Positions 1 through 62,562 of a stretch of 62,562 bases of DNA are shown here, in pieces. The notes beneath the pieces were generated by a model. The model searched no databases. It was not told where the DNA came from and saw nothing but the letters and a program-made list of their open reading frames with translations. Source of the DNA: a virus; UHGV virus genome UHGV-0106067. The stretch is one strand, 5' to 3'. The position numbers and the translations under genes are program-made. How positions within the stretch are numbered: the stretch's first letter is position 1; every line of letters begins with the position of its first letter.

Positions 1-266
1 TGTGTGTCTGTCATATCCGTCACCGGTGACTCCGGCTGAATATCACCATTTTCCGTGGTGACATCTTCCGCCTGTGGTTCCGGAAGCAGTTCCGGGGATG
101 GTTCCGGCTGTGCACCAAGCAATTCATCCAGAATTGAATCCACTTCTGCATCAAGACGCTCTTCCAGATTCTGGCGGAGTTTTTGTTTCAGGACGCTTCT
201 GACTTCTTCAGAGCGAATGACTTCCTTCACTGCCTCAGCAGTGACCAGTTGTTTTATATCTGTCAT
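1..266 (-). CDS. hypothetical protein, N-terminal part only (ORF runs off the window start)
   Basis: ATG at 266 on minus strand, open through position 1 (MTDIKQLVTAEAVKEVIRSEEV...); no family recognised. Confidence 0.3.
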   Translation of the reverse strand, partial: MTDIKQLVTAEAVKEVIRSEEVRSVLKQKLRQNLEERLDAEVDSILDELLGAQPEPSPELLPEPQAEDVTTENGDIQPESPVTDMTDT

Positions 267-291
267 GAGATTTTCTCGTTGAAAGGGGTTA

Positions 292-486
292 TTAAGAAGG
301 TTGTTCCGGAATGAGTGGGGCTTCTGTTTTTGCTCCGGCTGACTGAGTGGCGCTGATTTTCTCAGCGGCCCTTTTGTCAATCTGTCTGCGCCAGAAGTCG
401 CGTACTGCCCTGTATCCACCTGAAAGAAGATACAACACACAGACCACCGTACAGAAGTACAGCATTAACTGGTTGATGAATGTCAT
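292..486 (-). CDS. small hypothetical protein with N-terminal hydrophobic segment
   Basis: 64-aa ORF directly downstream of esterase gene; hydrophobic stretch LMLYFCTVVCVLYLL. Confidence 0.3.
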   Translation of the reverse strand: MTFINQLMLYFCTVVCVLYLLSGGYRAVRDFWRRQIDKRAAEKISATQSAGAKTEAPLIPEQPS

Positions 487-627
487 GGTTTATTACCGTT
501 ACTGTTGACAATGAGAACTGTTTTCATTTAGAAATGATTGATGTCGAAAGCATCCTTTCGTTAGATTCTCCATTGGGATTACCTCCGCCAGTCTCCATTC
601 CTGTTGCTGGCGGTTTTTTTTCGTCTG

Positions 628-2601
628 TTATGCTGCTACGGCATTCACACCAACAGTAAGACTTTCAATCAGCACAGGGTAAGTTGCCGCATTTCCGGTA
701 ATATCCGTAATTGCCAGCGCGTTGGCCTCAAAGGCTGCATTCGTCCATCTGGTCAGCGTAAACGGTTTTCCTGCTGCATTATCAAGCACCGGCGTGACGT
801 TCAGCGAGCCACCACCCGGGAAGCGGAAAGTCAGCGTGTGCCAGTCGTGATCGAACGGACCATAACTACCAAGCCGCTGTGATGTGGTGTTTGCATGATA
901 CATCACATTGATGTTTGTTTTATCAGTCTGCAGATAGAAGGCCGCAATATAACCCTCCTCTGATTCCGCTCCCGGCCATCCACTACCGCGCCAGTAAATA
1001 CCCGCAGAATATTGATTTGCAGAAGCATTGAGAGATACATCATCGGGGATTTTAAAGCGCAGCGTGATTTCACCGCCGTTATCGAACAGCTCCTTCCCCT
1101 TACCGGCATCAATTGCGTGCGATACTTTCCAGGTCTTTTTCTGTGCAAGACCATTTTCTGGTTTTTCAAGACGAAGGGCTTTTTTACCTGAACCACTGTC
1201 ACTGACCAGCGTGTTTTTGACATCTGTCAGCGTCCAGCCCTGCGAAGCCAGAGCGGCATTTTCCGCATTCACATCATAAGCCAGCACTGACTGTATCTTT
1301 GTCGGGACAACGGCTTCAGGCTGAGTATCGCCACTCTCCTGTGCTGGTTGCGATACGCCTCCGCCTGAAGAAACCGCGGCTTTTGTCACTTTCCCGGAAA
1401 CAAAATCTGCCACTCTGCCCACATGCAGAAGAATGGCTGTTGCCAGACGGTCGGAAATAATTCCGCGACGCGCCCATGAACCAAAGTGGGTTTTACGATC
1501 GGATGTTGTCCAGCTCTTCGCATCCGTTCGTCCACCGGAACCATAATACCCGATAGCCGGAATATCCGGGTCTTCTGACGGTTCATTGGTCCCGACTTTC
1601 TGACCATTGTCATCCATCATAAACGGCACAAAGAAGATATTTTTACCGGCTTTGGTTTTGTATGCGCCATAGACGGCATCGTATTGCGCTGAATACGTCT
1701 CCTTCCAGTAGTACGTCGTGTCACCACAAATCCAGGGCACCAGAGAAGGAGAAGCACCAGCGCACTGACCGGATACTCCCGCCAGGTCAGAACGGTATTT
1801 TTCCACCATGGCATCAAACATGGCGGGCTGACTGGCGTACGCTCCCTGTTTTAAATCAAACTCGCCCTGCATCCAGACAACACAAAGCAGTATGTTTTTG
1901 GGGTTTGCCTTCAGCGCGACCTGAGTGCGTGTCAGCAGGTCTTTATACAACGGCTTATCAACGCCCCATCGTTCAGATTTATCCGACGCTCCTGAACTTT
2001 CACTGAACGTTCCGTCAGCACCGGCTGTAAACGCAGAGCCACCACGACAGCACGGCACTAACAAAATACCCGCATTTTCCGGCATAAAGGGCAACAGCTT
2101 TTTGGCAATATGCAATCCCTGTCCGACACACCCATACTGCTCTGCGCTGGCTTTCGGATGAGAAAAACGGCTCAAATCCTGCACATCATGCAGGCAGTGG
2201 TCCGCCGGAATGATGTCGTTATATGCACAGGCCGCACCACCCGGTGTCACCGTACTGCGACGCGCCAGCTGTTTAATACGCGGGTCCGGACGGTCATATG
2301 TCTCCGGCAGCGGCAGGCCTTCACCATACGCCATGCCGTTTGACTGTCCGGCCAGCGCAATGACAAAGTAATATTCTGGTTCAACAACAACAGTCCGGGT
2401 ACCATCTCCCCCCGGTGAAACTACCGGAGAGGTCATATCCCCTTCAGCGACTATAGCCTGGATAAATTCAGCACCATAACCCGCGTTTGAGATAATCGGA
2501 CTACCATAGGGTTGCCAGCCTTCCTTCAGTTTTTGCGTCAGTTTTCCTGCGAGGTCTGACGGCGATGATGCCCTGACCACATCATAATGTTTAAATGCCA
2601 T
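628..2601 (-). CDS. nanS-p: NanS-p-like sialate O-acetylesterase (DUF1737 N-domain + SGNH-type esterase core)
   Basis: 657 aa; N-terminus MAFKHYDVVRASSPSDLAGKLTQKLKEGWQPYG typical of DUF1737; GQSNG esterase motif; location between Q-side cargo and lysis genes as in Stx phages. Confidence 0.7.
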   Translation of the reverse strand: MAFKHYDVVRASSPSDLAGKLTQKLKEGWQPYGSPIISNAGYGAEFIQAIVAEGDMTSPVVSPGGDGTRTVVVEPEYYFVIALAGQSNGMAYGEGLPLPETYDRPDPRIKQLARRSTVTPGGAACAYNDIIPADHCLHDVQDLSRFSHPKASAEQYGCVGQGLHIAKKLLPFMPENAGILLVPCCRGGSAFTAGADGTFSESSGASDKSERWGVDKPLYKDLLTRTQVALKANPKNILLCVVWMQGEFDLKQGAYASQPAMFDAMVEKYRSDLAGVSGQCAGASPSLVPWICGDTTYYWKETYSAQYDAVYGAYKTKAGKNIFFVPFMMDDNGQKVGTNEPSEDPDIPAIGYYGSGGRTDAKSWTTSDRKTHFGSWARRGIISDRLATAILLHVGRVADFVSGKVTKAAVSSGGGVSQPAQESGDTQPEAVVPTKIQSVLAYDVNAENAALASQGWTLTDVKNTLVSDSGSGKKALRLEKPENGLAQKKTWKVSHAIDAGKGKELFDNGGEITLRFKIPDDVSLNASANQYSAGIYWRGSGWPGAESEEGYIAAFYLQTDKTNINVMYHANTTSQRLGSYGPFDHDWHTLTFRFPGGGSLNVTPVLDNAAGKPFTLTRWTNAAFEANALAITDITGNAATYPVLIESLTVGVNAVAA

Positions 2602-2779
2602 GAATCCTCCCGGCCGGGATAGTGGGTTGAATCAGATAAGGACTGACTGAAGTCTGAAAATACAAAAGACAACTGCCAGTAAAAACGAAAAGGCCGCGCA
2701 GTTGCGCAGTCTCATCACCATCGGGTATTATTCACACGGTGAATAATCGAAACTCACTTTCTTTGTTTTATTCCTTGCC

Positions 2780-2809
2780 GCTCGCGCCTCCCGGCGCGGG
2801 CTTTTTTTG
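2780..2809 (+). terminator. intrinsic terminator (plus-strand orientation)
   Basis: hairpin cgcgcc-tccc-ggcgcg followed by gggcttttttt. Confidence 0.45.
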
Positions 2810-2812
2810 CAT

Positions 2813-2839
2813 GTAAAAAGGCCCCTGCGATGAGGGGCC
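2813..2839 (-). terminator. intrinsic terminator downstream of R-M operon
   Basis: hairpin ggcccct-gcgatg-aggggcc; on minus strand followed by ttttta. Confidence 0.5.
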
Positions 2840-3211
2840 TGAGAGTATTACCTGGTTTCAGTTAACTGCATAGTGCCGGGTGCCTCCCGGTGAGTTCAGC
2901 CCGGTGCCACCGAACCCGCGTCTTTCACATTGCCTGTGACATTAAAAATGCCAGCCCGCACCAGCCGCCCCGCCGCTGAGGGGGATTCACCATGCGTTGC
3001 GATTTTTAACAAATTCACCGCCAGCCAGACAATCATCAACTTGCTGAATTGTGAGGTATTTAAAAATTTCCCCGATTAACTGATACCCTGCTAACCACCT
3101 GTTGTTTTCTTTTTCAGCAACAAAAAAGCCCGCTCATCGGCGGATTCGGCTGCGTGGCAATGTAACCATTCTTATCATGATATGAGGATTTTTACGATTG
3201 TAAAATGTTTT

Positions 3212-4306
3212 TTAACTGACACCAGAATCATCATAACCGCGACTTGTTATAGCTTGCCTGTATGCGTTCATTTTGCGTTCTGCGTACTGGACAACATCTT
3301 TAATGACAAGCTTATGAACAACTGAAATAAGGTCATTTATATAACAAAAGTCAGGTGACTTATTTTTCACTGGCAACCAAATAACATCGTTCTTAATTTT
3401 TCTATTACTAACACTATCCCCCCATGAATATTTATGTGAAATAGACCTATAAATACATGAAATAATGCCCAAATAAGCAAACTTTGTCCTTCCATCCTCA
3501 TTGTTAACATAGAGTCGCAAATTATGACTGTCGTTTGAAAAAAAGTCTCGCTCCTGATAAGTTACAACGAATGTCTTACCACCAATAAAAATACAGTTCC
3601 CTTTTTCCAAGAGTGAGTCATCATAGGCGATATAAGAACTAACAGAGTTATTATCACGGCTAGCACAAAGATAAGGAACATCCCCACTATTTTCTATGAT
3701 GTCTCTAGACAATATGTTTCCTGTATTGCACACTGAGAATAACTCAGTAACAGGAAAGCCTGAAAATTCAATATTTTTAAAATGTTCCAGGATAAGATAA
3801 TCTTTTTCCGTTAGTTGGTAATCACTCAGCCCAGCAGCTATCAGGTATGCTTCCAGCTCTTCTATATGGGCCGCTTCCAGCTCTTCTATATAATTATCCA
3901 TAAAAAACCAGTCAATTTCATTATTTTTCACTGGTAATGAGATGAAATATTCTCCATCTCTGAGTTTGGAACTCGATAACTGTTGACCATAATTAAAACG
4001 CCCCTTTAAAGCTTTATTAATCATACTGGCAACATACAGTCCGCGCTTTGCATTAAAGTCGGACTTACTTGATTTTAATGTAAGAACATGCACCTTCATT
4101 TCTACGCTGGCACAATAAGGATGATAAAAAGCATCTCCAAAAAAATTAACGCTTATAAAATTTTCATAATGTCTTGCATCATCCATAAACTCGGTATCAA
4201 ACTCTCCGATGATACCGTTTTGATCGCTCTTTGCTGAAACACGTTTGATTTTGCCTGGTTTTAATCTTCCTGAGGAGATAAGCGAGCCTGTGCTCACATA
4301 GAACAA
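3212..4306 (-). CDS. restriction-modification specificity (S) subunit, two target-recognition domains
   Basis: 364 aa; two internal repeats each ending in an LPVKN...D-type segment (FISLPVKNNEIDWFF and VIWLPVKNKSPDFCYINDL) as in HsdS/BcgIB-type subunits; AT-rich; directly downstream of methyltransferase-nuclease gene. Confidence 0.5.
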   Translation of the reverse strand: MFYVSTGSLISSGRLKPGKIKRVSAKSDQNGIIGEFDTEFMDDARHYENFISVNFFGDAFYHPYCASVEMKVHVLTLKSSKSDFNAKRGLYVASMINKALKGRFNYGQQLSSSKLRDGEYFISLPVKNNEIDWFFMDNYIEELEAAHIEELEAYLIAAGLSDYQLTEKDYLILEHFKNIEFSGFPVTELFSVCNTGNILSRDIIENSGDVPYLCASRDNNSVSSYIAYDDSLLEKGNCIFIGGKTFVVTYQERDFFSNDSHNLRLYVNNEDGRTKFAYLGIISCIYRSISHKYSWGDSVSNRKIKNDVIWLPVKNKSPDFCYINDLISVVHKLVIKDVVQYAERKMNAYRQAITSRGYDDSGVS

Positions 4307-4365
4307 ATCGCCAATCCTGAACTCTCCCCACTCAACGCTTCTTAATTTATCGCTGAGCGGGGAAT

Positions 4366-6327
4366 TTACTTTCCCGCAAAATTGTTTTCACCTTGTTTTT
4401 TCAGTAATTGCGAGACCTCCCATGCAAGGTAATCACCTACCGTCTTTTTGAAATCCTCCAGCGTTGGCCTAGCATCTACTGGCCTGGTCTGATTCCAGTC
4501 CTCACCACTATCAGGATCGATTGTTCCCTCAAAATATTCATCCTCCGTAAAGATATTAAGGCAACCTTTCCCGAAGTGAACCAGATCCACAACCTCCTGA
4601 TAACGCTCTTTTGCACGATCGGCATCAACAAGATTGTTTCTTGCCTTTTTGCGATTAGAGCGAGCGTAGCCGTCATTGGAAAAGTCGATAAACTTAACAG
4701 CCTGTTTCGCGTTATGCGGAATTTTTACCTGAAAAACGTAAATGTACGTCTGAACGCTTGATTTACCAATAAACAGATCCGCAGGCATTTTGATGCTTGC
4801 CAGCAAGGTATTTTCCTTGAGTATTTTTTTGTTGTACTCCGTAGCCTTTCCTGTGCCAGCTGAACTCTGGATAATCACTGCAGCATAGCCTTTATCCATC
4901 ATCGACAGCGCCTTCTGCACGAAAATCATGCCGTTACCTTTAGCTGAATACGGAGGATTGAGAATAAATGCGTCCGCAGGGAATTTTTCTCCTGTTTTCC
5001 CAAATCCATACTTGCCGTCAAAATCGGCCAGCGAGTCTTTATTGAGGATATTCGAGCTACCATCCCCCATCAAAATCATATTCAGGATGGCCAGCATATA
5101 AATACTGGATAACACCTCAAGGCCAAGAAGCTGTTCAGCCTTGATTTGCGCTTCCTTAAGTTGTAGTTCGTTCGGTGAGTGAATATTTTCTCTGGCGTCA
5201 ATGAGCATTTCATTCATTGCAGCCACAAGCAATCCCGCAGAACCTGTAGCAAAATCCCACACATAGGAATCTTTGTTTACTCTGGCGAGTCGTGCCAGCA
5301 ATGTGGCAACATAAGGTGGTGTCAGAACGACGTCATTGAGCTTGTCCTGCGTAAATCCAAGCCAGCGATACATCTCATTAAACAGTTTGCCCGTAAAATC
5401 GGTGGTCAGTCCAATTTTGTAATACTCCCCAAGATCATCAACAACTTTAACAAACACGCGCTTTAACTGGCTTTCACCGTTGACTGGTTTGTTAATGTTT
5501 TCAGTCCACAGCGTATTTTGCAACGAGCGCAAAATCATTTCTCTTTTTGTTTCAGGAACAGCTTTCAGCCTTAAAAAGTTCCTTATTTTCCTGAAAATAA
5601 TATCACCATCACGCAAGTCCTCCTCCGTTGAAGAGGTCAGTTCTTTTTTATCCAGCGGTGCTAACTTTCCCGGAATCCCCAACGTTGCAATAACGGTAGC
5701 CACAACAAGGTAAACACGATCGCTTTCACCAAGCCCCTTTTCATTCTGGTAAATATCGTTATTCAGACGGGAAAGTCGCGTGTCTATCTCTTCCTCTTTG
5801 CTGGCCTTGATTTTTTCCAGTTCTTCGGGAGGAAGATTAAGCAGCTTTATCTTGTTGAGAAATCCATCAACATTTTTGTCAGCAAGGAACGATAAGTCGG
5901 TGAATTCACCAACCTTCTGTCCGGCTCCTAAATTATTCTTTGATACGTACCACACGCCGATTTCATGATGCAGTTCGCCTGTACCATCATCGCGCCAGCC
6001 GGTCATACCAATAGCAATAATATCAGGGTAATTGGTGAACTGAAGAAGTGCGTTGGCATAATGGACTGCGCCATTCACCGCGTATCCATTAATATTTTTA
6101 AAATTCCATTCTTTTCTGGCATCTTTGTTCTCAATAATACCGTTGCTGCCAAGTCTGATAAGCCTGTCCTTGTAGCCTTTATACTCGATGAGAACGGGAT
6201 ACTGCTTGCCGTATTTGTCCTTAACAAGGAGTTTTACGTCGGGACGATTACCGCCTGCGCCGCCATTTTTCGAAAAATAAGCGTCCAGTGCGTTATCGAT
6301 CTCTCCGTTAAGTGATGCATTCTGCAA
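4366..6327 (-). CDS. fused PD-ExK endonuclease / gamma-class N6-adenine methyltransferase (Type IIB BcgI-A-like R-M subunit)
   Basis: 653 aa; N-terminal PD...(x17)...EYK motif (RPDVKLLVKDKYGKQYPVLIEYK); motif I VWDFATGSAGLL; motif IV FILNPPYSAKG; apparent TTG start. Confidence 0.6.
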   Translation of the reverse strand: MQNASLNGEIDNALDAYFSKNGGAGGNRPDVKLLVKDKYGKQYPVLIEYKGYKDRLIRLGSNGIIENKDARKEWNFKNINGYAVNGAVHYANALLQFTNYPDIIAIGMTGWRDDGTGELHHEIGVWYVSKNNLGAGQKVGEFTDLSFLADKNVDGFLNKIKLLNLPPEELEKIKASKEEEIDTRLSRLNNDIYQNEKGLGESDRVYLVVATVIATLGIPGKLAPLDKKELTSSTEEDLRDGDIIFRKIRNFLRLKAVPETKREMILRSLQNTLWTENINKPVNGESQLKRVFVKVVDDLGEYYKIGLTTDFTGKLFNEMYRWLGFTQDKLNDVVLTPPYVATLLARLARVNKDSYVWDFATGSAGLLVAAMNEMLIDARENIHSPNELQLKEAQIKAEQLLGLEVLSSIYMLAILNMILMGDGSSNILNKDSLADFDGKYGFGKTGEKFPADAFILNPPYSAKGNGMIFVQKALSMMDKGYAAVIIQSSAGTGKATEYNKKILKENTLLASIKMPADLFIGKSSVQTYIYVFQVKIPHNAKQAVKFIDFSNDGYARSNRKKARNNLVDADRAKERYQEVVDLVHFGKGCLNIFTEDEYFEGTIDPDSGEDWNQTRPVDARPTLEDFKKTVGDYLAWEVSQLLKKQGENNFAGK

Positions 6328-6416
6328 CTTGTAATCAAGCCTGTAAGATTTAAGCCATGAGTTCGCCAGTTCGGTAATTTCCGGCTCAACAGATTTTACA
6401 GACTTTCTTGATTTAC

Positions 6417-6451
6417 TGCTGGTCGCTGGTCGCTGGTCGCTGGTCGCTGGT
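6417..6451. repeat. heptanucleotide tandem repeat (YGCTGGT x5) upstream of R-M gene
   Basis: tgctggt cgctggt cgctggt cgctggt cgctggt, about 90 bp upstream of the R-M start. Confidence 0.9.
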
Positions 6452-6635
6452 CTGGCAGCATAAAATCATCCTTTTATGAAAATCAACGATTTTTGAGCAC
6501 TCGCACACAAAAAATTACCGCATTGGTTGCAACGACAACCTGCATTTTGCGGAGCATATGACAAATAAAGTACGGGTGCGTTGAGGATGCCAGACACATC
6601 AGAGGTGGCGGGAGATTACTCCCCTGCCTGGTCTC

Positions 6636-6791
6636 TTACTTCTCAGATTCGTAGTCTACGAAGACAGCGACCTCCGTCTGGCCGGTTCGGATTCGTACCT
6701 CGCAGAAGTCTTTCCTCGTTACCAGTGCTATCACTACGACGGTAATACAGATGACGATCAGGGCGATTAACATCGCCTTTTGCTGCTTCAT
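6636..6791 (-). CDS. hok: Hok/Gef-family type I toxin (HokC/HokD-like)
   Basis: 51-aa ORF MKQQKAMLIALIVICITVVVIALVTRKDLCEVRIRTGQTEVAVFVDYESEK; SD aaggaga upstream; absent from ORF track (<60 aa). Confidence 0.75.
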   Translation of the reverse strand: MKQQKAMLIALIVICITVVVIALVTRKDFCEVRIRTGQTEVAVFVDYESEK

Positions 6792-6966
6792 AGCCTACTT
6801 CTCCTTGCCTTTCGGCACGTAAGAGGCTAACCTAAGTTTGTAAGTCATAGATTTGGCCTCAGATTAATGTTAAGCGTCCTGCAAGACGCGTAATGTTAAC
6901 TGGGGCTTTTCTCTGTCTGCCTTACGGCTGCATGCCCGAGGCAGACAGCCTCAAGCACCCGCAGCT

Positions 6967-6994
6967 ATTCTACAGTAAAAACTCGCGCTTTCAA
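6967..6994 (-). promoter_or_regulatory. candidate late promoter (pR-prime-like) immediately downstream of Q
   Basis: minus-strand TTGAAA-16 nt-TAGAAT; -35 overlaps Q stop codon; inverted repeat ctgtctgcc/ggcagacag just downstream could be part of a qut-like element. Confidence 0.45.
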
Positions 6995-7416
6995 TTTCCC
7001 GCACGTCCGGCAAACTGACTGGCCTGTGATCCTGATGGTTCACGCTCAACGTACCTGTCCATTTCCAGCTTTACTCCCTGCATGATCAACATCCCCTCAA
7101 TAACACCTTCTGCTTTTTGCAGTACCCGCCCGGCCCAGCAATCAGAGCGCCCATGCTTACGGCCCAGTGACATAAGCGTCATCCCGAACACATAATAATC
7201 ATACAGAAAATCATGCAAATCGCTGTTGTTGACGTTCAGTTGCGCCATGCAATTGCTGATAATCAGCGCATCGTCATCGGTACACTGAGGCCGTGATTTA
7301 ACCTTTGACGGGATCAGCCCCTTAAATCCGGCGGCAATGGGCGACCAGCTCACATCCTCATGATTATTGGCCACCCATGCGCCCCAGCGTTCAAGCACCT
7401 GCTGAATATCACGCAT
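6991..7416 (-). CDS. Q: late antiterminator Q (933W/phage-21 type)
   Basis: [45 protein letters not shown] matches recalled Q of Stx phages; position after NinH; start placed at internal Met of 6991..7521 ORF. Confidence 0.65.
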
Positions 7417-7609
7417 CAGAGTCTTTACCCTTATCCCATCCACGATGGACCATAAGGACACCGTTGACGACGGCGTGCCGTTTGCCTTCTTTATCGCCAA
7501 TATATTTTCTGACCGTGGCACGATTACAGTTCAGTATTCGGGCCACCTCGGTCTGATTTCCATATGCCTCAACAAGCATGTCAGGAATGATTTTTACGGT
7601 GAACGTCAT
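7409..7609 (-). CDS. ninH: NinH
   Basis: [36 protein letters not shown] closely matches lambda NinH. Confidence 0.8.
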
Positions 7610-8175
7610 GCGGCCTCACTTCTGCTGTTTCGCAGGCCTTTAAATTTCTGTTGATACTCTGCCTTGATCGCCTTGCACTCTTCGACAGTCCAGCGGTGGC
7701 GACTATGGTTTGATTCGATTTCGTCTACTGCTTCCTGCCCGATGCGGTTAATCAGTTCGACGCGATACGGAACGAGATTTCCGCTTTTGTATTGGTTACA
7801 CACCACGCATTGCTTATGGATATTGCGTTCATCAAATCTGAGCTGAGGTGCCGCAGCTGTTGTACGGTAATGGCCAGCATCCCACTGGGCTGAATCTAAC
7901 GTCCCGCATGAAACACACGGCAAATGACGGTCCCGCTCCCTGATATAAGCATTCACAGCCTGTTGTGCCTGCTTAATCCAGTAACTGCGGGGCTGTAAGT
8001 CCCTCCTGCGCGCTTTCAGCTTGTCTGCCTGCTCTTTTGCTGAAGTTATCGCCTTTTCTTTTCTGACCAGTTCCAGTGCGCACTGACCACAGCAAACTTT
8101 CTGATATGAGCGGAACGGCACAAACGAGGAGCCGCACACTTTGCATTTTTTGGGTTTACGTTGCTTCATCATCAC
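7606..8175 (-). CDS. ninG: NinG/Rap recombination protein
   Basis: 189 aa, Cys-rich ([23 protein letters not shown]), position upstream of ninH. Confidence 0.75.
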
Positions 8176-8176
8176 C

Positions 8177-8626
8177 TCAGAAAAACGACAGCAGGCGGTT
8201 ATTCAGTTCAGGGCTGTTTGAGCGCCCAAACACATGCTTTAACGCGGCATTAATTATTGCGTTGTAGCAACGTTCAAACTCATCCTGATCCATATTCGCG
8301 TAACTCAGGCTTTTTGCCCGATATCTCACCTCGCCTCTTATGGTTGTGACCACATCATAGAACCCGGCAAGAATTGTCAGATTTTTACGAAACTCATCAA
8401 ACTGCGTCGCTTCATCAGAGAATTCGTATCCAGCATGTTCAGCGCACCAGTACTGAAAGCAGAAATTAAGAAAAGCGAACATCTTCCGGTGAAAAGATGG
8501 GTTACGGGTAAGTTTTGCTTCCAGTGTATACAGCTCACCGTTTTTAAATTTTGCCAGTCGGGGTAAATCGCGCTCATACGCCGGTACAAATACGCCATTA
8601 GCCGCCTTGATCATCTCTATTTCCAT
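8177..8626 (-). CDS. hypothetical phage protein (DUF1367-like)
   Basis: 149-aa ORF tightly packed between primase and ninG. Confidence 0.5.
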
Positions 8627-9597
8627 CAGGCAGCCTCCGCTTTGAATTTGCGCGTCAACACATGTTCACGGGCTTCACACCCCTGAATGAGCATGTCGTT
8701 AAAATCCGGCAAGTCAGGCCAGCGAATGCTGACCTTCTCAACGTCATTACGACTCATGAGATTCTTATGCCCACATTTAAAGGCAGCCGCCAGACCTGCG
8801 CCGTGCTCATCATTGTCTGCAAAGATAATCAGGTGATTAACGCCTGGTGGCGCAATAAACTTCTCCATAAAACCGGAGTTCATTGTTGACCACACATTGC
8901 AGCGGAAGATTTGACGGCATGAAAGCGCAGTTTCGATACCCTCGGCTATCCCCAGAGTGGACGACACCGGATACAGGCGTATTGCCACCGATTTGGCATG
9001 CTGCAAACCAGGCAACTCCTGTAGCGCAGTCATTTTTTTAGCCGCCTCTACATTCGCCTTGCGATCACCATCCAGCAACGTACGATGCAGATAGCAAAGA
9101 GAACCTTTGTCATCTGTTGCAATGGCGTAAATTGCCTGATATTCGCGCCCGCTGGCGATCTGACGGTCACAGAAACGCACGGATTCGGTCGGTAACTGGA
9201 GTATTCCCCTCCCCTGCAGGTACGCCTCACCTGTTGTGCCCCGCAGACACGGGAGTCCGGCAAACTTATCCATGACCCGCTCCCGTTCTCTGGCAATATC
9301 CGTTACAGTGCGTCTGGCATGCCCTCTCTTCCAGGTATTACCAACCAGTCGATCGACTTCATCGCACAGATCAACCCAGGGCTTACCCGTGGCAAGTTGC
9401 AACAACTTCATCCCGTCCCCGTGACCACAGACACAAATCCATGAACCGGAACCATCCTTATCATCACAGCGAAATTTACCTCTGGCACCACATATCGGGC
9501 AGGGGCCGCTATAATGTTTCAAGCCAGTAACAGGAGGCATGCCGTAATATTCAAAAATTCGCCCCCAATGCCCGGCCGCTGCCTTCTTAGTCTGCAT
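8626..9597 (-). CDS. DNA primase (zinc-binding + Toprim domain)
   Basis: CPICG...CVCGHGDG zinc motif; C-terminal Toprim-like segment IIFADNDEHGAGL. Confidence 0.65.
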   Translation of the reverse strand: MQTKKAAAGHWGRIFEYYGMPPVTGLKHYSGPCPICGARGKFRCDDKDGSGSWICVCGHGDGMKLLQLATGKPWVDLCDEVDRLVGNTWKRGHARRTVTDIARERERVMDKFAGLPCLRGTTGEAYLQGRGILQLPTESVRFCDRQIASGREYQAIYAIATDDKGSLCYLHRTLLDGDRKANVEAAKKMTALQELPGLQHAKSVAIRLYPVSSTLGIAEGIETALSCRQIFRCNVWSTMNSGFMEKFIAPPGVNHLIIFADNDEHGAGLAAAFKCGHKNLMSRNDVEKVSIRWPDLPDFNDMLIQGCEAREHVLTRKFKAEAA

Positions 9598-11107
9598 GCT
9601 GGCCTCCTGTCATGGCTTTCTTGCGCCCTTTGGCATAGGCAATGGTCTTTGACTTGATGAAGTTGTACACTTCAACTGAGGTTTGCAGCGGCGCATTACT
9701 GAAGCCTTTAGGCCACACACCGAACTTCTCCTTGTAGGTATGAGCGCACCATCCGTCACTCAGGGGTTTACCCGTCGCGTTGCGGTAATTCTGATAACCC
9801 TTGATCTCACTCCACCAACGCTGTTTTTCCTCACGGGTGTATTCGCGTTTCCCTTTGTTGACGCGTGAAAGCTTACGATCGCGATCTGTCGCCACGTCAT
9901 CACCACCAAGTGGGCGAAATCCACATTTGGGACACATGTGTACACCAGCAGGCTTCATGAAGTGGCATTTGGGGCATTCTCTGGGAAGTTTTTCAGCTTT
10001 AACCTCGCCACCGCCAGCAGACGCTTTCATTCCGTCATTTTTTCCCGGAAGTTCGTCATACTCGATATCCTCGGGGAAGCCCAGCCGATGAACCGTACCG
10101 GAATGGTCGAAAATCAATGCGCGTTTTTTACCAGACGCAGTACGTAACGCTCTCCCGATGCACTGCAACCAGCGGATTTCTGATTTGGTCGGACGGGCGT
10201 AGATCAGGCAGCGAACATCGCTGTCAAATCCCGCAACCAGTACGCCGACGTTGACAATTATTTTGGTCGCACCATCTTCAAAACGGCGAATGATATCCTG
10301 CCGTTCATCATGGGGGGTATCTGCCGTCATCACCTCTGCGCCAATGCCAGACTGTAAAAACTCACGGGTAACAAAGTTCGCATGAGCCACGTTCACGCAG
10401 AAGCAGATCGTCGGTAAATCCTCGCCATTCTCAAGCCAGTTGCTAACGATATCGCCAACCAGATCCGAACTCCCCATGATGGATGCGAGCTGTTCCTCGT
10501 TGTAATCCCGTCCAAATACGGTGTTACTGGTTTTTACGCCAGTCAGATCAGGCATTGAGGGGGCAAAAAACTCGTAATCGCTCAGATCACCACGCTGAAT
10601 AAGTTCACGAATCGTTGTAGGCTTGATCAGGCATTCGTAGTACTTCCCCATCCAGGCTGCGAATGGGGTGCCGGAAAGTCCAAGAACCCTGATGTCTCTG
10701 TCCCGGATAACCTCAAGTAACGCACGACGCTTCATGTGTGCTTCATCGATGATCAGCAGATCGATGTTGTCAGGAAACTCACGACGGATCAGCGTGTCGG
10801 CACTGGCAATCTGAATCAGTCGTGACGGGTCATAGTTAGGGTGATCACGCCATACAAAACTGATTTCTTCCCACGGTAAACCGTATTCGGTGAAACGTTC
10901 CGCTGTCTGGTTCAGCAGGATGGTGTACGGACAGACAAACATCACCCGCATACCACGTTCAACCATTCCGGCGGTGACGAATGCTGCAAGACCAGTTTTG
11001 CCAGAGCCAGTGGGTGCGTACATCAAGTACGTGCGATGCTGTTTCCACTGGTGCCGCAGCTGGTTTAAACCGCGCTCCTGAGCAAAGTTTGGGATTATTT
11101 TCAGCAT
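9587..11107 (-). CDS. SF2 (DEAD/DEAH-type) replicative helicase
   Basis: Walker A APTGSGKT, DEAH box LIIDEAH, C-terminal zinc-finger-like CPKC..CPKC. Confidence 0.75.
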   Translation of the reverse strand: MLKIIPNFAQERGLNQLRHQWKQHRTYLMYAPTGSGKTGLAAFVTAGMVERGMRVMFVCPYTILLNQTAERFTEYGLPWEEISFVWRDHPNYDPSRLIQIASADTLIRREFPDNIDLLIIDEAHMKRRALLEVIRDRDIRVLGLSGTPFAAWMGKYYECLIKPTTIRELIQRGDLSDYEFFAPSMPDLTGVKTSNTVFGRDYNEEQLASIMGSSDLVGDIVSNWLENGEDLPTICFCVNVAHANFVTREFLQSGIGAEVMTADTPHDERQDIIRRFEDGATKIIVNVGVLVAGFDSDVRCLIYARPTKSEIRWLQCIGRALRTASGKKRALIFDHSGTVHRLGFPEDIEYDELPGKNDGMKASAGGGEVKAEKLPRECPKCHFMKPAGVHMCPKCGFRPLGGDDVATDRDRKLSRVNKGKREYTREEKQRWWSEIKGYQNYRNATGKPLSDGWCAHTYKEKFGVWPKGFSNAPLQTSVEVYNFIKSKTIAYAKGRKKAMTGGQHAD

Positions 11108-11487
11108 GACGCCCCCTTGCTACGTGATTTACCCGTTGCCGGGATCACGTCGATCTCATCGCTAACGTATTGATCCGGATTACGTGAACAGCGCAGAAGC
11201 ACGATACCAGGAATGCCGTATAGCTTGAGTCTGCGCAGTTTCAGTATTGAACGTGCCCGTGGTGACGCTCTGTCCACCTCGATCGCGCACCGTTCACCAG
11301 ATGGGGCAACGACCATGATATCGACGAATCCGCGCTTACCGTTGCCCATATCAACCAGATAATTACGTTCGATCGCCAGTCCGGCATCACGCAATTTGGC
11401 AGCCAGCACATAATCAAACGTGACCTTGTCTTTTCCGGTGTAGAATTTGTTTCCGAGCAGGCTGATAACCACATGTTTGATGAACAT
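11101..11487 (-). CDS. hypothetical early protein
   Basis: 128-aa ORF, start overlaps helicase gene. Confidence 0.4.
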   Translation of the reverse strand: MFIKHVVISLLGNKFYTGKDKVTFDYVLAAKLRDAGLAIERNYLVDMGNGKRGFVDIMVVAPSGERCAIEVDRASPRARSILKLRRLKLYGIPGIVLLRCSRNPDQYVSDEIDVIPATGKSRSKGASC

Positions 11488-11657
11488 GGTACTATTTCCA
11501 CTGTGATAGTTAGCACAATAATAATTTCGCCAGAAACTATCGCGCCCTATACAGTGATCTACCTAACCTATGGAGCTGCCTTCCTCTGGTAGTGCCCTTA
11601 CGGGCACGGATGTTACAGATCTGCCCCCTTACCCCCTTCTTAGTAAAATTTCAAGCC

Positions 11658-11681
11658 AAATAATTTCATATGAAATTATTT
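11658..11681. repeat. perfect 24-bp palindrome aaataatttcat|atgaaattattt in AT-rich intergenic DNA
   Basis: read directly; upstream of the helicase-primase module. Confidence 0.9.
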
Positions 11682-11709
11682 CACAAAAAAATAATCACCT
11701 TGATGAGGT

Positions 11710-11991
11710 CTATTCCTTCCGTATCGCTACTGGCGAAAGCATCCAGCCACGGCTGGCTCTCGCGTACTTCTGGACATACACCCGTAACCGGGTGTTGGCG
11801 CTCCGTCTTGCCCTGTTGCCCTTCCTGAACGATACAGGCTCCTTGTCCCACTCTTCCTGGTACACTCTCGCGTACTCTGCTGCAATTTTTACCCGGGTGG
11901 TCGGGTCTAGCTGTAACAATTGCTCCTGTATCCAGTCCCGATCAGCATCGCTGTACTGATCGGGCATAACCGTTTTGATTTGCCTGTTCAC
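11710..11991 (-). CDS. hypothetical early protein in cII position
   Basis: 93-aa ORF downstream of cro; not similar to lambda CII by eye. Confidence 0.4.
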   Translation of the reverse strand: MNRQIKTVMPDQYSDADRDWIQEQLLQLDPTTRVKIAAEYARVYQEEWDKEPVSFRKGNRARRSANTRLRVYVQKYARASRGWMLSPVAIRKE

Positions 11992-12021
11992 TCACACCTC
12001 CGATGGGCTGTGTGTCCAGGA

Positions 12022-12219
12022 TTAATCATCGCCTCTTACGAACGCAGGGAACGGTCGAACCTCTTCCGCCTCAACTCTGCCGTCATCAAAGGTTTTGACG
12101 TAAATTTCACGTCCGACAAGAAGCGCTTTACTGATCGCGCTCTGCGCCACACCAAAGTCCTTAGCGGCTTTCTTCTGACCGAACCTGTATACGTAATCAG
12201 CCAGGGTCTCTTTTTTCAT
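12022..12219 (-). CDS. cro: Cro repressor
   Basis: [33 protein letters not shown]...EEVRPFP resembles lambda Cro; divergent from cI. Confidence 0.75.
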
Positions 12220-12320
12220 CGCCATAACTGACTCCTTCAAAATGCCCATATCATTACGCACAGTTATTAAAATGTCAACACCGCAGATATTTCATTACAT
12301 ATAACCAAAGGTGATATGGT

Positions 12321-13034
12321 ATGAACATGAAAAAGAAACCGTTAACCCCTGAGCAACTGGAAGACGCCAAGCGTCTGAAAAGTATTTTTAACGCTAAAAA
12401 GAAAGAGTTAGGCCTGTCGCAGGAATCATTAGCCTATGAATTAGGTGTTACCCAAAGCGCTGTTAATCAGCTAATGGCTGGCATCAACGCCATAAATGCC
12501 AGCCACGCAGCACAGCTTGCTAAGATACTGAATGTAAAGGTCGGAGATTTCAGTCCCAGCCTGGCAAAATCTATTGCAGAAATGGCGCTCGCAATTGAAG
12601 AGCCATTAACTCGTGTCCCCGCTTACGAATATCCGTTACTCTCCTGCGTACAAGCTGGCGCATTCTCAATGGATGATATTTCGTACACCGCAAAAGATGC
12701 GATTAAATGGATCTCCACCACCACAAAAGCCAGTGACAGGTCGTTCTGGCTGGAGGTCAAGGGGCATTCAATGACCGCACCGCAGGGTGGTAAACCCAGC
12801 TTCCCTGAAGGTATGCTGATACTCGTTGACCCTGAACGGGAAATCGAGGATGGCGATTTTTGCGTGGCCCGAATGAACGGCGATGAATTTACCTTCAAAC
12901 GATTCATTCGTGAGAGCGGTAAAGCGTACCTGGAGCCGCTCAACCCACGATTCGACATGATTGAGTGTAACGAAAACTGCCAGTTTGTCGGAAAGGTCAT
13001 CAAATCGCAGTGGAATGATGATACTTTTGATTGA
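12321..13034 (+). CDS. cI: CI repressor (lambda CI-like, HTH + S24 LexA-like autopeptidase domain)
   Basis: near-colinear with lambda CI along its whole length ([20 protein letters not shown]... ; [13 protein letters not shown]... ; GMLILVDPE); recognition helix differs. Confidence 0.9.
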
Positions 13035-13130
13035 GCTCACAGAGCGATATTAATAACCTTGCCGGGAGATGCTTGGGAAGCGATTTTCTGGCATTATTAT
13101 CTGAGTTGCCCACAACCTATAGAGTCTTAC

Positions 13131-13292
13131 ATGAAAAAATCATTTGCTGTATTGTTCGTTTTGTTGTCACTGGTAGCTTCGACTCAATCATTCGCTGGTC
13201 GTTGCCAACACGACAATGATACCGCTGCTGACGGCTCTCGTTGTGGTGGTCGTTCTGCTGATTCTCGTCCTGGCGGTGGTGGTATTCGCTAA
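13131..13292 (+). CDS. candidate small secreted peptide (signal peptide + 31-aa Cys-containing tail)
   Basis: MKKSFAVLFVLLSLVASTQSFA-GRCQHDNDTAADGSRCGG...; weak SD; an overlapping alternative frame (13216..13455) encodes a single TM helix, so frame choice is uncertain. Confidence 0.25.
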   Translation: MKKSFAVLFVLLSLVASTQSFAGRCQHDNDTAADGSRCGGRSADSRPGGGGIR

Positions 13293-13296
13293 AAAC

Positions 13297-13322
13297 AAGG
13301 CCGCTTTCCCGGCCTTTATTTC
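13297..13322 (+). terminator. weak terminator/attenuator hairpin inside cI operon
   Basis: aaggccg-ctttcc-cggcctt followed by tatttc. Confidence 0.3.
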
Positions 13323-13471
13323 AATACGTTCAGACAGAATTTTTGGCCTGTTGTTAACTAGTAACCTGAAGAGACGTTTGGGTGATGTTTGGGTGATTTT
13401 AGTTGTGATTAACGAAAACTATGGTGCAACATCTTATAGTAAATTGTTAATATAACAAGGTATTGTATCAA

Positions 13472-14374
13472 ATGAGCCAAAATCTTGATTCAACACTAGA
13501 AACATACATCTCTTGGCAGTTAGAGCAATTTAAGGATAAATTTTTCCCAAACTGTGACGTCATTGCGTACTACGGTGGCATCTTTCCATGGTCAAAAGAA
13601 GTTTACCAGCCAAAACTTGAAGCTATTGGTGAGATGGCTAACAGTCGTACCAATAAATTTCTTGTTATTATACTCAATACAAACGGTGGTTCTGTTGAGT
13701 CTGTAGAAAAAATGGTAGAAATTACAAGGCATTTCTACCAAGAGGTATATTTTATCATTCCAGACATGGCTATGTCGGCAGGTACAATATGGTGCATGTC
13801 TGGAGATAAAATTTACATGGACTATGCTTCTTCATTAGGACCTATTGATCCTCAAGTGCAATCGTCGGACGGTAAATGGGTTCCCGCTTTGGGATACCTT
13901 GATAAAGTTGAAGAAATGATTAATAAATCCAGAGAAGGAACCATTACCCAAGCTGAACTGATGATGCTTAGTCAGTTAGATCTGGCGCACTTGCGGAGAT
14001 ATGAGCAAGCCAGAGAACTATCAATAGACTTGCTTAAGAAATGGCTTGTGGAGTATAAATTTAGAGAGTGGACAGTTCATCAGGGTAACACAAAACGAGG
14101 AAAGCTAGTTACCAAGAGGGAAAAGGAAGCGAGGGCTAAAATGATCGCTACCGCTCTTAGTGACAACGGAAAGTGGCATTCTCACGGAAGAACGATAGGA
14201 ATAAACACTCTTATCAATGACTTAAGGATAAAAGTAGAAGACTTTACATACGATAAAGATTTTAGCATGGCGTTAAAAAATATACATAACGTCATTAATG
14301 AATACATGTATAAAACAAATCGACAGGTTCTTGTTCTGTCTTCTTTCCCTTTTCCAGAACAAAGTGAGTCATAA
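13472..14374 (+). CDS. SDH-family (ClpP/S49-like) serine protease
   Basis: about 300 aa; MSQNLDSTLETYISWQLEQF...NTNGGSVES...MAMSAGTIWCMSGDKIYM pattern recalled for serine dehydrogenase proteinase family; ATG at 13472 preferred over TTG at 13463. Confidence 0.55.
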   Translation: MSQNLDSTLETYISWQLEQFKDKFFPNCDVIAYYGGIFPWSKEVYQPKLEAIGEMANSRTNKFLVIILNTNGGSVESVEKMVEITRHFYQEVYFIIPDMAMSAGTIWCMSGDKIYMDYASSLGPIDPQVQSSDGKWVPALGYLDKVEEMINKSREGTITQAELMMLSQLDLAHLRRYEQARELSIDLLKKWLVEYKFREWTVHQGNTKRGKLVTKREKEARAKMIATALSDNGKWHSHGRTIGINTLINDLRIKVEDFTYDKDFSMALKNIHNVINEYMYKTNRQVLVLSSFPFPEQSES

Positions 14375-14545
14375 ATGAACAAAGACAAATCCCTGACACA
14401 ACAAGTGGAAGAAATACTTAGCAAGCAAAAAGTTAGCGAGCAAGGAAAAATGATTCAATCATTAAAGAACAGGGGCTTGATCAACAAGCCTGTTTTTACT
14501 TTGGCTTATGGACCAGATATTACAACCTGCCAAATGCACCAATAA
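14375..14545 (+). CDS. small hypothetical protein, start abutting protease stop
   Basis: 56-aa ORF MNKDKSLTQQVEEILSKQKV...; ATG immediately follows TAA of protease gene; ends just before terminator. Confidence 0.25.
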   Translation: MNKDKSLTQQVEEILSKQKVSEQGKMIQSLKNRGLINKPVFTLAYGPDITTCQMHQ

Positions 14546-14550
14546 CAAAA

Positions 14551-14577
14551 CCCGGCCTTGGTGCCGGGTTTTGTTTG
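14551..14577. terminator. bidirectional intrinsic terminator between cI operon and hicAB
   Basis: aaaa-cccggc-cttggtg-ccggg-ttttgttt; A-tract and T-tract on either side. Confidence 0.6.
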
Positions 14578-14661
14578 CCTCCTGCTCGCCCCACCATTTA
14601 CCAGTGCGCCGTAAATTCCCCATTCTTCGTGGCGGTGAGGATGTCAAAGACGAAGGGAACA

Positions 14662-15006
14662 TTAAGCCCCTGTGTGATGGTTGACTTCTTTTTCCAGCGC
14701 CTTATTAACAAAGGCGTTCAGTGATAAATCTTCTTCCATCGCCATTTCTGCTACCCGACGATGCAGTTCTGGATCAAGCCTGACGTTAAACACACCTTTA
14801 AACGGGGTATCAGGCTCCTTTCCATCCTCCACACAAGACTGTAAATACAGCTCAACCGATGTCTTAAACTCCTGTTCCAGTTCAGCTAATGTAGAAGCCT
14901 CATAAGTTACCAGGTCTCGAATAAACGCCAGTTTTCCGTACAGGATATTATTTTCAAAATCTGGTTCTACTGTACCTAAATACCCTTTATATTTTAGATG
15001 CTTCAT
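14662..15006 (-). CDS. hicB: HicB-family antitoxin
   Basis: MKHLKYKGYLGTVEPDFENNILYGKLAFIRDLVTYEA... with C-terminal RHH-like segment SLNAFVNKALEKE. Confidence 0.7.
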   Translation of the reverse strand: MKHLKYKGYLGTVEPDFENNILYGKLAFIRDLVTYEASTLAELEQEFKTSVELYLQSCVEDGKEPDTPFKGVFNVRLDPELHRRVAEMAMEEDLSLNAFVNKALEKEVNHHTGA

Positions 15007-15257
15007 AATACCCCAGCCTCTTTCAGATTCTGTTTAATCGCTTTCAGCGTTCCACCTTTAATATAACTTTCTGGATGTGGGCGATGCATTAATATGGTGT
15101 GGTTGATTTCAGCATTGAAAAACCGCACTCTTGAGCCCTGCATTTCCTTTTTGACATCTCCCAGAGAGGAAAACAAAACGACCAGCTCATCCCATTCAAA
15201 CGTTTTTTTACTGTTTAAAAACTTTTCCAGTAGCTTATCTGCTTTCCCCATACCCAC
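15003..15257 (-). CDS. hicA: HicA-family toxin
   Basis: 84 aa, GSRVRFF...HRPHP...GTLKAIKQNLKEAGVL; 4-bp overlap with hicB. Confidence 0.6.
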   Translation of the reverse strand: MGMGKADKLLEKFLNSKKTFEWDELVVLFSSLGDVKKEMQGSRVRFFNAEINHTILMHRPHPESYIKGGTLKAIKQNLKEAGVL

Positions 15258-15502
15258 ATAATCTCATCTTCGCTACATTGCAACTAATTATAGTTACAGG
15301 CAGTGTTTTTGTCAAAAGCCACCAAGCCCGCTGGGTTCTCTTTGACTGTTCGCTGCTTTTCCTGGTGTTATCCGGGGGCTTTTCCCTCACGCCAAATCTC
15401 ACACAGAGTAACCGGCCCGCGCCGGCTTTTCTTTGACCGCACTCCGCTAACCGCCCCCTTGAAAAATAAATCACTTTAAAAATCAGTTAAGTAATATTTT
15501 TT

Positions 15503-15531
15503 TGACCCCAATAACCACCAACGGTATTTAC
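15503..15531 (+). promoter_or_regulatory. pL-like early-left promoter with operator half-sites
   Basis: TTGACC-17 nt-TATTTA resembling lambda pL; flanking CACCGC/CGGTG motifs similar to those between cI and cro. Confidence 0.5.
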
Positions 15532-15577
15532 ACAAAAATCACCGCAAGTTATATTTATTTCAAGCCAGAAACATCGC

Positions 15578-15592
15578 GCCCTTACACAGGGC
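15578..15592 (+). promoter_or_regulatory. boxB-like hairpin (nutL candidate)
   Basis: GCCCT-TACAC-AGGGC about 45 nt downstream of predicted pL start; lambda boxB is GCCCT-GAAAA-AGGGC. Confidence 0.35.
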
Positions 15593-16243
15593 TACATAAA
15601 TCAGTCGTACGGCGCGACTTAACCCGCCGCAAAATGCTCTTTAACAATCTGGAGCTTTACAGCGTCAATGACCTGTTTAGACCCCTACACGTAAACGTGC
15701 TGTATCATCGGGTGCGATCCGGTCGATGAGAGAGTATCCCCGCGCGAGAGCGAGAACGGCGTGAGAACGGGCAACACTGGCAGGAAGTTGGCGCTGACCA
15801 ATACAGGGAATGTTTTGGGGTGTGGTGAAGGGTTCATGGACGGGAATATGTCGCACGTAAAGCGGCGAGGCCCGAGGGACTATTGCTGAAGATAAGTAGG
15901 CCGAATCGGGTCGAAATGGGTCTCCCACCTGCCACATCGCCAAAGCATTTCCGAGAAAGGACGGTATTGACTGCGTGTGATGTCGGGGCTATATTTGGCG
16001 AACACCTCATAAAACGGGTGTCGGGATTCTCACCCCGCTGACAATCGAGGCGATACAGACGCGCCAGCGTCTTTTTTTGTATCGACATACACGCACATCT
16101 TATCAATGGTGGGCTGTATGGGGCCGACTTCGGTCGGGCTGGTTCCCTTGATTGCCAGTTGTGAGAACCCTGTACAGTCCACCGCCAGCGAGCTTCTCAC
16201 CTCCTGCGGTGGTTATTAATCACCAATCAAGGAGGCTGCCATT

Positions 16244-16891
16244 ATGGCTACTATCCCAGTCCTTTCTCAACCTGAAATCACCATTTCCAATGGTCGCGTT
16301 ATCACAACGTCTATTGCTATTGCTGAATTTTTTGACAAGCGGCACGACGACGTTTTAAAAAAAATCCGATTGATGGATTGTTCTACGGAATTTAACGCCC
16401 GCAATTTTTCGGACGTTACCTACACCGACGCCAAAGGCGAACAACGCCCAATGTACCAAATCACCAAAAACGGATTCGTTTTCCTGGTGATGGGGTTCAC
16501 TGGCAAAAAAGCCGCCGCTTTCAAAGAAGCCTACATTGCTGAATTCGATCGCATGGAAAAACAACTATGGGAACAGAAACAACTGGCCCTGTCTTCTCCT
16601 GCGATGAATATCAATTTCCCTTTGTCGTGGTTTTCAGAGCATCACCCCTATGCCACGATGAACTATGTTGATCGCAAGGTTATCAGCCTTGATGCTTCCG
16701 TGCTCTTCGATATGCCAAGCCCAACTATGCGCATCCTCAACGAGCTACACAGCAAGGGCTATAACGTCGACGCAGCTGTCGCTGAATTTAACGCCTTCAA
16801 ACATCTGACGGAAGAAATGCGCCGTAAATTGCTGGATATTTCCCGCACATCGGAAAAGTCTTCCCGCTTTGGTTTCAACGTTAATCTTTAA
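16244..16891 (+). CDS. Rha-family phage regulatory protein
   Basis: 215 aa; strong SD aaggagg; recalled Rha-like N-terminal pattern. Confidence 0.6.
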   Translation: MATIPVLSQPEITISNGRVITTSIAIAEFFDKRHDDVLKKIRLMDCSTEFNARNFSDVTYTDAKGEQRPMYQITKNGFVFLVMGFTGKKAAAFKEAYIAEFDRMEKQLWEQKQLALSSPAMNINFPLSWFSEHHPYATMNYVDRKVISLDASVLFDMPSPTMRILNELHSKGYNVDAAVAEFNAFKHLTEEMRRKLLDISRTSEKSSRFGFNVNL

Positions 16892-16961
16892 TTAACCCCA
16901 TCCCCGACCACATATCGGGGATTAAATTAAATATCTGGATTAATTAACCGGAGGATTTGTC

Positions 16962-17174
16962 ATGCTCAAACCTCACTACGGAACCGCATTAGTTTCTCGC
17001 GAGGACGTTAAACCCGGCACAGCAATTCTTTACAACGGGCGTTATTACATGGCGTCAGCGAACGTTAATAATGCACTTTACGCTCATTCACTGATTGAAA
17101 AAATTCGCATTATCTCAGATGCAATAGAAATTTACCTGAACAATAAAGGCCAACCGTTAATCTCACCAGCCTGA
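16962..17174 (+). CDS. hypothetical protein
   Basis: 70-aa ORF with SD ccggagga. Confidence 0.4.
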   Translation: MLKPHYGTALVSREDVKPGTAILYNGRYYMASANVNNALYAHSLIEKIRIISDAIEIYLNNKGQPLISPA

Positions 17175-17185
17175 AAGGAAATATC

Positions 17186-17467
17186 ATGCTCAATCAAAAA
17201 ATAAATATCAATGTAAAAAGCGTCGTAACTCCAGCAGGAACGATAATGGGAGAAGTTTTTATGGATGATAAAATCATCGCCTATTTTGTCGTCCTGTCTG
17301 ATGAGGCTATTTCTGTTATTGATACGGAAGGCAATGTTATGTTTATCGCAGAACATCCAGAAGACATCGCATTACAGGCCGCTGCATATTTCTTCGCTAA
17401 GGAGCAGGAGGAAGAATGTAACTGCCCTGTATGTCAGCTTTCCCGACAAATTAATTTAATGCATTAA
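17186..17467 (+). CDS. hypothetical protein
   Basis: 93-aa ORF, C-terminal CNCPVC. Confidence 0.4.
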   Translation: MLNQKININVKSVVTPAGTIMGEVFMDDKIIAYFVVLSDEAISVIDTEGNVMFIAEHPEDIALQAAAYFFAKEQEEECNCPVCQLSRQINLMH

Positions 17468-17487
17468 CCGGAATCAGGAGTTCCGCC

Positions 17488-17769
17488 ATGAACGCATACC
17501 TCACCTGCGACCGCATAGAGGAGCGTCGCTGGATTAATCAGCAAATTCAGGATGAAAAGGATAAATGGATTGATGATCGGGCGCAGGAGCTTATCAGCAT
17601 GTTCCCCGATAAACCATTGCTTATGAGCAGCCTTTTTTTACCCAAAGAAGCCCAACTGGCACTCACTGGCGAAAAAGCTGAAGAGGCGTACAACGATTAT
17701 ATCTCAGCGATCGCCTATGCTCGGGCGGAAGAAGAATGGGAGAGAAAATTCTCCCCCTGTCCTTTCTGA
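17488..17769 (+). CDS. hypothetical protein
   Basis: 93-aa ORF in early-left operon. Confidence 0.4.
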   Translation: MNAYLTCDRIEERRWINQQIQDEKDKWIDDRAQELISMFPDKPLLMSSLFLPKEAQLALTGEKAEEAYNDYISAIAYARAEEEWERKFSPCPF

Positions 17770-17785
17770 TTTTCAGGACCAAAAA

Positions 17786-18736
17786 ATGTTCGATATCGTT
17801 GAATTTGTTAAGCAGCAGGAGCGCTTTTTCTGCGAGGCATTAACTGAACCGACGCTGACATGGGCGAAGGAAAGTCAGTTTGCAATTCAGCAATTCCAGA
17901 AAAATGCCTTTCTGGCTGACACAGCACGGGCAAATCTGCCCAGCGCACAGAACGCTATCATCAATGTTGCCGCCATCGGCATAACCCTGAACCCGGCCAG
18001 CAAGCTGGCGTATCTGGTCCCACGAAAAAAGGCTGTATGCCTGGATATCAGTTATATGGGGCTTCTGCATCTGGCACAGGTCACAGGAGCCATTCAGTGG
18101 GGGCAATGCAAACTTGTTTACGAGAAGGACATTTACGAGTCCAACGGTATTGACTGCGCCCCCACGCACAAATACAACCCATTCGTAGACAGGGGCGCAC
18201 GCATTGGCGGTTATTGTGTCGTAAAAACATCCGAAGGCGACTATCTGACCGAAGAGATGAGCAACAGGGAAATCGAGGTCATCAGGGCGTGCAGCAAAGC
18301 CGGAAATAACGGAGGAAGTAGCCCGTGGGATAGTTTCCCCGATGAAATGGCCCGCAAAGCCATTGTTAAACGCGCCAGCAAATACTGGCCCCGTCGCGAT
18401 CGCCTGGATACAGCTATCGACTACCTGAACACTCAGGCCGGTGAAGGTATTATCCTGAATGCTGATCACATCCCTGAGCGCGACGTCACTCCCGCATCAG
18501 ATGAGATTATCAATGAGATCACTCAGGCAATCACCGAAATCAACAAGAAATGGGATGACCTTCTCCCCGTATGTTCCAAAACATTCCGTCGCACGATTGC
18601 ATCACATGAAGATCTCACGCAGGAAGAAGCCGTCAAAACGCTGGATTTTGTCAAAAAGAAAGCTGCCAGAAACAAGGCCACGGCGGAAGCGAAAGTTCAC
18701 GCCACCACGGAAAATAACAGCGAGGCCGTGTCATGA
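17786..18736 (+). CDS. recT: RecT-family single-strand annealing recombinase
   Basis: start placed at internal [11 protein letters not shown] with SD; paired with downstream exonuclease. Confidence 0.65.
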
Positions 18737-19431
18737 CACCAGAAATTATTCTCCAGCGAACTGGCGTGGATATTACCAGCCTCGACCAGGGCGATGATGG
18801 ATGGCACAAGCTGAGACTCGGTGTTATCACTGCTTCAGAAGTTCACAACGTCATAGCCAAACCACGTTCAGGCAGCAAATGGCCTGATACAAAAATGTCA
18901 TACTTCCACACCCTGCTGGCTGAAGTTTGTACTGGCGTGGCACCGGAAGTTAACGCTAAGTCGCTCGCATGGGGAAAGCAATACGAAGATGATGCCCGTG
19001 CCCTCTTCGAATTTATCGCGGATGTTACCGTCTCGGAAACGCCAATAATTTTTCGTGACGAAAGCATGCGCACCGCCTGCTCTCCCGACGGTTTATGCAG
19101 CGACGGTAACGGTCTTGAGCTTAAATGCCCCTTCACTTCCCGCGACTTCATGAAGTTCCGGCTTGGCGGCTTTGACGCTATCAAGCCTGCTTACATGGCC
19201 CAGGTGCAATTCAGCATGTGGGTTACAGACAAGGACGCCTGGTACTTCGCCAACTACGACCCACGTATGAAGCGTGAAGGCCTGCATTATGTCGTGGTCG
19301 AGCGGGATGAAAAGTACATGGCGAGTTTTGATGAGATGGTGCCGGAGTTCATCGACAAAATGGACGAAGCACTGGCGGAAATTGGTTTTGTATTTGGAGA
19401 ACAATGGGGGGGGTTAATAACTAATGGATGA
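18733..19431 (+). CDS. lambda-Exo/YqaJ-type exonuclease
   Basis: 232 aa; translationally coupled to recT. Confidence 0.65.
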
Positions 19432-20011
19432 TGTAATTTTTACTTACAATGAAGAATCAGCACTAACCGCCGGACAAGGTGGTTTTATTACCGAAACGGG
19501 TGCGCATATCATTAACATCACCGAAGCAGAACTCAAGCAATCAGAAAAAGGTGCCCGATTCATTGAGTTTTCTGGAGAATCCGACGACGGACGGAAAATC
19601 CAATATCTCAGTGTTTGTGTTCAGAAGAATGACGGCACTGAAAATAAATTTGGGGCGAGCATTATTCACGCCATGATGGGATGCACAGGAATTGGGCAGT
19701 TAACGCAACATATGGTTTCCGTCAGTAAATATGTTGCACCTGAGTTTCACGGAAAGAAAATCGGGTTAGTGCTCCAGAAAGTATTAACCACAAACAGAAA
19801 GACTGGCGCAGACAGTTACCAGATGGAAATCCGCATTCCATTCATTGCAGAAACAGGGCAGACACTGAAAGAAAAAGCTGAAGGAAAGAAACCAGAAACG
19901 GTAGCAAATATGGTTTCCACTCTCAAAGACAAAGACAATCGCAGCAAAAACGCAAACCCGAATCACACGGACGACCCGGGTTACTGGCAGTACGGTGGCG
20001 ATAACTTTTAA
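19424..20011 (+). CDS. hypothetical protein (possibly DUF669-like)
   Basis: 195-aa ORF overlapping exonuclease stop. Confidence 0.4.
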
Positions 20012-20085
20012 TTCACAAACAAAACCAGGCTTTAAATGCAGTGAACAACTGAAGCCTTAACACACCTCTACACGGAGATATTAAT

Positions 20086-20433
20086 ATGAACCAGCATCAA
20101 ACTGATGTTAATGTTTTCATTAACGACCTCGACGGCGGGGTATTTGTTAACAAACTTGGTGCGGTATTAAGTGAAGTTGCCTTTGGCGTAAACAGCACAA
20201 ACAAAAAAGGAAAGGTATGTGTTGAATTCGAATTATCTTCACTTGATGAAAATCGCGTATCAGTTTCCCATAAACTAAAATTCACACGCCCGACAATGCG
20301 TGGTAGTAAATCAGAAGAAGATACGACTAACACACCAATGTTTGTAAATAAAGGTGGTGAGCTTACTTTGTTCCAGAAAGACCAGGGACAGGTTTTTGAT
20401 AAACAGGGCCAACATGACGCTGTTTTACGCTGA
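20086..20433 (+). CDS. hypothetical protein
   Basis: 115-aa ORF. Confidence 0.4.
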   Translation: MNQHQTDVNVFINDLDGGVFVNKLGAVLSEVAFGVNSTNKKGKVCVEFELSSLDENRVSVSHKLKFTRPTMRGSKSEEDTTNTPMFVNKGGELTLFQKDQGQVFDKQGQHDAVLR

Positions 20434-20496
20434 ATAATCCCCGCCTTAAAACGCTCGCGCATTATCCCTAAATACATAAATTAAAGGTAAACATAC

Positions 20497-21318
20497 ATGT
20501 CTCAGTTAGATAGCAATGCCATTAAAGAAATTGTAAAACTCACCACTACTGCTTTTTCTGGTGAAAATTTGCCGCTTACGGAATGCCCTGTTGCGTTATT
20601 GCCGGACAATGTAAATATCGAAAGTCTGGAACAATTCATGACAGAACGTTTTCGTTTCCGTGGAGTCATGACCACAACCAGTATTGATGACTTTGTTGAA
20701 TACAGCAAAGGGTATGCCGATGAGTGCTCCCGCTGCTTCATTAACGCGGAAACGATGAAAGCAGTCACTGTGTTCAATATCGGCACTCTGGAGCAACCTG
20801 GACACGCTGACAACAAGGCACTGCTGGAACTGAAAGCCACATCACCATATCGCGCATTACGTGACGTGGACGGCAAAAAACAACTCCAGAAATCTCTCGC
20901 TGAATGGCTGGAAGACTGGGCCGACTTCCTCACAGCCTATGACAGCGACGGTAATGTGCTGGATATCAAACAGGCGATCTCTGCTGTCCGTCGTCTTACC
21001 ATCGACGCAAAACGCAGTGCTGAATATGAAGAGCAAAACTTCAGCGGTAGCCGCTCAGTCATGGAGTCCGTTGAGGCTAAAAGCAAAGAAATCATGCCTG
21101 CCACTTTCCGCTTTGAATGCATCCCATACGAGGGCCTGGGCAACAGGGAATTCACGCTGCGATTAAGCATTCTGACAAGCGAACAACCTGTTCTGGTGCT
21201 ACGTATCGTGCGTGTTGAAGCTGCGGAAGAAGAAATTGCCAAAGAGTTCCGTGACCTGCTGAAAGAGCGTTTCGAAGAAGAAGATATCTTAACCTTCATC
21301 GGCACGTTCTCAGTGTGA
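20497..21318 (+). CDS. hypothetical protein (DUF2303/YfdQ-like)
   Basis: 273-aa ORF. Confidence 0.45.
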   Translation: MSQLDSNAIKEIVKLTTTAFSGENLPLTECPVALLPDNVNIESLEQFMTERFRFRGVMTTTSIDDFVEYSKGYADECSRCFINAETMKAVTVFNIGTLEQPGHADNKALLELKATSPYRALRDVDGKKQLQKSLAEWLEDWADFLTAYDSDGNVLDIKQAISAVRRLTIDAKRSAEYEEQNFSGSRSVMESVEAKSKEIMPATFRFECIPYEGLGNREFTLRLSILTSEQPVLVLRIVRVEAAEEEIAKEFRDLLKERFEEEDILTFIGTFSV

Positions 21319-21394
21319 TGAAATCTGTGACAGGGACGTCACGACATATCGCTCATATTTCACGAGAAAATACACAGTTCCAGGAGGGTATACT

Positions 21395-21838
21395 ATGCAA
21401 TTTAAAGATTTACCAGAGGATATTCAGAAAATAGCTGCGGATACGCTTAAAGCCCATTTATCGGTGCTTGATTTAACAAAGGAACCAAAGGCGAATCTGG
21501 AAAATATATCCCGTAACGTGCGAAATGTTTTTGTCGGGCTGTATGCTTATGACAATGAAAAGCACGAGGAACATATTCAAAATGGTTGCATTAATAAATG
21601 TCAACAAAATATCAAACTTCCTGTTGCTGCTAAAACAGAGCAGAAAACAGATGTATTAGTATTCTGGAATACCGTTGAGGCTATCGCCAGGAGCACGATG
21701 TTGGAGTTTAACAACATCAATCATTCCGGGATCGACACTCATCAATCATCACATCGTGAGGGGTTTTCCATTCTTCTAACTCTGTTACAAGAGCAAGGCG
21801 AATATCCTCAGCCGACATCAAACGACACTGGGCAATAG
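21395..21838 (+). CDS. hypothetical protein
   Basis: 147-aa ORF with SD ccaggaggg. Confidence 0.4.
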   Translation: MQFKDLPEDIQKIAADTLKAHLSVLDLTKEPKANLENISRNVRNVFVGLYAYDNEKHEEHIQNGCINKCQQNIKLPVAAKTEQKTDVLVFWNTVEAIARSTMLEFNNINHSGIDTHQSSHREGFSILLTLLQEQGEYPQPTSNDTGQ

Positions 21839-21945
21839 TCTATTCACGTACGCTGCAACGTGAGGTCGTACCCCGGACACGGGTAAACATCCGGCAATTC
21901 CAGCTTACCACCTATTTAACCCCCTCCCCGTAACGAGACGAAGAA

Positions 21946-22824
21946 ATGAGCACTCATCATGTTGTGAGTTTTTCAGGCGGTCGGACATCGGCGTACCTCG
22001 TCCACCTTATGGAGCAACGAAGAAAAGCTGGTGAAAACGTTCATTACATACTCATGGATACGGGATGTGAACACCCGCTGACGTACCGGTTTATTCGGGA
22101 GGTTGTGAAGTTCTGGGATATTCCGCTAACCGTGTTGCAGGTCGATATAAATCCAGAGCTTGGGCAGCCAAATGGTTATACGGAATGGGAACCAAAGGAT
22201 ATTCAGACGCGAATGCCGGTGCTTAAACCGTTTATGGACATGGTAAAAAAATATGGCACGCCATACATCGGCGGCGCGTTCTGCACTGACAGATTAAAAC
22301 TCACCCCCTTCACAAAATACTGCGATGACCATTTCGGACAAGGGAACTACATCACGTGGCTGGGTATTCGTGCAGACGAACCCCGTAGGCTGAAACCGAA
22401 ACCGGGCGTCCGGTATCTTGCCGAACTGTCAGATTTTGATAAGTCGGATGTTATCCGGTGGTGGCGAAAACAACCTTTTGATTTGCAAATCCCGGAGCAC
22501 CTCGGGAACTGTGTTTTCTGCATCAAAAAGTCAACGCAAAAGCTGGGGCTTGCATGTAAAGACGAACCTGGTCTGATGCGGGTTTTTAATGAACTGGTTA
22601 CAGGCAAACACGTCAGGGATGGTCATCGCAGAACAGGTAAAGACGTTATGTACCGTGGTCACCTGACGCTTGACGGGATTGCCAGGATGTATGCCGACAG
22701 CGACTACAGCAATTTGTATCAAGCGATGGTGCTGGCCAAGCGGTTTGATACTGGTTCGTGTTCCGAATCATGTGAAATCTGGGGTGACCAATTGGAGTTG
22801 AAATTCGAAGAGGTAGTGGCATGA
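21946..22824 (+). CDS. PAPS-reductase-like PP-loop ATPase family protein
   Basis: N-terminal VVSFSGGRTSAY PP-loop-like motif; paired cysteines near C-terminus. Confidence 0.6.
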   Translation: MSTHHVVSFSGGRTSAYLVHLMEQRRKAGENVHYILMDTGCEHPLTYRFIREVVKFWDIPLTVLQVDINPELGQPNGYTEWEPKDIQTRMPVLKPFMDMVKKYGTPYIGGAFCTDRLKLTPFTKYCDDHFGQGNYITWLGIRADEPRRLKPKPGVRYLAELSDFDKSDVIRWWRKQPFDLQIPEHLGNCVFCIKKSTQKLGLACKDEPGLMRVFNELVTGKHVRDGHRRTGKDVMYRGHLTLDGIARMYADSDYSNLYQAMVLAKRFDTGSCSESCEIWGDQLELKFEEVVA

Positions 22825-23024
22825 CAATCGTAAAAACCCATACCGGCATTGTGATCACCAAAGACGGCCCGCAGGTAAAAAAACTTCACCAGACAGAGCG
22901 GATGTGGGTCGTCGGCAAAAACGAGTTTTACCACAAAGAAACCGGACGCCGCCACTTTGCAGAAAATACGCGCCGCAGACTGCTGATCGACACAATCAAG
23001 CCTGTCGAGGTGAAGCATGTTTAA
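22821..23024 (+). CDS. hypothetical protein
   Basis: 67-aa ORF coupled to upstream gene. Confidence 0.35.
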   Translation: MTIVKTHTGIVITKDGPQVKKLHQTERMWVVGKNEFYHKETGRRHFAENTRRRLLIDTIKPVEVKHV

Positions 23025-23256
23025 ACAGAACGAAAAATCTATCGCTCAAATTGCTGAGTATATCCCGCGTACGTGCCGGGGTATGCAGTTGCAAGAAGCC
23101 AAAGCGCGCCTGGAGAAAAAAATTGCGCTCTATATCGATGACGGCTGTGATGCTGCCGTTCTTAACGCGGCTTTCGCACCAGCTCTTAACTGTCATACGC
23201 GGGAATCTTTTTTTTCGTGCATCGCAGCGCAGATCCACAAAGGAGGCAACCAGTGA
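23017..23256 (+). CDS. hypothetical protein
   Basis: 79-aa ORF. Confidence 0.3.
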   Translation: MFKQNEKSIAQIAEYIPRTCRGMQLQEAKARLEKKIALYIDDGCDAAVLNAAFAPALNCHTRESFFSCIAAQIHKGGNQ

Positions 23257-23735
23257 GCAAGATTGACTATCAGGCACTGCGTGATGCGGCAGTAGCAATT
23301 GAAACAGTAGCAACGCCTCAGAAATTGCTGGCATTTCGTATGAAAGTCACACCTCAGGTTGTGCTGGCACTGCTGGATGAACGGGAAAGAAACCAGCAAT
23401 ACATCAAACGCCGCGACCATGAGAACGAGGATATTGCGCTAACGGTAGGGAAGCTGCGTGTTGAGCTTGAGGAAGCAAAATCAAAACTCAACGAGCAGCG
23501 TGAGTATTACGAAGGTGTTATCTCGGATGGGAGTAAGCGCATAGCAGAGTTAGAAAGTGATTCTCAGGAACAAAAGTTAGTTGAAGCAATCATTGTTGCG
23601 ATAGAAAACGAACAGGAACGTCTTTTTGATGAAGATTACCTAATGGATTCGAAAGAATGCATTGACGTAATTCGTGAAGAAGTAAAGCGATGGAATGATT
23701 CCCGCGCCGCTGGCATTCGCATCAAAGGAGAGTGA
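23253..23735 (+). CDS. hypothetical coiled-coil protein
   Basis: GTG start 6 nt after SD aggagg; overlaps upstream stop (GTGA). Confidence 0.4.
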   Translation: MSKIDYQALRDAAVAIETVATPQKLLAFRMKVTPQVVLALLDERERNQQYIKRRDHENEDIALTVGKLRVELEEAKSKLNEQREYYEGVISDGSKRIAELESDSQEQKLVEAIIVAIENEQERLFDEDYLMDSKECIDVIREEVKRWNDSRAAGIRIKGE

Positions 23736-23736
23736 G

Positions 23737-24492
23737 ATGATTCACTACCACGGTGGGCCTATTACTCCTGATACGTGCGCAATGAGAGCATGGAAAGGGC
23801 GACATGCGTTTATCAGTTTTGCGCATTCAGGCCAGATCAATCTCGCGGCTGAATACTGTCAGTCGTTCGCGCTGGACAACGGTGCATTCACCGCCTGGAA
23901 AGCAGCTGGCAAAAACAAAATCGACTGGAGCGATTACTACGAGTTTGTTGCTCGCTGGAAGAATCACCCAGGATTCGATTTTGCCATTATCCCGGATGTT
24001 ATTGATGGCGGAGAGGAGGAAAATGATGCGCTTCTGAATGAGTGGCCTCACGGAAAACTAGCTGGCGTTCCAGTGTGGCACATGAATGAAAGTGACGAGC
24101 GATTTATTCATTTGTGCAATGAGTTTCCGCGAGTGGCTATCGGTAGTTGTGGCGACTATGACGTAAAGCGCCCAACTCTTGCGGTAGCCAGAATGAAAGA
24201 CCTGATTCGTCACATTGTTGATGGGCATGGTCAGCCGGTTACGAAACTACATGGATTGCGCATGTTAAATCCGCTGATATTCACAAAATTACCCTTAGCC
24301 AGCGCAGATAGTACGAACGTCGCTCGAAACATCGGTATTGATAAAGCCTGGTCTGGGGCTTATGCACCTGCAAGTAAAGAGACACGCGCAGCATTAATGG
24401 TAGAACGGATTGAGGCACACAATAGCCCTGGTTCTCTTGCGTATTGTGAACAACGCGACCGCTTTGAAATGCAATTGCAACTAGCAGTTTAA
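23737..24492 (+). CDS. hypothetical protein
   Basis: 252 aa from MIHYHGGPITP; SD aaaggagag. Confidence 0.45.
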   Translation: MIHYHGGPITPDTCAMRAWKGRHAFISFAHSGQINLAAEYCQSFALDNGAFTAWKAAGKNKIDWSDYYEFVARWKNHPGFDFAIIPDVIDGGEEENDALLNEWPHGKLAGVPVWHMNESDERFIHLCNEFPRVAIGSCGDYDVKRPTLAVARMKDLIRHIVDGHGQPVTKLHGLRMLNPLIFTKLPLASADSTNVARNIGIDKAWSGAYAPASKETRAALMVERIEAHNSPGSLAYCEQRDRFEMQLQLAV

Positions 24493-24502
24493 GGACTAAC
24501 AA

Positions 24503-24901
24503 ATGACCACTATTACTAAAGAACGTATTGAATTGTTCATTAAAAATCAGCTTGAAAACGGGCTTACTCGTAGCGAACAAATGGAAGTGGCACGGATTGC
24601 TTTGGCATCGCTGGAAGCAGAACCTGTAAGCCAAACTTACAAGTTGAACGAGCTATCTGGCAACTCTCCGGTAACTCCGGATGGTTGGATAAGCTGTAGT
24701 GAGCGAATGCCGAACGATAAACAGTATGTTTGGTGTTGGGGTAAGTCTTACGGCTGGACTGAGTGCGATACCTTCGAAGGGTATTACGATTGGTCGAGAA
24801 ACAAATGGTGGGCAGTTACTGACAATGGGGAAGAACCGGCATCGAAAGTAACCCACTGGATGCCGCTACCAGAACCTCCGCAGGAGGTTAACCGTGGCTA
24901 A
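24503..24901 (+). CDS. DUF551-domain protein
   Basis: C-terminal W..THWMPLPEPP segment typical of DUF551. Confidence 0.55.
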   Translation: MTTITKERIELFIKNQLENGLTRSEQMEVARIALASLEAEPVSQTYKLNELSGNSPVTPDGWISCSERMPNDKQYVWCWGKSYGWTECDTFEGYYDWSRNKWWAVTDNGEEPASKVTHWMPLPEPPQEVNRG

Positions 24902-25175
24902 CCTGCAACTTGCCGTCAAAGGTGAATACTTCGATGCCATGATTCGCGGGGAGAAAACGGAAGAGTATCGCTTGTGTAATGACTACTGGAATAAGCGAAT
25001 CATGTTCCGGGAATATGACCGCCTGATTATCACAAAGGGATATCCGAAGCGCGACGATTCCAGCCGCAGAATTGATATTCCGTATGGCGGATATGAAATC
25101 AAGACAATCACACATCCGCACTTCGGTGATAAACCGGTAAAGGTATACGCGATAAAGGTAAATATTGATGGCTAA
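24894..25175 (+). CDS. ASCH-like small protein
   Basis: 93-aa ORF, overlaps upstream stop. Confidence 0.4.
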   Translation: MANLQLAVKGEYFDAMIRGEKTEEYRLCNDYWNKRIMFREYDRLIITKGYPKRDDSSRRIDIPYGGYEIKTITHPHFGDKPVKVYAIKVNIDG

Positions 25176-25264
25176 ATCAGCAGCAGAGCGCAACTAACAA
25201 TCCTCGCACTCGCGGGGATTTCTTTTATGCGAACTCGCTACGGCGAGCTTGAGAGGTTAACACG

Positions 25265-26002
25265 ATGAAAAATAATATAATGAAAAATGGAACTATCGAC
25301 AGCCAGGCTCTGTTGAAAATGGTGAATGAAGCGCGGAGACTGTGCGGTGAAAAAGAAGTACGCAACAACGACTTCATTGCACGCATCAAAGATGAACTTG
25401 AGGGGGAGGGTTACGAAAATTTCGTAACCCCCATGGATAAGAAAAAAGGTGGTGCGGATCAGGTTGTTATTGTGATGACCTATAAACAAGCGCTTCGGGT
25501 TGCCGCTCGTGAATCTAAATCCGTCCGTCGTTCGCTGGTCGATCAACTGGAGTCAATGCAACAGCAACTGCAACAAAAAACCACCACGAAACATTCGACT
25601 AACGGCCTTGAGGAATTCCGCAAAGCGCGGGCGCTGAAAATGACCGTCGATACAATGAAAGACCTTTTCGGATTCCTCCCCAACCTTGCCCCTGAAGCCA
25701 AACAGGTCGTTGCCGCCAGCCTGGTTAATCCCGTTGTAGGCGCTAACGTAATCCCGCTACCGATGATCAATGAACATTACTATTCGGCGTCAGAAGTTGG
25801 AGTGCAACTCAAAATATCCGCTAACAAGGTTGGTCGCATTGCCAATACCTACATGCTCAAAACAGAACAATACGGGAAATGGTTCATCGACAAATCCCCG
25901 CACTCGGATAAGCAGGTAGAAACCTTTCGCTATAATAATCGGGGAGTACAGAAGATCGAAGAAATCCTGGAGGCGGAGAACAACGCAGAGTTTGGAACAT
26001 GA
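25265..26002 (+). CDS. putative antirepressor-like DNA-binding protein
   Basis: 245-aa ORF at the end of the early-left operon next to the integration module. Confidence 0.35.
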   Translation: MKNNIMKNGTIDSQALLKMVNEARRLCGEKEVRNNDFIARIKDELEGEGYENFVTPMDKKKGGADQVVIVMTYKQALRVAARESKSVRRSLVDQLESMQQQLQQKTTTKHSTNGLEEFRKARALKMTVDTMKDLFGFLPNLAPEAKQVVAASLVNPVVGANVIPLPMINEHYYSASEVGVQLKISANKVGRIANTYMLKTEQYGKWFIDKSPHSDKQVETFRYNNRGVQKIEEILEAENNAEFGT

Positions 26003-26075
26003 CATCCCCGTCGTGAATGACGGGGGGGAGGCTTACTGTGTGTCGGAGTAGTATTTACGTGTTCAGAAAAGAGAT

Positions 26076-26750
26076 TCATATAGAGGCTGAATCTGATCTT
26101 TTTTGGTCACATCTGGCTTCCACCATTGCAGGCAGAGTGAAGGCGTAGACTAAAAACATTTCGGTAAAACTCAGTATCTGGCTTGCCTCAATTGGTGTGA
26201 ATACTTCATCTGTATGAACTGCTTTATTGGCATCTATTCGTACAATATGAGCCCATTCCTTCATCTGTTCAGTGATCAGGCCTTTTTTGTAAATCATCTG
26301 AATACGTTGCGACAGAGATTCTTTTCCTGCTTCATCGCCGAGCAGTTTTTTCGTTGAGATATCGAGGACTCTGCGACAAAGAATAACCACTGTGTCGTAC
26401 CGCCTCCTCTGTAAATCCTCTTTTGCCTCAACAAAAGTACGGTCTGCAACCGGGGGCGTATATTCTGGTGCGGTAATTTTTTTGACCGCAGGATAGATCT
26501 TGCGGAAACGGTACTGGCTATTTCCTGAAATCAGAATATCAAGGTCTTTTTTCTGGCTTTCCGCCATAGGGCCGTGATAGTGGTCTGATGGGATTTCAAC
26601 AATAGCAACACCTCCTTGATGACAACTTCTGCATACAAAAGCGACGTTAAAAAGAGGTGTTTTTTCAATTTGTTTTTCGGCAAATGCCTCAATAACAGCT
26701 CGCTCTTTTAAACAGTGCGGGCATGTAATGTCAAAGGAGACTAAACCCAT
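26076..26750 (-). CDS. zinc-ribbon + DUF4145 (HEPN-like) protein, candidate abortive-infection/defence effector
   Basis: N-terminal CPHC...CRSC; C-terminal SQRIQMIYKKGLITEQMKEWAHIVRIDANKAVH matches recalled DUF4145 signature (R-x2-GN-x-AAH); SD gagg 7 nt upstream of ATG at 26750. Confidence 0.5.
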   Translation of the reverse strand: MGLVSFDITCPHCLKERAVIEAFAEKQIEKTPLFNVAFVCRSCHQGGVAIVEIPSDHYHGPMAESQKKDLDILISGNSQYRFRKIYPAVKKITAPEYTPPVADRTFVEAKEDLQRRRYDTVVILCRRVLDISTKKLLGDEAGKESLSQRIQMIYKKGLITEQMKEWAHIVRIDANKAVHTDEVFTPIEASQILSFTEMFLVYAFTLPAMVEARCDQKRSDSASI

Positions 26751-27030
26751 GGATATTCCTCGCGAAATTAAAGAAATTAACGAAATCATTGAGGTTACTG
26801 ATCGCCCCGAGTTTACCCTCATGTGGCGCTATGAAACAGGAACCGACGAGCAAAAATACATCATGGTTGCAGCATTGGCTGTGATGGCGATAGAAAGGGA
26901 GCGGATGGAAAGGAACGTAATAGTTATTCCTGAGAGAAATGATTCACCGGATCTGAGATGGCAGGGGCCGGAGTGGATGTGGCAATCCGGTGATGATATT
27001 TCTTCTCTGGGGGAAGCGCCGCCAGAATGA
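26749..27030 (+). CDS. small acidic hypothetical protein, divergent from DUF4145 gene with overlapping start codons
   Basis: ATG at 26749 shares the palindromic CCATGG with minus-strand ATG at 26750; SD aaggag upstream; could be a shadow ORF. Confidence 0.25.
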   Translation: MDIPREIKEINEIIEVTDRPEFTLMWRYETGTDEQKYIMVAALAVMAIERERMERNVIVIPERNDSPDLRWQGPEWMWQSGDDISSLGEAPPE

Positions 27031-27277
27031 CGGCGCGGTAGTGAAGGTAATCAAACATTTATGGCCTGAATCCCGTTTTTTTCAATAACGGAAAGAAGCG
27101 CGCCGCGCCGGGCGGAAACAGAAACGATGGGAGGGTGCATGTAAGGCGTTGCAAGAACTGAATAAATACCGTGACTTGATCAACGAATTGTCAGAGTGAG
27201 CGAAGCGGGAATCCACGTCCTTTAGGGCGTGGATGATATCAGGCTGTTGAAATACATGTAGAAAAGGAGCGCATACT

Positions 27278-27445
27278 ATGACCGAAAAAGAGGTTTCTGA
27301 TTTGTTACAAAAAAGGCGCACAGCTTTGTATAATTTGCGAAAAAAACACGGATTCCCGGAACCAGTACTTACTCATCCGGCGCGATATAGTCGTCAGGCC
27401 GTTGAACAATGGCTTAAAGCCGGAGGAATTAACCGAGCTGTTTAG
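27278..27445 (+). CDS. AlpA-family excisionase / DNA-binding regulator
   Basis: 55-aa ORF MTEKEVSDLLQKRRTALYNLRKKHGFPEPVLTHPARYSRQAVEQWLKAGG with SD aaaggag; not in ORF track (<60 aa); convergent with integrase, overlapping its 3-prime end by 17 bp. Confidence 0.55.
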   Translation: MTEKEVSDLLQKRRTALYNLRKKHGFPEPVLTHPARYSRQAVEQWLKAGGINRAV

Positions 27446-28673
27446 CGTGCCAGAAAATTTTATCAGCATACAACTCATACGCATCTTTCTGTTCCGACAA
27501 CCAGTCGTGTTTATTATACACGGCCATAACTCCCCCAAGTTCATGCCCCAGCATTTTTTCAGTGACGTGGGGCATAATTCCTTCCCCAGATAAATTCGTT
27601 ACCAGAGAACGCCTAAAATCATGCGTTCTCCATTCAGGAATATCAATTTTCTCCCTTAACTTTTTCATGTACAAATTAGCCGACGAACGATCAATAGGTT
27701 TATCTATTTCCTGCCCGGGGAATAGCACATCAAAACCCGCATTAAGCAATCTCTCGATATAAGGTTTAACCTGAGTGAATACCGGACGCCGGATAATATT
27801 CCCCATTTTTGAATGCTCTTTTGGGGTTGTCCAGACCAGATCTTCCATGTTGAACTCACTGGCTGTCGCGAGACGTAGCTCAGAAAGTCTGGCCCCCCAT
27901 AGCAATAGCAATTGATGTAACACCTTGTTGGAAGTAACTACTTTTGAGTTCTCCAGCGCCAGCCAAATTTTTGCCAGTTCCGTATAGGTAAGTACACGAC
28001 TCCCTACATCTGGTTTTTTCCCAATATTCTTAACACTAAGCTTGAGTAATTCGCATGATGGGATTAACTGGCGGCTGATACACCAGTTAATAACTGAACG
28101 CAGTTGTAACAACAAAACACGAGCCTTTTTCTTGTTGAGGCTTTCTTGTTTGTCAAAGAAACGAGCCCATGCCGATACTGGGATACTGGCAACTGGCGAG
28201 CCTTCAAACTGTGTGTACATAGTGTTGTACACGACGGATCTGTAAAGCGTCTGTGTATTGGGTTTCAGATCAGTAACATACTTATCCCACCACTGATCCA
28301 GGCATTCTTTTAATGTCAGTTCGCCGTCACTGGGCGCAAAATAATTTTTAGGGTTAACTCCCTTCATGTACAATGCGCGCATCTCACCGACGATAACACG
28401 CGCGTCCTTCAGTGAAGTAGACGGATAGCGCCCGACAGTAAGACGTACTGGCTTACCATTCCAGCGATAACGGTACTGAAACGTGATAGTTCCTGCTGGA
28501 GTAATCCGCACACTTAACCCGTCACCATCGGTGATTTCAGCAGGGCCAGAGTAGGGTTTTCCGTAGAGGCCTCGTAGTTTGGTGTCGCTCAGTGCCAATG
28601 CTTTATATCCTGTACACAAGTTTATAATGTATTCTGTACTCAATATGTACGCATTAGCAAGTGAACAAAACAC
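27429..28673 (-). CDS. int: tyrosine recombinase / phage integrase (P4-like family)
   Basis: 414 aa; C-terminal catalytic region with HDFRRS...GH...Y arrangement; true start uncertain. Confidence 0.8.
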   Translation of the reverse strand: MFCSLANAYILSTEYIINLCTGYKALALSDTKLRGLYGKPYSGPAEITDGDGLSVRITPAGTITFQYRYRWNGKPVRLTVGRYPSTSLKDARVIVGEMRALYMKGVNPKNYFAPSDGELTLKECLDQWWDKYVTDLKPNTQTLYRSVVYNTMYTQFEGSPVASIPVSAWARFFDKQESLNKKKARVLLLQLRSVINWCISRQLIPSCELLKLSVKNIGKKPDVGSRVLTYTELAKIWLALENSKVVTSNKVLHQLLLLWGARLSELRLATASEFNMEDLVWTTPKEHSKMGNIIRRPVFTQVKPYIERLLNAGFDVLFPGQEIDKPIDRSSANLYMKKLREKIDIPEWRTHDFRRSLVTNLSGEGIMPHVTEKMLGHELGGVMAVYNKHDWLSEQKDAYELYADKIFWHAKQLG

Positions 28674-28939
28674 TTTTCAACGCAAAAGAAGATAATCAAC
28701 CATGAACAAAAACGAACTTACACCTTGATTTTAAAACCATAAAGACGGTATTATCAGTCATATGGTGAACAACCAAAATCAATACGCAACAATGTCCTCT
28801 TAGTTAAATGGATATAATGAATACAAGCATTAACTAATTGATTTAAATACAGAAAGCACCAAAATAATCGTCATATCCGTACCCATTTATGTACACATCC
28901 CGTTAAGCATGCCCCGCACTTCCGTACGGGGCATGTTCT
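28674..28939. other. AT-rich intergenic region beside int: candidate attP
   Basis: no ORF; 9-bp inverted repeat catgccccg/cggggcatg at its right edge. Confidence 0.3.
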
Positions 28940-31900
28940 TTACTCCACTCCCACTTTTTTGTTGTACTCGCGGTTAAACCGATCCACGGCAATTTTCATA
29001 TCCCGCTCAACCGATTTCACCATCGCCGACTGTTGCGCCAGACTGAGAGTACTGTCGGCGTAAATGGCATCACGCTGTTTACGCAAATCCTTCAGTCTCT
29101 TCCGGGTATCCTGCATAAGCCCGTTCATCAACAATTTTCCGTTGTTCTCGTCAATGAACGCCGTTCTTTCTGCACCGGTCAGACTCTTCAGCTCTGCGTG
29201 ATACTGCGCAACCTCTGTCATCCGGTCGTACATCTTCTGCTGGTCTGCATACGGCATCACCTCACCCGAAATTTTCCCCAGGAAGGGCACCTGCTGCTCC
29301 GGTATATCAATACCGTTCAGCGATTTCACCGCCGCATCTGTGGTTTTGGAAATGAAGCGCCCTGTCCCTCCGGAGATATAGTCAATCCAGAATTTCAGCG
29401 ATTCCGGTGTGATATCCACCGCGCCGGGACGATACTGGCTGCCACCTGAGAACGCATTCAGCCAGGATGCAAACGCCTTGTACGCCTCAGGCGTTGAACG
29501 TCTGCCCAGCTGGCTGTCCGGTTTCGGTGTGCCAAATGGCATGTTCTCCTGGTAAATCTGCGCCCCCATGAAGTTTTCATTCATGGCAAGGTTCGCAAAC
29601 GGACGCAGAATGGTCGGCGCTGCATTTTTCAGCAATGCCCCGGACAGTGTTTCCGACGTTTCACTGCCCACAGGACTGAATGCCCCCAGGATACCACCGA
29701 CAACATTACCGGCAGCACGTGAAGCAGTCAGGTCGCCCGCTGCCACACCTTCAGCAGTATGCCCGAGCAGGAAGAAAACGTTGTACCCGTAAGGCAGAGG
29801 AATACTCCAGTACTCTCCGGCCTTGCCCCCGAACACCGATTTCATAATGACGAGGTTACGCTCTTTCACATGAGACGGCACCTTGTCATACCAGTTAACC
29901 CCGTCATCATCCTCCCCCGCAACACTGCGGTTAAGCGAGCCAAGCAGATAACCCGCTCCCACAGCTGCAAGCGCGATTTTCTGCGGTACATTGAGATTCT
30001 TCCAGCGAAGGCGCTCCGGTAACGGCCCGTCGCCATTAAGATGTCCGAGCGTTCTCACCAGGTTTGCGGTCCCCTGAATGCTGGCGTTGGCAAACATATA
30101 CAGCGAGTTCATCAGCGCTCCCTGCTCACCACGACGGTTAAAGTTCACCGTCATGTTTTTGGCAAGAGATGCCGCCTGCTGGCGTGACAAACCGGCATCA
30201 CGGGCGTGTTTATAGGCAGAAAGACGCAGAGCGTTTTCAACCGCGCCGTTGGCATCCTCGACCAGGTTCAGGAACGAATGCCATGCACCGATACTCTGGC
30301 CTTTCCATCCTCCCTTCGCCAGCGATACAAGGCGATCCATTTCCTTCTGCTGGCCTTCAAGGTCACCCATGTTAAACCAGCCGGTTTTACCTCCATCCTC
30401 AACAAACTCTTTCCACACCTTCTGCCACTGCGCACCGTTGCCCGTGAGGGTTTTACCACGCAGACTGGCGTATACGGCAGACATGGCAGACCGGCTGTCT
30501 TTCACCACAGCCAGGGCGGATAAGTTATCCAGCCCTTTCAGTTTACCGTCGCTCCTTCCCTGCTCAGCCTTCAGGTTCATCACCGCCGTCTGCACGTCAC
30601 GGATGAAGTTACTGACCAGAAATTCCGGGTTATACGACGTGTTCACCGTTGCCAGGAAACGGTTAACTTTCCCCAGCGTACGGATTACGGCGTTACTGGT
30701 TTCCGGCCCCATGTTCTTCATCGCACGCATCAGGCGCGGGTCATGGAGTTTGATGTAGTAAGTTTTGCCGTCCTTTTTGGTGGTGAAGTAGCGATCCGCC
30801 ATCATTGCCATAGGCACCGGACGTTCAACAACTTCGCGACGGGTTTCGCCGGTTTCCGGATCAACACGCTCTGCAATCGCCCGCATGGTGTCCGGTTTGT
30901 CATCAGTGAATACCTGCCAGTAATCCTTATCGGGATTATCCTGCACCAGTTTCAGGAAGGCGTTACCCACTTCGTTTTTGCGATTGCGGATCAGCGATTC
31001 GCTCAAATCCTGTATCGCCTGAGTGGAAGGAGACTGTGCGCGGGATGCACGCCCCATGGCCTGCCTGCTTTCACGTCCGCCGATGGTGAAGCCCTTACCT
31101 GCACGGGGCAGTGACACCACACCGTCAACATCCTGACCTTTCAGGGGAACGTAGTAACGGTAGGCGTTCTGCCAGGCATCCACCACACCGCTCTCTTCCA
31201 GTCCGGCCTCACGGATAAGCTCACGGCGACGGGCCAGCATATCGTCAACAATCCCTGCCAGACGGTCATACTGTGCCTGTTTGCCACTGTTACGCACACG
31301 CTGCATGATTTCCGCCGCTTCCGCGTTGGTCATCCCCGAACCGCCGTCCGGCATTTTCGGGTTGATTTTCGCGATATGCGCGTTACGTTCCGGCGCGTGA
31401 CGGGCGTAGAGGTACTCATCCAGATCGGCCTGCGCAATTTTGTAGTCCGCCAGTAATTTAGCCAGTGGCTGAACGTAGCGCTCCTTCATCACGTTCAGGT
31501 CGTTTTCCGCCTTCCCGTGGAAGAGTTCTTCAGCCATATAGGCGTTATTGCTGTCATCTATTTTTCCGCCAGTTTTACGGATATTCTCCTGCACCGCCTT
31601 CAGCACCTGGAATTTATCCTGCATCTGGCGAACAAAACGGGATGCAATTGTCTCTTCCGGTGTCAGACTGCTGGTACGGGAGTAATACGGCCCCTTGCGA
31701 ATATCTTCAGGATAGAGTATTTTATCTACAGAGCCGCGATAAGAATGTTCCCCTTTGGGCAATTGAAGCCCTCTGTGCAGAAGGTTATCGCGGCTTAATT
31801 TTTTCTTCCGGTAAAGCGTTAATCCGGCTTTATCCAGACTATTTGCCTTATTCATTCCTCCTTCCGTACCGTAAACCGAAGCTACCTTGTTGATTTCCAG

Positions 31901-34900
31901 GCGCGACCGGACAGCCTTCATGTGTACCGCTGACACTACAGGATCACCATTTTTATCCATGGCATCAAGCAGCATCACAACCGCATTTCTTTCTGTCGCG
32001 GAACGGTAAATTGCATCCGGATCGTGCATCAGTTCCGGTAGTCTCTCGATAACATCCATCGGCACCACATGTTTCACTCCATTGGTGGCCTTACGCACAG
32101 TGTCGCGGGAGATAACCAGCGGCAAATCTGGTGCGCCAAGGTGACGCAATACCGGCGGCGTACGCCCGATGTTTACCGTTAAATCTGTGGTGCGCAGAGA
32201 CTTCATCATTCTGGCAAGGTCATCACGATAACGCTCGCCCTCACCTTCCGGCACTTTGAACGGATCAGTCTTACCGCTACGGGAGTACTGAGACGATGCG
32301 CCAGCGCCATCCTCACGCGGCGTGTAACCTTCCCGCACACGCTGGCCTAACGTGCGAATAGTTTCGCGAACAAGTCTGATATCGTTCAGCTCTGTCGGCT
32401 TCAGTAACCCCGTGCGACGCAGTACCCCTTTGACCAGGGCAACAACACGCTCCCACGCCGCCACAAATTTATTCGGCTGTTTCTCCGCCATATGTGCCAG
32501 AAATTCACCTGCCTGCACTTCCGGTGATTCCTTAGCATAAGACGCATCAACCTTACGCCAGGCTTCACGGATGGTGGCGTTATCACTGTCACGGGTTTTC
32601 AGCACGGTCTTAATAATCGTCTGATATTCCGCTGGCGTGACTACATGCTCCATTGCATGGTGAATAATCTCGTGACGTAACTTCTCGCGAACGGTCCGCC
32701 CATCAGGGATGTTATCCGCCACCAGGACAATTTCACGTTTATCCGGACGATAGAACGCGTGCACCTTGCCGTAACCGTCGAATGATTCACCCGCCAGTGC
32801 TTCAGCCTCTTTCTGTGACTTCACCACGCGGACCTTCAGGTCACTGTCCTTAATGCCACTAATCACGCCACGGGCAACAGCTTCAACCTGCGGGACCGGA
32901 CTGCCTTTGGCTTCCGCACTACGGTTAACATCCGAAATCAGATTGCCTTCAGGTGTGCGGGTCACGCCCTTACGGGAATAAAACGCAACTCCCTTGTCCG
33001 TCTCACGGGTTTTCAGTGTTCGGAACAAGTGATCGAATGCCTCACGAATACCGCCATCCAGTTCTGCATTCGTCGGATAAGCGTAGGTGTCCGGCTGTCC
33101 ATGGTCATCCGCCTTACGGATATTGACCAGATAATCATTCTCCACGCCAGCCATACGCGCTTTATCCTGAACATAACGCTCAAAGGCTCGCGCCGCCATT
33201 TCAACATCCGTTGACCAGTACGGTTTTGAACGAACGCCATCCAGGCGTTCAGAACGACGCAACATGTCACTGCTGTTAATGGCTTTCATCACGCCTTTAA
33301 ACGCGTCGTAAACCTCCTGACGTACCGGATATTCCGCATCAACATACCTGCCGTCTTTAAATACGCGCCCGGCACGCTGTGCTTCCGTCATATAGTCGCC
33401 ACCTGACGTGATCTTCCCGTCAGTGGAAACATCATAACGACCAAAATAATTATCCAGTGAATGGAACCATTCGTGGGCCAGCGCCCCCGGTCCGTTACCT
33501 TTTGTCAGGTTGATTGCCACCTCACCCGGCTCATAGTGTGCCGCCGCCTTACCCTTACCACGGGCACCAAAAGCAAGCCCAAGACGACCGTTCAGAGAAA
33601 GCGCTTTTGTCGGCACGTTCAGCACGTCAGCCAGGTCATGCAGCGAGTCATAAGCCCGGTTCAAATCAGCCTGACGACGCGGACTTTCCACATAATTACC
33701 AAACTGCACACCACAAAAACCAAACGCATCACTGAACTGCTCCGGCGAAACATCCCCCTTGCGGCGTTCTGGTCCGGTACGATCGCGGTTGGTGGCGTTA
33801 CGCTGCTCCTCACGCGAGACTTCACGCAGCGCCTTCACCTGATTAACCAGCTCATCACGATGTGTGCGCACATAATCATGTGCATCACGGGCAGACTCAA
33901 AACCGCCCTTCAGTTTCTGCCTGTTTTTGCCATAACCGATAAAAATGTCGCCACTGGCCTTATGCCGGTACACGTCAAAGGTTATTCTGTCATCAGCAGA
34001 GGTTGCTGGCGTTTCCCTTTCTCTGGAGCCTTGTTCATCGAAATATGCTTTCGCCTTTTTCAGTAACTCATCCCGGCTTTCCGAGAAAAAGAGGTCGCGC
34101 CCCTTGCTATCACGAAGCGAATACATCATTTGCGGCGGATCGTAACGTTTTCCCCCGACAAACGAATAAACACCGGACCTGACACGATAGCCGGATGCTT
34201 TATCAATCTGCAATGCAGAAAGCGTACGGAGCAGTTTCCAGGTATCCGACATGCTCCGTAACCCCGGCTTACTGTCCATCATATCAGCCAGTTTCGCTGC
34301 CGGAATTTTCCCCTCCAGCATACCGGCAGTAGCTTCGCGACCGCTTTTAACAATGCTGATCCATTTCTGCATGTTACGGCTTGTTCTGGTGGGAATTTCA
34401 CTGCGATACAACGCCATCATTGCCAGCGTGTCACTATCCACACCTTCTTTTTCCAGACGGGCATAATCCGGCTTTGGAAACAGTTTGCTCAGTGGTTGTG
34501 TCGCGTACTCCCCATCCTCCAGCGTTTTACCCATAGCTTCAGCAAGCTGCGCATAACGGTGTTTTGCCGCGCCCTTAATCTCCTCGCCAAAGTCTTCAAT
34601 TTTCGCACCACGCGCCTGCTGGTGAGTGCTCGGTTTATCTACCGGCACCGGCACCTCAGTATCCGGAACATCGGTTATGGTCTGGCGATTATCCCCGGTC
34701 TGTCTGCGCGCTTCTGCCTGCTGTGCCAGTTCCGGAAGGGAGTCACGAACCATACGAGGGAGTGATTCAGGCTGTGGCATATCAACCCCACGCTGACTTT
34801 CAGGTGCAGGAAGTCCTTCACGCATTGGTGCTGTGGCGTTCTGCTCATCCGGTGACGGCAGACCACGACGAACTGTTTCGCCCTCCAGTATTTCCCCCTG

Positions 34901-37291
34901 GCGACCAGCGGCATTTTCCGGTGCCTGCGCACGTCCTTTCTGGAAACTCTGGCCCTTCACCTCACCGGTTGTGGTAAAACGACCACCACGTCCGGCCTGA
35001 TTTTCATCCGGCGTACGCGCTACTTCTCCTGGTAACGGATATCCCTGTCCGGGATGAATATCGCCGGGAGCGGGAAGGCGTGGACGCTCAGTTAACTCCT
35101 GTGCTGTCGGACCGGCATCACCTTCAGCCATCTGGGAACGCACCAGTTCTTCCGCCGTCGGCGCGTTGCCACGGGCAAGACGGGCCTGCACTTCTGTATC
35201 ATCCCCCGTAAAACCACGGAATCGCGGGTCACGCATGAACGCGGGCTGTTCCATCGGATCAGCATCAGTAATACGCTCTCCGTCAGCCAGAGTGTTAATG
35301 GTCTCCGTTGCCACATCTTCAGAGAACGCAGGATTATCCATTTCAACGGCATACTGATTCTCGCCTTTCTTCACTACGGACGGTTTCAGGCCGGTGGCGC
35401 TGGCATTGCGGAAAACGTCGCTCCCCAGAGCACTTTTTTCATCCGTGAAATAACGGTTGTCCGGACGCACCTTTTCAATGCGTTCTGCTGGTCTGGACGC
35501 ACCACTCCCGTTAATTTCAATACGAACTTCATCCGGATCGCGGAACCGCACCGTCGGGTAAATACTCCCGTCGCCATCATCCGCATTTTCCGGCTGTGGC
35601 TGTGCCTCCGGTCTGGCCTCCTGCTGAGGGCGAAGCACATCACGGATAGCCTGTAACTGCTGCTCTTCAGTATCAGTACGCCCTTCCTTCAGGCTGAGTT
35701 TTCGGTATTCCTCAAGCAGTTCAGGGCGCGGCTTCGCCTTCAGCTCATCCATCACCGCCTGTCGCTTCGCCTGTTCATCCAGTTCATTTAACAGCTGGCT
35801 GGCGGCTTCCCGGCGATGAACGGCAGACGTGTCTCCCTCAGGTGCCATATCCGCATCAGCATACTGTTCCAGAAGTTGCTCGCGATTCATGCCCTGCATG
35901 GATTCGCGATGCTGTGCCACCGGATCAGCCGGTTCGGGTTGCGGGGCTGCTTCACCCTGCTGTACGACTTCAGCCTCACGCATGGCGGTTTCTTCTGCGG
36001 CCTGACGTTTTCCACGATATCCGGCAACCGCACCGAACGGTGCGCCCATCGCTGCACCAAGAGCGGCTCCTTCGATCGTTGCGTCAGCTACCCCCTCCCA
36101 TGGTGATACATCCATTCCGGCAGTCTCACGCAACGTCATATTTTCCTGGTAACGCGAATAGCCGCCCTGCGCCGCATTAATCGTCCCCTGTTCCGTGGCA
36201 TTTCTGACAATGCCGCTTTTAACGGTCTTCGCCGTGCCCCGCATCGCCAGATTAAACAACTGAGCATCGCCCAGTTTTGCCGCCATGGCATTCACAGCCA
36301 GCAATTCAGGATCGGTTGCCAGCTGCGCGCGCACCTCATCGGCAACACGCTCTTTTGCCAGATCCATTTTCTGGCGATCAGTAAGCTGTGCGTGCTGCGG
36401 ATCTGCATCAATTGACAAAAACGTCTGCTGAAATTTCGGGGACTTCGCCAGCTCAGAGTAATCCGCGTTAAGAACAGAGTCTGCTGCTGCCATTGCACTC
36501 TGCCCCTGTGCGCTGGCTGAGGAATGGGTGATCAGGCCTGCCTGGAATAAATCCGGCATTTTTTTATCGACAGCTTCTGCTGCCAGTGCGGTAGCTCTTT
36601 CCGGCTGCATCCCTGCCGCAATGTATTTTTTCTCCAGCCCGGCGGTCAGCACTTTTCGCAGAGTGACTTCACCCAGCTTTTTAGTCACACCGCCTGCAAC
36701 CATATCAGGTACAAGGGCACCAATCAGGTTTACGCCCTTCGCCACCCAGACCGCAGAATCATCATAGCCTTCAGTCATCGGTGTATTCAGCGCCCGCTGC
36801 GCCCCCGGCGACATCTTGCCAGTCAGCCATTCATCCGAGGCTTTAGCGCCGCCACTGACTGCCTTGCCTGTGACCTTCAGACCTTTACCGACAGTATCAG
36901 TAACCGCATTTTTTCCATCAGGCAGAGTGTCGATGACCTCATCCGCCCCCTTGCTGCCACCGACAAAAATATCCTGAACAGTTGCGACTCCCGGCAGCCC
37001 CATACGGCTGAACTCATTTAAAATACGCGCCCCTGTTTTTACCGGGCTCTGAATCATCGCATCACCGAGTCCACGGGCCATTTCCCCTGCCCCCCGGACA
37101 GACTGGGCGACACCTTTCCCCATCGTTGGTAATACATCACTCAGGCTGAACGATGTGCTGTGATCAACAGCGTTCTCCGGGTTGTTGAAAAAATCCTGCC
37201 AGTAATTTTCGCCCGGCTGCTTAATGTTCAGGCTGCTGCGGTTCCGGTTACCCAATTGTGCTTCAGGGCGCTGTTCATCTGAATAAGCCAT
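28940..37291 (-). CDS. giant polyvalent virion/ejection protein (2783 aa) with two HExxH zincin-like motifs
   Basis: single uninterrupted ORF; ALAHEWFHSLDNYFGRY and LRHEIIHHAMEH motifs; Pro/Glu-rich low-complexity linker; last and largest gene of the structural block. Confidence 0.65.
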   Translation of the reverse strand: MAYSDEQRPEAQLGNRNRSSLNIKQPGENYWQDFFNNPENAVDHSTSFSLSDVLPTMGKGVAQSVRGAGEMARGLGDAMIQSPVKTGARILNEFSRMGLPGVATVQDIFVGGSKGADEVIDTLPDGKNAVTDTVGKGLKVTGKAVSGGAKASDEWLTGKMSPGAQRALNTPMTEGYDDSAVWVAKGVNLIGALVPDMVAGGVTKKLGEVTLRKVLTAGLEKKYIAAGMQPERATALAAEAVDKKMPDLFQAGLITHSSASAQGQSAMAAADSVLNADYSELAKSPKFQQTFLSIDADPQHAQLTDRQKMDLAKERVADEVRAQLATDPELLAVNAMAAKLGDAQLFNLAMRGTAKTVKSGIVRNATEQGTINAAQGGYSRYQENMTLRETAGMDVSPWEGVADATIEGAALGAAMGAPFGAVAGYRGKRQAAEETAMREAEVVQQGEAAPQPEPADPVAQHRESMQGMNREQLLEQYADADMAPEGDTSAVHRREAASQLLNELDEQAKRQAVMDELKAKPRPELLEEYRKLSLKEGRTDTEEQQLQAIRDVLRPQQEARPEAQPQPENADDGDGSIYPTVRFRDPDEVRIEINGSGASRPAERIEKVRPDNRYFTDEKSALGSDVFRNASATGLKPSVVKKGENQYAVEMDNPAFSEDVATETINTLADGERITDADPMEQPAFMRDPRFRGFTGDDTEVQARLARGNAPTAEELVRSQMAEGDAGPTAQELTERPRLPAPGDIHPGQGYPLPGEVARTPDENQAGRGGRFTTTGEVKGQSFQKGRAQAPENAAGRQGEILEGETVRRGLPSPDEQNATAPMREGLPAPESQRGVDMPQPESLPRMVRDSLPELAQQAEARRQTGDNRQTITDVPDTEVPVPVDKPSTHQQARGAKIEDFGEEIKGAAKHRYAQLAEAMGKTLEDGEYATQPLSKLFPKPDYARLEKEGVDSDTLAMMALYRSEIPTRTSRNMQKWISIVKSGREATAGMLEGKIPAAKLADMMDSKPGLRSMSDTWKLLRTLSALQIDKASGYRVRSGVYSFVGGKRYDPPQMMYSLRDSKGRDLFFSESRDELLKKAKAYFDEQGSRERETPATSADDRITFDVYRHKASGDIFIGYGKNRQKLKGGFESARDAHDYVRTHRDELVNQVKALREVSREEQRNATNRDRTGPERRKGDVSPEQFSDAFGFCGVQFGNYVESPRRQADLNRAYDSLHDLADVLNVPTKALSLNGRLGLAFGARGKGKAAAHYEPGEVAINLTKGNGPGALAHEWFHSLDNYFGRYDVSTDGKITSGGDYMTEAQRAGRVFKDGRYVDAEYPVRQEVYDAFKGVMKAINSSDMLRRSERLDGVRSKPYWSTDVEMAARAFERYVQDKARMAGVENDYLVNIRKADDHGQPDTYAYPTNAELDGGIREAFDHLFRTLKTRETDKGVAFYSRKGVTRTPEGNLISDVNRSAEAKGSPVPQVEAVARGVISGIKDSDLKVRVVKSQKEAEALAGESFDGYGKVHAFYRPDKREIVLVADNIPDGRTVREKLRHEIIHHAMEHVVTPAEYQTIIKTVLKTRDSDNATIREAWRKVDASYAKESPEVQAGEFLAHMAEKQPNKFVAAWERVVALVKGVLRRTGLLKPTELNDIRLVRETIRTLGQRVREGYTPREDGAGASSQYSRSGKTDPFKVPEGEGERYRDDLARMMKSLRTTDLTVNIGRTPPVLRHLGAPDLPLVISRDTVRKATNGVKHVVPMDVIERLPELMHDPDAIYRSATERNAVVMLLDAMDKNGDPVVSAVHMKAVRSRLEINKVASVYGTEGGMNKANSLDKAGLTLYRKKKLSRDNLLHRGLQLPKGEHSYRGSVDKILYPEDIRKGPYYSRTSSLTPEETIASRFVRQMQDKFQVLKAVQENIRKTGGKIDDSNNAYMAEELFHGKAENDLNVMKERYVQPLAKLLADYKIAQADLDEYLYARHAPERNAHIAKINPKMPDGGSGMTNAEAAEIMQRVRNSGKQAQYDRLAGIVDDMLARRRELIREAGLEESGVVDAWQNAYRYYVPLKGQDVDGVVSLPRAGKGFTIGGRESRQAMGRASRAQSPSTQAIQDLSESLIRNRKNEVGNAFLKLVQDNPDKDYWQVFTDDKPDTMRAIAERVDPETGETRREVVERPVPMAMMADRYFTTKKDGKTYYIKLHDPRLMRAMKNMGPETSNAVIRTLGKVNRFLATVNTSYNPEFLVSNFIRDVQTAVMNLKAEQGRSDGKLKGLDNLSALAVVKDSRSAMSAVYASLRGKTLTGNGAQWQKVWKEFVEDGGKTGWFNMGDLEGQQKEMDRLVSLAKGGWKGQSIGAWHSFLNLVEDANGAVENALRLSAYKHARDAGLSRQQAASLAKNMTVNFNRRGEQGALMNSLYMFANASIQGTANLVRTLGHLNGDGPLPERLRWKNLNVPQKIALAAVGAGYLLGSLNRSVAGEDDDGVNWYDKVPSHVKERNLVIMKSVFGGKAGEYWSIPLPYGYNVFFLLGHTAEGVAAGDLTASRAAGNVVGGILGAFSPVGSETSETLSGALLKNAAPTILRPFANLAMNENFMGAQIYQENMPFGTPKPDSQLGRRSTPEAYKAFASWLNAFSGGSQYRPGAVDITPESLKFWIDYISGGTGRFISKTTDAAVKSLNGIDIPEQQVPFLGKISGEVMPYADQQKMYDRMTEVAQYHAELKSLTGAERTAFIDENNGKLLMNGLMQDTRKRLKDLRKQRDAIYADSTLSLAQQSAMVKSVERDMKIAVDRFNREYNKKVGVE

Positions 37292-37303
37292 ACAGACTCC
37301 AGT

Positions 37304-37331
37304 AAAAAAAAGCCCGACGCGATGGTCGGGC
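37304..37331 (-). terminator. intrinsic terminator immediately upstream of the polyvalent-protein gene
   Basis: hairpin gcccgac-catcgc-gtcgggc followed on minus strand by tttttttt. Confidence 0.55.
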
Positions 37332-37376
37332 GTAAGTGAACGAGATTAACGGGAAGTGCGTTACTGCCGCGTAACT

Positions 37377-38639
37377 TTACTTCATCCAGCCTCTGATCTC
37401 TTCGGCTGATGCAGCAGCGCTATAATTCTTCGCTTTTTCCTGTTCGGCTTTTTTATCCCGGAGGTGATTCTGGTACCAAATTTCCAGCTCCTTTTCACGC
37501 CCCGGTTCCAGCAAGGCTGGCATATTGGCGGCAGTCGCTTTGACAAACTCCAGTTTGACCGGATCGCCCTCCGCCCAGGTCTGCCCCTTCTGTAAAAGCT
37601 GTTCAAATTTCTGTTGCTGAATTTTCTGCTGATATTCCGGTAAACCATGCGCAGCTAAAAATTCATCCCTCGCAGCCTGAGCATTACCGCCGTTCTTGAT
37701 CGCTTCCGCTGCTACCTGGCTGGCTTCTTTCTGAATATCTTTCAGAGAAAGCCCCTCCTGCTTCGGCGTGAAATAACCGAAATTTTTCGAAATTTCCGCG
37801 AATTTACTGCGATCCCTGACAAGCTCAACAGCCTTATCAACAGGCACCGCCAGCACGGTTTGATCATCAGGATGTGCACTGCCGTATTCTGTTACAGGTT
37901 TATGCGCGGTGGAGCCATCGCTGTATGTGAGATCAAGGCCAATAAGTACGTACCCTTCCTGCTGCGCCGGTACGATACTGCCAATCCTGGCCTCTTTTAT
38001 CGTCTTTTTCCCGGTTGAATCGGGCATGCCAATACGCTGTTGCAGTTCCGGGGCAAACACACCAGAAAGCGCATCAAGACTTTCCGGGGTATTGAGTGAA
38101 GCGATCGCCCTGTCCGGCTTGTCATCAAAGATTTTTTGCAGGTTGTTCACGGCCTGACCCGCTTTCGCTGCATAGCCTTCACTTGACATAAGAGTTAATG
38201 GATGTCCCTTTGGTAACTGCCCGTAAATACGCATTGCAGCCTCCTGATCGCCAGCATCAATTGCTTTTCCAAGCGCTGTCATTAATGGCTGGCTGTGGGC
38301 AATCATATCGTTATACTCAAGCCGTCGCTGGTTGTATTTTTCCAGTTGCAGCCTCTGCTGAGAAATGCCAAGTGACGCATTCCGGTAATTCTGCGCTGCG
38401 GCGTGTTCCCTCTCTTTCAGCGCATATTCACGATCGGCATTTTTGACATTAAGATCATATGTACGCTGATCATTTTCCTTTCGATGCTCAAACTGCGACT
38501 GCGCAAATTCAAAATCGCGCTCGTTATTTTTCTGTTGTTGAGCAAGCTGTGCTTCACGCAGACCAAGCTCCTTACGACGGGTCATGGCCTGGTCAACGGT
38601 GCTGAATCCGGCAAGTAACCCCTGTGCAAATCCGCTCAT
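37377..38639 (-). CDS. hypothetical virion protein
   Basis: 420-aa ORF, coiled-coil-rich. Confidence 0.45.
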   Translation of the reverse strand: MSGFAQGLLAGFSTVDQAMTRRKELGLREAQLAQQQKNNERDFEFAQSQFEHRKENDQRTYDLNVKNADREYALKEREHAAAQNYRNASLGISQQRLQLEKYNQRRLEYNDMIAHSQPLMTALGKAIDAGDQEAAMRIYGQLPKGHPLTLMSSEGYAAKAGQAVNNLQKIFDDKPDRAIASLNTPESLDALSGVFAPELQQRIGMPDSTGKKTIKEARIGSIVPAQQEGYVLIGLDLTYSDGSTAHKPVTEYGSAHPDDQTVLAVPVDKAVELVRDRSKFAEISKNFGYFTPKQEGLSLKDIQKEASQVAAEAIKNGGNAQAARDEFLAAHGLPEYQQKIQQQKFEQLLQKGQTWAEGDPVKLEFVKATAANMPALLEPGREKELEIWYQNHLRDKKAEQEKAKNYSAAASAEEIRGWMK

Positions 38640-38649
38640 TCACCACTCC

Positions 38650-38901
38650 TTAAAACAACGAACCAGCAAGACCACCGATGACTGCACCAATAGCGGCACC
38701 GGGGAGACCACCAACAGCAGCGCCCATAGCTGCACCCGTACCAATTCCCGTGCCGATATTCTGTTTGTTCTGCGCTTTCTGTTGCGCCGCCATCTGTTTG
38801 TTCGCGGCCTCAATTTCTTCACGTCGTCTGTCGGCATCACTTATTCCCTGTAATGCCTCACGCCGCGACTGATTCGCAATATCCAGTAAACCGTATCCCA
38901 T
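38650..38901 (-). CDS. small glycine-zipper membrane protein
   Basis: C-terminal GTGIGTGAAMGAAVGGLPGAAIGAVIGGLAG. Confidence 0.45.
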   Translation of the reverse strand: MGYGLLDIANQSRREALQGISDADRRREEIEAANKQMAAQQKAQNKQNIGTGIGTGAAMGAAVGGLPGAAIGAVIGGLAGSLF

Positions 38902-38910
38902 ATTTCCTCC

Positions 38911-39363
38911 TTACGCTGACACCAGTTGTCCGCCAACACTCAGTTGCTGTCTTGCAGGTGCAGAAGCCCCCGTCAGTATGTTCATCTGGCGATCCTGCTC
39001 TGCTTCACGGATACCATTTTTCGCGCCAGCAATTGCCAGGGCATTACGTAACCCCAGCGTATTACTGTTGGGATTATCAGGTCGGTTAACGCCATATCGT
39101 GCCATCTGGTTATCCTGCGCCATCTGCGCTGTACGGAGACTGGAAGTGGCAAGGCCGCCCACCCGGGCAAGCTGCGCATTCATCAGGCTGTTGTTCTCGC
39201 CAAGGTCAGCCAGCCTTGCCACGCGGGGCAAATATCTGGTTCGCCAGTCGTCGTATTGTTGGCGTGTCAGCGCTGCTGACGTCTGCCAGTCACCCTGTGG
39301 GCGGGCTGCTCCTGAATAACCAGCCCTTGCGAGAGTTTCGTATTTACCGTACTCCATAATCAC
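38911..39363 (-). CDS. hypothetical virion protein
   Basis: 150-aa ORF in structural block. Confidence 0.4.
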   Translation of the reverse strand: MIMEYGKYETLARAGYSGAARPQGDWQTSAALTRQQYDDWRTRYLPRVARLADLGENNSLMNAQLARVGGLATSSLRTAQMAQDNQMARYGVNRPDNPNSNTLGLRNALAIAGAKNGIREAEQDRQMNILTGASAPARQQLSVGGQLVSA

Positions 39364-40013
39364 AGTCTCCAGTTCTGAGCCTGATGCTGAATGGCATTAG
39401 CGCCGGTGCCTGGCGTTTTAGCGCCACCACCTCCGTTACCGCCAGCCTTATGCATCGCGTACGCACCTACAGCTCCCAGACCAGCGCCAACAAGAGAAGC
39501 TCGCCCCTGCTGTTTCGTAAACGCAGCCTGTGCGTCCGATTTAGCTTTTGCCAGACTGCTGTCTGCCAGCGAGTTAAAACTCTGTAACGCATCTGCCTTC
39601 TGACCGGAACCGAGAGCAGCAACATCCTGTAGCCCGGCAACATACTTATCTGCCTGCGATACCTGCCCCCGTGTGGTTGTGTCAATCTGCCCGGTTACCT
39701 GATCACTCTGGTTCGCATTCATTACCGCGTTAAAGCGACCACTGGACGGGTCAACACCGGACTGAGCAAGATTACCCGCCAGCTCCTTCCGTGCTTCGCC
39801 AAACTGTTTCTGATACCCCAGATTTGTGGTGCCAGCAATATTGTCGTACTGCTGCTCACTGTTAAGGTCATCGACCTTTTTCATGAAGTTATCTTCTGCC
39901 GGACGGAGAATATTTTTGTAATCCTGCCACCCTTTCCAGGCCACCTCTTCCTGTGCTATTTGCGCTGCTGTTGGTTTTACTTTGGTATCACCACCACCTT
40001 TACTTCCGCCCAT
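39360..40013 (-). CDS. hypothetical virion protein
   Basis: 217-aa ORF; Gly-rich ends. Confidence 0.45.
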   Translation of the reverse strand: MGGSKGGGDTKVKPTAAQIAQEEVAWKGWQDYKNILRPAEDNFMKKVDDLNSEQQYDNIAGTTNLGYQKQFGEARKELAGNLAQSGVDPSSGRFNAVMNANQSDQVTGQIDTTTRGQVSQADKYVAGLQDVAALGSGQKADALQSFNSLADSSLAKAKSDAQAAFTKQQGRASLVGAGLGAVGAYAMHKAGGNGGGGAKTPGTGANAIQHQAQNWRL

Positions 40014-49178: not shown

Positions 49179-51242
49179 TCAGTATGCGCGCTGGAACAGC
49201 CCGATGCCTTCATTGTCATTTGTCGACGTAATTTCATTACACACCATCCATGAGCCCGGAACTGAGGATAGGTTGCCGTCAATGCCATCGGTGTTAGCTT
49301 TCATATAGTTCCCGCTTGCATCTTTGATTATGGCGCATCGCTTAAGGCGTGAACCCTGTACAGTTTCTCCTGGCTGATAGGTTCTGCCGATGTCGGTTGT
49401 ATACGGGGCTAGTGCGGCAATAATGTATGTTCCGATGCTGTAAATTTCCCCGGGTACCAGCCTTCCGGTTGGCCCTTGTGGTCCCTGTGGTCCGGTTTTA
49501 CCATCCAACCCGGGCAGTCCCATCGGCCCTCGCCCTCCGGCAGGGCCCTGTGGCCCCGTTTTACCCGCAGGACCTGCCGGACCAACCGGCCCCGGAACAC
49601 CCTGTGCCCCCGCTGGTCCCCTTTCACCTCGTGGCCCTGCCGGGCCTGCATCACCTTTGGGACCAGCTGCACCAGCCGGTCCCTGTGGGCCTGCGGGCCC
49701 CACTGCTCCCGCAGGTCCTGTCGCCCCCTGCAGCCCACGGAGGCCCTGCTCACCTTTCTGTCCTGCAGGCCCCTGAGGTCCGGGTTCACCGCGCTCACCT
49801 TTCGGACCTGTGGGACCTGCCGGTCCTTGCTCGCCCCTGTCACCTTTCGGTCCAGGTATGCTTTCTCCCGACGGGCGGGTTGTCGCAACCTCTTCTGCCT
49901 TCTGTTTCGCTGCCCTGGCCTCATCCATTGCCGCCTTCACAGCTTTCGGTGTGGCTGCCTTCGTTTCATCATCACTGTCCGTTGCGCTGCTTAACTGCAC
50001 AATTCCCTTCTGTGCCGTCGTCGCATCTGCCACATTTGCTGCGCTGCCCGCCGGGCCTGGCTCCCCACGAGGTCCCTGAGGTCCAGCTTCGCCTCGTTCA
50101 CCTTTCGGACCTGCCGGACCCGGTTCACCTCTCTCTCCGGCGGGGCCCTGTAATCCTTGCGGACCACGTTCCCCGGGTTCCCCTTTCGGCCCCGCAGGTC
50201 CGGTCTCACCGCGCTCTCCCTTTGCTCCTGCCGGCCCCGGCTCACCTCTCGGACCAGTATCCCCCTTTGGTCCCTGAGGCCCCCCCGGGTCTCCTTTTTC
50301 GCCTCTGGCCCCGGTTTCACCACGCGGCCCCATTGCTCCCTGTGGCCCGGTCGCACCACGTGGGCCAGATGGCCCTGTTGCGCCAGCTGGCCCCTGCACT
50401 CCCTGAGGTCCCCGTTCTCCTGTATCACCTTTCTGGCCCGGTATGCCCTGAGGTCCGCGCTCTCCCTGCTCACCTTTCTCCCCACGCGGACCCGCCGGAC
50501 CTGTTTCACCACGAGGACCAGCATCACCTTTCGGCCCTGTATCGCCTTTAGGTCCTCGTGCATTCTCAGCCATACGTCTGGCTTCTTCAGCACTAACCGT
50601 AGCAGCCTCAGCACGTTTAAGAACGTCTCCGGCGGCTTCCTGAGCCACTCTGGCGGTTTCAGCATGTTGTCTGGCCTCTTTAGCGTCAGCTGCCGCTGCC
50701 TTTTCAGACTCACCTGCCCGGGTCGCCGCCTCTGCAGCCTCACTGGCTTTTTGTGCAGACTCCGTCGCTTTGCTGGTCGCAGCCTTCGCGCTTTCTGATG
50801 CAGTCTTCGCACTGGCAGCAGCGCTTTCCTTCGACTGTGAAGCCTGATTATTTTTCACCGCCGTGTCTTCGTTCAGACGACGAATCGTGGCAAGGTCATC
50901 CGCCACATTGTTCTGTATCTGCCGGAAATCTGTCAGCAGTTCTCCGGGTATGCTCACCTCAACAAGACTGCGGCGTAACAGCATATTGAGCGTCACCGTA
51001 CTTTCAGTCCCCTCAATACGCACACGTCCGTAGACAGCAGTCTTCCCTTTCACCGTCACAGAAACCGCATACTCCCCCGGCTCCAGCGTCATTCCGTAAT
51101 ACCCGCCGTCACGAGTCACTGCTGACGCACTGGTGCCGCTGAGCGCATCCGGTGAAACTGTCAGCGCCGTCAGGGTAATATTTGCGCCTGATATCGCCTC
51201 ACCATCAGGAGATTTCAGCGTCCCCGAAACAACAACACTCAC
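49179..51242 (-). CDS. tail fibre protein with collagen-like Gly-X-Y repeats
   Basis: two long GXX tracts ([37 protein letters not shown]...); Ala/Glu-rich coiled-coil segment; C-terminal globular domain. Confidence 0.7.
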
Positions 51243-51889
51243 ATTTCACCTCCGTTAAACACCTTCTTGCGGGCCGACAATGTACTGTCAGCCCCCTGTT
51301 TAATCCCGAGCTGCTCAACAAAACTCTGATAATGTTGTGCTGCCAGTCCTGACTCTGCACCACCGGCAGCATCCTTACTGAATGCGCGGAACAACATCCA
51401 GTCAACCAGCGGGTTAACATAAGCCTCTTCCAGCGGTACAGGCGTGTCATCATCCTGCGTCAGAACATACACCGCCTCCGGAATGCGGCTGACCACAGCA
51501 TCAACACTCACAGCCTCCTCCGGTGCCGGAAACAGCCAGAACACGCGCGGGGCAAGGTCACTGCTGATAAAGCATTCCGGTTTCCCCCTCAGCATGTGCC
51601 AGTCGGGATACTGTGCATCAAGCACCTTACGGGATTGCGGTTTTATAGCACTGCCATCGCTGAGGCATATCACGTCAAGAAGCTGTATTGCGCCATCAGG
51701 CAAAGTCTGACGTGCACCAGGAACACAATTCAGCGTCTCCAGACTTGCGCCTGCATCCGGCCTTGCCAGAATCACCGCCCGCACAGCATCATTGTAATAA
51801 TCACACAGCTCAGCCAGAGGCCAGCGCACCATCATCGGGTCAACCAGTTGCGTGTTCACTCGTCCGATGATTTCAGTAATCGTCGTCAT
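51239..51889 (-). CDS. hypothetical structural protein
   Basis: 216-aa ORF coupled to neighbours. Confidence 0.45.
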
Positions 51890-52452
51890 CAGTAAAACCT
51901 TTGTCTGCGGACAGGATTGCGGTATGAGGAGTACGGACTTGTCGCCAGTGTGTCGCGATATGCCCGACGGATACCCTCAGAAAACAGCACAGAGAAATAC
52001 TGTGCGCGCGACGGGTCTGACCATGAAACCCCGGTCTGCATGAACAACCGTTCAAGCGCCCCTGCAGCCACTTCTTCAGACCATGCCCGCAGTTCATCCT
52101 GCACCTGACGGCTCCCTGCTTTCGGAGCAACGGCATAAAGCACACTCACCTCTCCGGGCGAACAGGCAAAATGCATTACCCGCCCCGGGCGGATTTCCAC
52201 ATCATGACCGGCAAAAAGCTCACGCCCGTCAGCGAGGATACGAATAATATGTACGCACTCTTCATTCTCCGCGTCATATGGCAGCACACAGTCCTCTCCG
52301 GCTGACGGTGACAGCGTGGCTTCACGGCGGCACAACAGGGACTGACGGCAGAATGCCACTGCCGACATGGATAACGCATCCGTCATCATAATGTTCAGCG
52401 GACCACTGATATGGCGACGGACATACGGTAAAAAATCAGTCAGTTCCGCCAT
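51889..52452 (-). CDS. hypothetical structural protein
   Basis: ORF 51889..52512; start probably internal Met (MAELTDFLPY). Confidence 0.4.
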   Translation of the reverse strand: MAELTDFLPYVRRHISGPLNIMMTDALSMSAVAFCRQSLLCRREATLSPSAGEDCVLPYDAENEECVHIIRILADGRELFAGHDVEIRPGRVMHFACSPGEVSVLYAVAPKAGSRQVQDELRAWSEEVAAGALERLFMQTGVSWSDPSRAQYFSVLFSEGIRRAYRDTLATSPYSSYRNPVRRQRFY

Positions 52453-52897
52453 GCTGTTCAGTCTCCGCAACACGACGGCGAAATGCCTCACGCACACGGA
52501 CACGAAATGCATCAGCCGTTTCTTTCGGGTCTTTGTGAATATTCAGCTCTTCTGCCTCACACAACGTTGCCAGCCGTGCGGACGTGAGTTTGCTCAAATC
52601 CACATCCTGACCACCAACGCTAACCACAAAACTGTTCTCCGCTTCTGCAAGAGCAACCTGTTCTCTTTCCTGCGCCTGCTGTGCCTGCCGCAACTGCTCA
52701 TCCTGTTGTTGCTTTTTGAGCACACCATCAAGCTCTTCATGACGAACCCAGACATCCGGAAAGGCCAGCAACTGCCAGGCAAGCGCGCTGTCAACATGCA
52801 CCGGCTCAAGACGCGGGAACAGTGTACGACTCCCGGTAAGGGTATCCTTTTTCACGGGTTTGGGGCCGATATAGACAACGGCAATTTTCTCGCTCAT
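52436..52897 (-). CDS. hypothetical structural protein
   Basis: 153-aa ORF. Confidence 0.45.
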   Translation of the reverse strand: MSEKIAVVYIGPKPVKKDTLTGSRTLFPRLEPVHVDSALAWQLLAFPDVWVRHEELDGVLKKQQQDEQLRQAQQAQEREQVALAEAENSFVVSVGGQDVDLSKLTSARLATLCEAEELNIHKDPKETADAFRVRVREAFRRRVAETEQHGGTD

Positions 52898-52911
52898 ATA
52901 ATTCCCCGGAT

Positions 52912-52935
52912 AAAAAAGCCCGCATGACGCGGGCC
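52912..52935 (-). terminator. intrinsic terminator within late operon
   Basis: gcccgc-gtcat-gcgggc followed on minus strand by ttttttat. Confidence 0.5.
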
Positions 52936-52947
52936 GGAAGGTTTATA

Positions 52948-53340
52948 TCAGTATCCCACCACGGTATAACGCAGCAGAACATTCAGGGTACCGGTCGCAG
53001 CAGCTGTCTTAATGGTGACCGTAACCAGCTCTCCATCACTCTGTGTGGTGTACGGCTCCACTGGCACATATTTAGCAAAGCTGGCAGTTACTGCACCACT
53101 GTCACCAATGAGCTCATGCTTGCCAGATTTAACGCTGACGGTCGCCGTACCACCAAGACCACCTTTTGAAATCAGTTGGATCCCATTAATGCGAACGCCA
53201 GTCGGCAGTGAGAGAAGATTAATAACGGTTTCCTGTTCGGCAGCATTCACTGTAAACACACCTTCTGCCACCGACTCATTACCATGCGTACCTGAATAAA
53301 CCCGCTCACTCAGTGACGGAGCAAGGATAGTCTTTGCCAT
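52948..53340 (-). CDS. small capsid-associated (decoration-like) protein
   Basis: 130-aa ORF right after major capsid gene, flanked by terminators. Confidence 0.4.
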   Translation of the reverse strand: MAKTILAPSLSERVYSGTHGNESVAEGVFTVNAAEQETVINLLSLPTGVRINGIQLISKGGLGGTATVSVKSGKHELIGDSGAVTASFAKYVPVEPYTTQSDGELVTVTIKTAAATGTLNVLLRYTVVGY

Positions 53341-53354
53341 AATTAATGACTCCT

Positions 53355-53378
53355 GAAAAAGCCGGGCGATAACCCGGC
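53355..53378 (-). terminator. intrinsic terminator after major capsid gene
   Basis: gccggg-ttatc-gcccggc followed on minus strand by tttttcagg. Confidence 0.5.
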
Positions 53379-53394
53379 ATGGGGAAAGGAAAAA

Positions 53395-54609
53395 TCACAG
53401 CTTCACTGCGGTATCAACGGCAATAACACCGTGATCCTGCATCTTGCCGCTCTTCTCGGGGAAACGGATTTTTTTCAGACCGTTGATCCAGCTGATTGCT
53501 ATCTCAGTACGGTTATCCATATCCGTTTTCTTCTCAACCATGTTGAAGTGGCCGCCGCCCTTCTGGCCGTACGCATTCGCCAGCGCCTGAGCCCCCAGCA
53601 GCATGGCACGGTCGATGTTGGTCTTGGCCTGCTTCTCCTCTGTGGTTGCTGCCATATCGTTTTTCGATACAAGGACCTTTGAGTCCTTATAGAAACGGAT
53701 CGGCATCCCCGCATACTTACGGACCAGAATATTGCGCCACATCGCACATTCGCCTTTGAACAGCGGATGGTTAAACCCTTTTGAGCGGTTTACGGCACGC
53801 GTCATCATCTGGTTCCAGTCCTTGCCGGACGTGGAGGTGTACCAGTCATTCCACTGACGCGGCGTGACGTAGAGGACGTAATACGGATCTTCGCCATACA
53901 GCTCATCACCGGACAGGCGTACCGGTTGTAACGGATGAGCCATCTCGTCAATAAACAACGAGAGATTATCGACCAGCGCAAGAGTGAACAGGTCAGACTG
54001 GTCAATACTCTCAAAACTCGTCGCATCCCCACCGAAAAAATGACGATCATGCGTCGGCGGCAGTACGTCGTTGATCATGATTTTTTTGAATTCAGGGTGA
54101 TCTGCCGTTGGCAGAATGGTGTCATCAGCAACAAAATCACCGCGGGCACCGGCAAGATGCACTATCGCACACTGGTCCTGCAGGTCGTTAAAGTACGTAC
54201 CCAGCAGCGTTCTGGCAGAGGATGCCAGGTTGAACTTCGTACGCTGTTGGCTCATACGTCCGCCCGCATCCACCAGGTGACGGCCCTGATTAATTTTCAG
54301 GGAAAAATCAGCATGGCTGAGGTCTTCACCACGGCCTTCAACGCGCTCATCCCCCATCGTCGGACGTTTAGAGAGTTTGTGCATGATGCTGAACGTCACT
54401 TCATCACCGGCCTGTTTGTTGAGGTCCGTGATTCGCACAACCGGTGCACCGGCACTGGTCTGCTTCGTGCTTTTCTTGTCAGGCGAAACTGCTTTTGGTG
54501 CATCCTGCTGTTCAGTGAGTATATTCACCATTGAGCGGTTGCGGTTGGCAGCCGTGAAAAGCGCCACCTGATACAGCTTATTCGCCTGGGCTGTTGTTAC
54601 TGTGGTCAT
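53395..54609 (-). CDS. major capsid protein (by position and size)
   Basis: 404-aa ORF following scaffold-like gene; family not confirmed. Confidence 0.55.
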   Translation of the reverse strand: MTTVTTAQANKLYQVALFTAANRNRSMVNILTEQQDAPKAVSPDKKSTKQTSAGAPVVRITDLNKQAGDEVTFSIMHKLSKRPTMGDERVEGRGEDLSHADFSLKINQGRHLVDAGGRMSQQRTKFNLASSARTLLGTYFNDLQDQCAIVHLAGARGDFVADDTILPTADHPEFKKIMINDVLPPTHDRHFFGGDATSFESIDQSDLFTLALVDNLSLFIDEMAHPLQPVRLSGDELYGEDPYYVLYVTPRQWNDWYTSTSGKDWNQMMTRAVNRSKGFNHPLFKGECAMWRNILVRKYAGMPIRFYKDSKVLVSKNDMAATTEEKQAKTNIDRAMLLGAQALANAYGQKGGGHFNMVEKKTDMDNRTEIAISWINGLKKIRFPEKSGKMQDHGVIAVDTAVKL

Positions 54610-54631
54610 TACGTCAGTACTCCTTCAGTGG

Positions 54632-55639
54632 TTACCCGAGTTTTTCCAGAATCGCGTCAATTTCAGCGTCCGTCATGCCTCGCATGGCTGCTTCAATTTC
54701 GGTATGGGAAGCACCAAGTAACCGTTCAAAATTATCACCGGTTCCGACGGAAGCCGTGTTGCCAAGCTCTGACGGGGAAGCAGGCACTGCCATCTCCCGT
54801 TCAGCGGCTTTCACTTTTTCTTCCGCCGTTTTCCGGATATCCGTGTTGTCTGCCTTGTCATCAGAAGGCGGCTCACTGGCTTCACCAAAAGCGAGCTGCG
54901 TACGGCGGGCCACTTCGGCGAAACGTTCAGTGAGCGGTTTGTCTTTCCATGCGGGGTCATTCTGGAGCTTCCCGTCGATGGATACGGCAACCGAGAAGCG
55001 ATCCGGATCGGAGTTCTGCCACGTTTTCAGCACCGGCACGGCATTCATCGCATCAAGAACCGGTGATAAATCCTCACCACCATGACCTTCTGCCTGCTGT
55101 GCTGATTGCTGAACACGGGACTGGAGATAGTTATTTTTACGGATGAGCGAAGCCACCGCGTCACCAATTTCCGGATACATATCCCTGATACGGGCAATCT
55201 TCTCATCAGAGATTTTTTCGTTTTCCGGTAACGGTGCGGGTTTCATACCGGCCTGGTGGATCTGAGACGTCAGCAGTTCAACCAGGCGTTTTTCTTCGGC
55301 TATCTGTCCCCGAAGAAGTGCGGCTTCCTGTTCGGCCCGCTGCTTACCGGAACGTTCAGCCTCAAGGACTTCATAGGGAATGACGTGTTTACCATCGCGG
55401 GTGAGCACACCCTTCGCCTCCGGCTCCTTCACGTCCTGCGTCTGCTCAGCACTGGCATCCGGCGTCGGTGCCGCAGTGTTATCGCCCGTCTGTGTCTGTG
55501 CTGCCTCATCCGCATGATTTTCTGTGGCGGCCTCTGTCACGCCGTCCTGTTCGTGACCGTCAATATCCACATCCCCAAGTCCTTCCAGCATTTTTTCCAG
55601 TTGTTCCGGGGTTTCTTCACCCGTAAATTCAAAATCCAT
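54632..55639 (-). CDS. scaffolding-like protein
   Basis: 335-aa acidic, helix-rich ORF between portal and capsid genes. Confidence 0.5.
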   Translation of the reverse strand: MDFEFTGEETPEQLEKMLEGLGDVDIDGHEQDGVTEAATENHADEAAQTQTGDNTAAPTPDASAEQTQDVKEPEAKGVLTRDGKHVIPYEVLEAERSGKQRAEQEAALLRGQIAEEKRLVELLTSQIHQAGMKPAPLPENEKISDEKIARIRDMYPEIGDAVASLIRKNNYLQSRVQQSAQQAEGHGGEDLSPVLDAMNAVPVLKTWQNSDPDRFSVAVSIDGKLQNDPAWKDKPLTERFAEVARRTQLAFGEASEPPSDDKADNTDIRKTAEEKVKAAEREMAVPASPSELGNTASVGTGDNFERLLGASHTEIEAAMRGMTDAEIDAILEKLG

Positions 55640-55751
55640 AAATAACTCCGCATGGTCTGTTTATCGGACAGATCCGAATGGTTGAGTAAATAAGGCTTAT
55701 CGCTGCCCCCGCGAATAAGCGCACCGCTCCCGGAACGCTTATCTCCGGAAA

Positions 55752-55776
55752 CAAAAAACCCCGTACGATGACGGGG
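55752..55776 (-). terminator. intrinsic terminator after portal gene
   Basis: ccccgt-catcg-tacgggg followed on minus strand by tttttttg. Confidence 0.5.
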
Positions 55777-55796
55777 TTCCGTTAAGTTCAGGATTT

Positions 55797-57941
55797 TCAG
55801 AGCGGCATTTCATGCATCCGCTGTTGTAGTGTATGCAGCATCTGTTGCTGAAGAACTTCCTGCTCCTGTTCCATATTCTGTATGCCGGTAATGATTTCTG
55901 CCGTATGTGCCTGGTTAAGCGCATCCACATAACGCTGTCCCTGTGCCGCGGCGACATCCCGTTGTGCGCCAGCATTATCCCGTTGCGCAGCCGCGCGTGC
56001 CCTGGCAGCTTCTGCTTCCAGTTTAGCCACCCGGCCTGTCATTTCGCGCATCTGAAGTTCTGCCTGCTGTTGCTCCAGCGCTTGCTGTTGTGCTGCCGCT
56101 TCCTGCTCTTCCGGAGTCATCTCATCCGGTGATTTTGGCGTCCCCAGCGCCGCACGAATACGTTCGACAAATTCCTGTTTCTGCGGCACATCCAGAAGAT
56201 TAACCCACAGATCGAGCACAACAGCCTGCACCTGAGGCGGCAGCCCCTGAATAACCTCTGACATTCTCTGTGCAAGCTGTGCCTTAAACGCCGGTGTCTG
56301 CTGAACAGGAGCCAGCGCAATATGTGTATTTAACCTTGAAATATCATTGGTCAGTTCACCATTATCACCTTCAGCATTGAGGACAATGGTCTGGCGACGC
56401 TGACGATCATCGCGATTAATCACCACCGCATGATTGCGCCGCTTTTTCAGGTCATCAAGAAGATAAGCGAGCAACAGCCTTCCCACCTGCTGGCAGGCAA
56501 ACTGGTAGTTATCGTTGATTTCGGCAAGGGTTGTGGCTCCCTGCTCCACCAGGTTGCTGATCGCCACACCGGACGATGCATTTGAATCCTGCCCGAGAAA
56601 TGCGGAATAAACCCCCATCGTGTCCTGGATAAGTTTTTCCGACTCCTGCATGACCTGAAACTGCTGGCTGGCAACCTGAAAATCCTGTTCAACCCGGAAA
56701 ACATCAGCAACGCTTTTCTGATTTTTTCGGGCCGGATTCAGTTTAATAATGCCATCCGGACGCTCGATCTGCTCCATCAGCTCGTTGTCTGACAACTGGG
56801 TGGCATCCTCGTCCATAATCACGCGTTTGGCCTGAAGCAACCACGTCAGTTTTATACGACGAAAATTCACCTCATCCTGTGCCGGAATGGCCCGGGAAAT
56901 CAGCCCGTAAGGCTCCCCGGTTTTATCCTTCCGGTATCCCCAGAAGGGAACCAGCGGGAACATCCCCTGCGGCGCACTGCAGGGGCGATCCACAATAAAG
57001 TGCGGTCCCACAAACCAGGCTTCACGAATACGACTTACCCGCCCGACTCTCACCTGCACCCGCCCGGATGCCACAGCCACCGCATGCATCAGATTATTTT
57101 TATCAAAGGCCACCACCCGTCCATTACTGAGTTCAATCACCGGAAGACGCTCGAATGTACGGTAATAAACCACCTGAAGCAGCACACGACGGCGTTCACG
57201 CTGAAGCCATTCGTTCTGCTGTCGATCCCATGACTGATACTCTTCCCATGCACTCATCAACGGACTGGGCTGGCCTTCAGTAACCGTGGTATCGACAAAA
57301 CCACGCCAGTCATCAATGGCATAATCGATAACCTGAGCCATTCCCGGAAATGTGGCTTTTGCCTCATCGGTATCCATCCAGCGGCGGCGCATCAGCCAGC
57401 GGCAGTCACTTAAATCAGCCTCCCGGCTGAGCCAGTCCCAGAACACTTCATTCCGGCTGACAGTAGACACCTTAAACTCAGGCCCGAACGGATCGCTGTT
57501 CCGTCTGACCTCCACCCAGCTGAGCCCCGCTTTGATTTGTTCCGCATAGGCATCAGAACGGGCTTTATTCATATTTCCAAGGCGGCAAGCATCGGCAAAT
57601 TCAGCATTAATAGCTTCAGCCAGTTTTTCTGTTTCATCATCAGGATCATCTGATATCACCAACAGATCAGTCCGCGTTTTGGCCTCCATACCCAGAACAC
57701 CATCAACGGTAGGCGCGATGAGGTTATGGATGGTCATCGGCTGACCGCGATCTTTCAACACCTGGAGAACTTCCAGTGGCAACTGGTCACCATCGTAATA
57801 CGCACAGGCCTTGTTTGCGGCATCGCGCCATTTAGGCTGACTGTCAATATCAGAACAAAGCGCCTGTAACTGGCGCTGAGAAAAACGCGGCGTGGCTCCG
57901 TTGTCGTTTTTCGTCGCCATGGTATTAGTTTCATTTTTCAT
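55797..57941 (-). CDS. portal protein
   Basis: 714-aa ORF immediately downstream of terminase large subunit, start overlapping its stop. Confidence 0.65.
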   Translation of the reverse strand: MKNETNTMATKNDNGATPRFSQRQLQALCSDIDSQPKWRDAANKACAYYDGDQLPLEVLQVLKDRGQPMTIHNLIAPTVDGVLGMEAKTRTDLLVISDDPDDETEKLAEAINAEFADACRLGNMNKARSDAYAEQIKAGLSWVEVRRNSDPFGPEFKVSTVSRNEVFWDWLSREADLSDCRWLMRRRWMDTDEAKATFPGMAQVIDYAIDDWRGFVDTTVTEGQPSPLMSAWEEYQSWDRQQNEWLQRERRRVLLQVVYYRTFERLPVIELSNGRVVAFDKNNLMHAVAVASGRVQVRVGRVSRIREAWFVGPHFIVDRPCSAPQGMFPLVPFWGYRKDKTGEPYGLISRAIPAQDEVNFRRIKLTWLLQAKRVIMDEDATQLSDNELMEQIERPDGIIKLNPARKNQKSVADVFRVEQDFQVASQQFQVMQESEKLIQDTMGVYSAFLGQDSNASSGVAISNLVEQGATTLAEINDNYQFACQQVGRLLLAYLLDDLKKRRNHAVVINRDDRQRRQTIVLNAEGDNGELTNDISRLNTHIALAPVQQTPAFKAQLAQRMSEVIQGLPPQVQAVVLDLWVNLLDVPQKQEFVERIRAALGTPKSPDEMTPEEQEAAAQQQALEQQQAELQMREMTGRVAKLEAEAARARAAAQRDNAGAQRDVAAAQGQRYVDALNQAHTAEIITGIQNMEQEQEVLQQQMLHTLQQRMHEMPL

Positions 57942-59647
57942 CAGTGAGCCATCCAGTGTGTGGTTCTGCGTTTATCCGTTTTCTGTTTTACCCTCACCGG
58001 CATTCTGGCGCGCATCTCCTGGGCAATCATGTAGCTCATAAGCTGATCATCAAAACAGCCTTCCTGTGCATTCATGGAGCCTTTCGCGTCATAAACGTAG
58101 GTGTTCATTTCTGATAATGTGCCCGACCAGCGGATCCCCGACAGGCCGTTATTCAGCAGCGTTTTCATTCCCTCTGTCAGGACCGGTTTACTCTGGCGGG
58201 TTGTCAGCCAGCCAAGACGGGGCGTATCGTCGTCATATGCCTGGTCAAGGTGCTGTTCGTTGTAGATATAACGCGTCGGATAGAGTTCCCTGAGTTTCAG
58301 GATAACGGCATGTCCGTGATTGTTACGCTCCGGCCCCACAAACGCATTGTTGTACATACGGCAGACCTGCGCAATGAGATGAGCGAAAAGCTCCGCATCG
58401 AGATGACCAAACCAGTGAGCCACCTGCTCACCATTACTGCATCTGATGATATCCAGCGATGAGCGGTCTCCGTGCTCCAGCCCCTCAGCGGTATCCGCTC
58501 CGCATACATACTCTTCATCCGGATCCGGCAGCTCCCAGACCAGCAGATAATTCATCAGCGTCCGGTGCTGTTCGGCTTTATTCCCGTCACGCAGAGACTG
58601 CGCCTTGGTCTTCGTTCCTGTAACCGGTTCAATGTCATAAACAATCAGCGGTGGCGAACAGAATGACTCTGCCTGCAGCGTGCTTTCCGCACTGAACACC
58701 CGTCGTCCTGACGTCAGAAACGCCTCCTGTGGCGTTGAGGGAAATTCCTGCTTCATTTCCTCACGCTGTTCAGTTTCCTTGCAGATGTACCAGTGTTTCT
58801 GCTCATCGGTAAGCGTGATGTTCATTGCTTTTTCAACCGCAGAAAAATACGCTGTTTTTTCCCGTGACAGCTTAAGTCCGCTTTCCGGCACTCTGGCGCT
58901 GTATTTGAGATCCTGCCACCAGGCGTAAAAATGGAATTTATAATCCTGTGGCGTCAGCGCCAGCCCTGATGCAGTGATTTCCTGTGCCCGGTTACTCATC
59001 TCGTAAAAATCGCCACCCACACCTTCAGCAGTGGATTCATCAAAAATAATGCACTCATCAGAGACGGCATTAAGTGTACCGGTTCGCAGTTCTTTCGCCT
59101 TAGCCGGATATTTTGCGCAAATTTTGCCGTGCTCTGAGATATGCAGGCGCTGCACCGTACCTGAACGGAATGAGGTTGCCACCTGGATACTCGAGCCGTG
59201 ACCAAACAGGATATAGCCACCGCTGGCTCCGCTACGACGTTCAACGATGGTGAATGAGGCTCTCAGCCAGTCAGGAAGATGATCAAACGGTACAGCAATT
59301 TTGGTGCGGAAAATTTCACTGGCAGCCTGTTTATCCTGAGCGACAATCCCGCATTTGAGATGCGGTATGAATAATGCCTGGTCGAGAAGATAAATATCAA
59401 TGGCTGTGGAAAATCCCAGCTGGCGCGCTTTCAGGATAATGTTTTTATTATGCATGTTACGAAACAACTGACGTTGCGCCGGTCGCATTCTGAAGGTGAC
59501 CAGTTCACCTTTTTCGTTCTGTATTTTGTAGAGATGATTGAGGCGCCACCAGGGATTGCTCAGTTTTGTCATAATGAACAGACGTTGTTCGGTCTCAGTC
59601 ATTTCTGCAGATTCATCACATCGCGGTTTATTCTTCCGGAATGTCAT
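57941..59647 (-). CDS. terL: terminase large subunit
   Basis: 568 aa; ATPase then nuclease segments; position after small subunit. Confidence 0.75.
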   Translation of the reverse strand: MTFRKNKPRCDESAEMTETEQRLFIMTKLSNPWWRLNHLYKIQNEKGELVTFRMRPAQRQLFRNMHNKNIILKARQLGFSTAIDIYLLDQALFIPHLKCGIVAQDKQAASEIFRTKIAVPFDHLPDWLRASFTIVERRSGASGGYILFGHGSSIQVATSFRSGTVQRLHISEHGKICAKYPAKAKELRTGTLNAVSDECIIFDESTAEGVGGDFYEMSNRAQEITASGLALTPQDYKFHFYAWWQDLKYSARVPESGLKLSREKTAYFSAVEKAMNITLTDEQKHWYICKETEQREEMKQEFPSTPQEAFLTSGRRVFSAESTLQAESFCSPPLIVYDIEPVTGTKTKAQSLRDGNKAEQHRTLMNYLLVWELPDPDEEYVCGADTAEGLEHGDRSSLDIIRCSNGEQVAHWFGHLDAELFAHLIAQVCRMYNNAFVGPERNNHGHAVILKLRELYPTRYIYNEQHLDQAYDDDTPRLGWLTTRQSKPVLTEGMKTLLNNGLSGIRWSGTLSEMNTYVYDAKGSMNAQEGCFDDQLMSYMIAQEMRARMPVRVKQKTDKRRTTHWMAH

Positions 59648-60446
59648 CCAGTCTCCCCGAATTACTCATTTCATGCAGCGATGACACGATGTCACTGACA
59701 GGCGTAACAACGCCCCGACGCTGGCTGGTCAGAATATCGGTTTCCGCTCTGAGTTTATCTCTGGCGGCGTTGATTCTTTCCCGGTCAGCACGAAGTTTTG
59801 GTGCTGTTTCCGCCAGAACGTCCAGCGTCAGCAATGAGCGTTCAATTGACTCGATACGGGCAATATTCCGGTCAAGAGCCTGTTCGGCTTTAAGTATTTT
59901 GTCGTACAGGGCAACACGGGTTTCCACGTCAGCCGCCTCTTTCAGGTCGGCGAACATTTTTTTCAGTGTTCCTGTTACTGAAAGTGCGCGGGCACGGGTG
60001 AACACCAGTTCATCGAACAGCACCATATCGGACGCATCATCCATGAGGTTATCTGCCTCAAGATACTTCGCATATCCACGGTGTCTCACGGCGTGGGTGT
60101 TACGGTCGCTAAACCGGGCAACGGGGTGAGGATTGCCCGATCTGCTGTTGCGTTTCGTTTCTGCCGAATTTGCGCAGTTTTTTTCAGAATTTTTTGCGCA
60201 TTTTTCATCGTCGGAACCCGCGTCATTGCTGGGTTCTTCATCTGAGATGTCATGATCGATTTCATGATCGATTTCATGATCGGTTTTATGATCGATTTCA
60301 TGATCGATTTTGCCCATTTTTATACGGGTTCTGGCGGTGTTGTAATTAATCTTTTTCTTACGGCACCACTCCAGTAATGTTATTCCCGTTTCGGCATGTT
60401 CGCGTCGGAATGCCTGCTCCAGTTTTTTCCAGTCCAGCTTTGCCAT
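59628..60446 (-). CDS. terminase small subunit-like protein containing (IDHE)n repeat
   Basis: 272-aa ORF upstream of and overlapping terL. Confidence 0.5.
   Translation of the reverse strand: MAKLDWKKLEQAFRREHAETGITLLEWCRKKKINYNTARTRIKMGKIDHEIDHKTDHEIDHEIDHDISDEEPSNDAGSDDEKCAKNSEKNCANSAETKRNSRSGNPHPVARFSDRNTHAVRHRGYAKYLEADNLMDDASDMVLFDELVFTRARALSVTGTLKKMFADLKEAADVETRVALYDKILKAEQALDRNIARIESIERSLLTLDVLAETAPKLRADRERINAARDKLRAETDILTSQRRGVVTPVSDIVSSLHEMSNSGRLDDIPEE
60251..60310. repeat. 12-bp tandem repeat x5 (atgatcgatttc) inside terS coding region
   Basis: read directly; encodes IDHEIDHKTDHEIDHEIDHD. Confidence 0.9.
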
Positions 60447-60747
60447 GTCACTTTCTGACGTCCTCTGTTAAAAACTGACGCATAATGACCGCTGTGATTT
60501 TTCAGAATTCACACAGCAGCGTCTTGTTTGATTGATATTTACACAATATGGTTGTTTTATCCGGTTTCTTCCACCACCGCACCGGACAGGCGGCCATGCG
60601 GGAAAACGCTCACGTTACCTGAAAACGTGGAAAGCCCGGTGTGCATCGTTTTTGATTATCCCCACACACTCGCGCAGGAGGTCCAGTGTCTGGCTGAGGT
60701 CTCTGTTAATGCGGGAATACTGCGACGATACGGCGCATCAGCAAAAC

Positions 60748-61215
60748 TTATTTCAGGCACTGAGTGCGGATATATTCCTGTGCCCCTTCCAGCTGCTTCT
60801 GCATCATCATCAACCGCTCTCTGAGGGTGAAATAATCCCGTTCAGCGGTGTCTGCCAGTCGGGGGCCGGTTGCATTATCCATGCCGGAGGTGCCGGTGGC
60901 TTCACGCACGGTACCGGAGCAGGTGGCGTTGATCCGCAGGCGCTTACGACCAGCAGCAACATCAGCACGCAGAGTTTCATTTTCAGCTCTCGCATCGGCT
61001 AATTCCCTCGAGTATTTTGCATCGAGCGCAGCAACATCGCGCTGGCGCACCTGCATATCAGTAATGGTGGCGTTTGCCAGCTCCAGCTCTCTGGCTTTTT
61101 TATCGCGCTGCGCTTTGTAGGTGATGGCGTTATCGCGGTAATGGTCTGTTGCCAGCCACAGCGCACCACAGCCACCCGCCAGGACAATAATCACCACACA
61201 CAGAACACGGCTCAT
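60748..61215 (-). CDS. Rz: Rz i-spanin
   Basis: N-terminal TM, coiled-coil periplasmic domain; contains embedded Rz1 frame. Confidence 0.75.
60810..60995 (-). CDS. Rz1: Rz1 o-spanin lipoprotein, embedded in Rz in +1 frame
   Basis: lipobox LLLVVSAC then Pro-rich [17 protein letters not shown]; likely start at internal Met (60980). Confidence 0.65.
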
Positions 61216-61222
61216 CTCTCTT

Positions 61223-61354
61223 TCACCCCACCAGTCCCGATAACGTCAGGACTCGCCAGGCGGTGGAAAAGAAAATGGCAACCAGCATTAGTGAAAATGA
61301 AATGCCGACAATTACACAGAGGATCTTCGCCAGCGTTATGAGTTTGTCTGACAT
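61223..61354 (-). CDS. small single-TM membrane protein between endolysin and Rz
   Basis: 43-aa [46 protein letters not shown] with SD agggagga. Confidence 0.4.
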
Positions 61355-61368
61355 GCTTAATCCTCCCT

Positions 61369-61551
61369 TCACGATTTCAACGCAATGACCAGTTTTGCCA
61401 GCCCATACAGCATCGGGGACACAGCAACACCGACCGCCACCCACTTAATGGCAAAAGCCAGTGCTCTGCTGATGTCATCAGTTACAGGCGCTTTCAGTTC
61501 AAGGCCGTTTTTCATAGTCAACCTCAACAGAATTCGTTTATACTTTTCCAT
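61369..61551 (-). CDS. small hypothetical protein with C-terminal hydrophobic segment
   Basis: 60-aa ORF MEKYKRILLRL... with SD aagggag. Confidence 0.35.
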   Translation of the reverse strand: MEKYKRILLRLTMKNGLELKAPVTDDISRALAFAIKWVAVGVAVSPMLYGLAKLVIALKS

Positions 61552-61707
61552 GTTCTCCCTTGCCTTATCCAAGGTCAGAAACACAAAACCCCGCTTGCAG
61601 CCAACAAACGGGGTTTTTACTTTTATTCACTTAGTTTTTGTCAGTTCGCAGGATTTCGTGTTATCCGTCCGTGTGAGCAAACCGCATTTTTCAGCAAAAT
61701 ATTCTGC

Positions 61708-62241
61708 TTATCTGTCAATTCCCCAGCACGCCAGCGCGCTCTCCTGGTCACGCCGCGATACCTGCCCGTAACAGTTATTTGAGCGATTCCGACAGTCCCT
61801 GCCGCCGTCATATATCCATCGGCGGATTTCAGCACATGCACCTTTCCGGTCTCCGGCGTTCAGTTTCCGGTAAAACGTTGAGGTGAAGCATTTCGAAGGC
61901 CCGATGTTGTACGGACAGAATGACGCGATGCCCGCTTTCTGCGGTTCAGTCAGTGGCACTCTGATGTTTTTCTCCACCCATGCCAGCGCCTTATCACGTT
62001 CAATGGCATTAACCTGAGCGCATTTTTCCTTCGACAACTTCATGCCCGGGACGACAGGTTTGCCATCCACCATGATGGCACCACGGCAGATGGTCCAGAT
62101 CCCCGCACCATCACGGTATGCCGTGGTGTGGTTACCTTCTTTTTCGTCAAGAAACTGGTCGAGGATTTCAGGCGCAGAAGCACCTGTGGCAATCAGCGCC
62201 AGAACGGCTACCGATAAACCATAGTGGAGTTTCCTGCTCAT
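61708..62241 (-). CDS. R: SAR endolysin (lysozyme R, phage-21 type)
   Basis: N-terminal signal-anchor-release segment then E-x8-D-x5-T (EGNHTTAYRDGAGIWT); matches recalled Stx-phage R. Confidence 0.85.
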   Translation of the reverse strand: MSRKLHYGLSVAVLALIATGASAPEILDQFLDEKEGNHTTAYRDGAGIWTICRGAIMVDGKPVVPGMKLSKEKCAQVNAIERDKALAWVEKNIRVPLTEPQKAGIASFCPYNIGPSKCFTSTFYRKLNAGDRKGACAEIRRWIYDGGRDCRNRSNNCYGQVSRRDQESALACWGIDR

Positions 62242-62245
62242 CAGC

Positions 62246-62461
62246 TTACTCTCCCCGCGCAGCTTTGCGCCGGTCTTCTTTAATCTTGAAATACAGATTC
62301 GTCAGGTATGTCAGGAACCCCAGACACAGGCTCCCCAAAACCCCGATAGCAGCCCACTGTGACGGAGTAACCTGATCCAACCACTGTAGAAACCAGTAAC
62401 CCGCACTGCCCGCAGAAGTACCATAGGCTATGCCCGTTGATATTTTTTCCATCTGATACAT
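62246..62461 (-). CDS. S: class II pinholin (S21-like) with dual-start motif
   Basis: [31 protein letters not shown]... matches recalled S21; Met1 and Met4 starts. Confidence 0.8.
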
Positions 62462-62492
62462 ATCCCCGCCCCGACAGACCTGTGCTACCGGA

Positions 62493-62526
62493 AATAAAAA
62501 AGGCCATCAGTGTTTTACTGATGGCC
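62493..62526 (-). terminator. intrinsic terminator 32 bp upstream of S
   Basis: ggccatcag-taaaaca-ctgatggcc followed on minus strand by tttttt. Confidence 0.55.
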
Positions 62527-62562
62527 CTGCCCCGCCGTTACAGCATTGTGCCCGGTTCGGGT

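Follow-up and report, generated by a model that had tools for sequence, protein, structure and literature searches.

A stx-negative, 933W-like Sepvirinae genome, very probably recorded in its unintegrated form, with a heptanucleotide array in a restriction–modification gene

The 62,562-nt viral genome record analysed here (UHGV-0106067; hereafter, the window) has lysis genes at its right edge, the late antiterminator gene at its left edge and an integrase gene in the middle. This layout raises the question of which form of a Stx-phage-like genome is represented, and what occupies the place of stx. The window belongs to the stx-negative Sepvirinae (933W-like) phages with Eru1-type replication, of which it is a new, mosaic member. 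It has no identical counterpart among database records, and in the IMG/VR and metagenome collections neither a 40-nt pattern taken from its start nor its specific repeat junction retrieved the window itself. Very probably, it is one complete, unintegrated, attP-closed genome of a temperate, short-tailed, argW-integrating E. coli phage of this kind, arbitrarily linearised.

The closest relatives, with about 98–99% identity over the shared parts, are PhiR12_3 (PV340552.1) and argW prophages of commensal E. coli (UCPROB-001 and -002, Symbioflor G6/7, G8 and G1/2). They are collinear with the window over the whole genome, with 98–99.9% identity over most shared segments and about 92–97% in the polyvalent-protein and tail regions, and share Q, hok, a heptanucleotide repeat array, the restriction–modification (R-M) genes, nanS-p and the order of the lysis genes, as well as the integrase, the att core and the structural block. 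Unlike the window, these records either run in prophage order, with int first, or are integrated, and their arrays have 76–99 repeat copies compared with five in the window. Mosaic replacement distinguishes the window at 13048..15412 from PhiR12_3 and G6/7 only, UCPROB-001 sharing this stretch; further replacements relative to PhiR12_3 and the commensal prophages are found at 21851..24656, 26008..27083 and about 46774..47657. More distant, but syntenic, are Stx2a prophages of Sepvirinae classified as Oslovirus, with 89–94% identity over 60–80% of the query. The Stx-converting Sepvirinae (Oslovirus Lyz12581Vzw, Stx2a argW prophages and 933W-type podophages) share with the window the podovirus module, class II holin, R and Rz/Rz1, and likewise have nanS-p, a huge polyvalent protein beside attP, an integrase of the argW type and an Eru1 region; in contrast to them, the window has neither stxAB nor tRNA genes.

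When the ends of the window are joined, positions 62562 and 1 abut with no gap and no overlap in three relatives: PhiR12_3 (28498|28497), the G6/7 prophage and the UCPROB-001 prophage. A 100-mer across the join matches PhiR12_3 exactly. The join completes a small minus-strand ORF of 96 aa, identical to PhiR12_3 CDS 28232..28522 and labelled DUF826 by PGAP in relatives; its 5′ part, with an ATG at 266, occupies 1..266, and its 3′ end, including the TAA stop, the last 25 nt of the window (62538..62562). A preliminary description of the sequence had predicted that the minus-strand ORF running off position 1 would terminate 25 nt into the other end if the molecule were circular, which is exactly where the stop lies. 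It had also proposed that the lysis genes and Q with its cargo, all on the minus strand, would be adjacent on a circle, and the join seen in the three relatives supports this. Direct repeats of at least 40 nt are confined to the collagen-like repeats within a tail-fibre gene, and the record therefore contains no terminal redundancy.

The integrase and attP lie mid-window, as had been noted earlier. The tyrosine integrase (27429..28598, minus strand; Arm-DNA-bind_3 and Phage_integrase domains) is of the argW-specific type, and the stretch that holds it, 27084..28820, has 98.9% DNA identity to argW prophages; an excisionase-like HTH protein (HTH_17) is encoded at 27278..27445 on the plus strand. 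The attP core, GTCCTCTTAGTTAAATGGATATAA (28794..28817, plus strand), is 24 bp long and exactly matches the 5′-terminal 24 nt of the tRNA-Arg gene argW. The same sequence is annotated as the insertion duplication in argW Stx prophages; the window has a single copy, where none is expected by chance. Two prophage-end alignments overlap at 28793..28820, around this core. Relatives are integrated beside argW with yfdC on the other side (dsdC–argW in G6/7), and the integration target of the phage would be the 5′ end of argW. The window contains no host genes or host DNA, and phage DNA stands on both sides of the core. The earlier reading of an unintegrated form, as opposed to a prophage bounded by attL and attR, is borne out by the single att core between phage arms, the absence of host genes, the length of exactly one genome and the ends that abut in every relative examined.

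The same sequence could be obtained in other ways. A prophage excised in silico, closed into a circle at its att core and then rotated would give a product identical to the true attP form, and near-identical integrated prophages exist; if this were the origin of the record, the permutation would therefore say nothing about a physical molecule. There is, however, no obvious motive for rotating such a sequence to a point inside a gene, and none of the 15 complete chromosomes examined has an array like the five-copy one, which is more in keeping with a contig assembled de novo from short reads. This origin is thus considered very unlikely. Multiple lysogeny is known for Stx-like phages, and a unit-length slice across two tandem prophages at argW is another conceivable source, since the tandem junction would rebuild attP and the internal anatomy would be indistinguishable. 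For an arbitrary slice, though, an exact length of one genome and a seamless join would be a coincidence, and the three fully inspected genomes (G6/7, UCPROB-001 and O121 RM8352) have a single copy with host genes at the ends, which makes such a dilysogen less probable still.

The least probable of these alternatives is a plasmid-like, non-integrating episome (phage-plasmid). Addiction-type modules, hok/sok and HicAB, are indeed present in the window, with a second hok in relatives; but the fully inspected relatives are chromosomal at argW despite such modules (hok/sok in all, HicAB in UCPROB-001 only). Moreover, the integrase, the excisionase-like gene and attP are intact, there are no partition or plasmid-type replication genes among the ORFs examined, and the plasmid collection holds no close match, the best covering 35% at 78% identity.

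The cut between the window ends lies within the conserved small DUF826 gene, about 2.1 kb upstream of terS, and not at a pac or cos site; it is arbitrary, and the permutation therefore reflects assembly or linearisation, not which molecule was sequenced (virion DNA, an excised circle or a rotated record). We infer a circular or circularly permuted source molecule; a circular contig assembled from the DNA of virions or of an induced culture would be one example. The permutation itself is ordinary: a mid-record integrase is also routine in Stx phage records derived from phage particles, such as Stx2 phage 86 and vB_EcoP_phi346, and virion and prophage maps have been described as ‘rearranged in two parts’ (PMC7946995). 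In that work, a 933W-like phage received a ‘Mu-like’ PhageTerm call and its packaging class was left unsettled (PMC7946995). Of the packaging genes of the window, the portal is P22-like, and terL is matched only by generic terminase families of PHROG, with no Pfam hit. The linearisation point falls inside the late operon: the DUF826 gene that holds it has nanS-p on one side and the holin gene on the other. With the ends joined, late transcription on the minus strand would run from Q and a promoter through hok/sok, the R-M genes, an sRNA and nanS-p, cross the join into S–R–Rz/Rz1 and continue through the genes for packaging, the virion and the 2783-aa polyvalent protein, the last of which ends just before attP.

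The layout of a lambdoid late operon, with Q, a promoter, accessory genes and S–R–Rz/Rz1 on one strand, is found here and is continuous across the join. The late antiterminator Q is encoded at 6991..7416 on the minus strand (Phage_antitermQ, E = 1e-47) and is distant to Q21 structures. Overlapping its stop codon is a σ70-like promoter, TTGAAA-16-TAGAAT (6994..6967, minus strand), which matches the consensus at 10 of 12 positions and from which transcription is predicted to begin at position 1 of the hok RNA model; it is a candidate for the Q-dependent late promoter pR′, the hok promoter or both. Directly downstream of Q lies a hok/sok toxin–antisense module (6636..6960, minus strand; Rfam RF01794, 118 bits), with the hok CDS at 6636..6791; PGAP annotates it as Hok/Gef in relatives. 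Beyond the R-M genes, an STnc100-like sRNA (2809..3025, minus strand; Rfam RF02076, 149 bits) adjoins the stx slot. The slot, located by mapping against an Stx1c prophage, corresponds to about 3063..3120 and is empty; stxA and stxB are absent between Q and the lysis genes, where every ORF has another assignment and stx has neither room nor a match, and the window contains no tRNA genes. The Stx1c prophage has these hok and R-M genes and the repeat array too, and there they lie upstream of stxA1c/stxB1c. As the R-M system coexists with stx1c in this relative, it does not replace stx. The preliminary description had the stx/tRNA slot carrying other cargo; the presence of other cargo and the lack of stx and tRNA genes hold, but the cargo lies outside the true slot. 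The esterase gene at 628..2601 (minus strand) is of the nanS-p type, with DUF1737, SASA and DUF6645 domains; genes of this type are conserved downstream of stx in Stx phages. A gene for a small membrane protein, named DUF1378 after the PGAP annotation of relatives, follows at 292..486 (minus strand), and a terminator-like hairpin, a consensus match with a 12-bp stem and a T run, separates the accessory block from the holin gene (62500..62528, minus strand).

In the lysis cassette (60748..62461, minus strand), Pfam matches identify holin S (62246..62461; P21 holin S, E = 5e-35), lysozyme R (61708..62241; E = 5e-25) and Rz (60748..61215; E = 7e-50); Rz1 is embedded in Rz (60810..60995) and has a lipobox. 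The structural and packaging block of podovirus type (37377..60446, minus strand), delineated with PHROGs and profile scans, encodes terS, terL, a P22-like portal, a capsid protein of the Phage_capsid_3/N4-gp56 type, an adaptor, tail fibres, an internal virion protein and Lom. A PHROGs scan of 20 proteins of this block found no tape measure, tube or sheath protein. The large polyvalent protein of 2783 aa (28940..37291, minus strand) was considered as a possible tape measure and rejected, as Pfam shows polyvalent-protein domains only (LPD38, LPD5, LPD1 and MuF_C). The suggestion that missing long-tail genes imply a short-tailed virion agrees with these findings and with the P22-like portal.

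The early-right operon (7606..11487, minus strand), recognised by profile matches, comprises a small ORF, Eru1-type replication genes and NinG. The replication genes encode an SF2 helicase (9587..11107), a Toprim primase (8626..9597) and a DUF1367 protein (8177..8626), and protein sizes of 323 and 149 aa match those of Eru1B and Eru1C (PMC8044961). The immunity switch (12022..13034, both strands), with which the annotation of relatives agrees, includes cro (12022..12225, minus strand) and a LexA-type cI repressor (12321..13034, plus strand; HTH_3 and Peptidase_S24). In a rex-like position after cI are accessory genes (13463..15257) for an SDH-type, ClpP-fold serine protease on the plus strand and HicA/HicB on the minus strand, where relatives have a BsuBI/PstI endonuclease remnant instead. 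They are followed on the plus strand by isrK-like and C4-like antisense RNAs (RF01394 and RF01695) and a Rha-family antirepressor (Phage_pRha), together at 16002..16891, and by the early-left operon (16962..26002) with kil, gam, RecT/bet, exo, ssb-like, YfdQ, PAPS-reductase-like, Ea22, DpdA-like, DUF551 and antirepressor genes.

The R-M system has the gene architecture of Type IIB/IIG systems, a fused nuclease–methyltransferase with a separate specificity subunit. The BcgI-alpha-like endonuclease–methyltransferase gene (4366..6461, minus strand; PADLOC REase_MTase_IIG, E = 6e-228) has PD..ExK and NPPY motifs; the S/BcgI-beta-like subunit (3212..4297, minus strand) has two target-recognition domains, with Methylase_S matching in two stretches and PADLOC assigning a Type II specificity subunit (E = 9e-21). 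BcgI, a Type IIB system, also has two genes, the alpha subunit with an N-terminal PD..ExK nuclease and an NPPY gamma-class adenine methyltransferase, and the beta subunit resembling a Type I S subunit with two target-recognition domains; the depositors of PhiR12_3 named the homologue ‘BcgI alpha chain-like’. However, sequence similarity to BcgI is only distant (PADLOC profile PDLC03602, E = 1e-44), and the alpha gene of the window differs in bearing a 5′ heptanucleotide array.

This array consists of five perfect tandem copies of GACCAGC on the coding strand (6418..6452, minus strand). The true start of the alpha gene is the ATG at 6461..6459 and not the annotated TTG at 6327: this ATG is followed by six further bases and then by (GACCAGC)n, inside the 5′ coding region, and the stretch from the array to the TTG is coding, with homology both to the family profile and to the N-termini of homologues from Neisseria and Providencia. 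ON alleles begin with MLP(DQRPATS)n, and full-length alleles of this kind are present in protein databases; a repeat-free allele (P0015) starts with MLPNQRPT. Only copy numbers divisible by three keep the gene in frame, which makes it a probable phase-variable contingency locus that RefSeq mis-annotates. With five copies, the gene in the window is out of frame. Among 16 complete sequences, the copy number is 31–99 in perfect arrays, and in interrupted ones the first perfect run has 8–65 copies; with the window included, reading frames 0, 1 and 2 occur 4, 5 and 8 times, respectively. Sister strains differ in copy number (76 in UCPROB-001 and 83 in UCPROB-002; 83 in G6/7 and 99 in G8).

A precedent is the ‘mobile contingency locus’ neuO, which prophage CUS-3 carries in E. 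coli K1: only a few bases separate its start codon from a heptanucleotide VNTR of 2–93 copies, the gene is full length only at multiples of three, and three units encode one heptad (PMC3046976). The alpha gene is likewise a prophage-type E. coli gene with a start-proximal heptanucleotide VNTR that is ON at multiples of three, three units encoding the heptad DQRPATS. The unit differs (AAGACTC in neuO), and neuO encodes a capsule O-acetyltransferase, whereas switching here is predicted for a restriction–modification gene. Draft viral contigs have 3–34 copies of GACCAGC, and the five copies of the window, against 31–99 in perfect arrays of complete genomes, suggest collapse in short-read assembly; the true genome would then be a few hundred bases longer than the window. 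A restriction gene that looks switchable through a 7-base repeat is unexpected, and is the most interesting part of an otherwise ordinary phage.

The window has a G+C content of 49.5% and is nearly all coding. The minus strand carries most of its genes, and the repressor, accessory genes and the early-left operon form a plus-strand block at about 12.3–26 kb. A megablast search against 50,697 phage records matched hundreds of E. coli phages that are Stx-converting or related to such phages, the top match being Escherichia phage PhiR12_3 (PV340552.1, 61,979 bp), with about 98% identity over 77–90% of the query. Stx2a-converting prophage records (Sepvirinae, genus Oslovirus) match at 89–94% identity over 60–80% of the query, and chromosomal prophages of the human commensal or probiotic E. 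coli strains UCPROB-001/-002, G6/7, G8 and G1/2 are 99.8–99.9% identical over the first 15.8 kb of the window. No identical record was found in the databases searched, and several module replacements set the window apart from its relatives. It is a new mosaic member of a well-known phage group.

The two ends of the window are contiguous in these relatives. Position 62562 is followed directly by position 1 in PhiR12_3 (28498/28497), the G6/7 prophage (30891/30890) and the UCPROB-001 prophage (31674/31673), and a 100-mer spanning the join has an exact match in PhiR12_3. The minus-strand ORF that runs off position 1 (start at 266) ends 25 nt into the right end, as the preliminary description had predicted for a circular molecule; its 96-aa product is identical to that of a PhiR12_3 CDS and is annotated in relatives as DUF826. 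The record is cut about 2.1 kb upstream of terS, within this small, conserved gene; the break is arbitrary and does not mark an end produced by packaging. The only long direct repeats found in the window are collagen-like repeats within a tail-fibre gene, so that no terminal redundancy is present. These Gly-X-Y repeats, located at 49479..50501 in the gene of a 687-aa tail fibre, are the sole long internal repeat family of the window.

The tyrosine integrase gene (27429..28598, minus strand; Arm-DNA-bind_3 and Phage_integrase domains) and an excisionase-like HTH gene (27278..27445) are located mid-window. Alignments of the window with E. coli chromosomes break here: those on one side end at 28820, and those on the other begin at 28793. 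A 24-bp ‘duplication due to insertion’ is annotated in Japanese Stx2a prophage records. The window has a single copy of the reverse complement of this duplication, GTCCTCTTAGTTAAATGGATATAA, at 28794..28817, and none would be expected by chance even with three mismatches allowed. This core exactly matches the 5′-terminal 24 nt of tRNA-Arg (argW). The G6/7 prophage is flanked by dsdC–argW and yfdC, and the UCPROB-001 prophage by argW and yfdC. Since the core in the window has phage DNA on both sides, namely the integrase gene and the stop of a 2783-aa ORF, it is attP, not attL or attR.

The permuted map with a mid-window integrase, as first proposed, is borne out, with the refinement that the break point is arbitrary; the Q gene with its cargo and the lysis genes, all on the minus strand, are indeed adjacent only on a circle. 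A mid-record integrase is common in Stx phage records derived from phage particles, including those of Stx2 phage 86 and the vB_EcoP_phi29x-34x phages, and the same two-part rearrangement has been described for induced Stx phages compared with their own prophages (PMC7946995). The permutation is real but ordinary, and shows the record to be that of a complete phage genome in its attP form. Alternatively, the window might be a unit-length slice of a tandem dilysogen, a prophage circularised in silico or a plasmid-like episome. None of these readings has positive support. The plasmid collection gave no close match, only distant Stx-phage matches, and no partition genes were found among the ORFs examined. 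The permutation is expected and of little importance beyond its use in annotation: it shows that the genome is whole and unintegrated and that its attachment site is argW.

The late region begins with Q (6991..7416, minus strand; Pfam Phage_antitermQ, E 1e-47), whose product is a distant relative of Q21 (PDB entries 6P18 and 6JNX). A strong sigma-70-like site, TTGAAA-16-TAGAAT (6994..6967, minus strand), overlaps the Q stop codon, and a hok/sok module (6960..6636, minus strand) is located directly downstream of Q. The start predicted from this site coincides with position 1 of the hok RNA model; the candidate promoter could be pR′, the hok promoter or both, and the Q-dependent late transcript may start as hok mRNA. 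Further genes on the same strand are the restriction–modification (R-M) genes (6461..3212), an STnc100-like sRNA (3025..2809; 149 bits) and nanS-p (2601..628), followed by DUF1378 and, across the join, DUF826. A terminator-like hairpin (62528..62500) and the lysis cassette come next, also on the minus strand: a class II holin (62461..62246), lysozyme R (62241..61708), Rz (61215..60748) and Rz1 embedded in Rz (60995..60810).

Downstream of the lysis cassette are terS, terL and a P22-like portal gene. The virion block that follows lysis encodes a Phage_capsid_3 (N4-gp56-type) capsid protein, structural, adaptor and tail-fibre proteins, an internal virion protein, Lom and several conserved unknowns. 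The 5′ part of terS contains a 12-nt tandem repeat, GATTTCATGATC, in 5.4 copies (60169..60310, plus strand). It was considered as a possible pac site; it is translated into peptide repeats of the IDHE type, and PhiR12_3 has a different sequence here. Twenty structural-block proteins were scanned against PHROGs, and none of them matched a tape measure, a tail tube or a sheath protein. The 2783-aa ORF (28940..37291, minus strand), the last gene before attP, was considered as a tape measure and rejected, its domains (LPD38, LPD5, LPD1 and MuF_C) being of the polyvalent-protein type. Together, these two results support the short-tailed virion suggested in the preliminary description. The polyvalent gene is 92–96% identical to its counterparts in relatives and is more diverged than other parts of the late region.

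Products of the early-right operon include an SF2 helicase (506 aa), a Toprim/zinc-ribbon primase (323 aa) and a DUF1367 protein (149 aa). In size, the latter two match Eru1B and Eru1C, and the helicase is compatible with Eru1A; these proteins belong to ‘Eru1’, a non-lambdoid replication region described for Stx phages (PMC8044961). The cI product is a LexA-type repressor. Just downstream of cI and on its strand, in a rexAB-like position, the 13463..15257 segment carries the gene of an SDH-type ClpP-fold serine protease, followed by a divergent HicA/HicB pair; PhiR12_3 and the G6/7 prophage have a remnant of a BsuBI/PstI endonuclease at this position, which looks like a cargo hotspot, possibly for defence genes expressed in the lysogen. 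No N-like ORF is evident between cI and the next module (16002..16891, plus strand), in which Rfam models identify isrK-like (61 bits) and C4-like (77 bits) antisense RNAs directly upstream of a Rha-family antirepressor gene. Together they form an RNA-controlled antirepressor module of the P1 immI-like kind within the early-left region.

Two further segments of this part of the genome distinguish the window. The early-left segment at 21946..24492 (plus strand) is specific to the window and encodes a PAPS-reductase-like PP-loop protein (phrog_424; weak similarity to SspD/DndC) and a protein similar to DpdA and queuine tRNA-ribosyltransferase (phrog_887); it is a possible module for 7-deazaguanine-type DNA modification, with an anti-restriction role. 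A DUF4145 protein (a ‘DNA binding protein’ in PHROGs) is encoded at 26076..26822 on the minus strand, opposite to the early-left operon, in a segment not common to the closest prophage relatives of PhiR12_3. PADLOC gave no match for the SDH protease, the DUF4145 protein or the DpdA-like protein.

The position usually occupied by stx and tRNA genes had been described as carrying other cargo. The absence of stx and tRNA genes stands (ARAGORN found no tRNA gene in the window), but the cargo has not taken the place of stx. The Stx1c prophage of strain 2013C-3033 has, in order, Q, hok, the repeat array, the genes of R-M alpha and of the S subunit, stxA1c, stxB1c, nanS-p, DUF1378, DUF826 and holin; by alignment, its stx insertion maps to 3063–3120 of the window, exactly at a slot that is empty here. 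As this prophage carries hok and the R-M genes upstream of stx, they are independent accessory genes that can coexist with it. The STnc100-like sRNA adjoins the empty slot (2809..3120, minus strand), and additional partial STnc100-like copies flank stx1c in the Stx1c relative (locus L052, 3979..4221). As this phage shows, the 933W-like chassis circulates free of stx in commensal human E. coli, ready for stx acquisition.

The part of the window with real potential, meriting a separate look, is the R-M gene with its repeat array, a candidate for phase variation. In relatives, the interval between hok and the BcgI-like R-M alpha gene contains perfect tandem copies of a heptanucleotide (GACCAGC when read on the late strand); the window has five copies (6418..6452). 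The annotated start of R-M alpha is TTG 6327, with no Met in the first 80 residues, and the frame is open for 46 further codons upstream. When the codons that separate the array from the TTG are included (4366..6420), the PADLOC Type IIG profile is matched over positions 15–717 instead of 36–717, with a gain of 14 bits. A 686-aa homologue from Neisseria flavescens, 72% identical, has the N-terminus MTQASKKSNKSIEPNIADLANGWLKSYKLDYRLEQ, which aligns with SKSRKSVKSVEPEITELANSWLKSYRLDYKLQN of the upstream frame; a repeat-free allele starts with MLPNQRPTNKSRK, and database alleles of 705, 751 and 766 aa start with MLP or MIL, followed by (DQRPATS)n. Taken together, these comparisons show the array to lie inside the predicted coding region of R-M alpha, with the start at ATG 6461, which is preceded by AAGGA and followed by six further bases and then the array.

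In perfect arrays, R-M alpha is in frame only at copy numbers that are multiples of three; both other frames stop within seven codons past the array. The five-copy allele of the window is out of frame and predicts just a 21-aa peptide unless the TTG is used. RefSeq annotation (PGAP) places the start at the internal TTG (653 aa, WP_001178557.1) and calls a ‘YXWGXW repeat-containing protein’ on the opposite strand of the array, for example at 23867..24484 of the G6/7 locus (L006) and 24616..25266 of locus L025. The plus-strand protein was rejected, being an artefact that the perfect 7-nt array creates in annotation; homology supports coding on the other strand. Both this call and the TTG-start call (‘HsdM’ in RefSeq) appear to be artefacts of out-of-frame alleles.

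Copy number was surveyed in 16 complete sequences and the window. The perfect arrays of the complete sequences comprise 31–99 copies; in four other arrays, variant units break the repeat after an initial perfect run of 8–65. Frames 0, 1 and 2 are represented by four, five and eight arrays, the window included. Strains G8, JNEC-KY173, DETEC-S792 and 09-00049 are predicted to be ON, and G6/7 to be OFF. Copy number varies between sister strains, being 76 in UCPROB-001 against 83 in UCPROB-002 and 83 in G6/7 against 99 in G8. A count of exactly 83 is common to four sources (PhiR12_3, G6/7, UCPROB-002 and O111:H8 7-32 9A), so the tract is not altered at every transfer; such recurrence is unexpected for a freely slipping tract. 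The array is present even in alleles only 87% identical at the protein level, which argues that it is maintained and is not a recent accident.

The distance from ATG to TTG is 134 nt in the window and 316–792 nt in all 16 complete sequences; the five-copy array is therefore probably a short-read assembly collapse. The five-copy junction specific to the window was not found in the metagenome contigs scanned, and the array is a frequent end point of draft IMG/VR viral contigs (loci L028 and L031–L036). A collapse would be in keeping with a source contig assembled de novo as a circle, and the true genome would then be a few hundred bases longer. In practice the array is a hazard: short-read assemblies break or collapse at it, and automatic annotation is misled.

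The architecture closely parallels that of neuO of prophage CUS-3, where the heptanucleotide AAGACTC is present in 2–93 copies, expression is ON at multiples of three and three repeat units encode one heptad (PMC3046976). In the literature searched, which covered PhiR12_3 and ECOR13 prophages, Stx phage packaging, BcgI-like R-M systems in Stx phages and the heptanucleotide unit, neuO was the only directly relevant precedent, and no paper describing a (GACCAGC)n-controlled R-M locus was found. Judging from these sequence patterns, there is a slightly better than even chance that the BcgI-like Type IIB/IIG R-M alpha gene is a prophage-borne contingency locus, switched ON and OFF by slipped-strand changes in the (GACCAGC)n tract behind its real start. 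If so, the gene would join neuO as a second ‘mobile contingency locus’ based on a heptanucleotide, and would place phase-variable R-M, possibly a phasevarion or a variable defence, in E. coli on Stx-type phages, sometimes directly upstream of stx. Such switching, if it occurs, would give E. coli lysogens of Stx-type phages stochastic variation in both DNA methylation and the restriction of incoming phages and plasmids.

Follow-up and report, generated by a model that had tools for sequence, protein, structure and literature searches.

The restriction-modification (RM) locus in the window, by which we mean the whole 62,562-nt stretch of UHGV virus genome UHGV-0106067, is probably best explained as a BcgI-like Type IIB system of a clade with RM subunits of about 680 aa, in which a 7-nt repeat at the 5' end of the RM gene (A) would switch that gene and a -1 frameshift at its 3' end would lead into the specificity gene (S), the locus forming a moron between Q with a hok/sok module and nanS-p in a stx-less lambdoid prophage. 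This grade is a joint one for the explanation as a whole. Nearly as probable, by a shade less, is the broader proposal that this clade of Type IIB systems, which crosses phyla, never makes free S: a conserved -1 programmed frameshift (PRF) would provide RM and RM-S for an (RM)2S enzyme, to which E. coli prophages would have added the 7-nt repeat, in up to 99 copies.

A preliminary description had set out a pair of genes, the first encoding a 653-aa nuclease-methyltransferase and the second a 364-aa protein with two target-recognition repeats. Both ORFs were present on the minus strand, each with a TTG start (653 aa, 4366 to 6327; 364 aa, 3212 to 4306), and carried the motifs ascribed to them: PD-x17-EYK (RPDVKLLVKDKYGKQYPVLIEYK), DFATGSAG and NPPY in the former, all in columns invariant among orthologs, and both LPVKN segments in the latter, together with a central IEELEA repeat and a C-terminal helix. 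As a statement of the real coding organisation the pair failed, A starting further upstream and S being startless in the -1 frame. Assignment to the BcgI-like Type IIB family was upheld by profile matches. A matched PADLOC REase_MTase_IIG (PDLC03616) at E 6e-228 and Pfam N6_Mtase at E 4e-21; S matched PADLOC Specificity_II (PDLC03591, a 341-position model) at E 9e-21 and contained two Pfam Methylase_S domains, corresponding to two TRDs. A phage record labels the A gene 'BcgI alpha chain-like'.

The domain order of A is a conserved N-terminal segment (SVEPEITELANSWLKSY...), a PD-ExK nuclease, a helical connector, a gamma-class N6-adenine MTase and a C-terminal tail. AlphaFold modelled the N-terminal alpha/beta domain at pLDDT 80-94 and the whole protein at pLDDT 56, so that only the N-terminal domain is trustworthy; the poor overall model is attributable to a shallow alignment. 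Foldseek matched this weak model, at low TM-scores, to HsdM subunits and to the Type IIB enzyme BsaXI, and a PDB sequence search with the A protein and a 7-sequence profile gave no match at E<=0.01. The locus would be expected both to restrict and to methylate.

BcgI, the Type IIB archetype (RM 637 aa, S 341 aa), shares with the window an RM subunit with N-terminal PD-ExK and gamma-class N6A MTase domains and a Type I-like S with two TRDs, a homology detected at HMM level. The RM protein of the window nevertheless belongs to another clade, of about 680 aa, and matched the 637-position model (PDLC03602) at only E 3e-44, against E 6e-228 for its own; its S, unlike that of BcgI, has no start and follows a slippery site in the -1 frame. 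A 5' heptamer array is a further feature of the version in E. coli. Hso63250II (CGAN5RTAY, 680 aa) and HpyUM032XIII (CYAN6TRG, 679 aa), compared by RM size and description, probably fall within the ~680-aa clade, although no frameshift has been described for either; REBASE lists both as Type IIB, with a Type I-like RM subunit and a C-terminal tail (PMC11997821 Table S2). BsaXI (cryo-EM 8W0P) is likewise a heterotrimeric Type IIB enzyme, (RM)2S, and matched at fold level, but it differs in an RM subunit of 916 aa that bears knob and paddle motifs and in the separate expression of its S.

The junction of A and S was delimited as follows.

4366 to 6417, minus strand: A (RM) coding sequence 3' of the repeat array, with its stop TAA at 4368-4366.
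4389 to 4394, minus strand: SD-like AAGGTG, a candidate frameshift stimulator, 13 nt upstream of the slippery site.
4369 to 4375, minus strand: -1 slippery heptamer G_GGA_AAG in the A frame, abutted by the A stop codon TAA.
4325 to 4363, minus strand: stem-loop of 13 bp in the window, with a conserved 11-bp core, beginning 6 nt after the heptamer.
3212 to 4369, minus strand: S coding sequence, 385 codons from the heptamer on, read in the -1 frame (VNSPLSDKLRSVEWGEF...), with two TRDs and conserved helices.

S does not have the start codon expected of a separate polypeptide: its first ATG, GTG or TTG lies at 4306, after 21 conserved codons that hold none. Across orthologous loci S was in the -1 frame relative to A in 89 of 91, and an in-frame X_XXY_YYZ heptamer stood 7-10 nt before the A stop in 80 of 82, from many phyla (at -7 in 77, as GGGAAAA in 48, GGGAAAG in 23 and AAAAAAA in 6; at -10 in 3), against a background of 1.0% of codon positions for any in-frame XXXYYYZ. 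The glycine codon of the heptamer was always GGA, the base before it was always G, and substitutions kept the X_XXY_YYZ pattern (LGK to LKK). From the heptamer the -1 frame was open for at least 330 codons in 66 of the 80 loci, and codon periodicity, measured as codon-position entropy, moved there from frame 0 into frame -1. Within the 11-bp helix 99.4% of cells were paired, versus 35-51% when the helix was slid, and four pairs showed double compensatory changes; RNAalifold gave the identical helix, and the window's own sequence at this place folded at -28.5 kcal/mol (z -3.7). An SD-like 4-5-mer 9-11 nt upstream of the heptamer was present in 51 of 77 orthologous loci versus 7.2% of the background, a 9-fold enrichment. 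The junction combines a zero-frame heptamer, a covarying structure 6 nt downstream, and an S gene that lacks its own initiation and at whose beginning the coding signal changes frame. Rfam had no family at this position.

These features suggest that a -1 frameshift most likely yields both RM and RM-S from one mRNA. Some of the ribosomes ending A would slip on G_GGA_AAG just 5' of the TAA and enter S, aided by the stop codon, by the stem-loop 6 nt downstream and, by analogy with dnaX, by the SD-like AAGGTG upstream, and the product would be an RM-S fusion; ribosomes that do not shift would release free RM. One RM and one RM-S would together amount to (RM)2S, as in Type IIB enzymes, so that the efficiency of the shift would bear on subunit stoichiometry. 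In E. coli, G_GGA_AAG has a high propensity for shifting (PMC5009743). Transcriptional slippage in place of ribosomal frameshifting was rejected because GGGAAAG has just three A's. Our searches of the literature found no description of frameshift control of restriction enzymes.

The arrangement resembles dnaX (A_AAA_AAG, with an upstream SD and a downstream hairpin) and lambda G/GT (G_GGA_AAG) in its slippery heptamers, in the SD-like element about 10 nt upstream and the hairpin 6 nt downstream, and in a product ratio that would be fixed by shift efficiency; it differs from them in that the gene family is one of restriction-modification, the zero-frame stop abuts the heptamer, and there is no Rfam family. 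AloI, PpiI and CjeI are Type IIB enzymes of the single-chain RMS kind. TstI is listed as RMS, natural RMS fusions account for half of the Type IIB enzymes so far characterised, and BsaXI is (RM)2S (PMC11997821). In the single-chain enzymes, as in the EcoKI M-S fusion, S is tethered to the MTase C-terminus through a flexible linker. The engineered EcoKI fusion is active but depends in vitro on one additional free M, which makes M plus M-S (PMC3510504). Unlike the single-chain RMS enzymes, the fusion predicted for the window would be facultative, arising by recoding, and one mRNA would supply free RM as well as RM-S.

A conventional two-subunit system, in which S initiates alone by coupling after A (at TTG 4306, GTG 4297 or a non-canonical codon) and the heptamer, stop and hairpin act in coupling or in stabilising the mRNA, is unlikely. 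It has the precedent of BcgI and BsaXI, whose S subunits are separate (PMC11997821), and PGAP calls a separate S; one identical S sequence, though, carries four incompatible start annotations. Activity has been seen for an S engineered to have a start: methylation was obtained by Krebes et al. from S with its own RBS and start (PMC3936762). Since BcgI and BsaXI also work with separate S, fusion is not obligatory for activity. AGGA stands 8 nt before the TTG of the window, where some independent initiation is possible, and in six of 74 loci the junction holds an ATG, in overlapping ATGA, which would allow ordinary translational coupling. Against these stand the codon after the heptamer, ATA or GTA in 68 of 74 loci, and the +62 codon, which is a non-start in 35 of 74; the position of the window's TTG is TTG in only 39 of 74. 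About 21 codons 5' of any start have -1-frame coding periodicity and encode a conserved peptide, and neither the strict X_XXY_YYZ pattern nor the GGA-only glycine nor the preceding G is predicted by coupling. Two loci (L051 and L032) are natural in-frame A-S fusions that have lost the heptamer and join exactly at the predicted residue. BcgI-like S genes of H. pylori likewise have no start after the RM stop (PMC3936762).

The suggestion that S is split in some strains was rejected, its sequence being identical and intact there, hence an annotation artefact. A junction-spanning protein search for full-length fusions returned only C-terminal fragments of A ending at LGK, so full fusions are rare or not retrievable in that way.

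If the frameshift operates as proposed, it would be the first example of programmed frameshifting to be described for restriction-modification, and would explain systems written off as 'S without start codon' or inactive. Known bacterial users of -1 frameshifting form a short list of dnaX, IS elements, phage tail chaperones and a few others. A large, phylogenetically broad family of cellular genes would join them, with a clear and testable rationale in subunit stoichiometry. The gene model would change too: annotated S subunits of the clade would be N-terminally truncated or split, and the correction may account for the 'inactive' systems and for S subunits that were noted in 2025 as poorly modelled, and bears on the cloning of Type IIB enzymes of the 2b-RAD kind.

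The 5' end of A was likewise revised. The preliminary description was right that the TTG of the 653-aa ORF has no SD, and this served as a clue to the real gene model. Compared with orthologs, which at 70-73% identity start M..S(I/V)EPNIADLANGWLKSY, that ORF is missing about 30 conserved residues at the N-terminus. The A frame stays open 5' of the TTG through a five-copy repeat array to an SD and ATG in another frame.

6459 to 6473, minus strand: A translation start region, with SD AAGGA at 6473-6469, ATG0 at 6469-6467 and ATG1 at 6461-6459.
6418 to 6452, minus strand: perfect (GACCAGC)x5 array in the A 5' coding region (TRF, 5.0 copies, 100% match).

Read from the sequence, the true A start is the SD-preceded ATG upstream of the 7-nt repeat and not the TTG. 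Database A proteins of E. coli begin MLP(DQRPATS)n... or MILCCQTS(DQRPATS)n..., so that in-frame products of both ATGs exist; the SD spacing of ATG0 is poor. Translation would run from ATG1 (6461), or from ATG0 (6469) in another frame, through the array to the conserved N-terminus.

The array lies between the ATGs and the conserved N-terminus of A, and frame simulation gave the copy number (n) as what sets the reading frame. In 16 other E. coli or phage loci n was 31-99; over all 17 loci the flanks were 99-100% identical, the counts were 5, 31, 54, 56, 58, 64, 64, 65, 76, 79, 83 (three loci) and 99, with three further arrays imperfect, and the frames were ATG0-ON in 7, OFF in 7 and ATG1-ON in 3. 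IMG/VR contigs held 9 to about 100 copies. Array length differed among near-identical O111:H8 isolates, and the array was kept in an allele of only 85% identity and absent from 80 distant orthologs. The repeat accordingly has the features of a simple sequence repeat (SSR) contingency locus: a unit not divisible by 3, a 5' coding position 3' of the start, polymorphic copy number, and both ON and OFF frames. It also breaks short-read assemblies.

From these sequences, the array appears to act as an on/off switch of A, and such switching may occur in vivo. Slipped-strand gain or loss of units would move the frame because the unit is 7 nt, placing ATG1 in frame at n=0 mod 3, ATG0, probably weakly, at n=1 mod 3, and neither at n=2 mod 3. 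At n=5 both ATGs of the window are out of frame and this copy is OFF, a call that is uncertain because the 5 copies may be an assembly collapse, long-read genomes having 31-99. Between-strain differences in copy number are alone no proof of rapid, reversible switching.

That the array is a graded regulator and not a frame switch, acting as a spacer or UTR element or through a variable N-terminal DQRPATS tail that tunes activity, is improbable. Such a regulator would resemble the 7-bp repeats upstream of the hmw genes of H. influenzae. Arrays of 31-99 units are far longer than simple ON/OFF control requires, and all six frames of the GACCAGC unit are stop-free, which makes long tails translatable. 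The SD and ATG nevertheless lie 5' of the array and the conserved N-terminus 3' of it has no in-frame start, and a 7-nt unit necessarily alters the frame, the other two frames reaching a stop no more than about 10 codons past the array. An antisense 'YXWGXW repeat protein' was rejected as a by-product of the stop-free repeat.

It is very improbable that the locus is an inactive remnant, with A frameshifted by a meaningless VNTR, S startless and nothing functional made: similar H. pylori and gonococcal systems have been so interpreted (HP1471/72 and JHP1364/65 reported inactive, no methylation seen for NgoAVIII) and the A frame is OFF here, but many genomes carry the same intact A and S, dN/dS of A was 0.053 (dS about 1.5) against a second, also array-bearing E. 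coli allele, the same 'defects' are kept across phyla with compensatory changes, in an H. somni locus (L037) the S that follows a 680-aa A is startless, and bipartite motifs have been assigned to the clade-size enzymes Hso63250II and HpyUM032XIII. The dN/dS estimate was limited to the E. coli allele pair, synonymous sites being saturated between A and distant orthologs.

The repeat-switched A gene proposed here resembles SSR phase-variable RM systems (H. influenzae mod with AGTC/AGCC; C. jejuni cj0031, Type IIG, with poly-G, PMC4889913; Type I hsdM/hsdS, PMC7383803) in having a 5' coding repeat whose length sets the frame and differs between strains. It is distinguished from them by a 7-nt unit, by up to 99 perfect copies, by its E. 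coli host and by being prophage-borne. A has two start codons set in different frames, a trait reminiscent of H. influenzae lic1. A literature search with the array sequence gave no match, MLVA locus names gave nothing usable, and Rfam had no family at the array; the text of the REBASE hsdM/hsdS SSR survey (PMC7383803) has no Escherichia entry and does not mention this locus. The array is a potential high-resolution typing marker. To our knowledge, a hypermutable 7-nt contingency locus has rarely been reported in E. coli.

The surroundings of the locus included the following elements.

6967 to 6994, minus strand: candidate pR'-like late promoter TTGAAA-16-TAGAAT, right after Q (consensus scan, 10/12 match).
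6636 to 6960, minus strand: hok/sok-type toxin-antitoxin module (hok ORF 6636-6791, sok RNA 6786-6960), between the promoter and the RM gene.
3129 to 3144, minus strand: terminator-like hairpin and T-run 3' of S, from a pattern scan only.

The AT-richness reported for the locus was confirmed, GC being 0.35-0.36 in S and 0.43-0.44 in A versus 0.48-0.53 in the flanks. Upstream of it lie Q (6991 to 7521), NinH and NinG and downstream NanS-p (628 to 2601), identities borne out by the PGAP annotation of a 99.9% identical locus, in which hok is annotated 'Hok/Gef family protein'; the sok RNA matched Rfam at 118 bits. The locus had been placed between Q/pR' and nanS-p, in the slot where Stx phages carry their toxin genes. 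Its position was correct, as cargo between Q/pR' and the nanS-p/lysis genes of a lambdoid phage, but the slot holds no tRNA genes and hok/sok intervenes. The pR'-like site was the sole strong promoter match in a consensus scan upstream of the RM locus; no promoter for expression in the lysogen was found. Because of this putative promoter at 6994-6967, a boost of the locus on induction, as had been proposed, is plausible. A hypervariable array in the late-region slot of Shiga toxin suggests stochastic ON/OFF defence or epigenetic heterogeneity among lysogens. In strain E2855, the RM locus precedes ileZ-argN-argO.

The preliminary description had read the locus as a BcgI-like Type IIB restriction-modification pair, and both of its ORFs were recovered on the minus strand, together with the PD-x17-EYK, DFATGSAG and NPPY motifs and both LPVKN segments that it had listed. 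The AT-richness it had reported was also seen (GC 0.35-0.44 over the locus vs about 0.5 in the flanks), and the slot between Q/pR' and nanS-p agreed with PGAP annotation of a 99.9% identical E. coli locus, in which the order is NinG, NinH, antiterminator Q, Hok/Gef, HsdM-family methyltransferase, restriction subunit S and SASA esterase (NanS-p). The features of the locus are as follows.

6994-6967, minus strand, pR'-like promoter, directly after Q
6786-6960, minus strand, sok RNA (Rfam)
6636-6791, minus strand, Hok ORF
4366..6327, minus strand, nuclease-methyltransferase (RM) ORF A as first called, 653 aa, TTG start
3212..4306, minus strand, specificity ORF S as first called, 364 aa, TTG start

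A hok/sok-type toxin-antitoxin module (6636-6960, minus strand) separates the RM start from the pR'-like promoter, so late transcripts would have to cross it. No tRNA genes were found over the entire window.

By Pfam, A contains an N6_Mtase domain and S contains two Methylase_S domains. With PADLOC, A matched REase_MTase_IIG model PDLC03616 (E 6e-228) and a second, 637-position model (E 3e-44), and S matched a 341-position Type II specificity model; in the deposited record of phage genome PhiR12_3 (from ECOR13) the same gene is labelled BcgI alpha chain-like. No sequence relatives of A were found in the PDB, and its AlphaFold model, weak and confident only in the N-terminal nuclease-like domain, matched HsdM subunits, BpuSI, LlaBIII and the Type IIB enzyme BsaXI. 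Orthologs of A are 675-692 aa (exactly 680 aa at the H. somni locus L037), close in size to the Type I-like Type IIB RM subunits Hso63250II.RM (680 aa) and HpyUM032XIII.RM (679 aa) and not BcgI, BaeI and SdeOSI (626-637 aa) (2025 BsaXI paper, PMC11997821). The family assignment is supported by these domain matches, record label, fold matches and sizes; the gene models of the pair, 653 aa and 364 aa each from a TTG, were wrong, A starting upstream and S being startless. The interest of the locus is in two putative layers beyond the confirmed family assignment, recoding and hypermutation.

In the window A ends GCG GGA AAG TAA, and S lies in the -1 frame relative to A, in a frame already open inside A that encodes KVNSPLSDKLRSVEWGEFRIGDL ahead of its first ATG/GTG/TTG (4306). 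A second allele (85%) has a different A C-terminus, yet carries GAA AAA AAG TTG TAA and a startless -1 S, for which PGAP chose CTG as start. Junctions were surveyed at 91 loci (80 from Firmicutes, Bacteroidota, Proteobacteria, CPR and Spirochaetes; 82 in the non-redundant set), and S was in the -1 frame at 89 of the 91. The seven bases before the A stop were GGGAAAA at 48, GGGAAAG at 23 and AAAAAAA at 6 of the 82 loci, and 3 further loci carried a slippery heptamer at -10; the background frequency of in-frame X_XXY_YYZ in these genes is 1.0% of codon positions. The Gly codon of the heptamer was GGA without exception (30% among Gly codons elsewhere), and the preceding base was invariably G (15.6% of third positions elsewhere) though the codon differs (CTG, TTG, TCG, GAG, GCG). 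Synonymous sites are saturated between lineages, and heptamer conservation therefore reflects selection, not recency. Three orthologous loci, apparently damaged and perhaps pseudogenes or sequencing errors, have an indel after the stop (L029), a TAG within conserved WG codons (L074) or GGAAAAG in place of a true X_XXY_YYZ (L063).

Candidate stimulators flank the heptamer, in the window as follows.

13 nt upstream of the heptamer, minus strand, SD-like AAGGTG
4363-4325, minus strand, stem-loop, 13 bp in the window, z -3.7

Across loci, 51/77 have an SD-like motif 9-11 nt upstream (background 7.2%), and a conserved 11-bp helix, also predicted independently by RNAalifold, begins 6 nt past the heptamer, with 99.4% of helix cells paired vs 35-51% in slid controls. 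Double compensatory changes occur at four pairs; one pair varies as CG (20), UA (19), UG (13) and GC (5), and in this pair a K/E/Q substitution on one arm covaries with a synonymous third base of Leu on the other. At the heptamer, codon-position variability passes from the 0 frame to the -1 frame. Natural in-frame A-S fusions occur at two loci, L051 and L032, both of which have lost the heptamer, and their join …EDDSLG-GISTKLNEKLQSVKWGEY… matches the predicted trans-frame join …EDDRLGK-IDASLNEKLKNVEWGEY…. In both, which are Type IIG-like derivatives of the present Type IIB clade, A is fused to a single TRD and one conserved helix, ending ...LEAYLS... before the stop.

Independent initiation of S has in its favour an AGGA 8 nt ahead of TTG 4306 and ATGA overlaps at the junction in some orthologs, but is unlikely given that the -1 frame is already coding upstream of any start and the cassette is conserved. 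The codon at this position is TTG in only 39/74 loci, and the first -1 codon past the heptamer is ATA at 47, GTA at 21 and ATG at 6 (74 loci). Judged from sequence, a -1 frameshift cassette most likely reads S as an extension of A. Identical intact S sequence carries four different annotations in public records, one as a split pseudogene; the partial pseudogene plus internal ORF at L003, L007, L093 and L095 was rejected, the sequence being identical to that of the window, and the split is therefore an artefact of annotating a gene that lacks a start codon.

G_GGA_AAG is confirmed as highly shift-prone in E. coli (Atkins et al., review, PMC5009743). BcgI-like S genes of H. pylori likewise lack a start after the RM stop, which Krebes et al. 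(PMC3936762) read as inactivation, and they supplied an engineered RBS and start. EcoKI still works when M and S are fused by engineering, but in vitro it then needs extra free M, for an M + M-S composition (Roberts et al., PMC3510504). BsaXI is (RM)2S, characterised Type IIB enzymes split into RM+S and single-chain RMS, and most modelled S subunits appear incomplete or askew, with recoding unmentioned (Shen et al. 2025, PMC11997821). The literature searched contained no account of frameshifting in an RM system, Type IIB or otherwise, and the cassette appears to be an undescribed, family-wide feature.

The TTG proposed for A did not stand either. PDLC03616 aligned to A only from model position 36, and orthologs (Neisseria, Providencia and 80 species of many phyla) start M..S(I/V)EPNIADLANGWLKSYxLDYKLEQ, about 30 residues before the TTG; the window encodes this segment upstream of the TTG in the same frame, without a start codon. 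Further upstream are the following.

6469, minus strand, ATG0, in a frame other than ATG1
6461, minus strand, ATG1, preceded by AAGGA-N7
6418-6452, minus strand, perfect (GACCAGC)x5 array, between these ATGs and the conserved A segment

In frame simulations with n copies, ATG1 was in frame at n=0 mod 3 and ATG0 at n=1 mod 3; at n=2 mod 3, as in the window, neither was, and both frames ended within about 10 codons past the array. The locus was present, always chromosomally, in 30/5,426 complete E. coli genomes. Among 16 other loci, with flanks 99-100% identical or 85% (second allele), perfect copies numbered 31, 54, 56, 58, 64, 64, 65, 76, 79, 83, 83, 83 and 99, and 3 arrays had single-base imperfections; four O111-type isolates carried 31, 56, 58 and 83. 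Frame states were ATG0-ON at 7, OFF at 6 and ATG1-ON at 3. IMG/VR prophage contigs carried 9 to about 100 copies, many stopping within the array, and a cluster of 841 'partial' E. coli proteins begins just downstream of it. Database proteins beginning MLP(DQRPATS)n and MILCCQTS(DQRPATS)n were both found. The array was absent from all 80 distant orthologs searched, and dN/dS between the two array-bearing alleles was 0.053 at dS about 1.5, indicating that the gene has been maintained. The array thus has the appearance of an SSR contingency switch acquired in the enterobacterial lineage. Arrays of up to 99 copies are longer than a simple switch requires; when ON, the longest would extend the protein by as many as about 230 residues of DQRPATS repeat. 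The n=5 of the window may be real or a short-read collapse, and this genome may carry the locus in a silent state.

The anatomy of the sequence, its conservation and covariation and the repeat polymorphism are demonstrated above; how fast the array switches, how efficiently ribosomes shift, and how the products assemble and act we infer along the following lines. Transcripts would come from pR', by read-through of hok/sok, or from another promoter, and translation would start at ATG1 (weakly at ATG0) only if array length brings that ATG into frame. Most ribosomes would stop at TAA to give RM; some would slip -1 on G_GGA_AAG and read 385 more codons to give RM-S. RM and RM-S would assemble into an (RM)2S Type IIB enzyme, which should bind a bipartite recognition site and cut on both sides.

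Several minor features were recorded. S contains a 24-bp tandem duplication in its central conserved helix (about 3838-3889, minus strand; IEELEAAH / IEELEAYL), also reported by TRF in the identical loci L001 and L003, which we take to resemble the repeat of EcoR124I/II, whose copies determine the length of the spacer within the recognition site. Neisseria orthologs P0042 and P0104 differ by in-frame N-terminal KSN repeats (MTQASKKSNKSIEP vs MTQASKKSNKSNKSNKSIEP), a 9-nt repeat polymorphism at the position of the E. coli array. IMG/VR contigs L097, L100 and L103 carry (GACCAGC)9-12 then (ACCAGC)4 in unrelated phage context, with other flanks and no RM gene downstream. Antisense ORFs called by PGAP through long arrays (L001 3122-3739, L004 438-1151 and others; 'YXWGXW repeat-containing protein' or hypothetical) are almost certainly artefacts, because the repeat is stop-free in all six frames. 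In strain E2855 (L003) a methyltransferase remnant and ileZ-argN-argO follow the RM genes. An STnc100 sRNA (Rfam, 149 bits; 2809-3025, minus strand) lies between the post-S terminator and nanS-p. On the plus strand (16002-16189), isrK (16002-16077) adjoins a C4 antisense RNA (16102-16189), a pairing presumably akin to the anti-repressor control modules of P1/P7-like and lambdoid prophages. A 2783-aa ORF in the structural-gene block (28940-37291, minus strand) and the gene order recall, we assume, 933W-like short-tailed Stx phages.

What the first reader, a model, noticed from the sequence alone, without database searches (positions are those of the whole stretch)
6417..6451. Heptanucleotide tandem repeat upstream of the R-M gene
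Five copies of YGCTGGT lie about 90 bp upstream of the R-M start. Seven-base units are not multiples of three and lie outside the ORF, so copy-number change would alter promoter or leader spacing. This is a plausible slipped-strand switch or regulator-binding array for the R-M locus.
Basis: seen in the sequence. Interest (0 to 1): 0.45.

Follow-up and report, generated by a model that had tools for sequence, protein, structure and literature searches.

The report
Frame-shifting repeat switch in prophage R-M gene
The 7-base repeat is not upstream of the restriction-modification gene but sits just inside its true start, where gaining or losing copies (5 here, 9 to 120 in relatives) shifts the reading frame and should turn this prophage defence enzyme on or off at random; the only well-known case of this kind in E. 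coli that I am aware of is neuO.

Summary
The repeat is real: five perfect GCTGGTC units at 6418-6452. The interpretation needs correcting. The R-M gene is on the minus strand. Its real start is ATG 6461-6459, behind an AAGGA Shine-Dalgarno with a 7-nt spacer, and the array (GACCAGC)n begins 9 nt into the ORF. The annotated TTG start 90 nt downstream is an artefact. The codons between it and the repeat are conserved in Neisseria, Providencia and Salmonella homologs. A repeat-free relative uses the same ATG CTG CCA start in frame, and the TTG is not conserved. Only n = 0 mod 3 gives the full protein; n = 5 here stops after 21 codons (OFF). In 29 long-read E. coli genomes/phage the array has 16-120 units (median 76), mostly perfect, spread evenly over the three phases. 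Sister strains with identical flanks differ in copy number, and short-read contigs commonly break inside the array. The gene body is under strong purifying selection (dN/dS about 0.05). The enzyme is a BcgI-like fused nuclease-methylase with a separate specificity subunit, located between Q/hok and the lysis genes of a lambdoid prophage. The closest precedent is NeuO of prophage CUS-3. I found no prior description. Switching and enzyme activity are inferred, not measured.

The parts
6418..6452 (-). Heptanucleotide array, (GACCAGC)x5 on the coding (minus) strand; when in frame it encodes DQRPATS heptads
   Evidence: TRF; minus-strand reading; the same array has 9-120 units in relatives
6459..6461 (-). 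True start codon (ATG-2) of the R-M gene, 9 nt upstream of the array
   Evidence: SD with 7-nt spacer. The same ATG CTG CCA start is in frame in repeat-free relative L010 behind GGGAGG. Database proteins start MLPDQRPATS.... Conserved in all alleles aligned
6469..6473 (-). Shine-Dalgarno AAGGA, 7 nt before ATG-2
   Evidence: Read directly from the sequence; AGGA invariant in alignment A3
6467..6469 (-). Alternative upstream ATG-1, 8 nt before ATG-2 in another frame; in frame with the gene when array length mod 3 = 1. It overlaps the SD, so is probably weak or unused
   Evidence: Used by annotators in P0005/P0008. Mutated to ATA in L015 and L166 and absent in L010
6396..6461 (-). Truncated 21-codon ORF produced from ATG-2 at n = 5 (MLPDQRPATSDQRPAVNQESL*, stop TAA 6398..6396): the OFF product of this allele
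6413..6415 (-). TAA stop directly after the array in the third frame; it terminates ATG-1 at n = 5 (...DQQ*). Both non-productive frames stop within 20 nt of the array
4366..6417 (-). Body of the fused restriction endonuclease/N6-adenine methyltransferase gene (683 codons plus stop), joined to ATG-2 only when n = 0 mod 3
   Evidence: Pfam N6_Mtase E 5.5e-21. PADLOC REase_MTase_IIG PDLC03616 E 3.4e-232 end to end. Invariant PD...EYK, DFATGSAG and NPPY motifs. dN/dS 0.04-0.06
6325..6327 (-). TTG used as the start by annotation pipelines (653-aa product); not the real start
   Evidence: The codon is CTG/CTT in other alleles and homologs. The 30 codons upstream of it are conserved coding sequence
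3212..4306 (-). Specificity (S) subunit gene of the R-M system
   Evidence: Pfam Methylase_S, two stretches; PADLOC Specificity_II
6509..6552 (-). Terminator-like hairpin (CCGCA...GGUUGU-CGUU-GCAACC...UGCGG) plus U-run, about 45 nt upstream of ATG-2; probably the hok mRNA terminator
   Evidence: Fold. The diverged allele L036 has a different hairpin plus T-run at the same place. Functional assignment is inferred
6636..6791 (-). hok-family toxin gene immediately upstream; the sok/hok RNA element spans 6786..6960
   Evidence: NCBIfam Hok; Rfam sok RF01794, 118 bits
6967..6994 (-). Only sigma-70-like promoter in the region (TTGAAA-16-TAGAAT), at the 3' end of the Q gene; candidate pR' or hok promoter
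   Evidence: consensus match only; one site found, one expected by chance
6991..7416 (-). Antiterminator Q gene; it places the R-M cassette in the late-operon slot between Q and the lysis genes
   Evidence: PhiR12_3 and PGAP annotation transferred by coordinates

Best explanation
The array is a translational phase-variation switch, a 'contingency locus' carried by a prophage. Shown from sequence: a BcgI-like R-M gene on the minus strand starts at ATG 6461; a perfect (GACCAGC)n tract begins 9 nt later; because 7 is not a multiple of 3, only n = 0 mod 3 joins the ATG to the 683-codon enzyme body. The other two phases hit TAA stops 1 and 20 nt after the array. The window allele (n = 5) is OFF, and OFF also for a second, poorly placed ATG 8 nt upstream that would be in frame at n = 1 mod 3. 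Shown by comparison: copy number is hypervariable between otherwise identical loci, while the enzyme body is under strong purifying selection. Inferred: slipped-strand mispairing during replication adds or removes units at high frequency, so a lysogen population is a mixture of cells with and without the enzyme. Because nuclease and methylase sit in one polypeptide, both activities appear and vanish together. ON alleles carry an N-terminal run of DQRPATS heptads (3 to 40 of them), which may tune activity as in NeuO. Transcription probably comes from upstream (hok or Q-dependent late read-through), since no promoter was found next to the start.
For: Anatomy: SD, ATG and array, and frame arithmetic for n = 0-12. 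Start codon: the segment between the array and the annotated TTG is conserved in Neisseria, Providencia and other homologs at 72% identity and shows pN 0.12-0.14 against pS 0.35-0.60. The repeat-free relative L010 has GGGAGG-N8-ATG CTG CCA in frame, with two imperfect units where the array sits. The TTG is not conserved. Translated arrays are on record: MLPDQRPATS(DQRPATS)n at 3, 9 and about 30 units, and PGAP calls a 739-aa CDS through the array in strain 04-00955. Hypervariability: 83, 31, 99 and 16 perfect units; 29 long-read genomes/phage hold 16-120 units, median 76, with phases 8/8/13 (chi-square p = 0.42). G8 (99) vs G1/2 (about 93), and OkiPb01714 (23) vs OkiPb01692 (30), have 0/789 flank mismatches. 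At least 12 contigs end inside the array. Gene function retained: dN/dS 0.055 at dS 1.66 between the window and Salmonella alleles; the Salmonella contig breaks at an ACCAGC tail. Enzyme class. Precedent: NeuO has a heptanucleotide VNTR 2 nt after the ATG, 2-93 copies, and is ON at multiples of 3 (PMC3046976).
Against: No experiment or read-level data: switching within one culture, translation from ATG 6461, methylation and restriction are all inferred. ON phases are not enriched among sequenced isolates (8 of 29), so there is no direct sign of selection for expression. No promoter was identified, and a terminator-like hairpin sits 45 nt upstream, so when the gene is transcribed is unknown. 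Arrays of 50-120 units would add 120-280 residues of low-complexity sequence next to the nuclease domain, and tolerance of that is assumed by analogy with NeuO only. Several long arrays contain 1-3 nt irregularities that could be sequencing errors or real frame-breaking lesions. The copy number 5 in this window may be an assembly collapse.
Confidence: 0.8

Rival explanations
1. Promoter or leader spacing switch: the array lies in untranslated DNA upstream of the gene, and copy number changes transcription or leader geometry.
For: Annotation pipelines place the start at TTG 6327, 90 nt downstream of the array. Repeat-dependent promoter spacing is a known mechanism in other bacteria (own knowledge).
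Against: The TTG is not conserved. The 30 codons between the array and the TTG are conserved protein sequence in distant homologs and show pN well below pS. A conserved SD and ATG precede the array and are used in frame by the repeat-free relative. No promoter hexamers flank the array. Arrays of 110-840 bp cannot act as a 17-bp spacer.
Confidence: 0.04
2. Functionally neutral hypermutable minisatellite: the array expands and contracts by slippage, but this has no adaptive role. The enzyme is made from another start, or the gene is mostly silent cargo.
For: Phases are uniformly distributed, with no excess of ON alleles. Most sequenced alleles are out of frame. The same heptamer forms arrays in many unrelated genomes.
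Against: No ATG, GTG or TTG exists in the gene's frame between the array and the non-conserved TTG. The gene body has dN/dS of about 0.05 over saturating synonymous divergence while the array persists in E. coli alleles of 85-98% protein identity and apparently in Salmonella. Stops follow the array at once in both other frames. Uniform phase distribution is also what a fast unbiased switch sampled without selection would give.
Confidence: 0.1
3. Array of binding sites for a regulator of the R-M locus.
For: Direct repeats can be protein-binding iterons (general knowledge). Nothing specific was found here.
Against: The units are perfectly identical and range from 5 to 120 copies, which is the pattern of slippage-driven homogenisation rather than conserved site number. 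The unit is not palindromic. The tract lies inside the ORF. No regulator gene is associated with it.
Confidence: 0.02
4. The five-copy state in this window is an assembly artefact: the source molecule carries a much longer array that was collapsed.
For: All 29 long-read assemblies hold 16 units or more (median 76). The nearly identical phage PhiR12_3 holds 83. Contigs of draft origin that span the array hold 5-34, and many others break inside it.
Against: Only short arrays can be assembled through by short reads, so short values are expected by ascertainment alone. NeuO arrays range from 2 to 93 in nature. Alleles with 3 and 9 units exist on long contigs.
Confidence: 0.3

Closest known systems
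neuO polysialic acid O-acetyltransferase of E. coli K1 prophage CUS-3 ('mobile contingency locus', Deszo et al. 2005; PMC3046976)
   Same: A prophage-borne E. coli gene with a heptanucleotide VNTR placed a few nucleotides after the start codon (2 nt in neuO, 9 nt here). The copy-number range is similar (2-93 against 5-120). Full-length translation occurs only at multiples of three, and three units encode a 7-residue heptad that forms a variable N-terminal domain.
   Different: The unit differs (AAGACTC / RLKTQDS against GACCAGC / DQRPATS), with no sequence relationship. The controlled enzyme modifies DNA (R-M), not capsule. The host phage is a lambdoid prophage with the gene between Q/hok and the lysis genes, whereas CUS-3 is P22-like (own knowledge). 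A second out-of-frame ATG exists here. Switching and length-dependent activity are demonstrated for NeuO and only inferred here.
Phase-variable R-M methyltransferases ('phasevarions'): Type III mod genes, Type I hsdM/hsdS with SSRs, and the Type IIG Cj0031 of Campylobacter jejuni (PMC5909438, PMC7383803, PMC4889913)
   Same: A simple sequence repeat inside the coding region of an N6-adenine methyltransferase-containing R-M protein switches expression by frameshift. Like Cj0031, the switched protein is a fused nuclease-methylase, so both activities toggle together.
   Different: Those systems use mono- to pentanucleotide tracts of modest length in chromosomal genes of host-adapted pathogens (Haemophilus, Neisseria, Helicobacter, Campylobacter, Streptococcus suis). 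This one uses a 7-nt unit in arrays of up to 840 bp, on a temperate phage of E. coli/Salmonella. The Type I SSR survey does not list it. No regulon effect is known.
BcgI / BsaXI / Sau42I Type IIB R-M systems (PMC3592470, PMC11997821; Sau42I on S. aureus phage phi42, Dempsey et al. 2005)
   Same: Two-gene layout: one polypeptide with an N-terminal PD...EXK nuclease motif and an NPPY gamma-type methylase, plus a separate two-TRD specificity subunit. It aligns over 97% of its length to the phi-42 locus (28% identity, E 2e-40), and Sau42I is likewise prophage-encoded.
   Different: None of these is reported to carry a repeat switch. Double-sided cleavage and subunit stoichiometry were not testable here. 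Sequence similarity to solved structures is undetectable by HMM, and the fold match to BsaXI rests on a poor model.

Membership tests
SSR-mediated translational phase-variation (contingency) locus | Perfect simple-sequence repeat whose unit length is not a multiple of three, located within the ORF downstream of the start codon | tested here: met
   Perfect 7-nt units begin 9 nt after an SD-preceded ATG. The start is validated by homolog N-termini and by repeat-free relative L010
SSR-mediated translational phase-variation (contingency) locus | Only one repeat phase gives the full-length product; the others terminate early | tested here: met
   n = 0, 3, 6, 9, 12 give 686-714 aa; the other values give 6-35 aa
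SSR-mediated translational phase-variation (contingency) locus | Repeat number varies between closely related isolates while the flanks stay constant | tested here: met
   5-120 units; sister strains with 0/789 flank mismatches differ (99 vs about 93; 23 vs 30)
SSR-mediated translational phase-variation (contingency) locus | High-frequency reversible ON/OFF switching of the phenotype within a clonal population | not testable with these tools
   Needs reads, colonies or reporters; no read-level data were available
NeuO-type heptanucleotide VNTR with a heptad N-terminal domain | Heptanucleotide unit directly after the ATG of a prophage gene, translated as 7-residue heptads when in frame | tested here: met
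   DQRPATS heptads appear in database proteins P0003, P0009, P0010 and P0008. Prophage context:
NeuO-type heptanucleotide VNTR with a heptad N-terminal domain | Homology of repeat or enzyme to neuO (AAGACTC; hexapeptide-repeat acetyltransferase) | tested here: not met
   The unit and the enzyme class are both different, so this is an analogue, not a member of the neuO gene family
NeuO-type heptanucleotide VNTR with a heptad N-terminal domain | Catalytic efficiency scales with the number of heptads | not testable with these tools
   Biochemical property; known for NeuO only
Type IIB (BcgI-like) restriction-modification system | Single polypeptide combining a PD-(D/E)XK nuclease with a gamma-class N6-adenine methyltransferase (NPPY) | tested here: met
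   Invariant P59-D60...E78-Y-K80, DFATGSAG 388-395 and NPPY 487-490 in 17 homologs. PADLOC fused REase_MTase model matches end to end, E 3.4e-232. Pfam N6_Mtase. The VRR_NUC match is only sub-threshold (19.8 bits against a cut-off of 23.8)
Type IIB (BcgI-like) restriction-modification system | Separate specificity subunit with two target-recognition domains encoded next to the RM gene | tested here: met
   Gene at 3212..4306(-): Methylase_S with two stretches; PADLOC Specificity_II. The same pairing is seen in Neisseria, Salmonella and the L010 contexts
Type IIB (BcgI-like) restriction-modification system | Detectable homology to a characterised Type IIB enzyme | tested here: met
   28% identity over 97% of its length to the S. 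aureus phage phi-42 locus (Sau42I), E 2e-40; another hit is annotated bcgIA (Sau42I reference). Structural support is inconclusive (pLDDT 55; BsaXI E 4e-5 at low TM)
Type IIB (BcgI-like) restriction-modification system | Cleavage on both sides of a bipartite recognition site | not testable with these tools
   Enzymology required
Type I R-M (PGAP label 'HsdM family') | Separate HsdR motor/nuclease subunit and an HsdM reaching the family threshold | tested here: not met
   TIGR00497 hsdM scores 36 bits against a cut-off of 242.75. No hsdR is adjacent. The nuclease motif is fused to the methylase

The most novel reading that the evidence does not exclude
A phage-borne 'phasevarion' with both digital and analogue control in Enterobacterales. 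The (GACCAGC)n tract would randomly toggle a Type IIB R-M enzyme on lambdoid prophages of E. coli and Salmonella, so lysogen populations (and, given the late-operon position, bursts of progeny phage) would be epigenetically heterogeneous. The length of the DQRPATS heptad tail (3-40 heptads) and the second out-of-frame ATG would grade activity, giving more than two states. The same heptamer also sits 2 nt after the ATG of an unrelated EcoRI-family methyltransferase next to a GmrSD-type gene in Pectobacterium carotovorum. This hints that the tract is a recurrent switch for DNA-modification genes rather than a one-off.
Probability: 0.2. Interest if true: 0.75.

Novelty: new member of a known kind. 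Interest (0 to 1): 0.55.

Why it matters
To my knowledge, E. coli is usually described as using DNA inversion and Dam-dependent switches rather than repeat-tract contingency loci, with neuO as the well-known exception. This locus would be a second prophage-carried example, and the first that I could find controlling a restriction-modification enzyme in E. coli or Salmonella.

If the switch works as inferred:
- Lysogens of EHEC, EPEC and commensal strains would hedge between paying for a defence system and being protected by it.
- They could differ cell to cell in genome methylation.
- They could release phage progeny with or without the protective methyl mark.

There are also practical consequences that do not depend on the biology:
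- Annotation pipelines systematically mis-start this gene (TTG or later codons) and call spurious 'YXWGXW repeat' or 'EmrB/QacA' ORFs on the opposite strand of the array.
- Short-read assemblies break or possibly collapse at this locus.
- The array is a ready-made hypervariable typing marker.

Tried and rejected
1. **Annotated start.** I first took the annotated TTG start at face value. I rejected it after translating all frames and comparing homolog N-termini.
2. **Upstream ATG-1.** I considered this as a genuine second start giving a three-level switch. I kept it only as a possibility, because it overlaps the SD and is ATA or absent in several alleles. I also first mis-stated its offset as 7 nt; it is 8 nt (corrected).
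3. **Opposite-strand ORFs.** The plus-strand ORFs across the array ('YXWGXW repeat-containing protein', 'EmrB/QacA') were rejected. They exist only because the repeat has no stops, change size with n, and are absent at n = 5.
4. **Promoter search.** I looked for a promoter between hok and the start and found none at consensus level. The transcription source remains open.
5. **Structure-based classification.** PDB sequence and profile searches gave nothing. The AlphaFold model was poor (pLDDT 55), so the Foldseek hits count only as loosely consistent.
7. **Array as a family trait of EcoRI-type methylases.** Rejected: about 120 close homologs lack it.
8. **'Same reading frame' in Pectobacterium.** I dismissed this as meaningless. 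Any in-frame reading of a 7-nt repeat gives the same cyclic heptad; only the shared strand and unit are informative.
9. **Literature.** Searches for the unit, the heptad peptide, MLVA-type descriptions and R-M phase-variation surveys found no description of this locus. Subscription-only papers are not covered.

Full report
**Observation.** The window carries five perfect tandem copies of a 7-nt unit at 6418..6452 (GCTGGTC on the plus strand; TRF score 70, 100% matches). Chance expectation for such a tract in 62.5 kb is about 9e-13. So the repeat is real. What needs revision is its position relative to the gene.

**Anatomy.** The large ORF next to the repeat is on the minus strand.
- On the minus strand, the sequence reads AAAAGGATGATTTT ATG CTG CCA (GACCAGC)5 AGT AAA TCA....
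- There is an ATG at 6461..6459, preceded by AAGGA (6473..6469) with a 7-nt spacer. The array starts 9 nt into that ORF.
- The frame of the long ORF is open straight through the array.
- Rebuilding the sequence with n = 0-12 units shows that n = 0, 3, 6, 9, 12 give a full-length protein of 686-714 aa from ATG 6461. All other n terminate after 6-35 codons at TAA stops lying 1 and 20 nt beyond the array.
- With n = 5 the product is MLPDQRPATSDQRPAVNQESL*.
- A second ATG (6469..6467, 8 nt upstream, overlapping the SD) would be in frame at n = 1 mod 3. At n = 5 it is also out of frame.

**Which start is real?** Four independent lines point to ATG 6461.
1. Homologs at about 72% identity from Neisseria, Providencia and uncultured sources are 679-689 aa long. 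They conserve the segment that lies between the array and the TTG (window ...KSVKSVEPEITELANSWLKSYRLDYKLQ; Neisseria MTQASKKSNKSIEPNIADLANGWLKSYKLDYRLEQ). That segment shows pN 0.12-0.14 against pS 0.35-0.60. No ATG, GTG or TTG exists in that frame between the array and the TTG.
2. The TTG itself is CTG or CTT in every other allele examined.
3. A relative without an array, located directly after a phage Q gene, reads GGGAGGAAATTCAT ATG CTG CCA AAT CAG CGA CCA ACA AAT AAA TCA AGA AAG. This is the same start codon and first codons, in frame, with two imperfect units (AATCAGC GACCAAC) where the array now sits.
4. Database proteins from E. coli begin MLPDQRPATS(DQRPATS)n followed by the conserved segment, with 3, 9 and about 30 units.

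In strain 04-00955, PGAP calls one 739-aa CDS through the array, there in the ATG-1 frame. The upstream ATG-1 is not conserved: it is ATA in L015 and L166 and absent in L010.

**Variation.**
- The nearly identical phage PhiR12_3 has 83 units. E. coli E2855 has 31, G8 has 99 and 04-00955 has 16, all perfect.
- Of 5,426 complete E. coli genomes, 29 carry the locus.
- Combining direct counts with counts inferred from match spans (validated three times out of three), I obtained copy numbers for 29 long-read records (PhiR12_3 plus 28 of those genomes; H67 was not fetched). They hold 16-120 units with a median of 76. The three phases occur 8, 8 and 13 times, which is not different from uniform (p = 0.42).
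- Sister strains with 0 mismatches in 789 flanking bases differ in copy number: G8 99 against G1/2 about 93, and OkiPb01714 23 against OkiPb01692 30.
- IMG/VR adds alleles with 9, 9, 9, 16, 19, 34 and about 102 units.
- At least a dozen contigs end inside the array. These include a Salmonella contig that begins ACCAGC|AAATTAAGAAAG. The largest protein cluster (841 members) is 'partial' and starts right after the array.
- A few long arrays contain 1-3 nt irregularities or, in one case, a poly-C run. These are most simply long-read errors.
- The five copies in this window are the shortest seen. Arrays assembled through in draft data are all short (5-34). This could be ascertainment bias or assembly collapse, and I cannot tell which without reads.

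**Is the gene alive?** Yes. Between the window allele and the Salmonella allele, dN/dS is 0.055 at dS 1.66. Against the repeat-free relative it is 0.044. E. coli alleles spanning 85-98% protein identity, with different 3' junctions (AGT, GACC|GT, GACC|AGT), all keep the same unit. A decaying pseudogene or purely neutral minisatellite does not fit this pattern.

**What the gene is.**
- Pfam finds an N6_Mtase core.
- PADLOC's fused restriction-enzyme/methyltransferase model matches end to end (E 3.4e-232), and the downstream gene matches Type II specificity-subunit models (Methylase_S with two stretches).
- PD60...E78-Y-K80, DFATGSAG and NPPY are invariant in 17 homologs.
- The protein aligns over 97% of its length to the S. 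aureus phage phi-42 locus that encodes Sau42I, a BcgI-like system (reference).
- It fails the HsdM equivalog threshold and has no HsdR partner.
- I therefore file it as a BcgI-like Type IIB system. Double-sided cleavage is untested, and structural support is weak because the model was poor.

**Context.** PhiR12_3 shows the order cI, cro, replication genes, NinG, NinH, Q, hok, array, RM, S, a 657-aa ORF, holin, R, Rz, terminase. The cassette occupies the slot between Q and the lysis genes.
- A hok/sok module lies just upstream.
- A terminator-like hairpin with a U-run sits about 45 nt before the start. In a diverged allele a different hairpin plus T-run occupies the same place.
- The only promoter-like site is at the end of Q.
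- How and when the gene is transcribed is thus open. Read-through from hok or Q-dependent late transcription is my inference.

**Mechanism and comparison.** The best-supported reading is a slipped-strand translational switch. It is essentially the design of neuO on prophage CUS-3: a heptanucleotide VNTR two nucleotides after the ATG, 2-93 copies, ON only at multiples of three, encoding RLKTQDS heptads whose number tunes activity (PMC3046976). Here the unit, the heptad (DQRPATS) and the controlled enzyme are different, so it is an analogue rather than a relative. Among R-M systems it resembles the phase-variable Type III, Type I and Type IIG genes of host-adapted pathogens. It differs from them in unit length, array size and phage carriage. 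Because nuclease and methylase are fused, both toggle together, which should soften the usual danger of losing methylation before restriction (inference).

**Novelty.** I found no description of this locus. Searches covered the unit, the peptide, R-M repeat surveys and recent reviews. Subscription-only literature and REBASE were not searchable. I rate it a new member of a known kind.

**Side observation.** In Pectobacterium carotovorum DSM 30168 the same heptamer, 17 units on the same strand, sits 2 nt after the ATG of an EcoRI-family adenine methyltransferase. That gene is in frame at n = 17 and is followed by a GmrSD-type gene. About 120 close homologs of that methylase lack the array, and the flanks are unrelated to the E. 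coli locus. Whether this is convergence or transfer of the tract is unresolved.

Noticed in passing
L049 6519..6643 (Pectobacterium carotovorum DSM 30168, NZ_FQWI01000003.1): The same (GACCAGC) unit, 17 perfect copies, starts 2 nt after an SD-preceded ATG of an EcoRI-family adenine methyltransferase (PF13651, E 8e-131). The gene is in frame at n = 17 and is followed by a GmrSD_N-domain gene. PGAP starts the protein at a non-canonical codon after the array. About 120 close homologs lack the array.
   Followed up: partly
L001 4259..4876; L003 2709..3422; L006-L008, L160-L162 (plus strand across the array): Annotation pipelines call spurious ORFs on the strand opposite the array ('YXWGXW repeat-containing protein', 'Drug resistance transporter EmrB/QacA subfamily'). 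Their length simply tracks the copy number.
   Followed up: yes
window 6636..6960 (minus strand): A hok/sok type I toxin-antitoxin module sits between the Q antiterminator gene and the R-M gene. In several E. coli genomes (04-00955, 2012EL-2448, 2015C-3121, 2018-166, strain 48) the hok gene is annotated as frameshifted. The repeat-free relative L010 has no hok between Q and the R-M gene.
   Followed up: partly
P0104 vs P0042 (Neisseria homologs), N-terminus: Neisseria homologs differ by an in-frame repeat at the equivalent N-terminal spot (MTQASKKSNKSNKSNKSIEP against MTQASKKSNKSIEP). The N-terminus of this enzyme family therefore seems to tolerate repeat expansion in other genera too, there without frame consequences.
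   Followed up: no
L002 1..625; L004 68..595; L010 3518..4694; window 3212..4306: The specificity subunit downstream of the R-M gene varies between alleles. It is a full 364 aa in the window, split or partial in E2855, half-size (175 aa) in 04-00955, and two half-size ORFs in L010. This suggests target-recognition-domain turnover on top of the ON/OFF switch.
   Followed up: no
window 60246..60310: A 12-bp tandem repeat (GATTTCATGATC, 5.4 copies, 90% matches) lies inside a 272-aa minus-strand ORF (59628..60446), where it encodes IDHE/IDHK tetrapeptide repeats. It is in frame, so copy changes would alter length, not frame.
   Followed up: partly
window 48092..48129: An 11-bp tandem repeat (ATGACCATTGA, 3.5 copies, 96% matches) that does not overlap any ORF of 60 aa or more. 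Its unit length is also not a multiple of three.
   Followed up: no
L041, L045, L053, L054, L058, L060, L075, L093, L096, L099 and others (Planctomycetota MAG JALHRW01, several contigs): The same heptamer and close variants (GGCCAGC, GACCAGG) form arrays at many separate loci of a few Planctomycetota and Gemmatimonadota MAGs. These genomes appear rich in heptanucleotide arrays that are unrelated to the E. coli locus.
   Followed up: no
L161 (E. coli 2015C-3121, NZ_CP027340.1), inside the array: A run of about 60 C residues interrupts the array in this 'complete' genome. This is almost certainly an assembly or consensus artefact, and shows that even long-read assemblies are unreliable at this locus.
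   Followed up: no

Follow-up and report, generated by a model that had tools for sequence, protein, structure and literature searches.

We analysed a viral genome of 62,562 nucleotides (UHGV-0106067; the whole stretch is referred to here as the window). Very probably, it carries a complete hokW-type hok/sok type I toxin-antitoxin locus, and this locus leads an accessory cassette of ~3.8 kb that lies between the core of the antiterminator gene Q and Q's cognate late promoter. In the cassette (~7038-3222), hok/sok is followed by a weak terminator and a tract of 7-bp repeats, and then by the genes for a BcgI-like restriction-modification enzyme and its specificity subunit (Table 1). Its first part is closely related to a known locus: 408 nt of the window (6973-6566) share 91% DNA identity with the annotated hokW/mokW/sokW of 933W. 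The hok/sok locus itself is nothing new in kind. In the window, however placed, it is physically joined to restriction-modification genes, so that two kinds of module known for addiction or defence stand in one accessory cassette.

Table 1. Features of the region between Q and the displaced late promoter, listed from Q onwards (window coordinates).
Feature	Position	Strand	Description
Antiterminator Q gene	6991-7416	-	141 aa; Pfam PF06530, E 5e-48
P_hok, sigma-70 promoter	6967-6994	-	TTGAAA (6994-6989), 16-nt spacer, TAGAAT (6972-6967)
hok mRNA leader	6786-6960	-	5' tac GGGUGCUUGAGG, first hairpin, Sok target, mok/hok translation-initiation region
tac element GGGUGCUUGAGG	6949-6960	-	5' end of hok mRNA
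First hairpin of hok leader	6902-6959	-	Inverted repeat and fold
Sok antisense RNA, ~70 nt (predicted)	6841-6910	+	~14-nt single-stranded 5' tail, long hairpin, U tail
P_sok	6805-6833	+	TTGCCT (6805-6810), 17-nt spacer, TAACCT (6828-6833)
mok reading frame	6795-6848	-	ATG at 6848; 17 codons, then TAG (6797-6795)
hok toxin ORF	6636-6791	-	51 aa, intact; Pfam PF01848 HOK_GEF
fbi element CCUCAACGCACCC	6574-6586	-	Pairs with hok mRNA 5' end
Terminator-like hairpin	6509-6552	-	CCGCA...TGCGG, then UAAUUUUUU; between hok and restriction-modification genes
Two ATGs and 7-bp tandem repeat CCAGCGA	6418-6469	-	ATGs at 6469 and 6461; TRF unit GCTGGTC on + strand, 5.0 copies
Type IIG/IIB BcgI-like restriction enzyme-methyltransferase	4366-6327	-	PADLOC REase_MTase_IIG, E 6e-228, from model position 36
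Specificity subunit	3212-4306	-	Pfam Methylase_S, E 1e-19; PADLOC Specificity_II, E 9e-21
Displaced late-promoter block	3122-3221	-	pR' TTTACA-16-TATCAT (3204-3177), qut-like GGTTACATTGCCAC (3167-3154), hairpin and T run (3144-3122)

A hokW-type toxin-antitoxin locus

The initial annotation reported an inverted repeat and a 51-aa Hok/Gef-type reading frame with a good SD behind the end of Q, and both are present. The arms of the repeat (6902-6922 and 6939-6959, 21 nt each) are 76% complementary and correspond to the first hairpin in the RNA fold. The SD of the reading frame, AAGGAG, is found at 6806-6801. Hok-family HMM support, on which that annotation had staked the toxin assignment, was found: the frame matches PF01848 HOK_GEF with an E value of 7.1e-22 and 77 bits (cut-off 22 bits), and the entire model is covered. 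A match to an NCBIfam Hok subfamily (E 7.5e-14) reaches 51.3 bits, under its 73-bit cut-off. Of the 51 residues of the window protein, 47 agree with HokW. By analogy with the HokW/SokW family, window Hok is expected to be toxic and window Sok to function as its antitoxin.

The hok leader matches Rfam family RF01794 with 118.4 bits (gathering score 59, E 4e-28), covering model positions 1-157 of 157. This family is named 'sok' in Rfam, and the match here lies on the hok-sense strand. It begins exactly at the first base of GGGUGCUUGAGG, 7 nt past the -10. By homology, the hok transcript probably starts at this position, G6960, with the hok ATG following 169 nt later. Rfam also placed a Caenorhabditis snoRNA, ceN48, over the hok leader (E 0.014; 26 bits, where the gathering score is 70), which we dismissed as a chance match.

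Closure of the transcript by pairing of tac with fbi is typical of hok mRNAs. The MFE and centroid folds of positions 6960-6508 (z -4.2) agree in pairing nucleotides 1-12 of the hok mRNA with fbi (6586-6574). Both elements are invariant across six loci and thus give no covariation signal. Among the scanned loci, fbi is located at +374 to +377.

The window mok frame is short. Its TAG stands 3 nt ahead of the hok ATG, and the same stop is found in every member of the window's 100%-Q lineage. The corresponding position is CAG in 933W and in loci L004, L021-L023 and L027-L029, where mok has 70 codons and runs in frame into hok. The TAG may weaken or alter the coupled translation of hok. From what is established about translational coupling, ribosomes that stop so close to the hok ATG should still open the hok start site of the window and reinitiate there.

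An antisense Sok-like RNA had been predicted on the plus strand around 6790-6870, together with the suggestion that this strand be searched for a Sok promoter and terminator. Such a search revealed a candidate promoter and a hairpin with a U tail. The predicted strand was correct, and the predicted position was off by about 40-50 nt, as the RNA probably spans ~6841-6910. The two hexamers of P_sok recur unchanged ahead of the annotated 933W sokW. A simple promoter scan missed P_sok, since its TAACCT fits only three of six consensus positions. The ends of the window RNA are placed according to the sokW annotation (AF125520), and an RNA with these ends is predicted to fold at -28.4 kcal/mol (z -4.8) into the same shape as SokW. 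A -10 identical to that of P_sok was mutated in the 'pro-less' construct (primer YO-421), and this mutation abolished antitoxin activity (Takada et al. 2021, PMC8621323).

The closest known relative is the hokW/mokW/sokW locus of 933W/Sp5 (AF125520; PMC8621323), which has the same -10, discriminator, 5' end, Sok hexamers, Sok hairpin and fbi, and which is likewise carried by a 933W-like short-tailed lambdoid phage. The two loci differ in placement. The hokW of 933W is found near the right genome end, on the strand opposite the late genes, and has the -35 TTGCGG. The window hok, in contrast, comes straight after Q, is co-directional with early-right and late transcription and has a -35 (TTGAAA) that overlaps the Q stop. 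Unlike its 933W counterpart, it is also joined to a restriction-modification cassette and is preceded by a mok of 17 rather than 70 codons. We found no second hok/sok copy at the 933W position: the window contains one RF01794 match and one exact GGGTGCTTGAGG, and the sequences that flank hokW in 933W are present without hok. The window documents another site occupied by hokW-type loci among 933W-like phages.

More distantly, the locus resembles hok/sok (parB) of plasmid R1, with its stable folded toxin mRNA, tac-fbi closure, mok leader frame, short unstable Sok and membrane toxin of ~50 aa. The established R1 mechanism is summarised in PMC8621323, according to which R1 Hok is only about 44% identical to HokW-type proteins. 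Unlike R1 hok/sok, the window copy is borne by a phage and not by a plasmid, so classical post-segregational killing is not the obvious role for it.

A putatively phase-variable restriction-modification cassette

The terminator-like hairpin behind hok is weak when taken alone (-11.2 kcal/mol, z -0.2). Because of this weakness, transcripts from P_hok may continue into the restriction-modification genes. At the corresponding site, L029 carries a hairpin with a different sequence and then a T run; L004 retains the outer stem. A simple scan of the minus strand detected no separate promoter between the hok hairpin and the restriction-modification ATGs. The TTGATT...GGATGAT sequence conserved there looks more like a ribosome-binding region than a promoter.

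The two genes that follow encode a fused nuclease-methyltransferase and a separate specificity subunit, the arrangement of BcgI-like systems. The enzyme has Pfam matches to N6_Mtase and, weakly, to VRR_NUC. Its frame is open up to 6465 and contains no in-frame ATG. Both of the ATGs that precede the repeat are out of frame with the enzyme in the window, which is thus in an OFF configuration.

We compared the repeat in related loci that span the whole array (L002, L004, L005, L014-L018, L022, L025 and L029), among which the copy number of CCAGCGA ranges from 3 to 82; the repeat is a perfect one. Among loci with the window's flank, the copy number modulo 3 sets whether the first ATG, the second ATG or neither is in frame. 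With 4 full units, the window is OFF, as is PhiR12_3 with 82; loci with 8, 15, 18, 33 and 66 units are ON. Judged by its sequence, the cassette looks like a prophage-borne phase-variable restriction-modification system.

Many IMG/VR contigs (L006-L013, L020, L021, L024 and L026-L028) end ~0.3-1.1 kb beyond the Q start. Where a contig extends as far as the 7-bp repeat (L007-L009, L011-L013 and L028), its end falls inside the repeat, which is consistent with short-read assembly breaks there.

A locus in strain E7-1N7 (L004, in which hok is annotated as hokD) has hok, a weak terminator, an ATG, the CCAGCGA repeat, the IIG enzyme and the S subunit in the same order as the window. Unlike in the window, two opposite-strand genes separate hok from Q, and hok has its own promoter (TTGGCA-17-TAAAAT). 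This locus shows that hok and the restriction-modification genes can co-occur without an adjacent Q.

Distribution and conservation of the cassette

We identified the hok-spacer-repeat junction in 30 of 5,426 complete Escherichia coli genomes. It stands beside this type of Q in 29 of them and elsewhere in one. Hok-related DNA in general is present in more than 4,400 of the same 5,426 genomes. This context of hok/sok is uncommon, and the cassette behaves as a unit, because hok, spacer and repeat recur together in the 30 genomes. Three lineages of Q (100%, about 89% and about 74% protein identity) preserve the junction from the Q stop across TTGAAA-16-TAGAAT and into the hok leader, so the arrangement has existed for long enough to diverge. 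Nothing relevant to the Q-hok arrangement, to the 7-bp repeat system (in a quick search) or to PhiR12_3 was found in the literature searched.

Several relatives have lost an intact hok. In L017 and L018 the gene is interrupted by a nonsense codon at position 4, and in L005, L019 and L025 by a +1 T frameshift; these inactivations are independent. These lesions, together with the mok TAG throughout the window's lineage, raise the possibility that toxin function is decaying and that the locus is kept mainly as a promoter and leader for the restriction-modification genes in lysogens, with Hok poorly made or absent. The weak hairpin and the lack of another scanned minus-strand promoter between hok and the restriction-modification starts would fit this explanation. 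So would dN/dS values of about 0.3-1.6 between the window hok allele and its relatives, but these come from only 8-14 differences per comparison, which are too few to interpret, and RNA structure places a further constraint on the coding region. Against decay, the window hok, its SD, tac, fbi, the Sok promoter and the Sok hairpin are all intact and nearly invariant, and the mok stop would still permit ribosomes to unfold the hok start and reinitiate there. We consider decay unlikely, if still the most plausible of the alternatives, and it is compatible with the assignment of the locus to the hok/sok family.

The promoter at the end of Q belongs to hok

The window Q is 70% identical to the Q of 933W and is related to Q21 (PDB 6P18, E 4e-8). 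DNA similarity to the 933W gene stops at 'gagcgtgaa' (7047-7039), and the final ~18 codons of the window Q (7038-6994) are unrelated to the end of Q933. The cassette junction (7038-6991) thus supplies Q with a new C-terminal tail of 18 residues. A third Q lineage (L026-L029) has a different C-terminal tail again.

A promoter of the form TTGAAA-16-TAGAAT had been described over the Q stop codon, and it is indeed found there on the minus strand, with its -35 overlapping the TGA (6993-6991). Its hexamers match the consensus at 10 of 12 positions in our promoter scan. The scan detected three promoter-like sites in 1.1 kb against an expectation of 1.1 +/- 1.1 from shuffled sequences. By itself, the hexamer match is within chance, and its weight comes from homology and conservation.

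Two readings of this promoter had been offered by the initial annotation: a late promoter whose transcript leader a hok/sok module has co-opted, or a promoter of hok, with the true pR'/qut at some other place. Our analysis favours the second. The late-promoter label was not borne out, as the homologue of the 933W pR'-qut block is found 3.8 kb beyond Q, and the -10 and leader at the end of Q are common to hok copies that are distant from Q.

Alignment of six loci delimits a conserved hok block, from the -10 (GTAGAAT or GTAAAAT) to a point shortly past fbi. The window and the hokW of 933W have in common the sequence GTAGAAT-(a/t)gctgc-GGGTGCTTGAGG, which spans the -10, the discriminator and the 5' end of the transcript. 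The 933W version reads TAGAAT tgctgc and stands in a context without Q. The -35 varies with context, from TTGCGG in 933W and TTGGCA in L004 to TTGAAA beside Q. Because the conserved block starts at the -10 while the sequence upstream differs in each context, the promoter at 6994-6967 is, on this comparative evidence, hok's own.

A probable late promoter displaced by 3.8 kb

The annotated pR' of 933W overlaps the end of Q, has its -35 (TTTACG) 43 nt past 'gagcgtgaa' and leads into a putative qut, with a hairpin behind it. A BLAST comparison of the region downstream of Q in 933W with the window gave one strong match, at 3219-3120 on the minus strand (88% over 100 nt, E 2e-31). Similarity to the Q933 region stops at 7039 in the window and resumes at ~3221, and the same two points are ~28 nt apart in 933W. 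Therefore, ~3.8 kb lies between the Q core and pR' in the window, and this DNA also encodes the last 18 residues of Q.

We identified the 14-nt qut-like motif GGTTACATTGCCAC directly behind Q in about 30 933W-type loci from IMG/VR. In two others, PhiR12_3 (L002) and the Stx2b prophage L005, it comes behind the restriction-modification genes. Its sole occurrence in the window is at 3154-3167. A requirement for a -10-like sigma-dependent pause element is known from the Q proteins of lambda, 82 and 21, and may hold for the window Q as well. Downstream of the promoter at 3204 there is a TACATT, located within the qut-like motif. By direct reading, the hok leader shows neither similarity to the qut block nor, between +1 and +50, a pause element of the -10-like form TANNNT.

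P_hok was considered as a candidate for pR' and was rejected when BLAST put the 933W pR'-qut block at 3219-3120. For P_hok to be, or to double as, a Q-dependent late promoter, Q would have to load on polymerase that starts at 6960, and the hok mRNA would have to be a terminated leader that Q reads through, like lambda 6S or StxS. The location would suit this proposal, as the -35 of P_hok lies over the Q stop, 44 nt past the conserved 'gagcgtgaa' compared with 43 nt for the -35 of the 933W pR'. A terminator-like hairpin follows hok, and the junction between Q and the hok leader has been kept in all three Q lineages. P_hok thus has the expected position at the 3' end of Q, but position alone does not define the pR' family, and P_hok resembles the 933W pR' in position only, with a different sequence and no such qut-like element. 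The 933W block of pR', qut and hairpin has an intact homologue at 3204-3125, and L002 and L005 likewise have one past the cassette. Together with the features missing from the hok leader and the identity of its -10 and 5' sequence with those of hok copies far from any Q, this makes a late-promoter function of P_hok very improbable. By homology, Q is instead expected to act on the promoter at 3204. P_hok could conceivably have a secondary role in Q-linked expression, because its position approximates that of pR' and the adjacency is conserved down to ~74% Q identity.

That the ORF and the promoter are chance features of an intergenic region has a negligible probability: promoter-like hexamer pairs are only ~3 times commoner here than in shuffles of the region, but the Pfam match (E 7e-22), the Rfam match (118 bits), the 91% identity to a validated locus and the conservation in dozens of loci all argue against it.

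The annotation of the region can be corrected on this basis. The strong promoter at the end of Q is best regarded as hok's and not as the late promoter, and models of late-gene control in such phages should look 3.8 kb downstream.

The late region behind the cassette

The pR'-qut-tR' region of 933W/Sp5 is the source of the StxS sRNA and has a constitutive promoter that overlaps the end of Q (PMC7547250). Its true homologue in the window is the block at 3204-3125, which is separated from Q by 3.8 kb. BLAST gave no match in the window to the 933W tR' region. The window has no tRNA genes downstream of Q of the kind found in 933W, and no stx-like ORF was detected among the window ORFs over 110 aa. 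The published Sakai pR' start (1,266,203 on NC_002695.2) would fall inside Q. If the published coordinates were all shifted by 142 nt, the Sakai start would coincide with the annotated promoter and the 3' end with the second of the annotated terminators, ~258 nt away.

A stretch immediately ahead of the displaced pR' (3221-3185, minus strand), which overlaps the stop of the specificity gene, looks like what is left of the end of a Q933-type gene, with its final ~10 codons and stop. The late leader contains an Rfam STnc100 sRNA (149 bits) at 2809-3025 on the minus strand, ~100 nt past the hairpin of the displaced pR', with a strong terminator at 2840-2819. A 657-aa protein (628-2601, minus strand) with DUF1737, sialate O-acetylesterase (SASA) and DUF6645 domains corresponds to the NanS-p/YjhS-like gene that comes after stx in 933W. 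The window has this gene after the late leader, without stx genes or tRNAs between.

The Stx2b prophage L005 (E. coli 04-00955, NZ_CP035498.1 1789796-1800479) encodes, in this order, Q, a frameshifted hok, an ON restriction-modification enzyme, an S subunit and a hypothetical gene. Its pR'-type motif (9101-9114) comes after the cassette, ~350 bp upstream of the tRNA-stx2b block, and the late promoter for the toxin genes would therefore be ~4 kb from Q.

Proposed mechanism

On the model of related loci, P_hok would fire constitutively from about G6960. The full-length hok mRNA would be closed by the pairing of tac with fbi that is predicted in silico, and in this form would be stable, untranslatable and inaccessible to Sok. 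Slow trimming of the 3' end would then open the mRNA. Sok, transcribed from P_sok on the plus strand, would pair with the mok translation-initiation region and thereby lead to cleavage by RNase III. Once Sok is lost, mok and then hok would be translated, and Hok would depolarise the inner membrane; the loss of Sok and the synthesis of Hok have been seen for HokW/SokW only. Q-dependent late transcription would start from the displaced pR' (3204-3177) and not from P_hok.

HokW is toxic and is neutralised by SokW (PMC8621323). When the prophage is induced, SokW is lost, HokW is synthesised and twice as much phage is released; the loss of SokW in Sp5 is rapid and RecA-dependent (PMC8621323). Deletion of hok/sok from Sp5 has a phenotype in lysis or plating. 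This system is the nearest experimental precedent, and it suggests that the window locus may help lysis after induction. Other possible roles are stabilisation of the restriction-modification cassette or of the prophage, and exclusion of other phages.

The placement behind Q could itself be functional. After induction, antiterminated readthrough of Q from pR would silence the head-on Sok promoter by interference and so link induction to the release of Hok, and readthrough from P_hok would be the sole source of the phase-variable restriction-modification transcripts in lysogens. We regard this proposal as doubtful. If true, the toxin leader and the defence genes would form one regulatory unit.

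Elsewhere in the window, Rfam matches to isrK (61 bits) and C4 antisense RNA (77 bits) adjoin at 16002-16189 on the plus strand. The c4-ant immunity region of P1/P7 type and the isrK/anti-Q loci of Stx phages are arranged in this way.

Follow-up and report, generated by a model that had tools for sequence, protein, structure and literature searches.

A Clp-fold serine protease gene and a small partner gene behind the cI repressor of a lambdoid prophage: a candidate phage-exclusion module

The region between cI and N is a mosaic hotspot in which rexAB, bstA, remAIN and GiPD474 are found (PMC8585504; PMC12724215), and the region distal to a temperate-phage repressor is a known reservoir of lysogen-expressed defences, including restriction-modification systems. 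The window analysed here, i.e. the whole 62,562-nucleotide stretch of virus genome UHGV-0106067, carries a serine protease gene and two small ORFs behind its cI gene, raising the question of whether these genes constitute a lysogen-expressed exclusion system and which of them belong to it. All three ORFs of the original prediction, which had combined them into a single cI-linked exclusion module, were found to be present (Table 1).

Layout of the locus and limits of the cassette

The prophage is lambdoid and related to the Oslovirus Stx phages, its cI region being 99.8% identical to that of Stx2a Oslovirus phages. The cro gene (12022-12261) is divergent from cI, and the protease cassette is located downstream of cI on the same strand. 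A blastn comparison with phage P13374 revealed flanks of ~94% identity, identity being lost between window positions 13048 and 15412. The cargo block delimited in this way stands in the place of the M.BsuBI/R.BsuBI restriction-modification genes of sibling phages, and these BsuBI genes were observed at the same position behind the same cI in the Stx2a phages P13374, VT2phi_272, GER2 and ArgO145. The block furthermore harbours hicBA, a separate type II toxin-antitoxin pair that is independent of the protease cassette and is preceded by a perfect consensus promoter (TTGACA-17-TATAAT, 15315..15287) beyond the gene coordinates (14662..15257). Both the BsuBI system in the sibling slot and hicBA in the cargo block were counted for defence association.

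Table 1. Features of the immunity region in the window
Feature	Coordinates	Strand	Basis or description
cI-type repressor	12321..13034	+	Pfam HTH_3 + Peptidase_S24
Variable cargo block of the immunity region	13049..15411	.	blastn vs P13374
53-aa signal-peptide ORF	13131..13292	+	phrog_14503 'membrane associated protein'
Weak hairpin after the 53-aa ORF	13297..13316	+	-10.8 kcal/mol, z = -3.2, then UUAUUUCAAU
Conserved 5' leader of the cassette	13384..13471	+	92% identity to other E. coli copies starts at 13384
300-aa SDH-type/ClpP-fold serine protease	13472..14374	+	length from ATG; Pfam SDH_protease 44.2 bits
56-aa partner	14375..14545	+	ATG directly after protease TAA; phrog_28875
Bidirectional intrinsic terminator	14544..14576	.	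13-bp perfect stem, A-tract and U-tract flanks
hicB	14662-15006	-	Pfam HicB
hicA	15003-15257	-	Pfam HicA_toxin

The cassette itself spans window positions 13384-14595 and comprises a leader of ~88 nt, the protease gene, the 56-aa ORF and a strong bidirectional terminator, with a GC content of 35-43% compared with 47-55% in the flanks. Twelve E. coli genomes carry the leader, coding region and terminator at 92% identity downstream of another cI, overall carriage in this species amounting to 17 of 5426 genomes (about 0.3%). The terminator hairpin (-21.2 kcal/mol, z = -4.5), which closes the cassette on one strand and hicBA on the other, is kept in the copies of E. coli LHM10-1 and Klebsiella. 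A promoter of the cassette's own was rejected, as no consensus sigma-70 promoter was found in the leader of either this window or LHM10-1. In a collection of 185,579 species genomes, 342 loci were identified across many phyla at about 50% identity; the protease and partner genes invariably occur as a pair, in Bacteroidota, Acidobacteriota and Gemmatimonadota as well as further phyla, and the protease loci hold no third conserved gene. The cassette is a self-contained, horizontally mobile two-gene unit (leader, protease, small partner and terminator) that is carried as a moron.

The 53-aa ORF, which carries a Sec-type signal sequence (MKKSFAVLFVLLSLVASTQSFA|G), adjoins the protease gene and the 56-aa ORF on one strand both here and in the other four E. 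coli genomes with the full 1,561-bp block. It does not accompany the other 12 copies of the cassette in E. coli or any other cassette lineage examined, and TL-2011b, phiv142-3 and Klebsiella phages carry it in the absence of the protease. Because it is missing from other copies of the cassette and occurs alone in other phages, the 53-aa ORF is a neighbour only, i.e. an independent moron that adjoins the cassette and is no component of the protease module. The 'membrane peptide plus protease' architecture that had been proposed was therefore abandoned: the peptide belongs to a separate moron, and the real system consists of the protease and its 56-aa partner.

The cassette was shown to follow a cI-type repressor gene on the same strand in six prophage backbones, namely those of E. 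coli (two immunity types), Klebsiella, Cronobacter, Enterobacter and Proteus. In this window, LHM10-1, Proteus and four more backbones, it occupies the interval from cI to the pL/N side and has the same orientation as cI. The gene order in LHM10-1 is cI, cassette, terminator, pL-like promoter and N, with neither a promoter nor a terminator between cI and the protease gene, and the cassette of the Proteus prophage precedes an N_peptide gene. In a set of 45 viral contigs, at most about two thirds have the cassette immediately behind a cI-type repressor gene in the same orientation; of the 90 ORFs that occupy the two places upstream of the protease in this set, 22 contain Peptidase_S24 and 10 contain Phage_CI_repr. 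The placement of the cargo in a lysogen-expressed slot distal to cI, as originally put forward, thus gained support from the same slot in at least six backbones with different cI types. This argument is strengthened because Stx2a phages with the same cI carry BsuBI restriction-modification genes in the slot and because the cassette follows different cI types. The cassette is a recurrent occupant of the repressor-adjacent slot in Enterobacterales prophages, a position suggesting that it is probably expressed in the lysogen.

For the window itself, the idea of a single terminator-bounded unit extending from cI is plausible but uncertain, as a hairpin (13297-13316) separates the 53-aa ORF from the protease gene. 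This hairpin has a weak U-tract, is flagged by a pattern scan on the minus strand only, and is possibly a partial terminator between cI and the cassette. With the hairpin and an additional ORF intervening downstream of cI, expression of the cassette in the lysogen is less assured in this window than in LHM10-1.

The protease and its 56-aa partner

The protease was shown to match Pfam SDH_protease (PF01972, gathering cut-off 31.3 bits) over residues 62-199, and the Pfam scan returned only Clp-fold families, with NfeD1b_N at 29.3, under its cut-off of 40. The protein is made up of two domains: the N-terminal one adopts the Clp fold and contains Ser102 within the motif AMSAGT, and the C-terminal one is helical, specific to the family and marked by the motif WHSHGR. 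Its AlphaFold2 model (pLDDT 91.4) was matched by Foldseek, with a probability of 1.00, to SppA, ClpP and 1510-N and to viral SDH proteinases; the alignment with those of giant viruses (TM 0.56-0.68) extends over about 290 columns and takes in the helical C-terminal half. Ser102 falls on the AS-A-G-T nucleophile motif when aligned with the NfeD protease 1510-N, in which the corresponding residue is catalytic S97 according to the title of the structure entry. Among 96 family members, S102, H238 and D144 are conserved in all 96 and K145 in 95, a pattern indicative of Ser102 as the nucleophile and of either Lys145 or His238 as the putative general base. The predicted SDH/ClpP-like serine protease of about 300 aa was confirmed in this respect, with a Pfam score above the cut-off, a ClpP-fold model and an intact nucleophile.

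A comparison of two E. coli variants of the protease gene yielded 46 synonymous versus 9 non-synonymous codon differences, from which it follows that the ORF is not a chance one; the gene is under strong purifying selection, which, together with the invariant S102, speaks for an active enzyme. The high conservation of the protease points to a conserved target that is worth identifying. Against the NCBIfam model NF047768 ('SDH family Clp fold serine proteinase'), the protein scored 57 bits compared with an equivalog cut-off of 250; the name given in RefSeq is therefore looser than the model. The protease and its relatives represent a clade of their own, distinguished by the C-terminal WHSHGR motif and an obligate small partner. 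The family numbers roughly 4,400 members, and the longer ones were found to carry a CxxC zinc-ribbon extension and to lack the partner motif. Two other candidate assignments were discarded. A prohead (head-maturation) protease was rejected on the basis of a score of 24.9 versus 120 for NF045542 and of the location of the gene in the immunity region, outside the structural module. The C-terminal domain was also rejected as a shared sensor domain, as all matches (465/465) keep its position in ~290-aa proteins or are fragments.

The 56-aa ORF abuts the protease stop codon, as had been noted from the sequence. Its deduced product, for which the structural model is of low confidence (pLDDT 67), consists of two short helices followed by a conserved extended motif, GLINKPVFTLAYGPD. 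The form of this motif common to the homologues is Y-x-L-P-x-x-D-T-I-G, the enteric form being FTLAYGPD. The N-terminal helices and the motif are conserved among the small proteins, and the C-terminal tail is variable in both length (8-30 residues) and sequence. An ORF of 42-91 aa starting between -37 and +36 nt from the protease stop was identified in 78 of 82 loci, tblastn matches of the window's 56-aa peptide were mostly located directly downstream of a protease gene, and practically all loci inspected, those of E. coli and Bacteroidota among them, have a homologous small ORF behind the protease gene. The expectation that the small ORFs would be conserved with the protease held for the 56-aa ORF, for which an HMM matched 98 of 99 loci with a homologue visible by eye in the remaining one, but failed for the 53-aa ORF, which is absent from other cassette copies. 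Since it is conserved beside the protease gene in other phyla, the small ORF is not a chance one, and its product is the obligate partner of the protease. The E. coli variants differ by 5 synonymous and 5 non-synonymous changes in this ORF, suggestive of weak constraint over short distances.

No Pfam family was consistently assigned among 72 small-ORF homologues. A DNA-binding role was rejected, as the Arg_repressor match (E = 0.006) is under the cut-off and was obtained for only two of the 72 homologues. Matches of the small-ORF profile to PPR proteins in the PDB were likewise dismissed as an artefact of summed weak repeats, no single stretch of which passes. A search for natural protease-partner fusions yielded none, the apparent read-throughs at loci L025 and L063 each containing a stop codon.

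Proposed function and rival explanations

Being conserved across phyla, recurrent in the repressor-adjacent slot and unlike any described defence system, the cassette is a good candidate for a new phage-exclusion module. The reading preferred here, to which a probability of roughly 0.45 is assigned, is that of a module which uses the protease for superinfection exclusion or abortive infection and follows a logic like that of toxin-antitoxin systems. Expression in the lysogen would proceed mainly by read-through from the cI promoters, and the small protein would dock its conserved extended motif in the protease cleft, either inhibiting the enzyme in the manner of a pseudo-substrate or serving as a sacrificial substrate or sensor; docking into the active site is pure conjecture on our part. 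Infection by another phage would then remove or outcompete the small protein, and the freed protease would cleave a highly conserved cellular or phage target.

More tentatively, the pair might represent a pan-bacterial anti-phage system new to science, in which a ClpP-fold protease kept inactive by its cognate pseudo-substrate is freed on infection and cuts a universally conserved target, and which temperate phages have captured repeatedly in the slot next to the repressor, thereby protecting their lysogens. Homology lends no support to a defence function, since PADLOC has no model for either protein. The neighbours of the pair outside Gammaproteobacteria are mostly housekeeping genes, with a modest number of restriction-modification or candidate defence genes among ~257 neighbour proteins, and defence-island enrichment outside prophages was weak at best. 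Should the function be defence, the cassette would constitute a new effector class, namely a self-contained ClpP-fold protease with a dedicated small regulator; should it be a toxin-antitoxin or peptide-processing pair, it would still represent a new protease-partner family with thousands of members.

A pure addiction cassette, in which one product is toxic and the other neutralises it, would stabilise the prophage or element and have no anti-phage role. The compact, translationally coupled two-gene operon with its own terminator is consistent with such a function, as are the patchy, horizontally transferred distribution, the adjoining hicBA pair and the toxin-antitoxin-type neighbours (Gp49/HigB-like, AAA_21 and Fic) near some copies. 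As in type II toxin-antitoxin systems, the two genes are adjacent, co-oriented and coupled; however, no recognisable DNA-binding or known antitoxin domain was detected in the small protein, and the fact that the cassette is consistently placed behind cI, and not just anywhere in the element, speaks for a function that is expressed in the lysogen. Addiction alone is regarded as rather unlikely, although many toxin-antitoxin pairs double as defences, such that this explanation overlaps with the exclusion reading and does not exclude it.

It is distinctly unlikely that the two genes form a peptide-maturation pair, in which the protease cuts the small protein at the motif to free the C-terminal tail as a signal, regulator or toxin peptide. 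The conserved helices and motif followed by a variable tail do resemble a leader, cleavage site and core, and the NfeD/stomatin pair, with 1510-N as the best PDB sequence match, offers a precedent for a ClpP-fold protease encoded beside its substrate. However, the small protein lacks a signal peptide, no export gene or modification enzymes were found nearby, the enteric tail is only 8 residues long (ITTCQMHQ), and no receptor candidate was found.

A lysogenic-conversion fitness or quality-control protease, benefiting the host (e.g. in proteostasis under stress or of the envelope) and taking no part in conflict, would fit the location of the pair among housekeeping genes in most non-proteobacterial genomes and its unusually high conservation across phyla. 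Such a role is very unlikely in view of the rarity of the cassette in E. coli and in the species collection, its AT-rich, foreign composition, contexts that vary between close relatives, and the restriction-modification system held by sibling phages in the same slot. Less probable still is a prophage life-cycle regulator, which would act on a repressor, antirepressor or host factor and tune lysogeny or induction. The striking linkage to cI-type repressor genes in prophages points in this direction, but the repressors are of unrelated types (S24-containing proteins and a 155-aa Phage_CI_repr protein without S24), which makes a common repressor substrate unlikely; moreover, the great majority of loci in other phyla have no adjoining repressor or prophage genes, and sibling phages function with a restriction-modification system instead. 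Finally, a three-part system in which the membrane or secreted peptide acts together with the protease and the 56-aa product is scarcely credible, since the adjoining, co-oriented arrangement of the three ORFs in the genomes with the full block is set against every other cassette lineage lacking the 53-aa ORF, its travelling alone in other phages and the hairpin of its own that separates it from the cassette.

Comparison with known systems

As a candidate exclusion module, the cassette was compared with described systems. At E <= 0.1, neither the protease nor either of the small ORFs (56 and 53 aa) matched a family of PADLOC-DB v2.0.0, and 50,697 phage records contained no close homologue. Nor did the module turn up in the literature, which was searched under the family name, the Pfam accession and RefSeq protein accessions as well as by concept. 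No functional annotation, defence-database model or paper was thus found for the cassette, in agreement with the initial view that the arrangement matches no described exclusion system.

Among occupants of the same region, lambda rexAB shares the slot and topology between cI and N and likewise comprises two genes that lie on the strand of cI. In that system, RexB forms a membrane channel for which RexA is the sensor, whereas the products of the cassette, for which no sequence or domain similarity to rexAB was found, look soluble, one of them being a protease. The gene for BstA in Salmonella prophage BTP1 comes immediately after cI, with a promoter thought to be shared and a terminator of its own, and its synteny with the repressor locus is conserved across prophages (PMC8585504). 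The cassette resembles it in its repressor-adjacent position and its own terminator; BstA, however, is a single protein unrelated to Clp-fold proteases and has a DNA-based self-immunity element. The BsuBI restriction-modification genes of the Stx2a Oslovirus phages, at the exact same position behind the same cI and between flanks of ~94% identity, represent allelic cargo, although the biochemistry of a methylase and an endonuclease is entirely different from that of a protease cassette.

With respect to the protease, the SDH-type ClpP-like proteinases (PF01972; NF047768) are similar over the whole fold, and the Pfam gathering score is passed; the cassette protease differs from them in its score under the NF047768 equivalog cut-off, its separate clade, the WHSHGR motif and the obligate small partner. 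The NfeD/STOPP protease 1510-N of Pyrococcus, itself a ClpP-fold protease, gives the best sequence match in the PDB (3bpp, E = 1.7e-5) and is encoded beside the protein on which it acts, a stomatin partner. Unlike this system, the cassette protease scores under the NfeD1b_N cut-off and has no visible membrane segments, and its 56-aa partner has no SPFH/stomatin domain. The best structural match is SppA of Bacillus subtilis (3rst and 4kwb; Foldseek E = 5e-6, TM 0.42-0.54), with only 17% identity and no separate partner gene. SppA is membrane-anchored and acts outside the cytoplasm; in structure 4kwb, its own C-termini are bound in the active sites, which is a precedent for pseudo-substrate control. 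Lit of prophage e14, a zinc metalloprotease encoded by a single gene, is likewise a prophage protease: when triggered by a phage peptide, it cleaves EF-Tu and aborts the infection. Lit has no homology to the cassette protease, no partner protein and a different slot, yet by analogy it may be considered the closest functional counterpart for protease-based exclusion.

Layout of the immunity region and its exchanged cargo

The window was shown to contain a lambdoid prophage immunity region in flipped orientation relative to the lambda map. The coordinates and feature descriptions of the original prediction were correct, as the ORFs, domains and hairpins concerned are all present; no tRNA genes were found in the whole window.

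Features of the immunity region, positions being those of the window
Feature	Position	Strand	Remarks
cro	12022-12261	-	
cI	12321-13034	+	HTH_3 and Peptidase_S24 domains (Pfam)
53-aa ORF	13131-13292		Sec-type signal sequence
Modest hairpin after 53-aa ORF	13297-13316		-10.8 kcal/mol
300-aa protease ORF	13472-14374		
56-aa ORF	14375-14545		ATG immediately 3' of protease TAA
Strong bidirectional terminator	14544-14576		-21.2 kcal/mol, z = -4.5; common to hicBA and the protease cassette
hicB and hicA	14662-15257	-	opposite strand to the cassette
hicBA promoter	15315..15287		perfect TTGACA-17-TATAAT consensus

At the cI gene, the window and Stx2a Oslovirus phages share 99.8% identity; similarity to these phages breaks off at position 13048 and restarts at 15412. 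The intervening segment (13049-15411, from cI to a Rha-type regulator) represents an allelic swap, its flanks being ~94% identical to those of sibling Stx2a Oslovirus phages. Because the same interval is filled by the M.BsuBI/R.BsuBI restriction-modification system in P13374, VT2phi_272, GER2 and ArgO145, the 2.36-kb block (53-aa peptide, protease cassette and hicBA) is, on sequence grounds, alternative cargo at a site where sibling phages hold a bona fide defence. A prophage of strain 2015C-3121 has an immunity region in common with the window and elsewhere only patchy similarity; the whole window did not match the stx1a region of this strain, the only Shiga-toxin locus covered.

In several independent backbones, the cassette was observed directly behind a repressor gene, on the same strand and divergent from cro, namely in a lambda-like E. 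coli prophage (order cI, cassette, N), in Rac-like Klebsiella prophages (after a 155-aa CI without S24) and in prophages of Cronobacter, Enterobacter and Proteus. This gene order bears out the earlier proposal that the cargo occupies the cI-distal slot, which in lambda carries rexAB. In IMG/VR, the protease was found on 57 viral contigs; after dereplication to 45 contigs, the two ORFs preceding it on each (90 in all) included 22 Peptidase_S24, 10 Phage_CI_repr and 19 Cro-type ORFs, corresponding to 22 to 32 contigs with an upstream repressor, as the first two classes may overlap. In E. coli LHM10-1, whose prophage holds a copy behind another cI, the cI-protease interval contains neither promoter nor terminator, and the small ORF is followed by a terminator, then a pL-like promoter and N, an arrangement that corresponds to the rexAB topology. 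The cI-N region has been described as a mosaic hotspot with rexAB and bstA (Owen et al., PMC8585504), to which remAIN and GiPD474 of Gifsy immunity regions have been added (PMC12724215). As judged from gene order, the cassette was shown to have been captured repeatedly into a repressor-distal slot that elsewhere holds defences.

The protease and its small partner

The protease belongs to Pfam SDH_protease (44.2 bits; cut-off 31.3), with Pfam matches to NfeD1b_N and CLP_protease under threshold. It scored only 57 bits against the NCBIfam equivalog behind its RefSeq name (cut-off 250), and its PHROGs entry, phrog_11747, is listed as function unknown. An AlphaFold2 model built from 96 homologues was confident (pLDDT 91.4), the top solved-structure match being B. 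subtilis SppA, followed by ClpP and NfeD protease 1510-N, which, together with the Pfam score, confirms the predicted SDH/ClpP-like serine protease of ~300 aa. As giant-virus 'serine dehydrogenase proteinases' matched the model over its full length (TM 0.56-0.68), the helical C-terminal half is predicted to be part of the SDH-type fold; the C-terminal domain was found in 465 representatives (E <= 0.001), always in this architecture.

When PDB sequences were searched with a profile, the invariant S102 (in AMSAGT) lined up with the 1510-N nucleophile motif AS-A-G-T, whose serine is taken, partly from the title of a PDB entry, to be S97. S102, D144, S237, H238 and R240 are each kept in 96/96 homologues and K145 in 95/96. 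The Clp-fold protease was hence shown to retain its predicted nucleophile. SppA and 1510-N use a Ser-Lys dyad; the predicted general base is either Lys145, forming such a dyad, or His238. Codon differences between two E. coli variants (46 synonymous versus 9 non-synonymous) showed the protease to be under purifying selection.

Between -37 and +36 nt from the protease stop, 78 of 82 loci have the start of an ORF encoding 42-91 aa, and tblastn matches to the 56-aa peptide of the window lie mostly just after the protease, even in Bacteroidota and Neisseria. A small-ORF HMM, which was trained partly on the same loci and of which the ORF geometry and tblastn are independent, matched 98 of the 99 loci with a protease; in the exception, a Proteus copy, the ORF was recognised by eye. 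Conservation of the family is low (~22% mean column identity), with a sharp motif, G-[LIV]-x-K-x-x-Y-x-L-P-x-x-D-T-I-G-[KR] (enteric form, GLINKPVFTLAYGPD), located in the extended/beta-hairpin tail that follows two short helices in a low-confidence model (pLDDT 67). No fitting family was found in Pfam, NCBIfam or the PDB, nor a third conserved gene around the pair among the neighbourhoods compared. Across these loci, the 56-aa protein was shown to be the obligate and, by its predicted start, translationally coupled partner of the protease, with a conserved linear motif.

A deeper protease branch (P0180, P0208, P0218, P0252 and P0270; locus L163, 177-1540) comprises proteins of 361-416 aa with a zinc-ribbon-like C-terminal extension bearing two CxxC pairs; on the one contig examined, an overlapping 57-aa acidic ORF without the Y-x-L-P-x-x-D-T-I-G motif follows.

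Extent, distribution and mobility of the cassette

The cassette recurs at 92% identity in 12 further E. coli genomes, starting at the equivalent of position 13384 and ending just past the terminator. The 53-aa ORF is missing from these copies, so that the expected conservation of small ORFs with the protease applies to the 56-aa ORF and not to this one. The 53-aa peptide (phrog_14503, 'membrane associated protein'), with a 31-residue Gly/Cys-rich mature part, was found alone in TL-2011b, phiv142-3 and Klebsiella phages, and its ORF is an independent moron (cargo gene), separate from the cassette. The hicBA genes are also separate, having their own promoter on the other strand.

The protease family exceeds 4,400 members at 90% clustering. 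In a collection of 185,579 species, each represented by a single genome, 342 loci were identified in many phyla. The cassette is rare: among 5426 complete E. coli genomes it is present in 17, five of which have the whole block, and among 72,556 plasmid records in 7. One copy (37441-38637 of NZ_CP130669.1, a 111-kb E. coli plasmid that may be a phage-plasmid) adjoins a LexA-family repressor gene. The 50,697 deposited phage genomes yielded no close homologue of the cassette, with only seven records matching (26-31% identity). The cassette is AT-rich (GC content of 35-43% versus 47-55% in the flanks), and the genes around it in taxa other than Gammaproteobacteria are chiefly housekeeping ones, together with a few restriction-modification, toxin-antitoxin and candidate defence genes. 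Distribution and neighbours fit a small autonomous mobile cassette, while defence-island support is weak; this recurrence showed the cassette to be a conserved, mobile two-gene unit.

Possible function and relation to known systems

The cassette is classed as cargo of an immunity-region hotspot, with the cI promoters putatively driving its expression in the lysogen. The partner would bind the protease via its extended motif, as inhibitor or substrate, for which SppA structure 4kwb, with a peptide in the active site, is a structural precedent; its release upon infection would leave the protease free to cut a target, and the ~50% protease identity across phyla suggests that such a target is highly conserved. 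An exclusion or abortive-infection module is proposed only tentatively, at a probability of about 0.45. A pure addiction module is unlikely, and a peptide-maturation pair appears more doubtful still, followed closely by a protease contributing to fitness without a role in conflict and, slightly less probable again, by a regulator of the prophage life cycle. The three-part system first envisaged, in which the 53-aa membrane peptide acts with the protease and the 56-aa ORF, is very improbable, given the absence of that peptide from the other copies and its independent occurrence in phages.

The cassette fits no PADLOC model, and no paper on this module was found by family name, Pfam or RefSeq accession, or concept, consistent with the initial impression that it matches no described exclusion system. 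It falls outside the NfeD-stomatin definition, and its protease outside the prohead-protease definition. Lit is likewise a prophage protease, but is not homologous to that of the cassette. Although homologous to neither rexAB nor bstA, the cassette is alike to both in genomic position.
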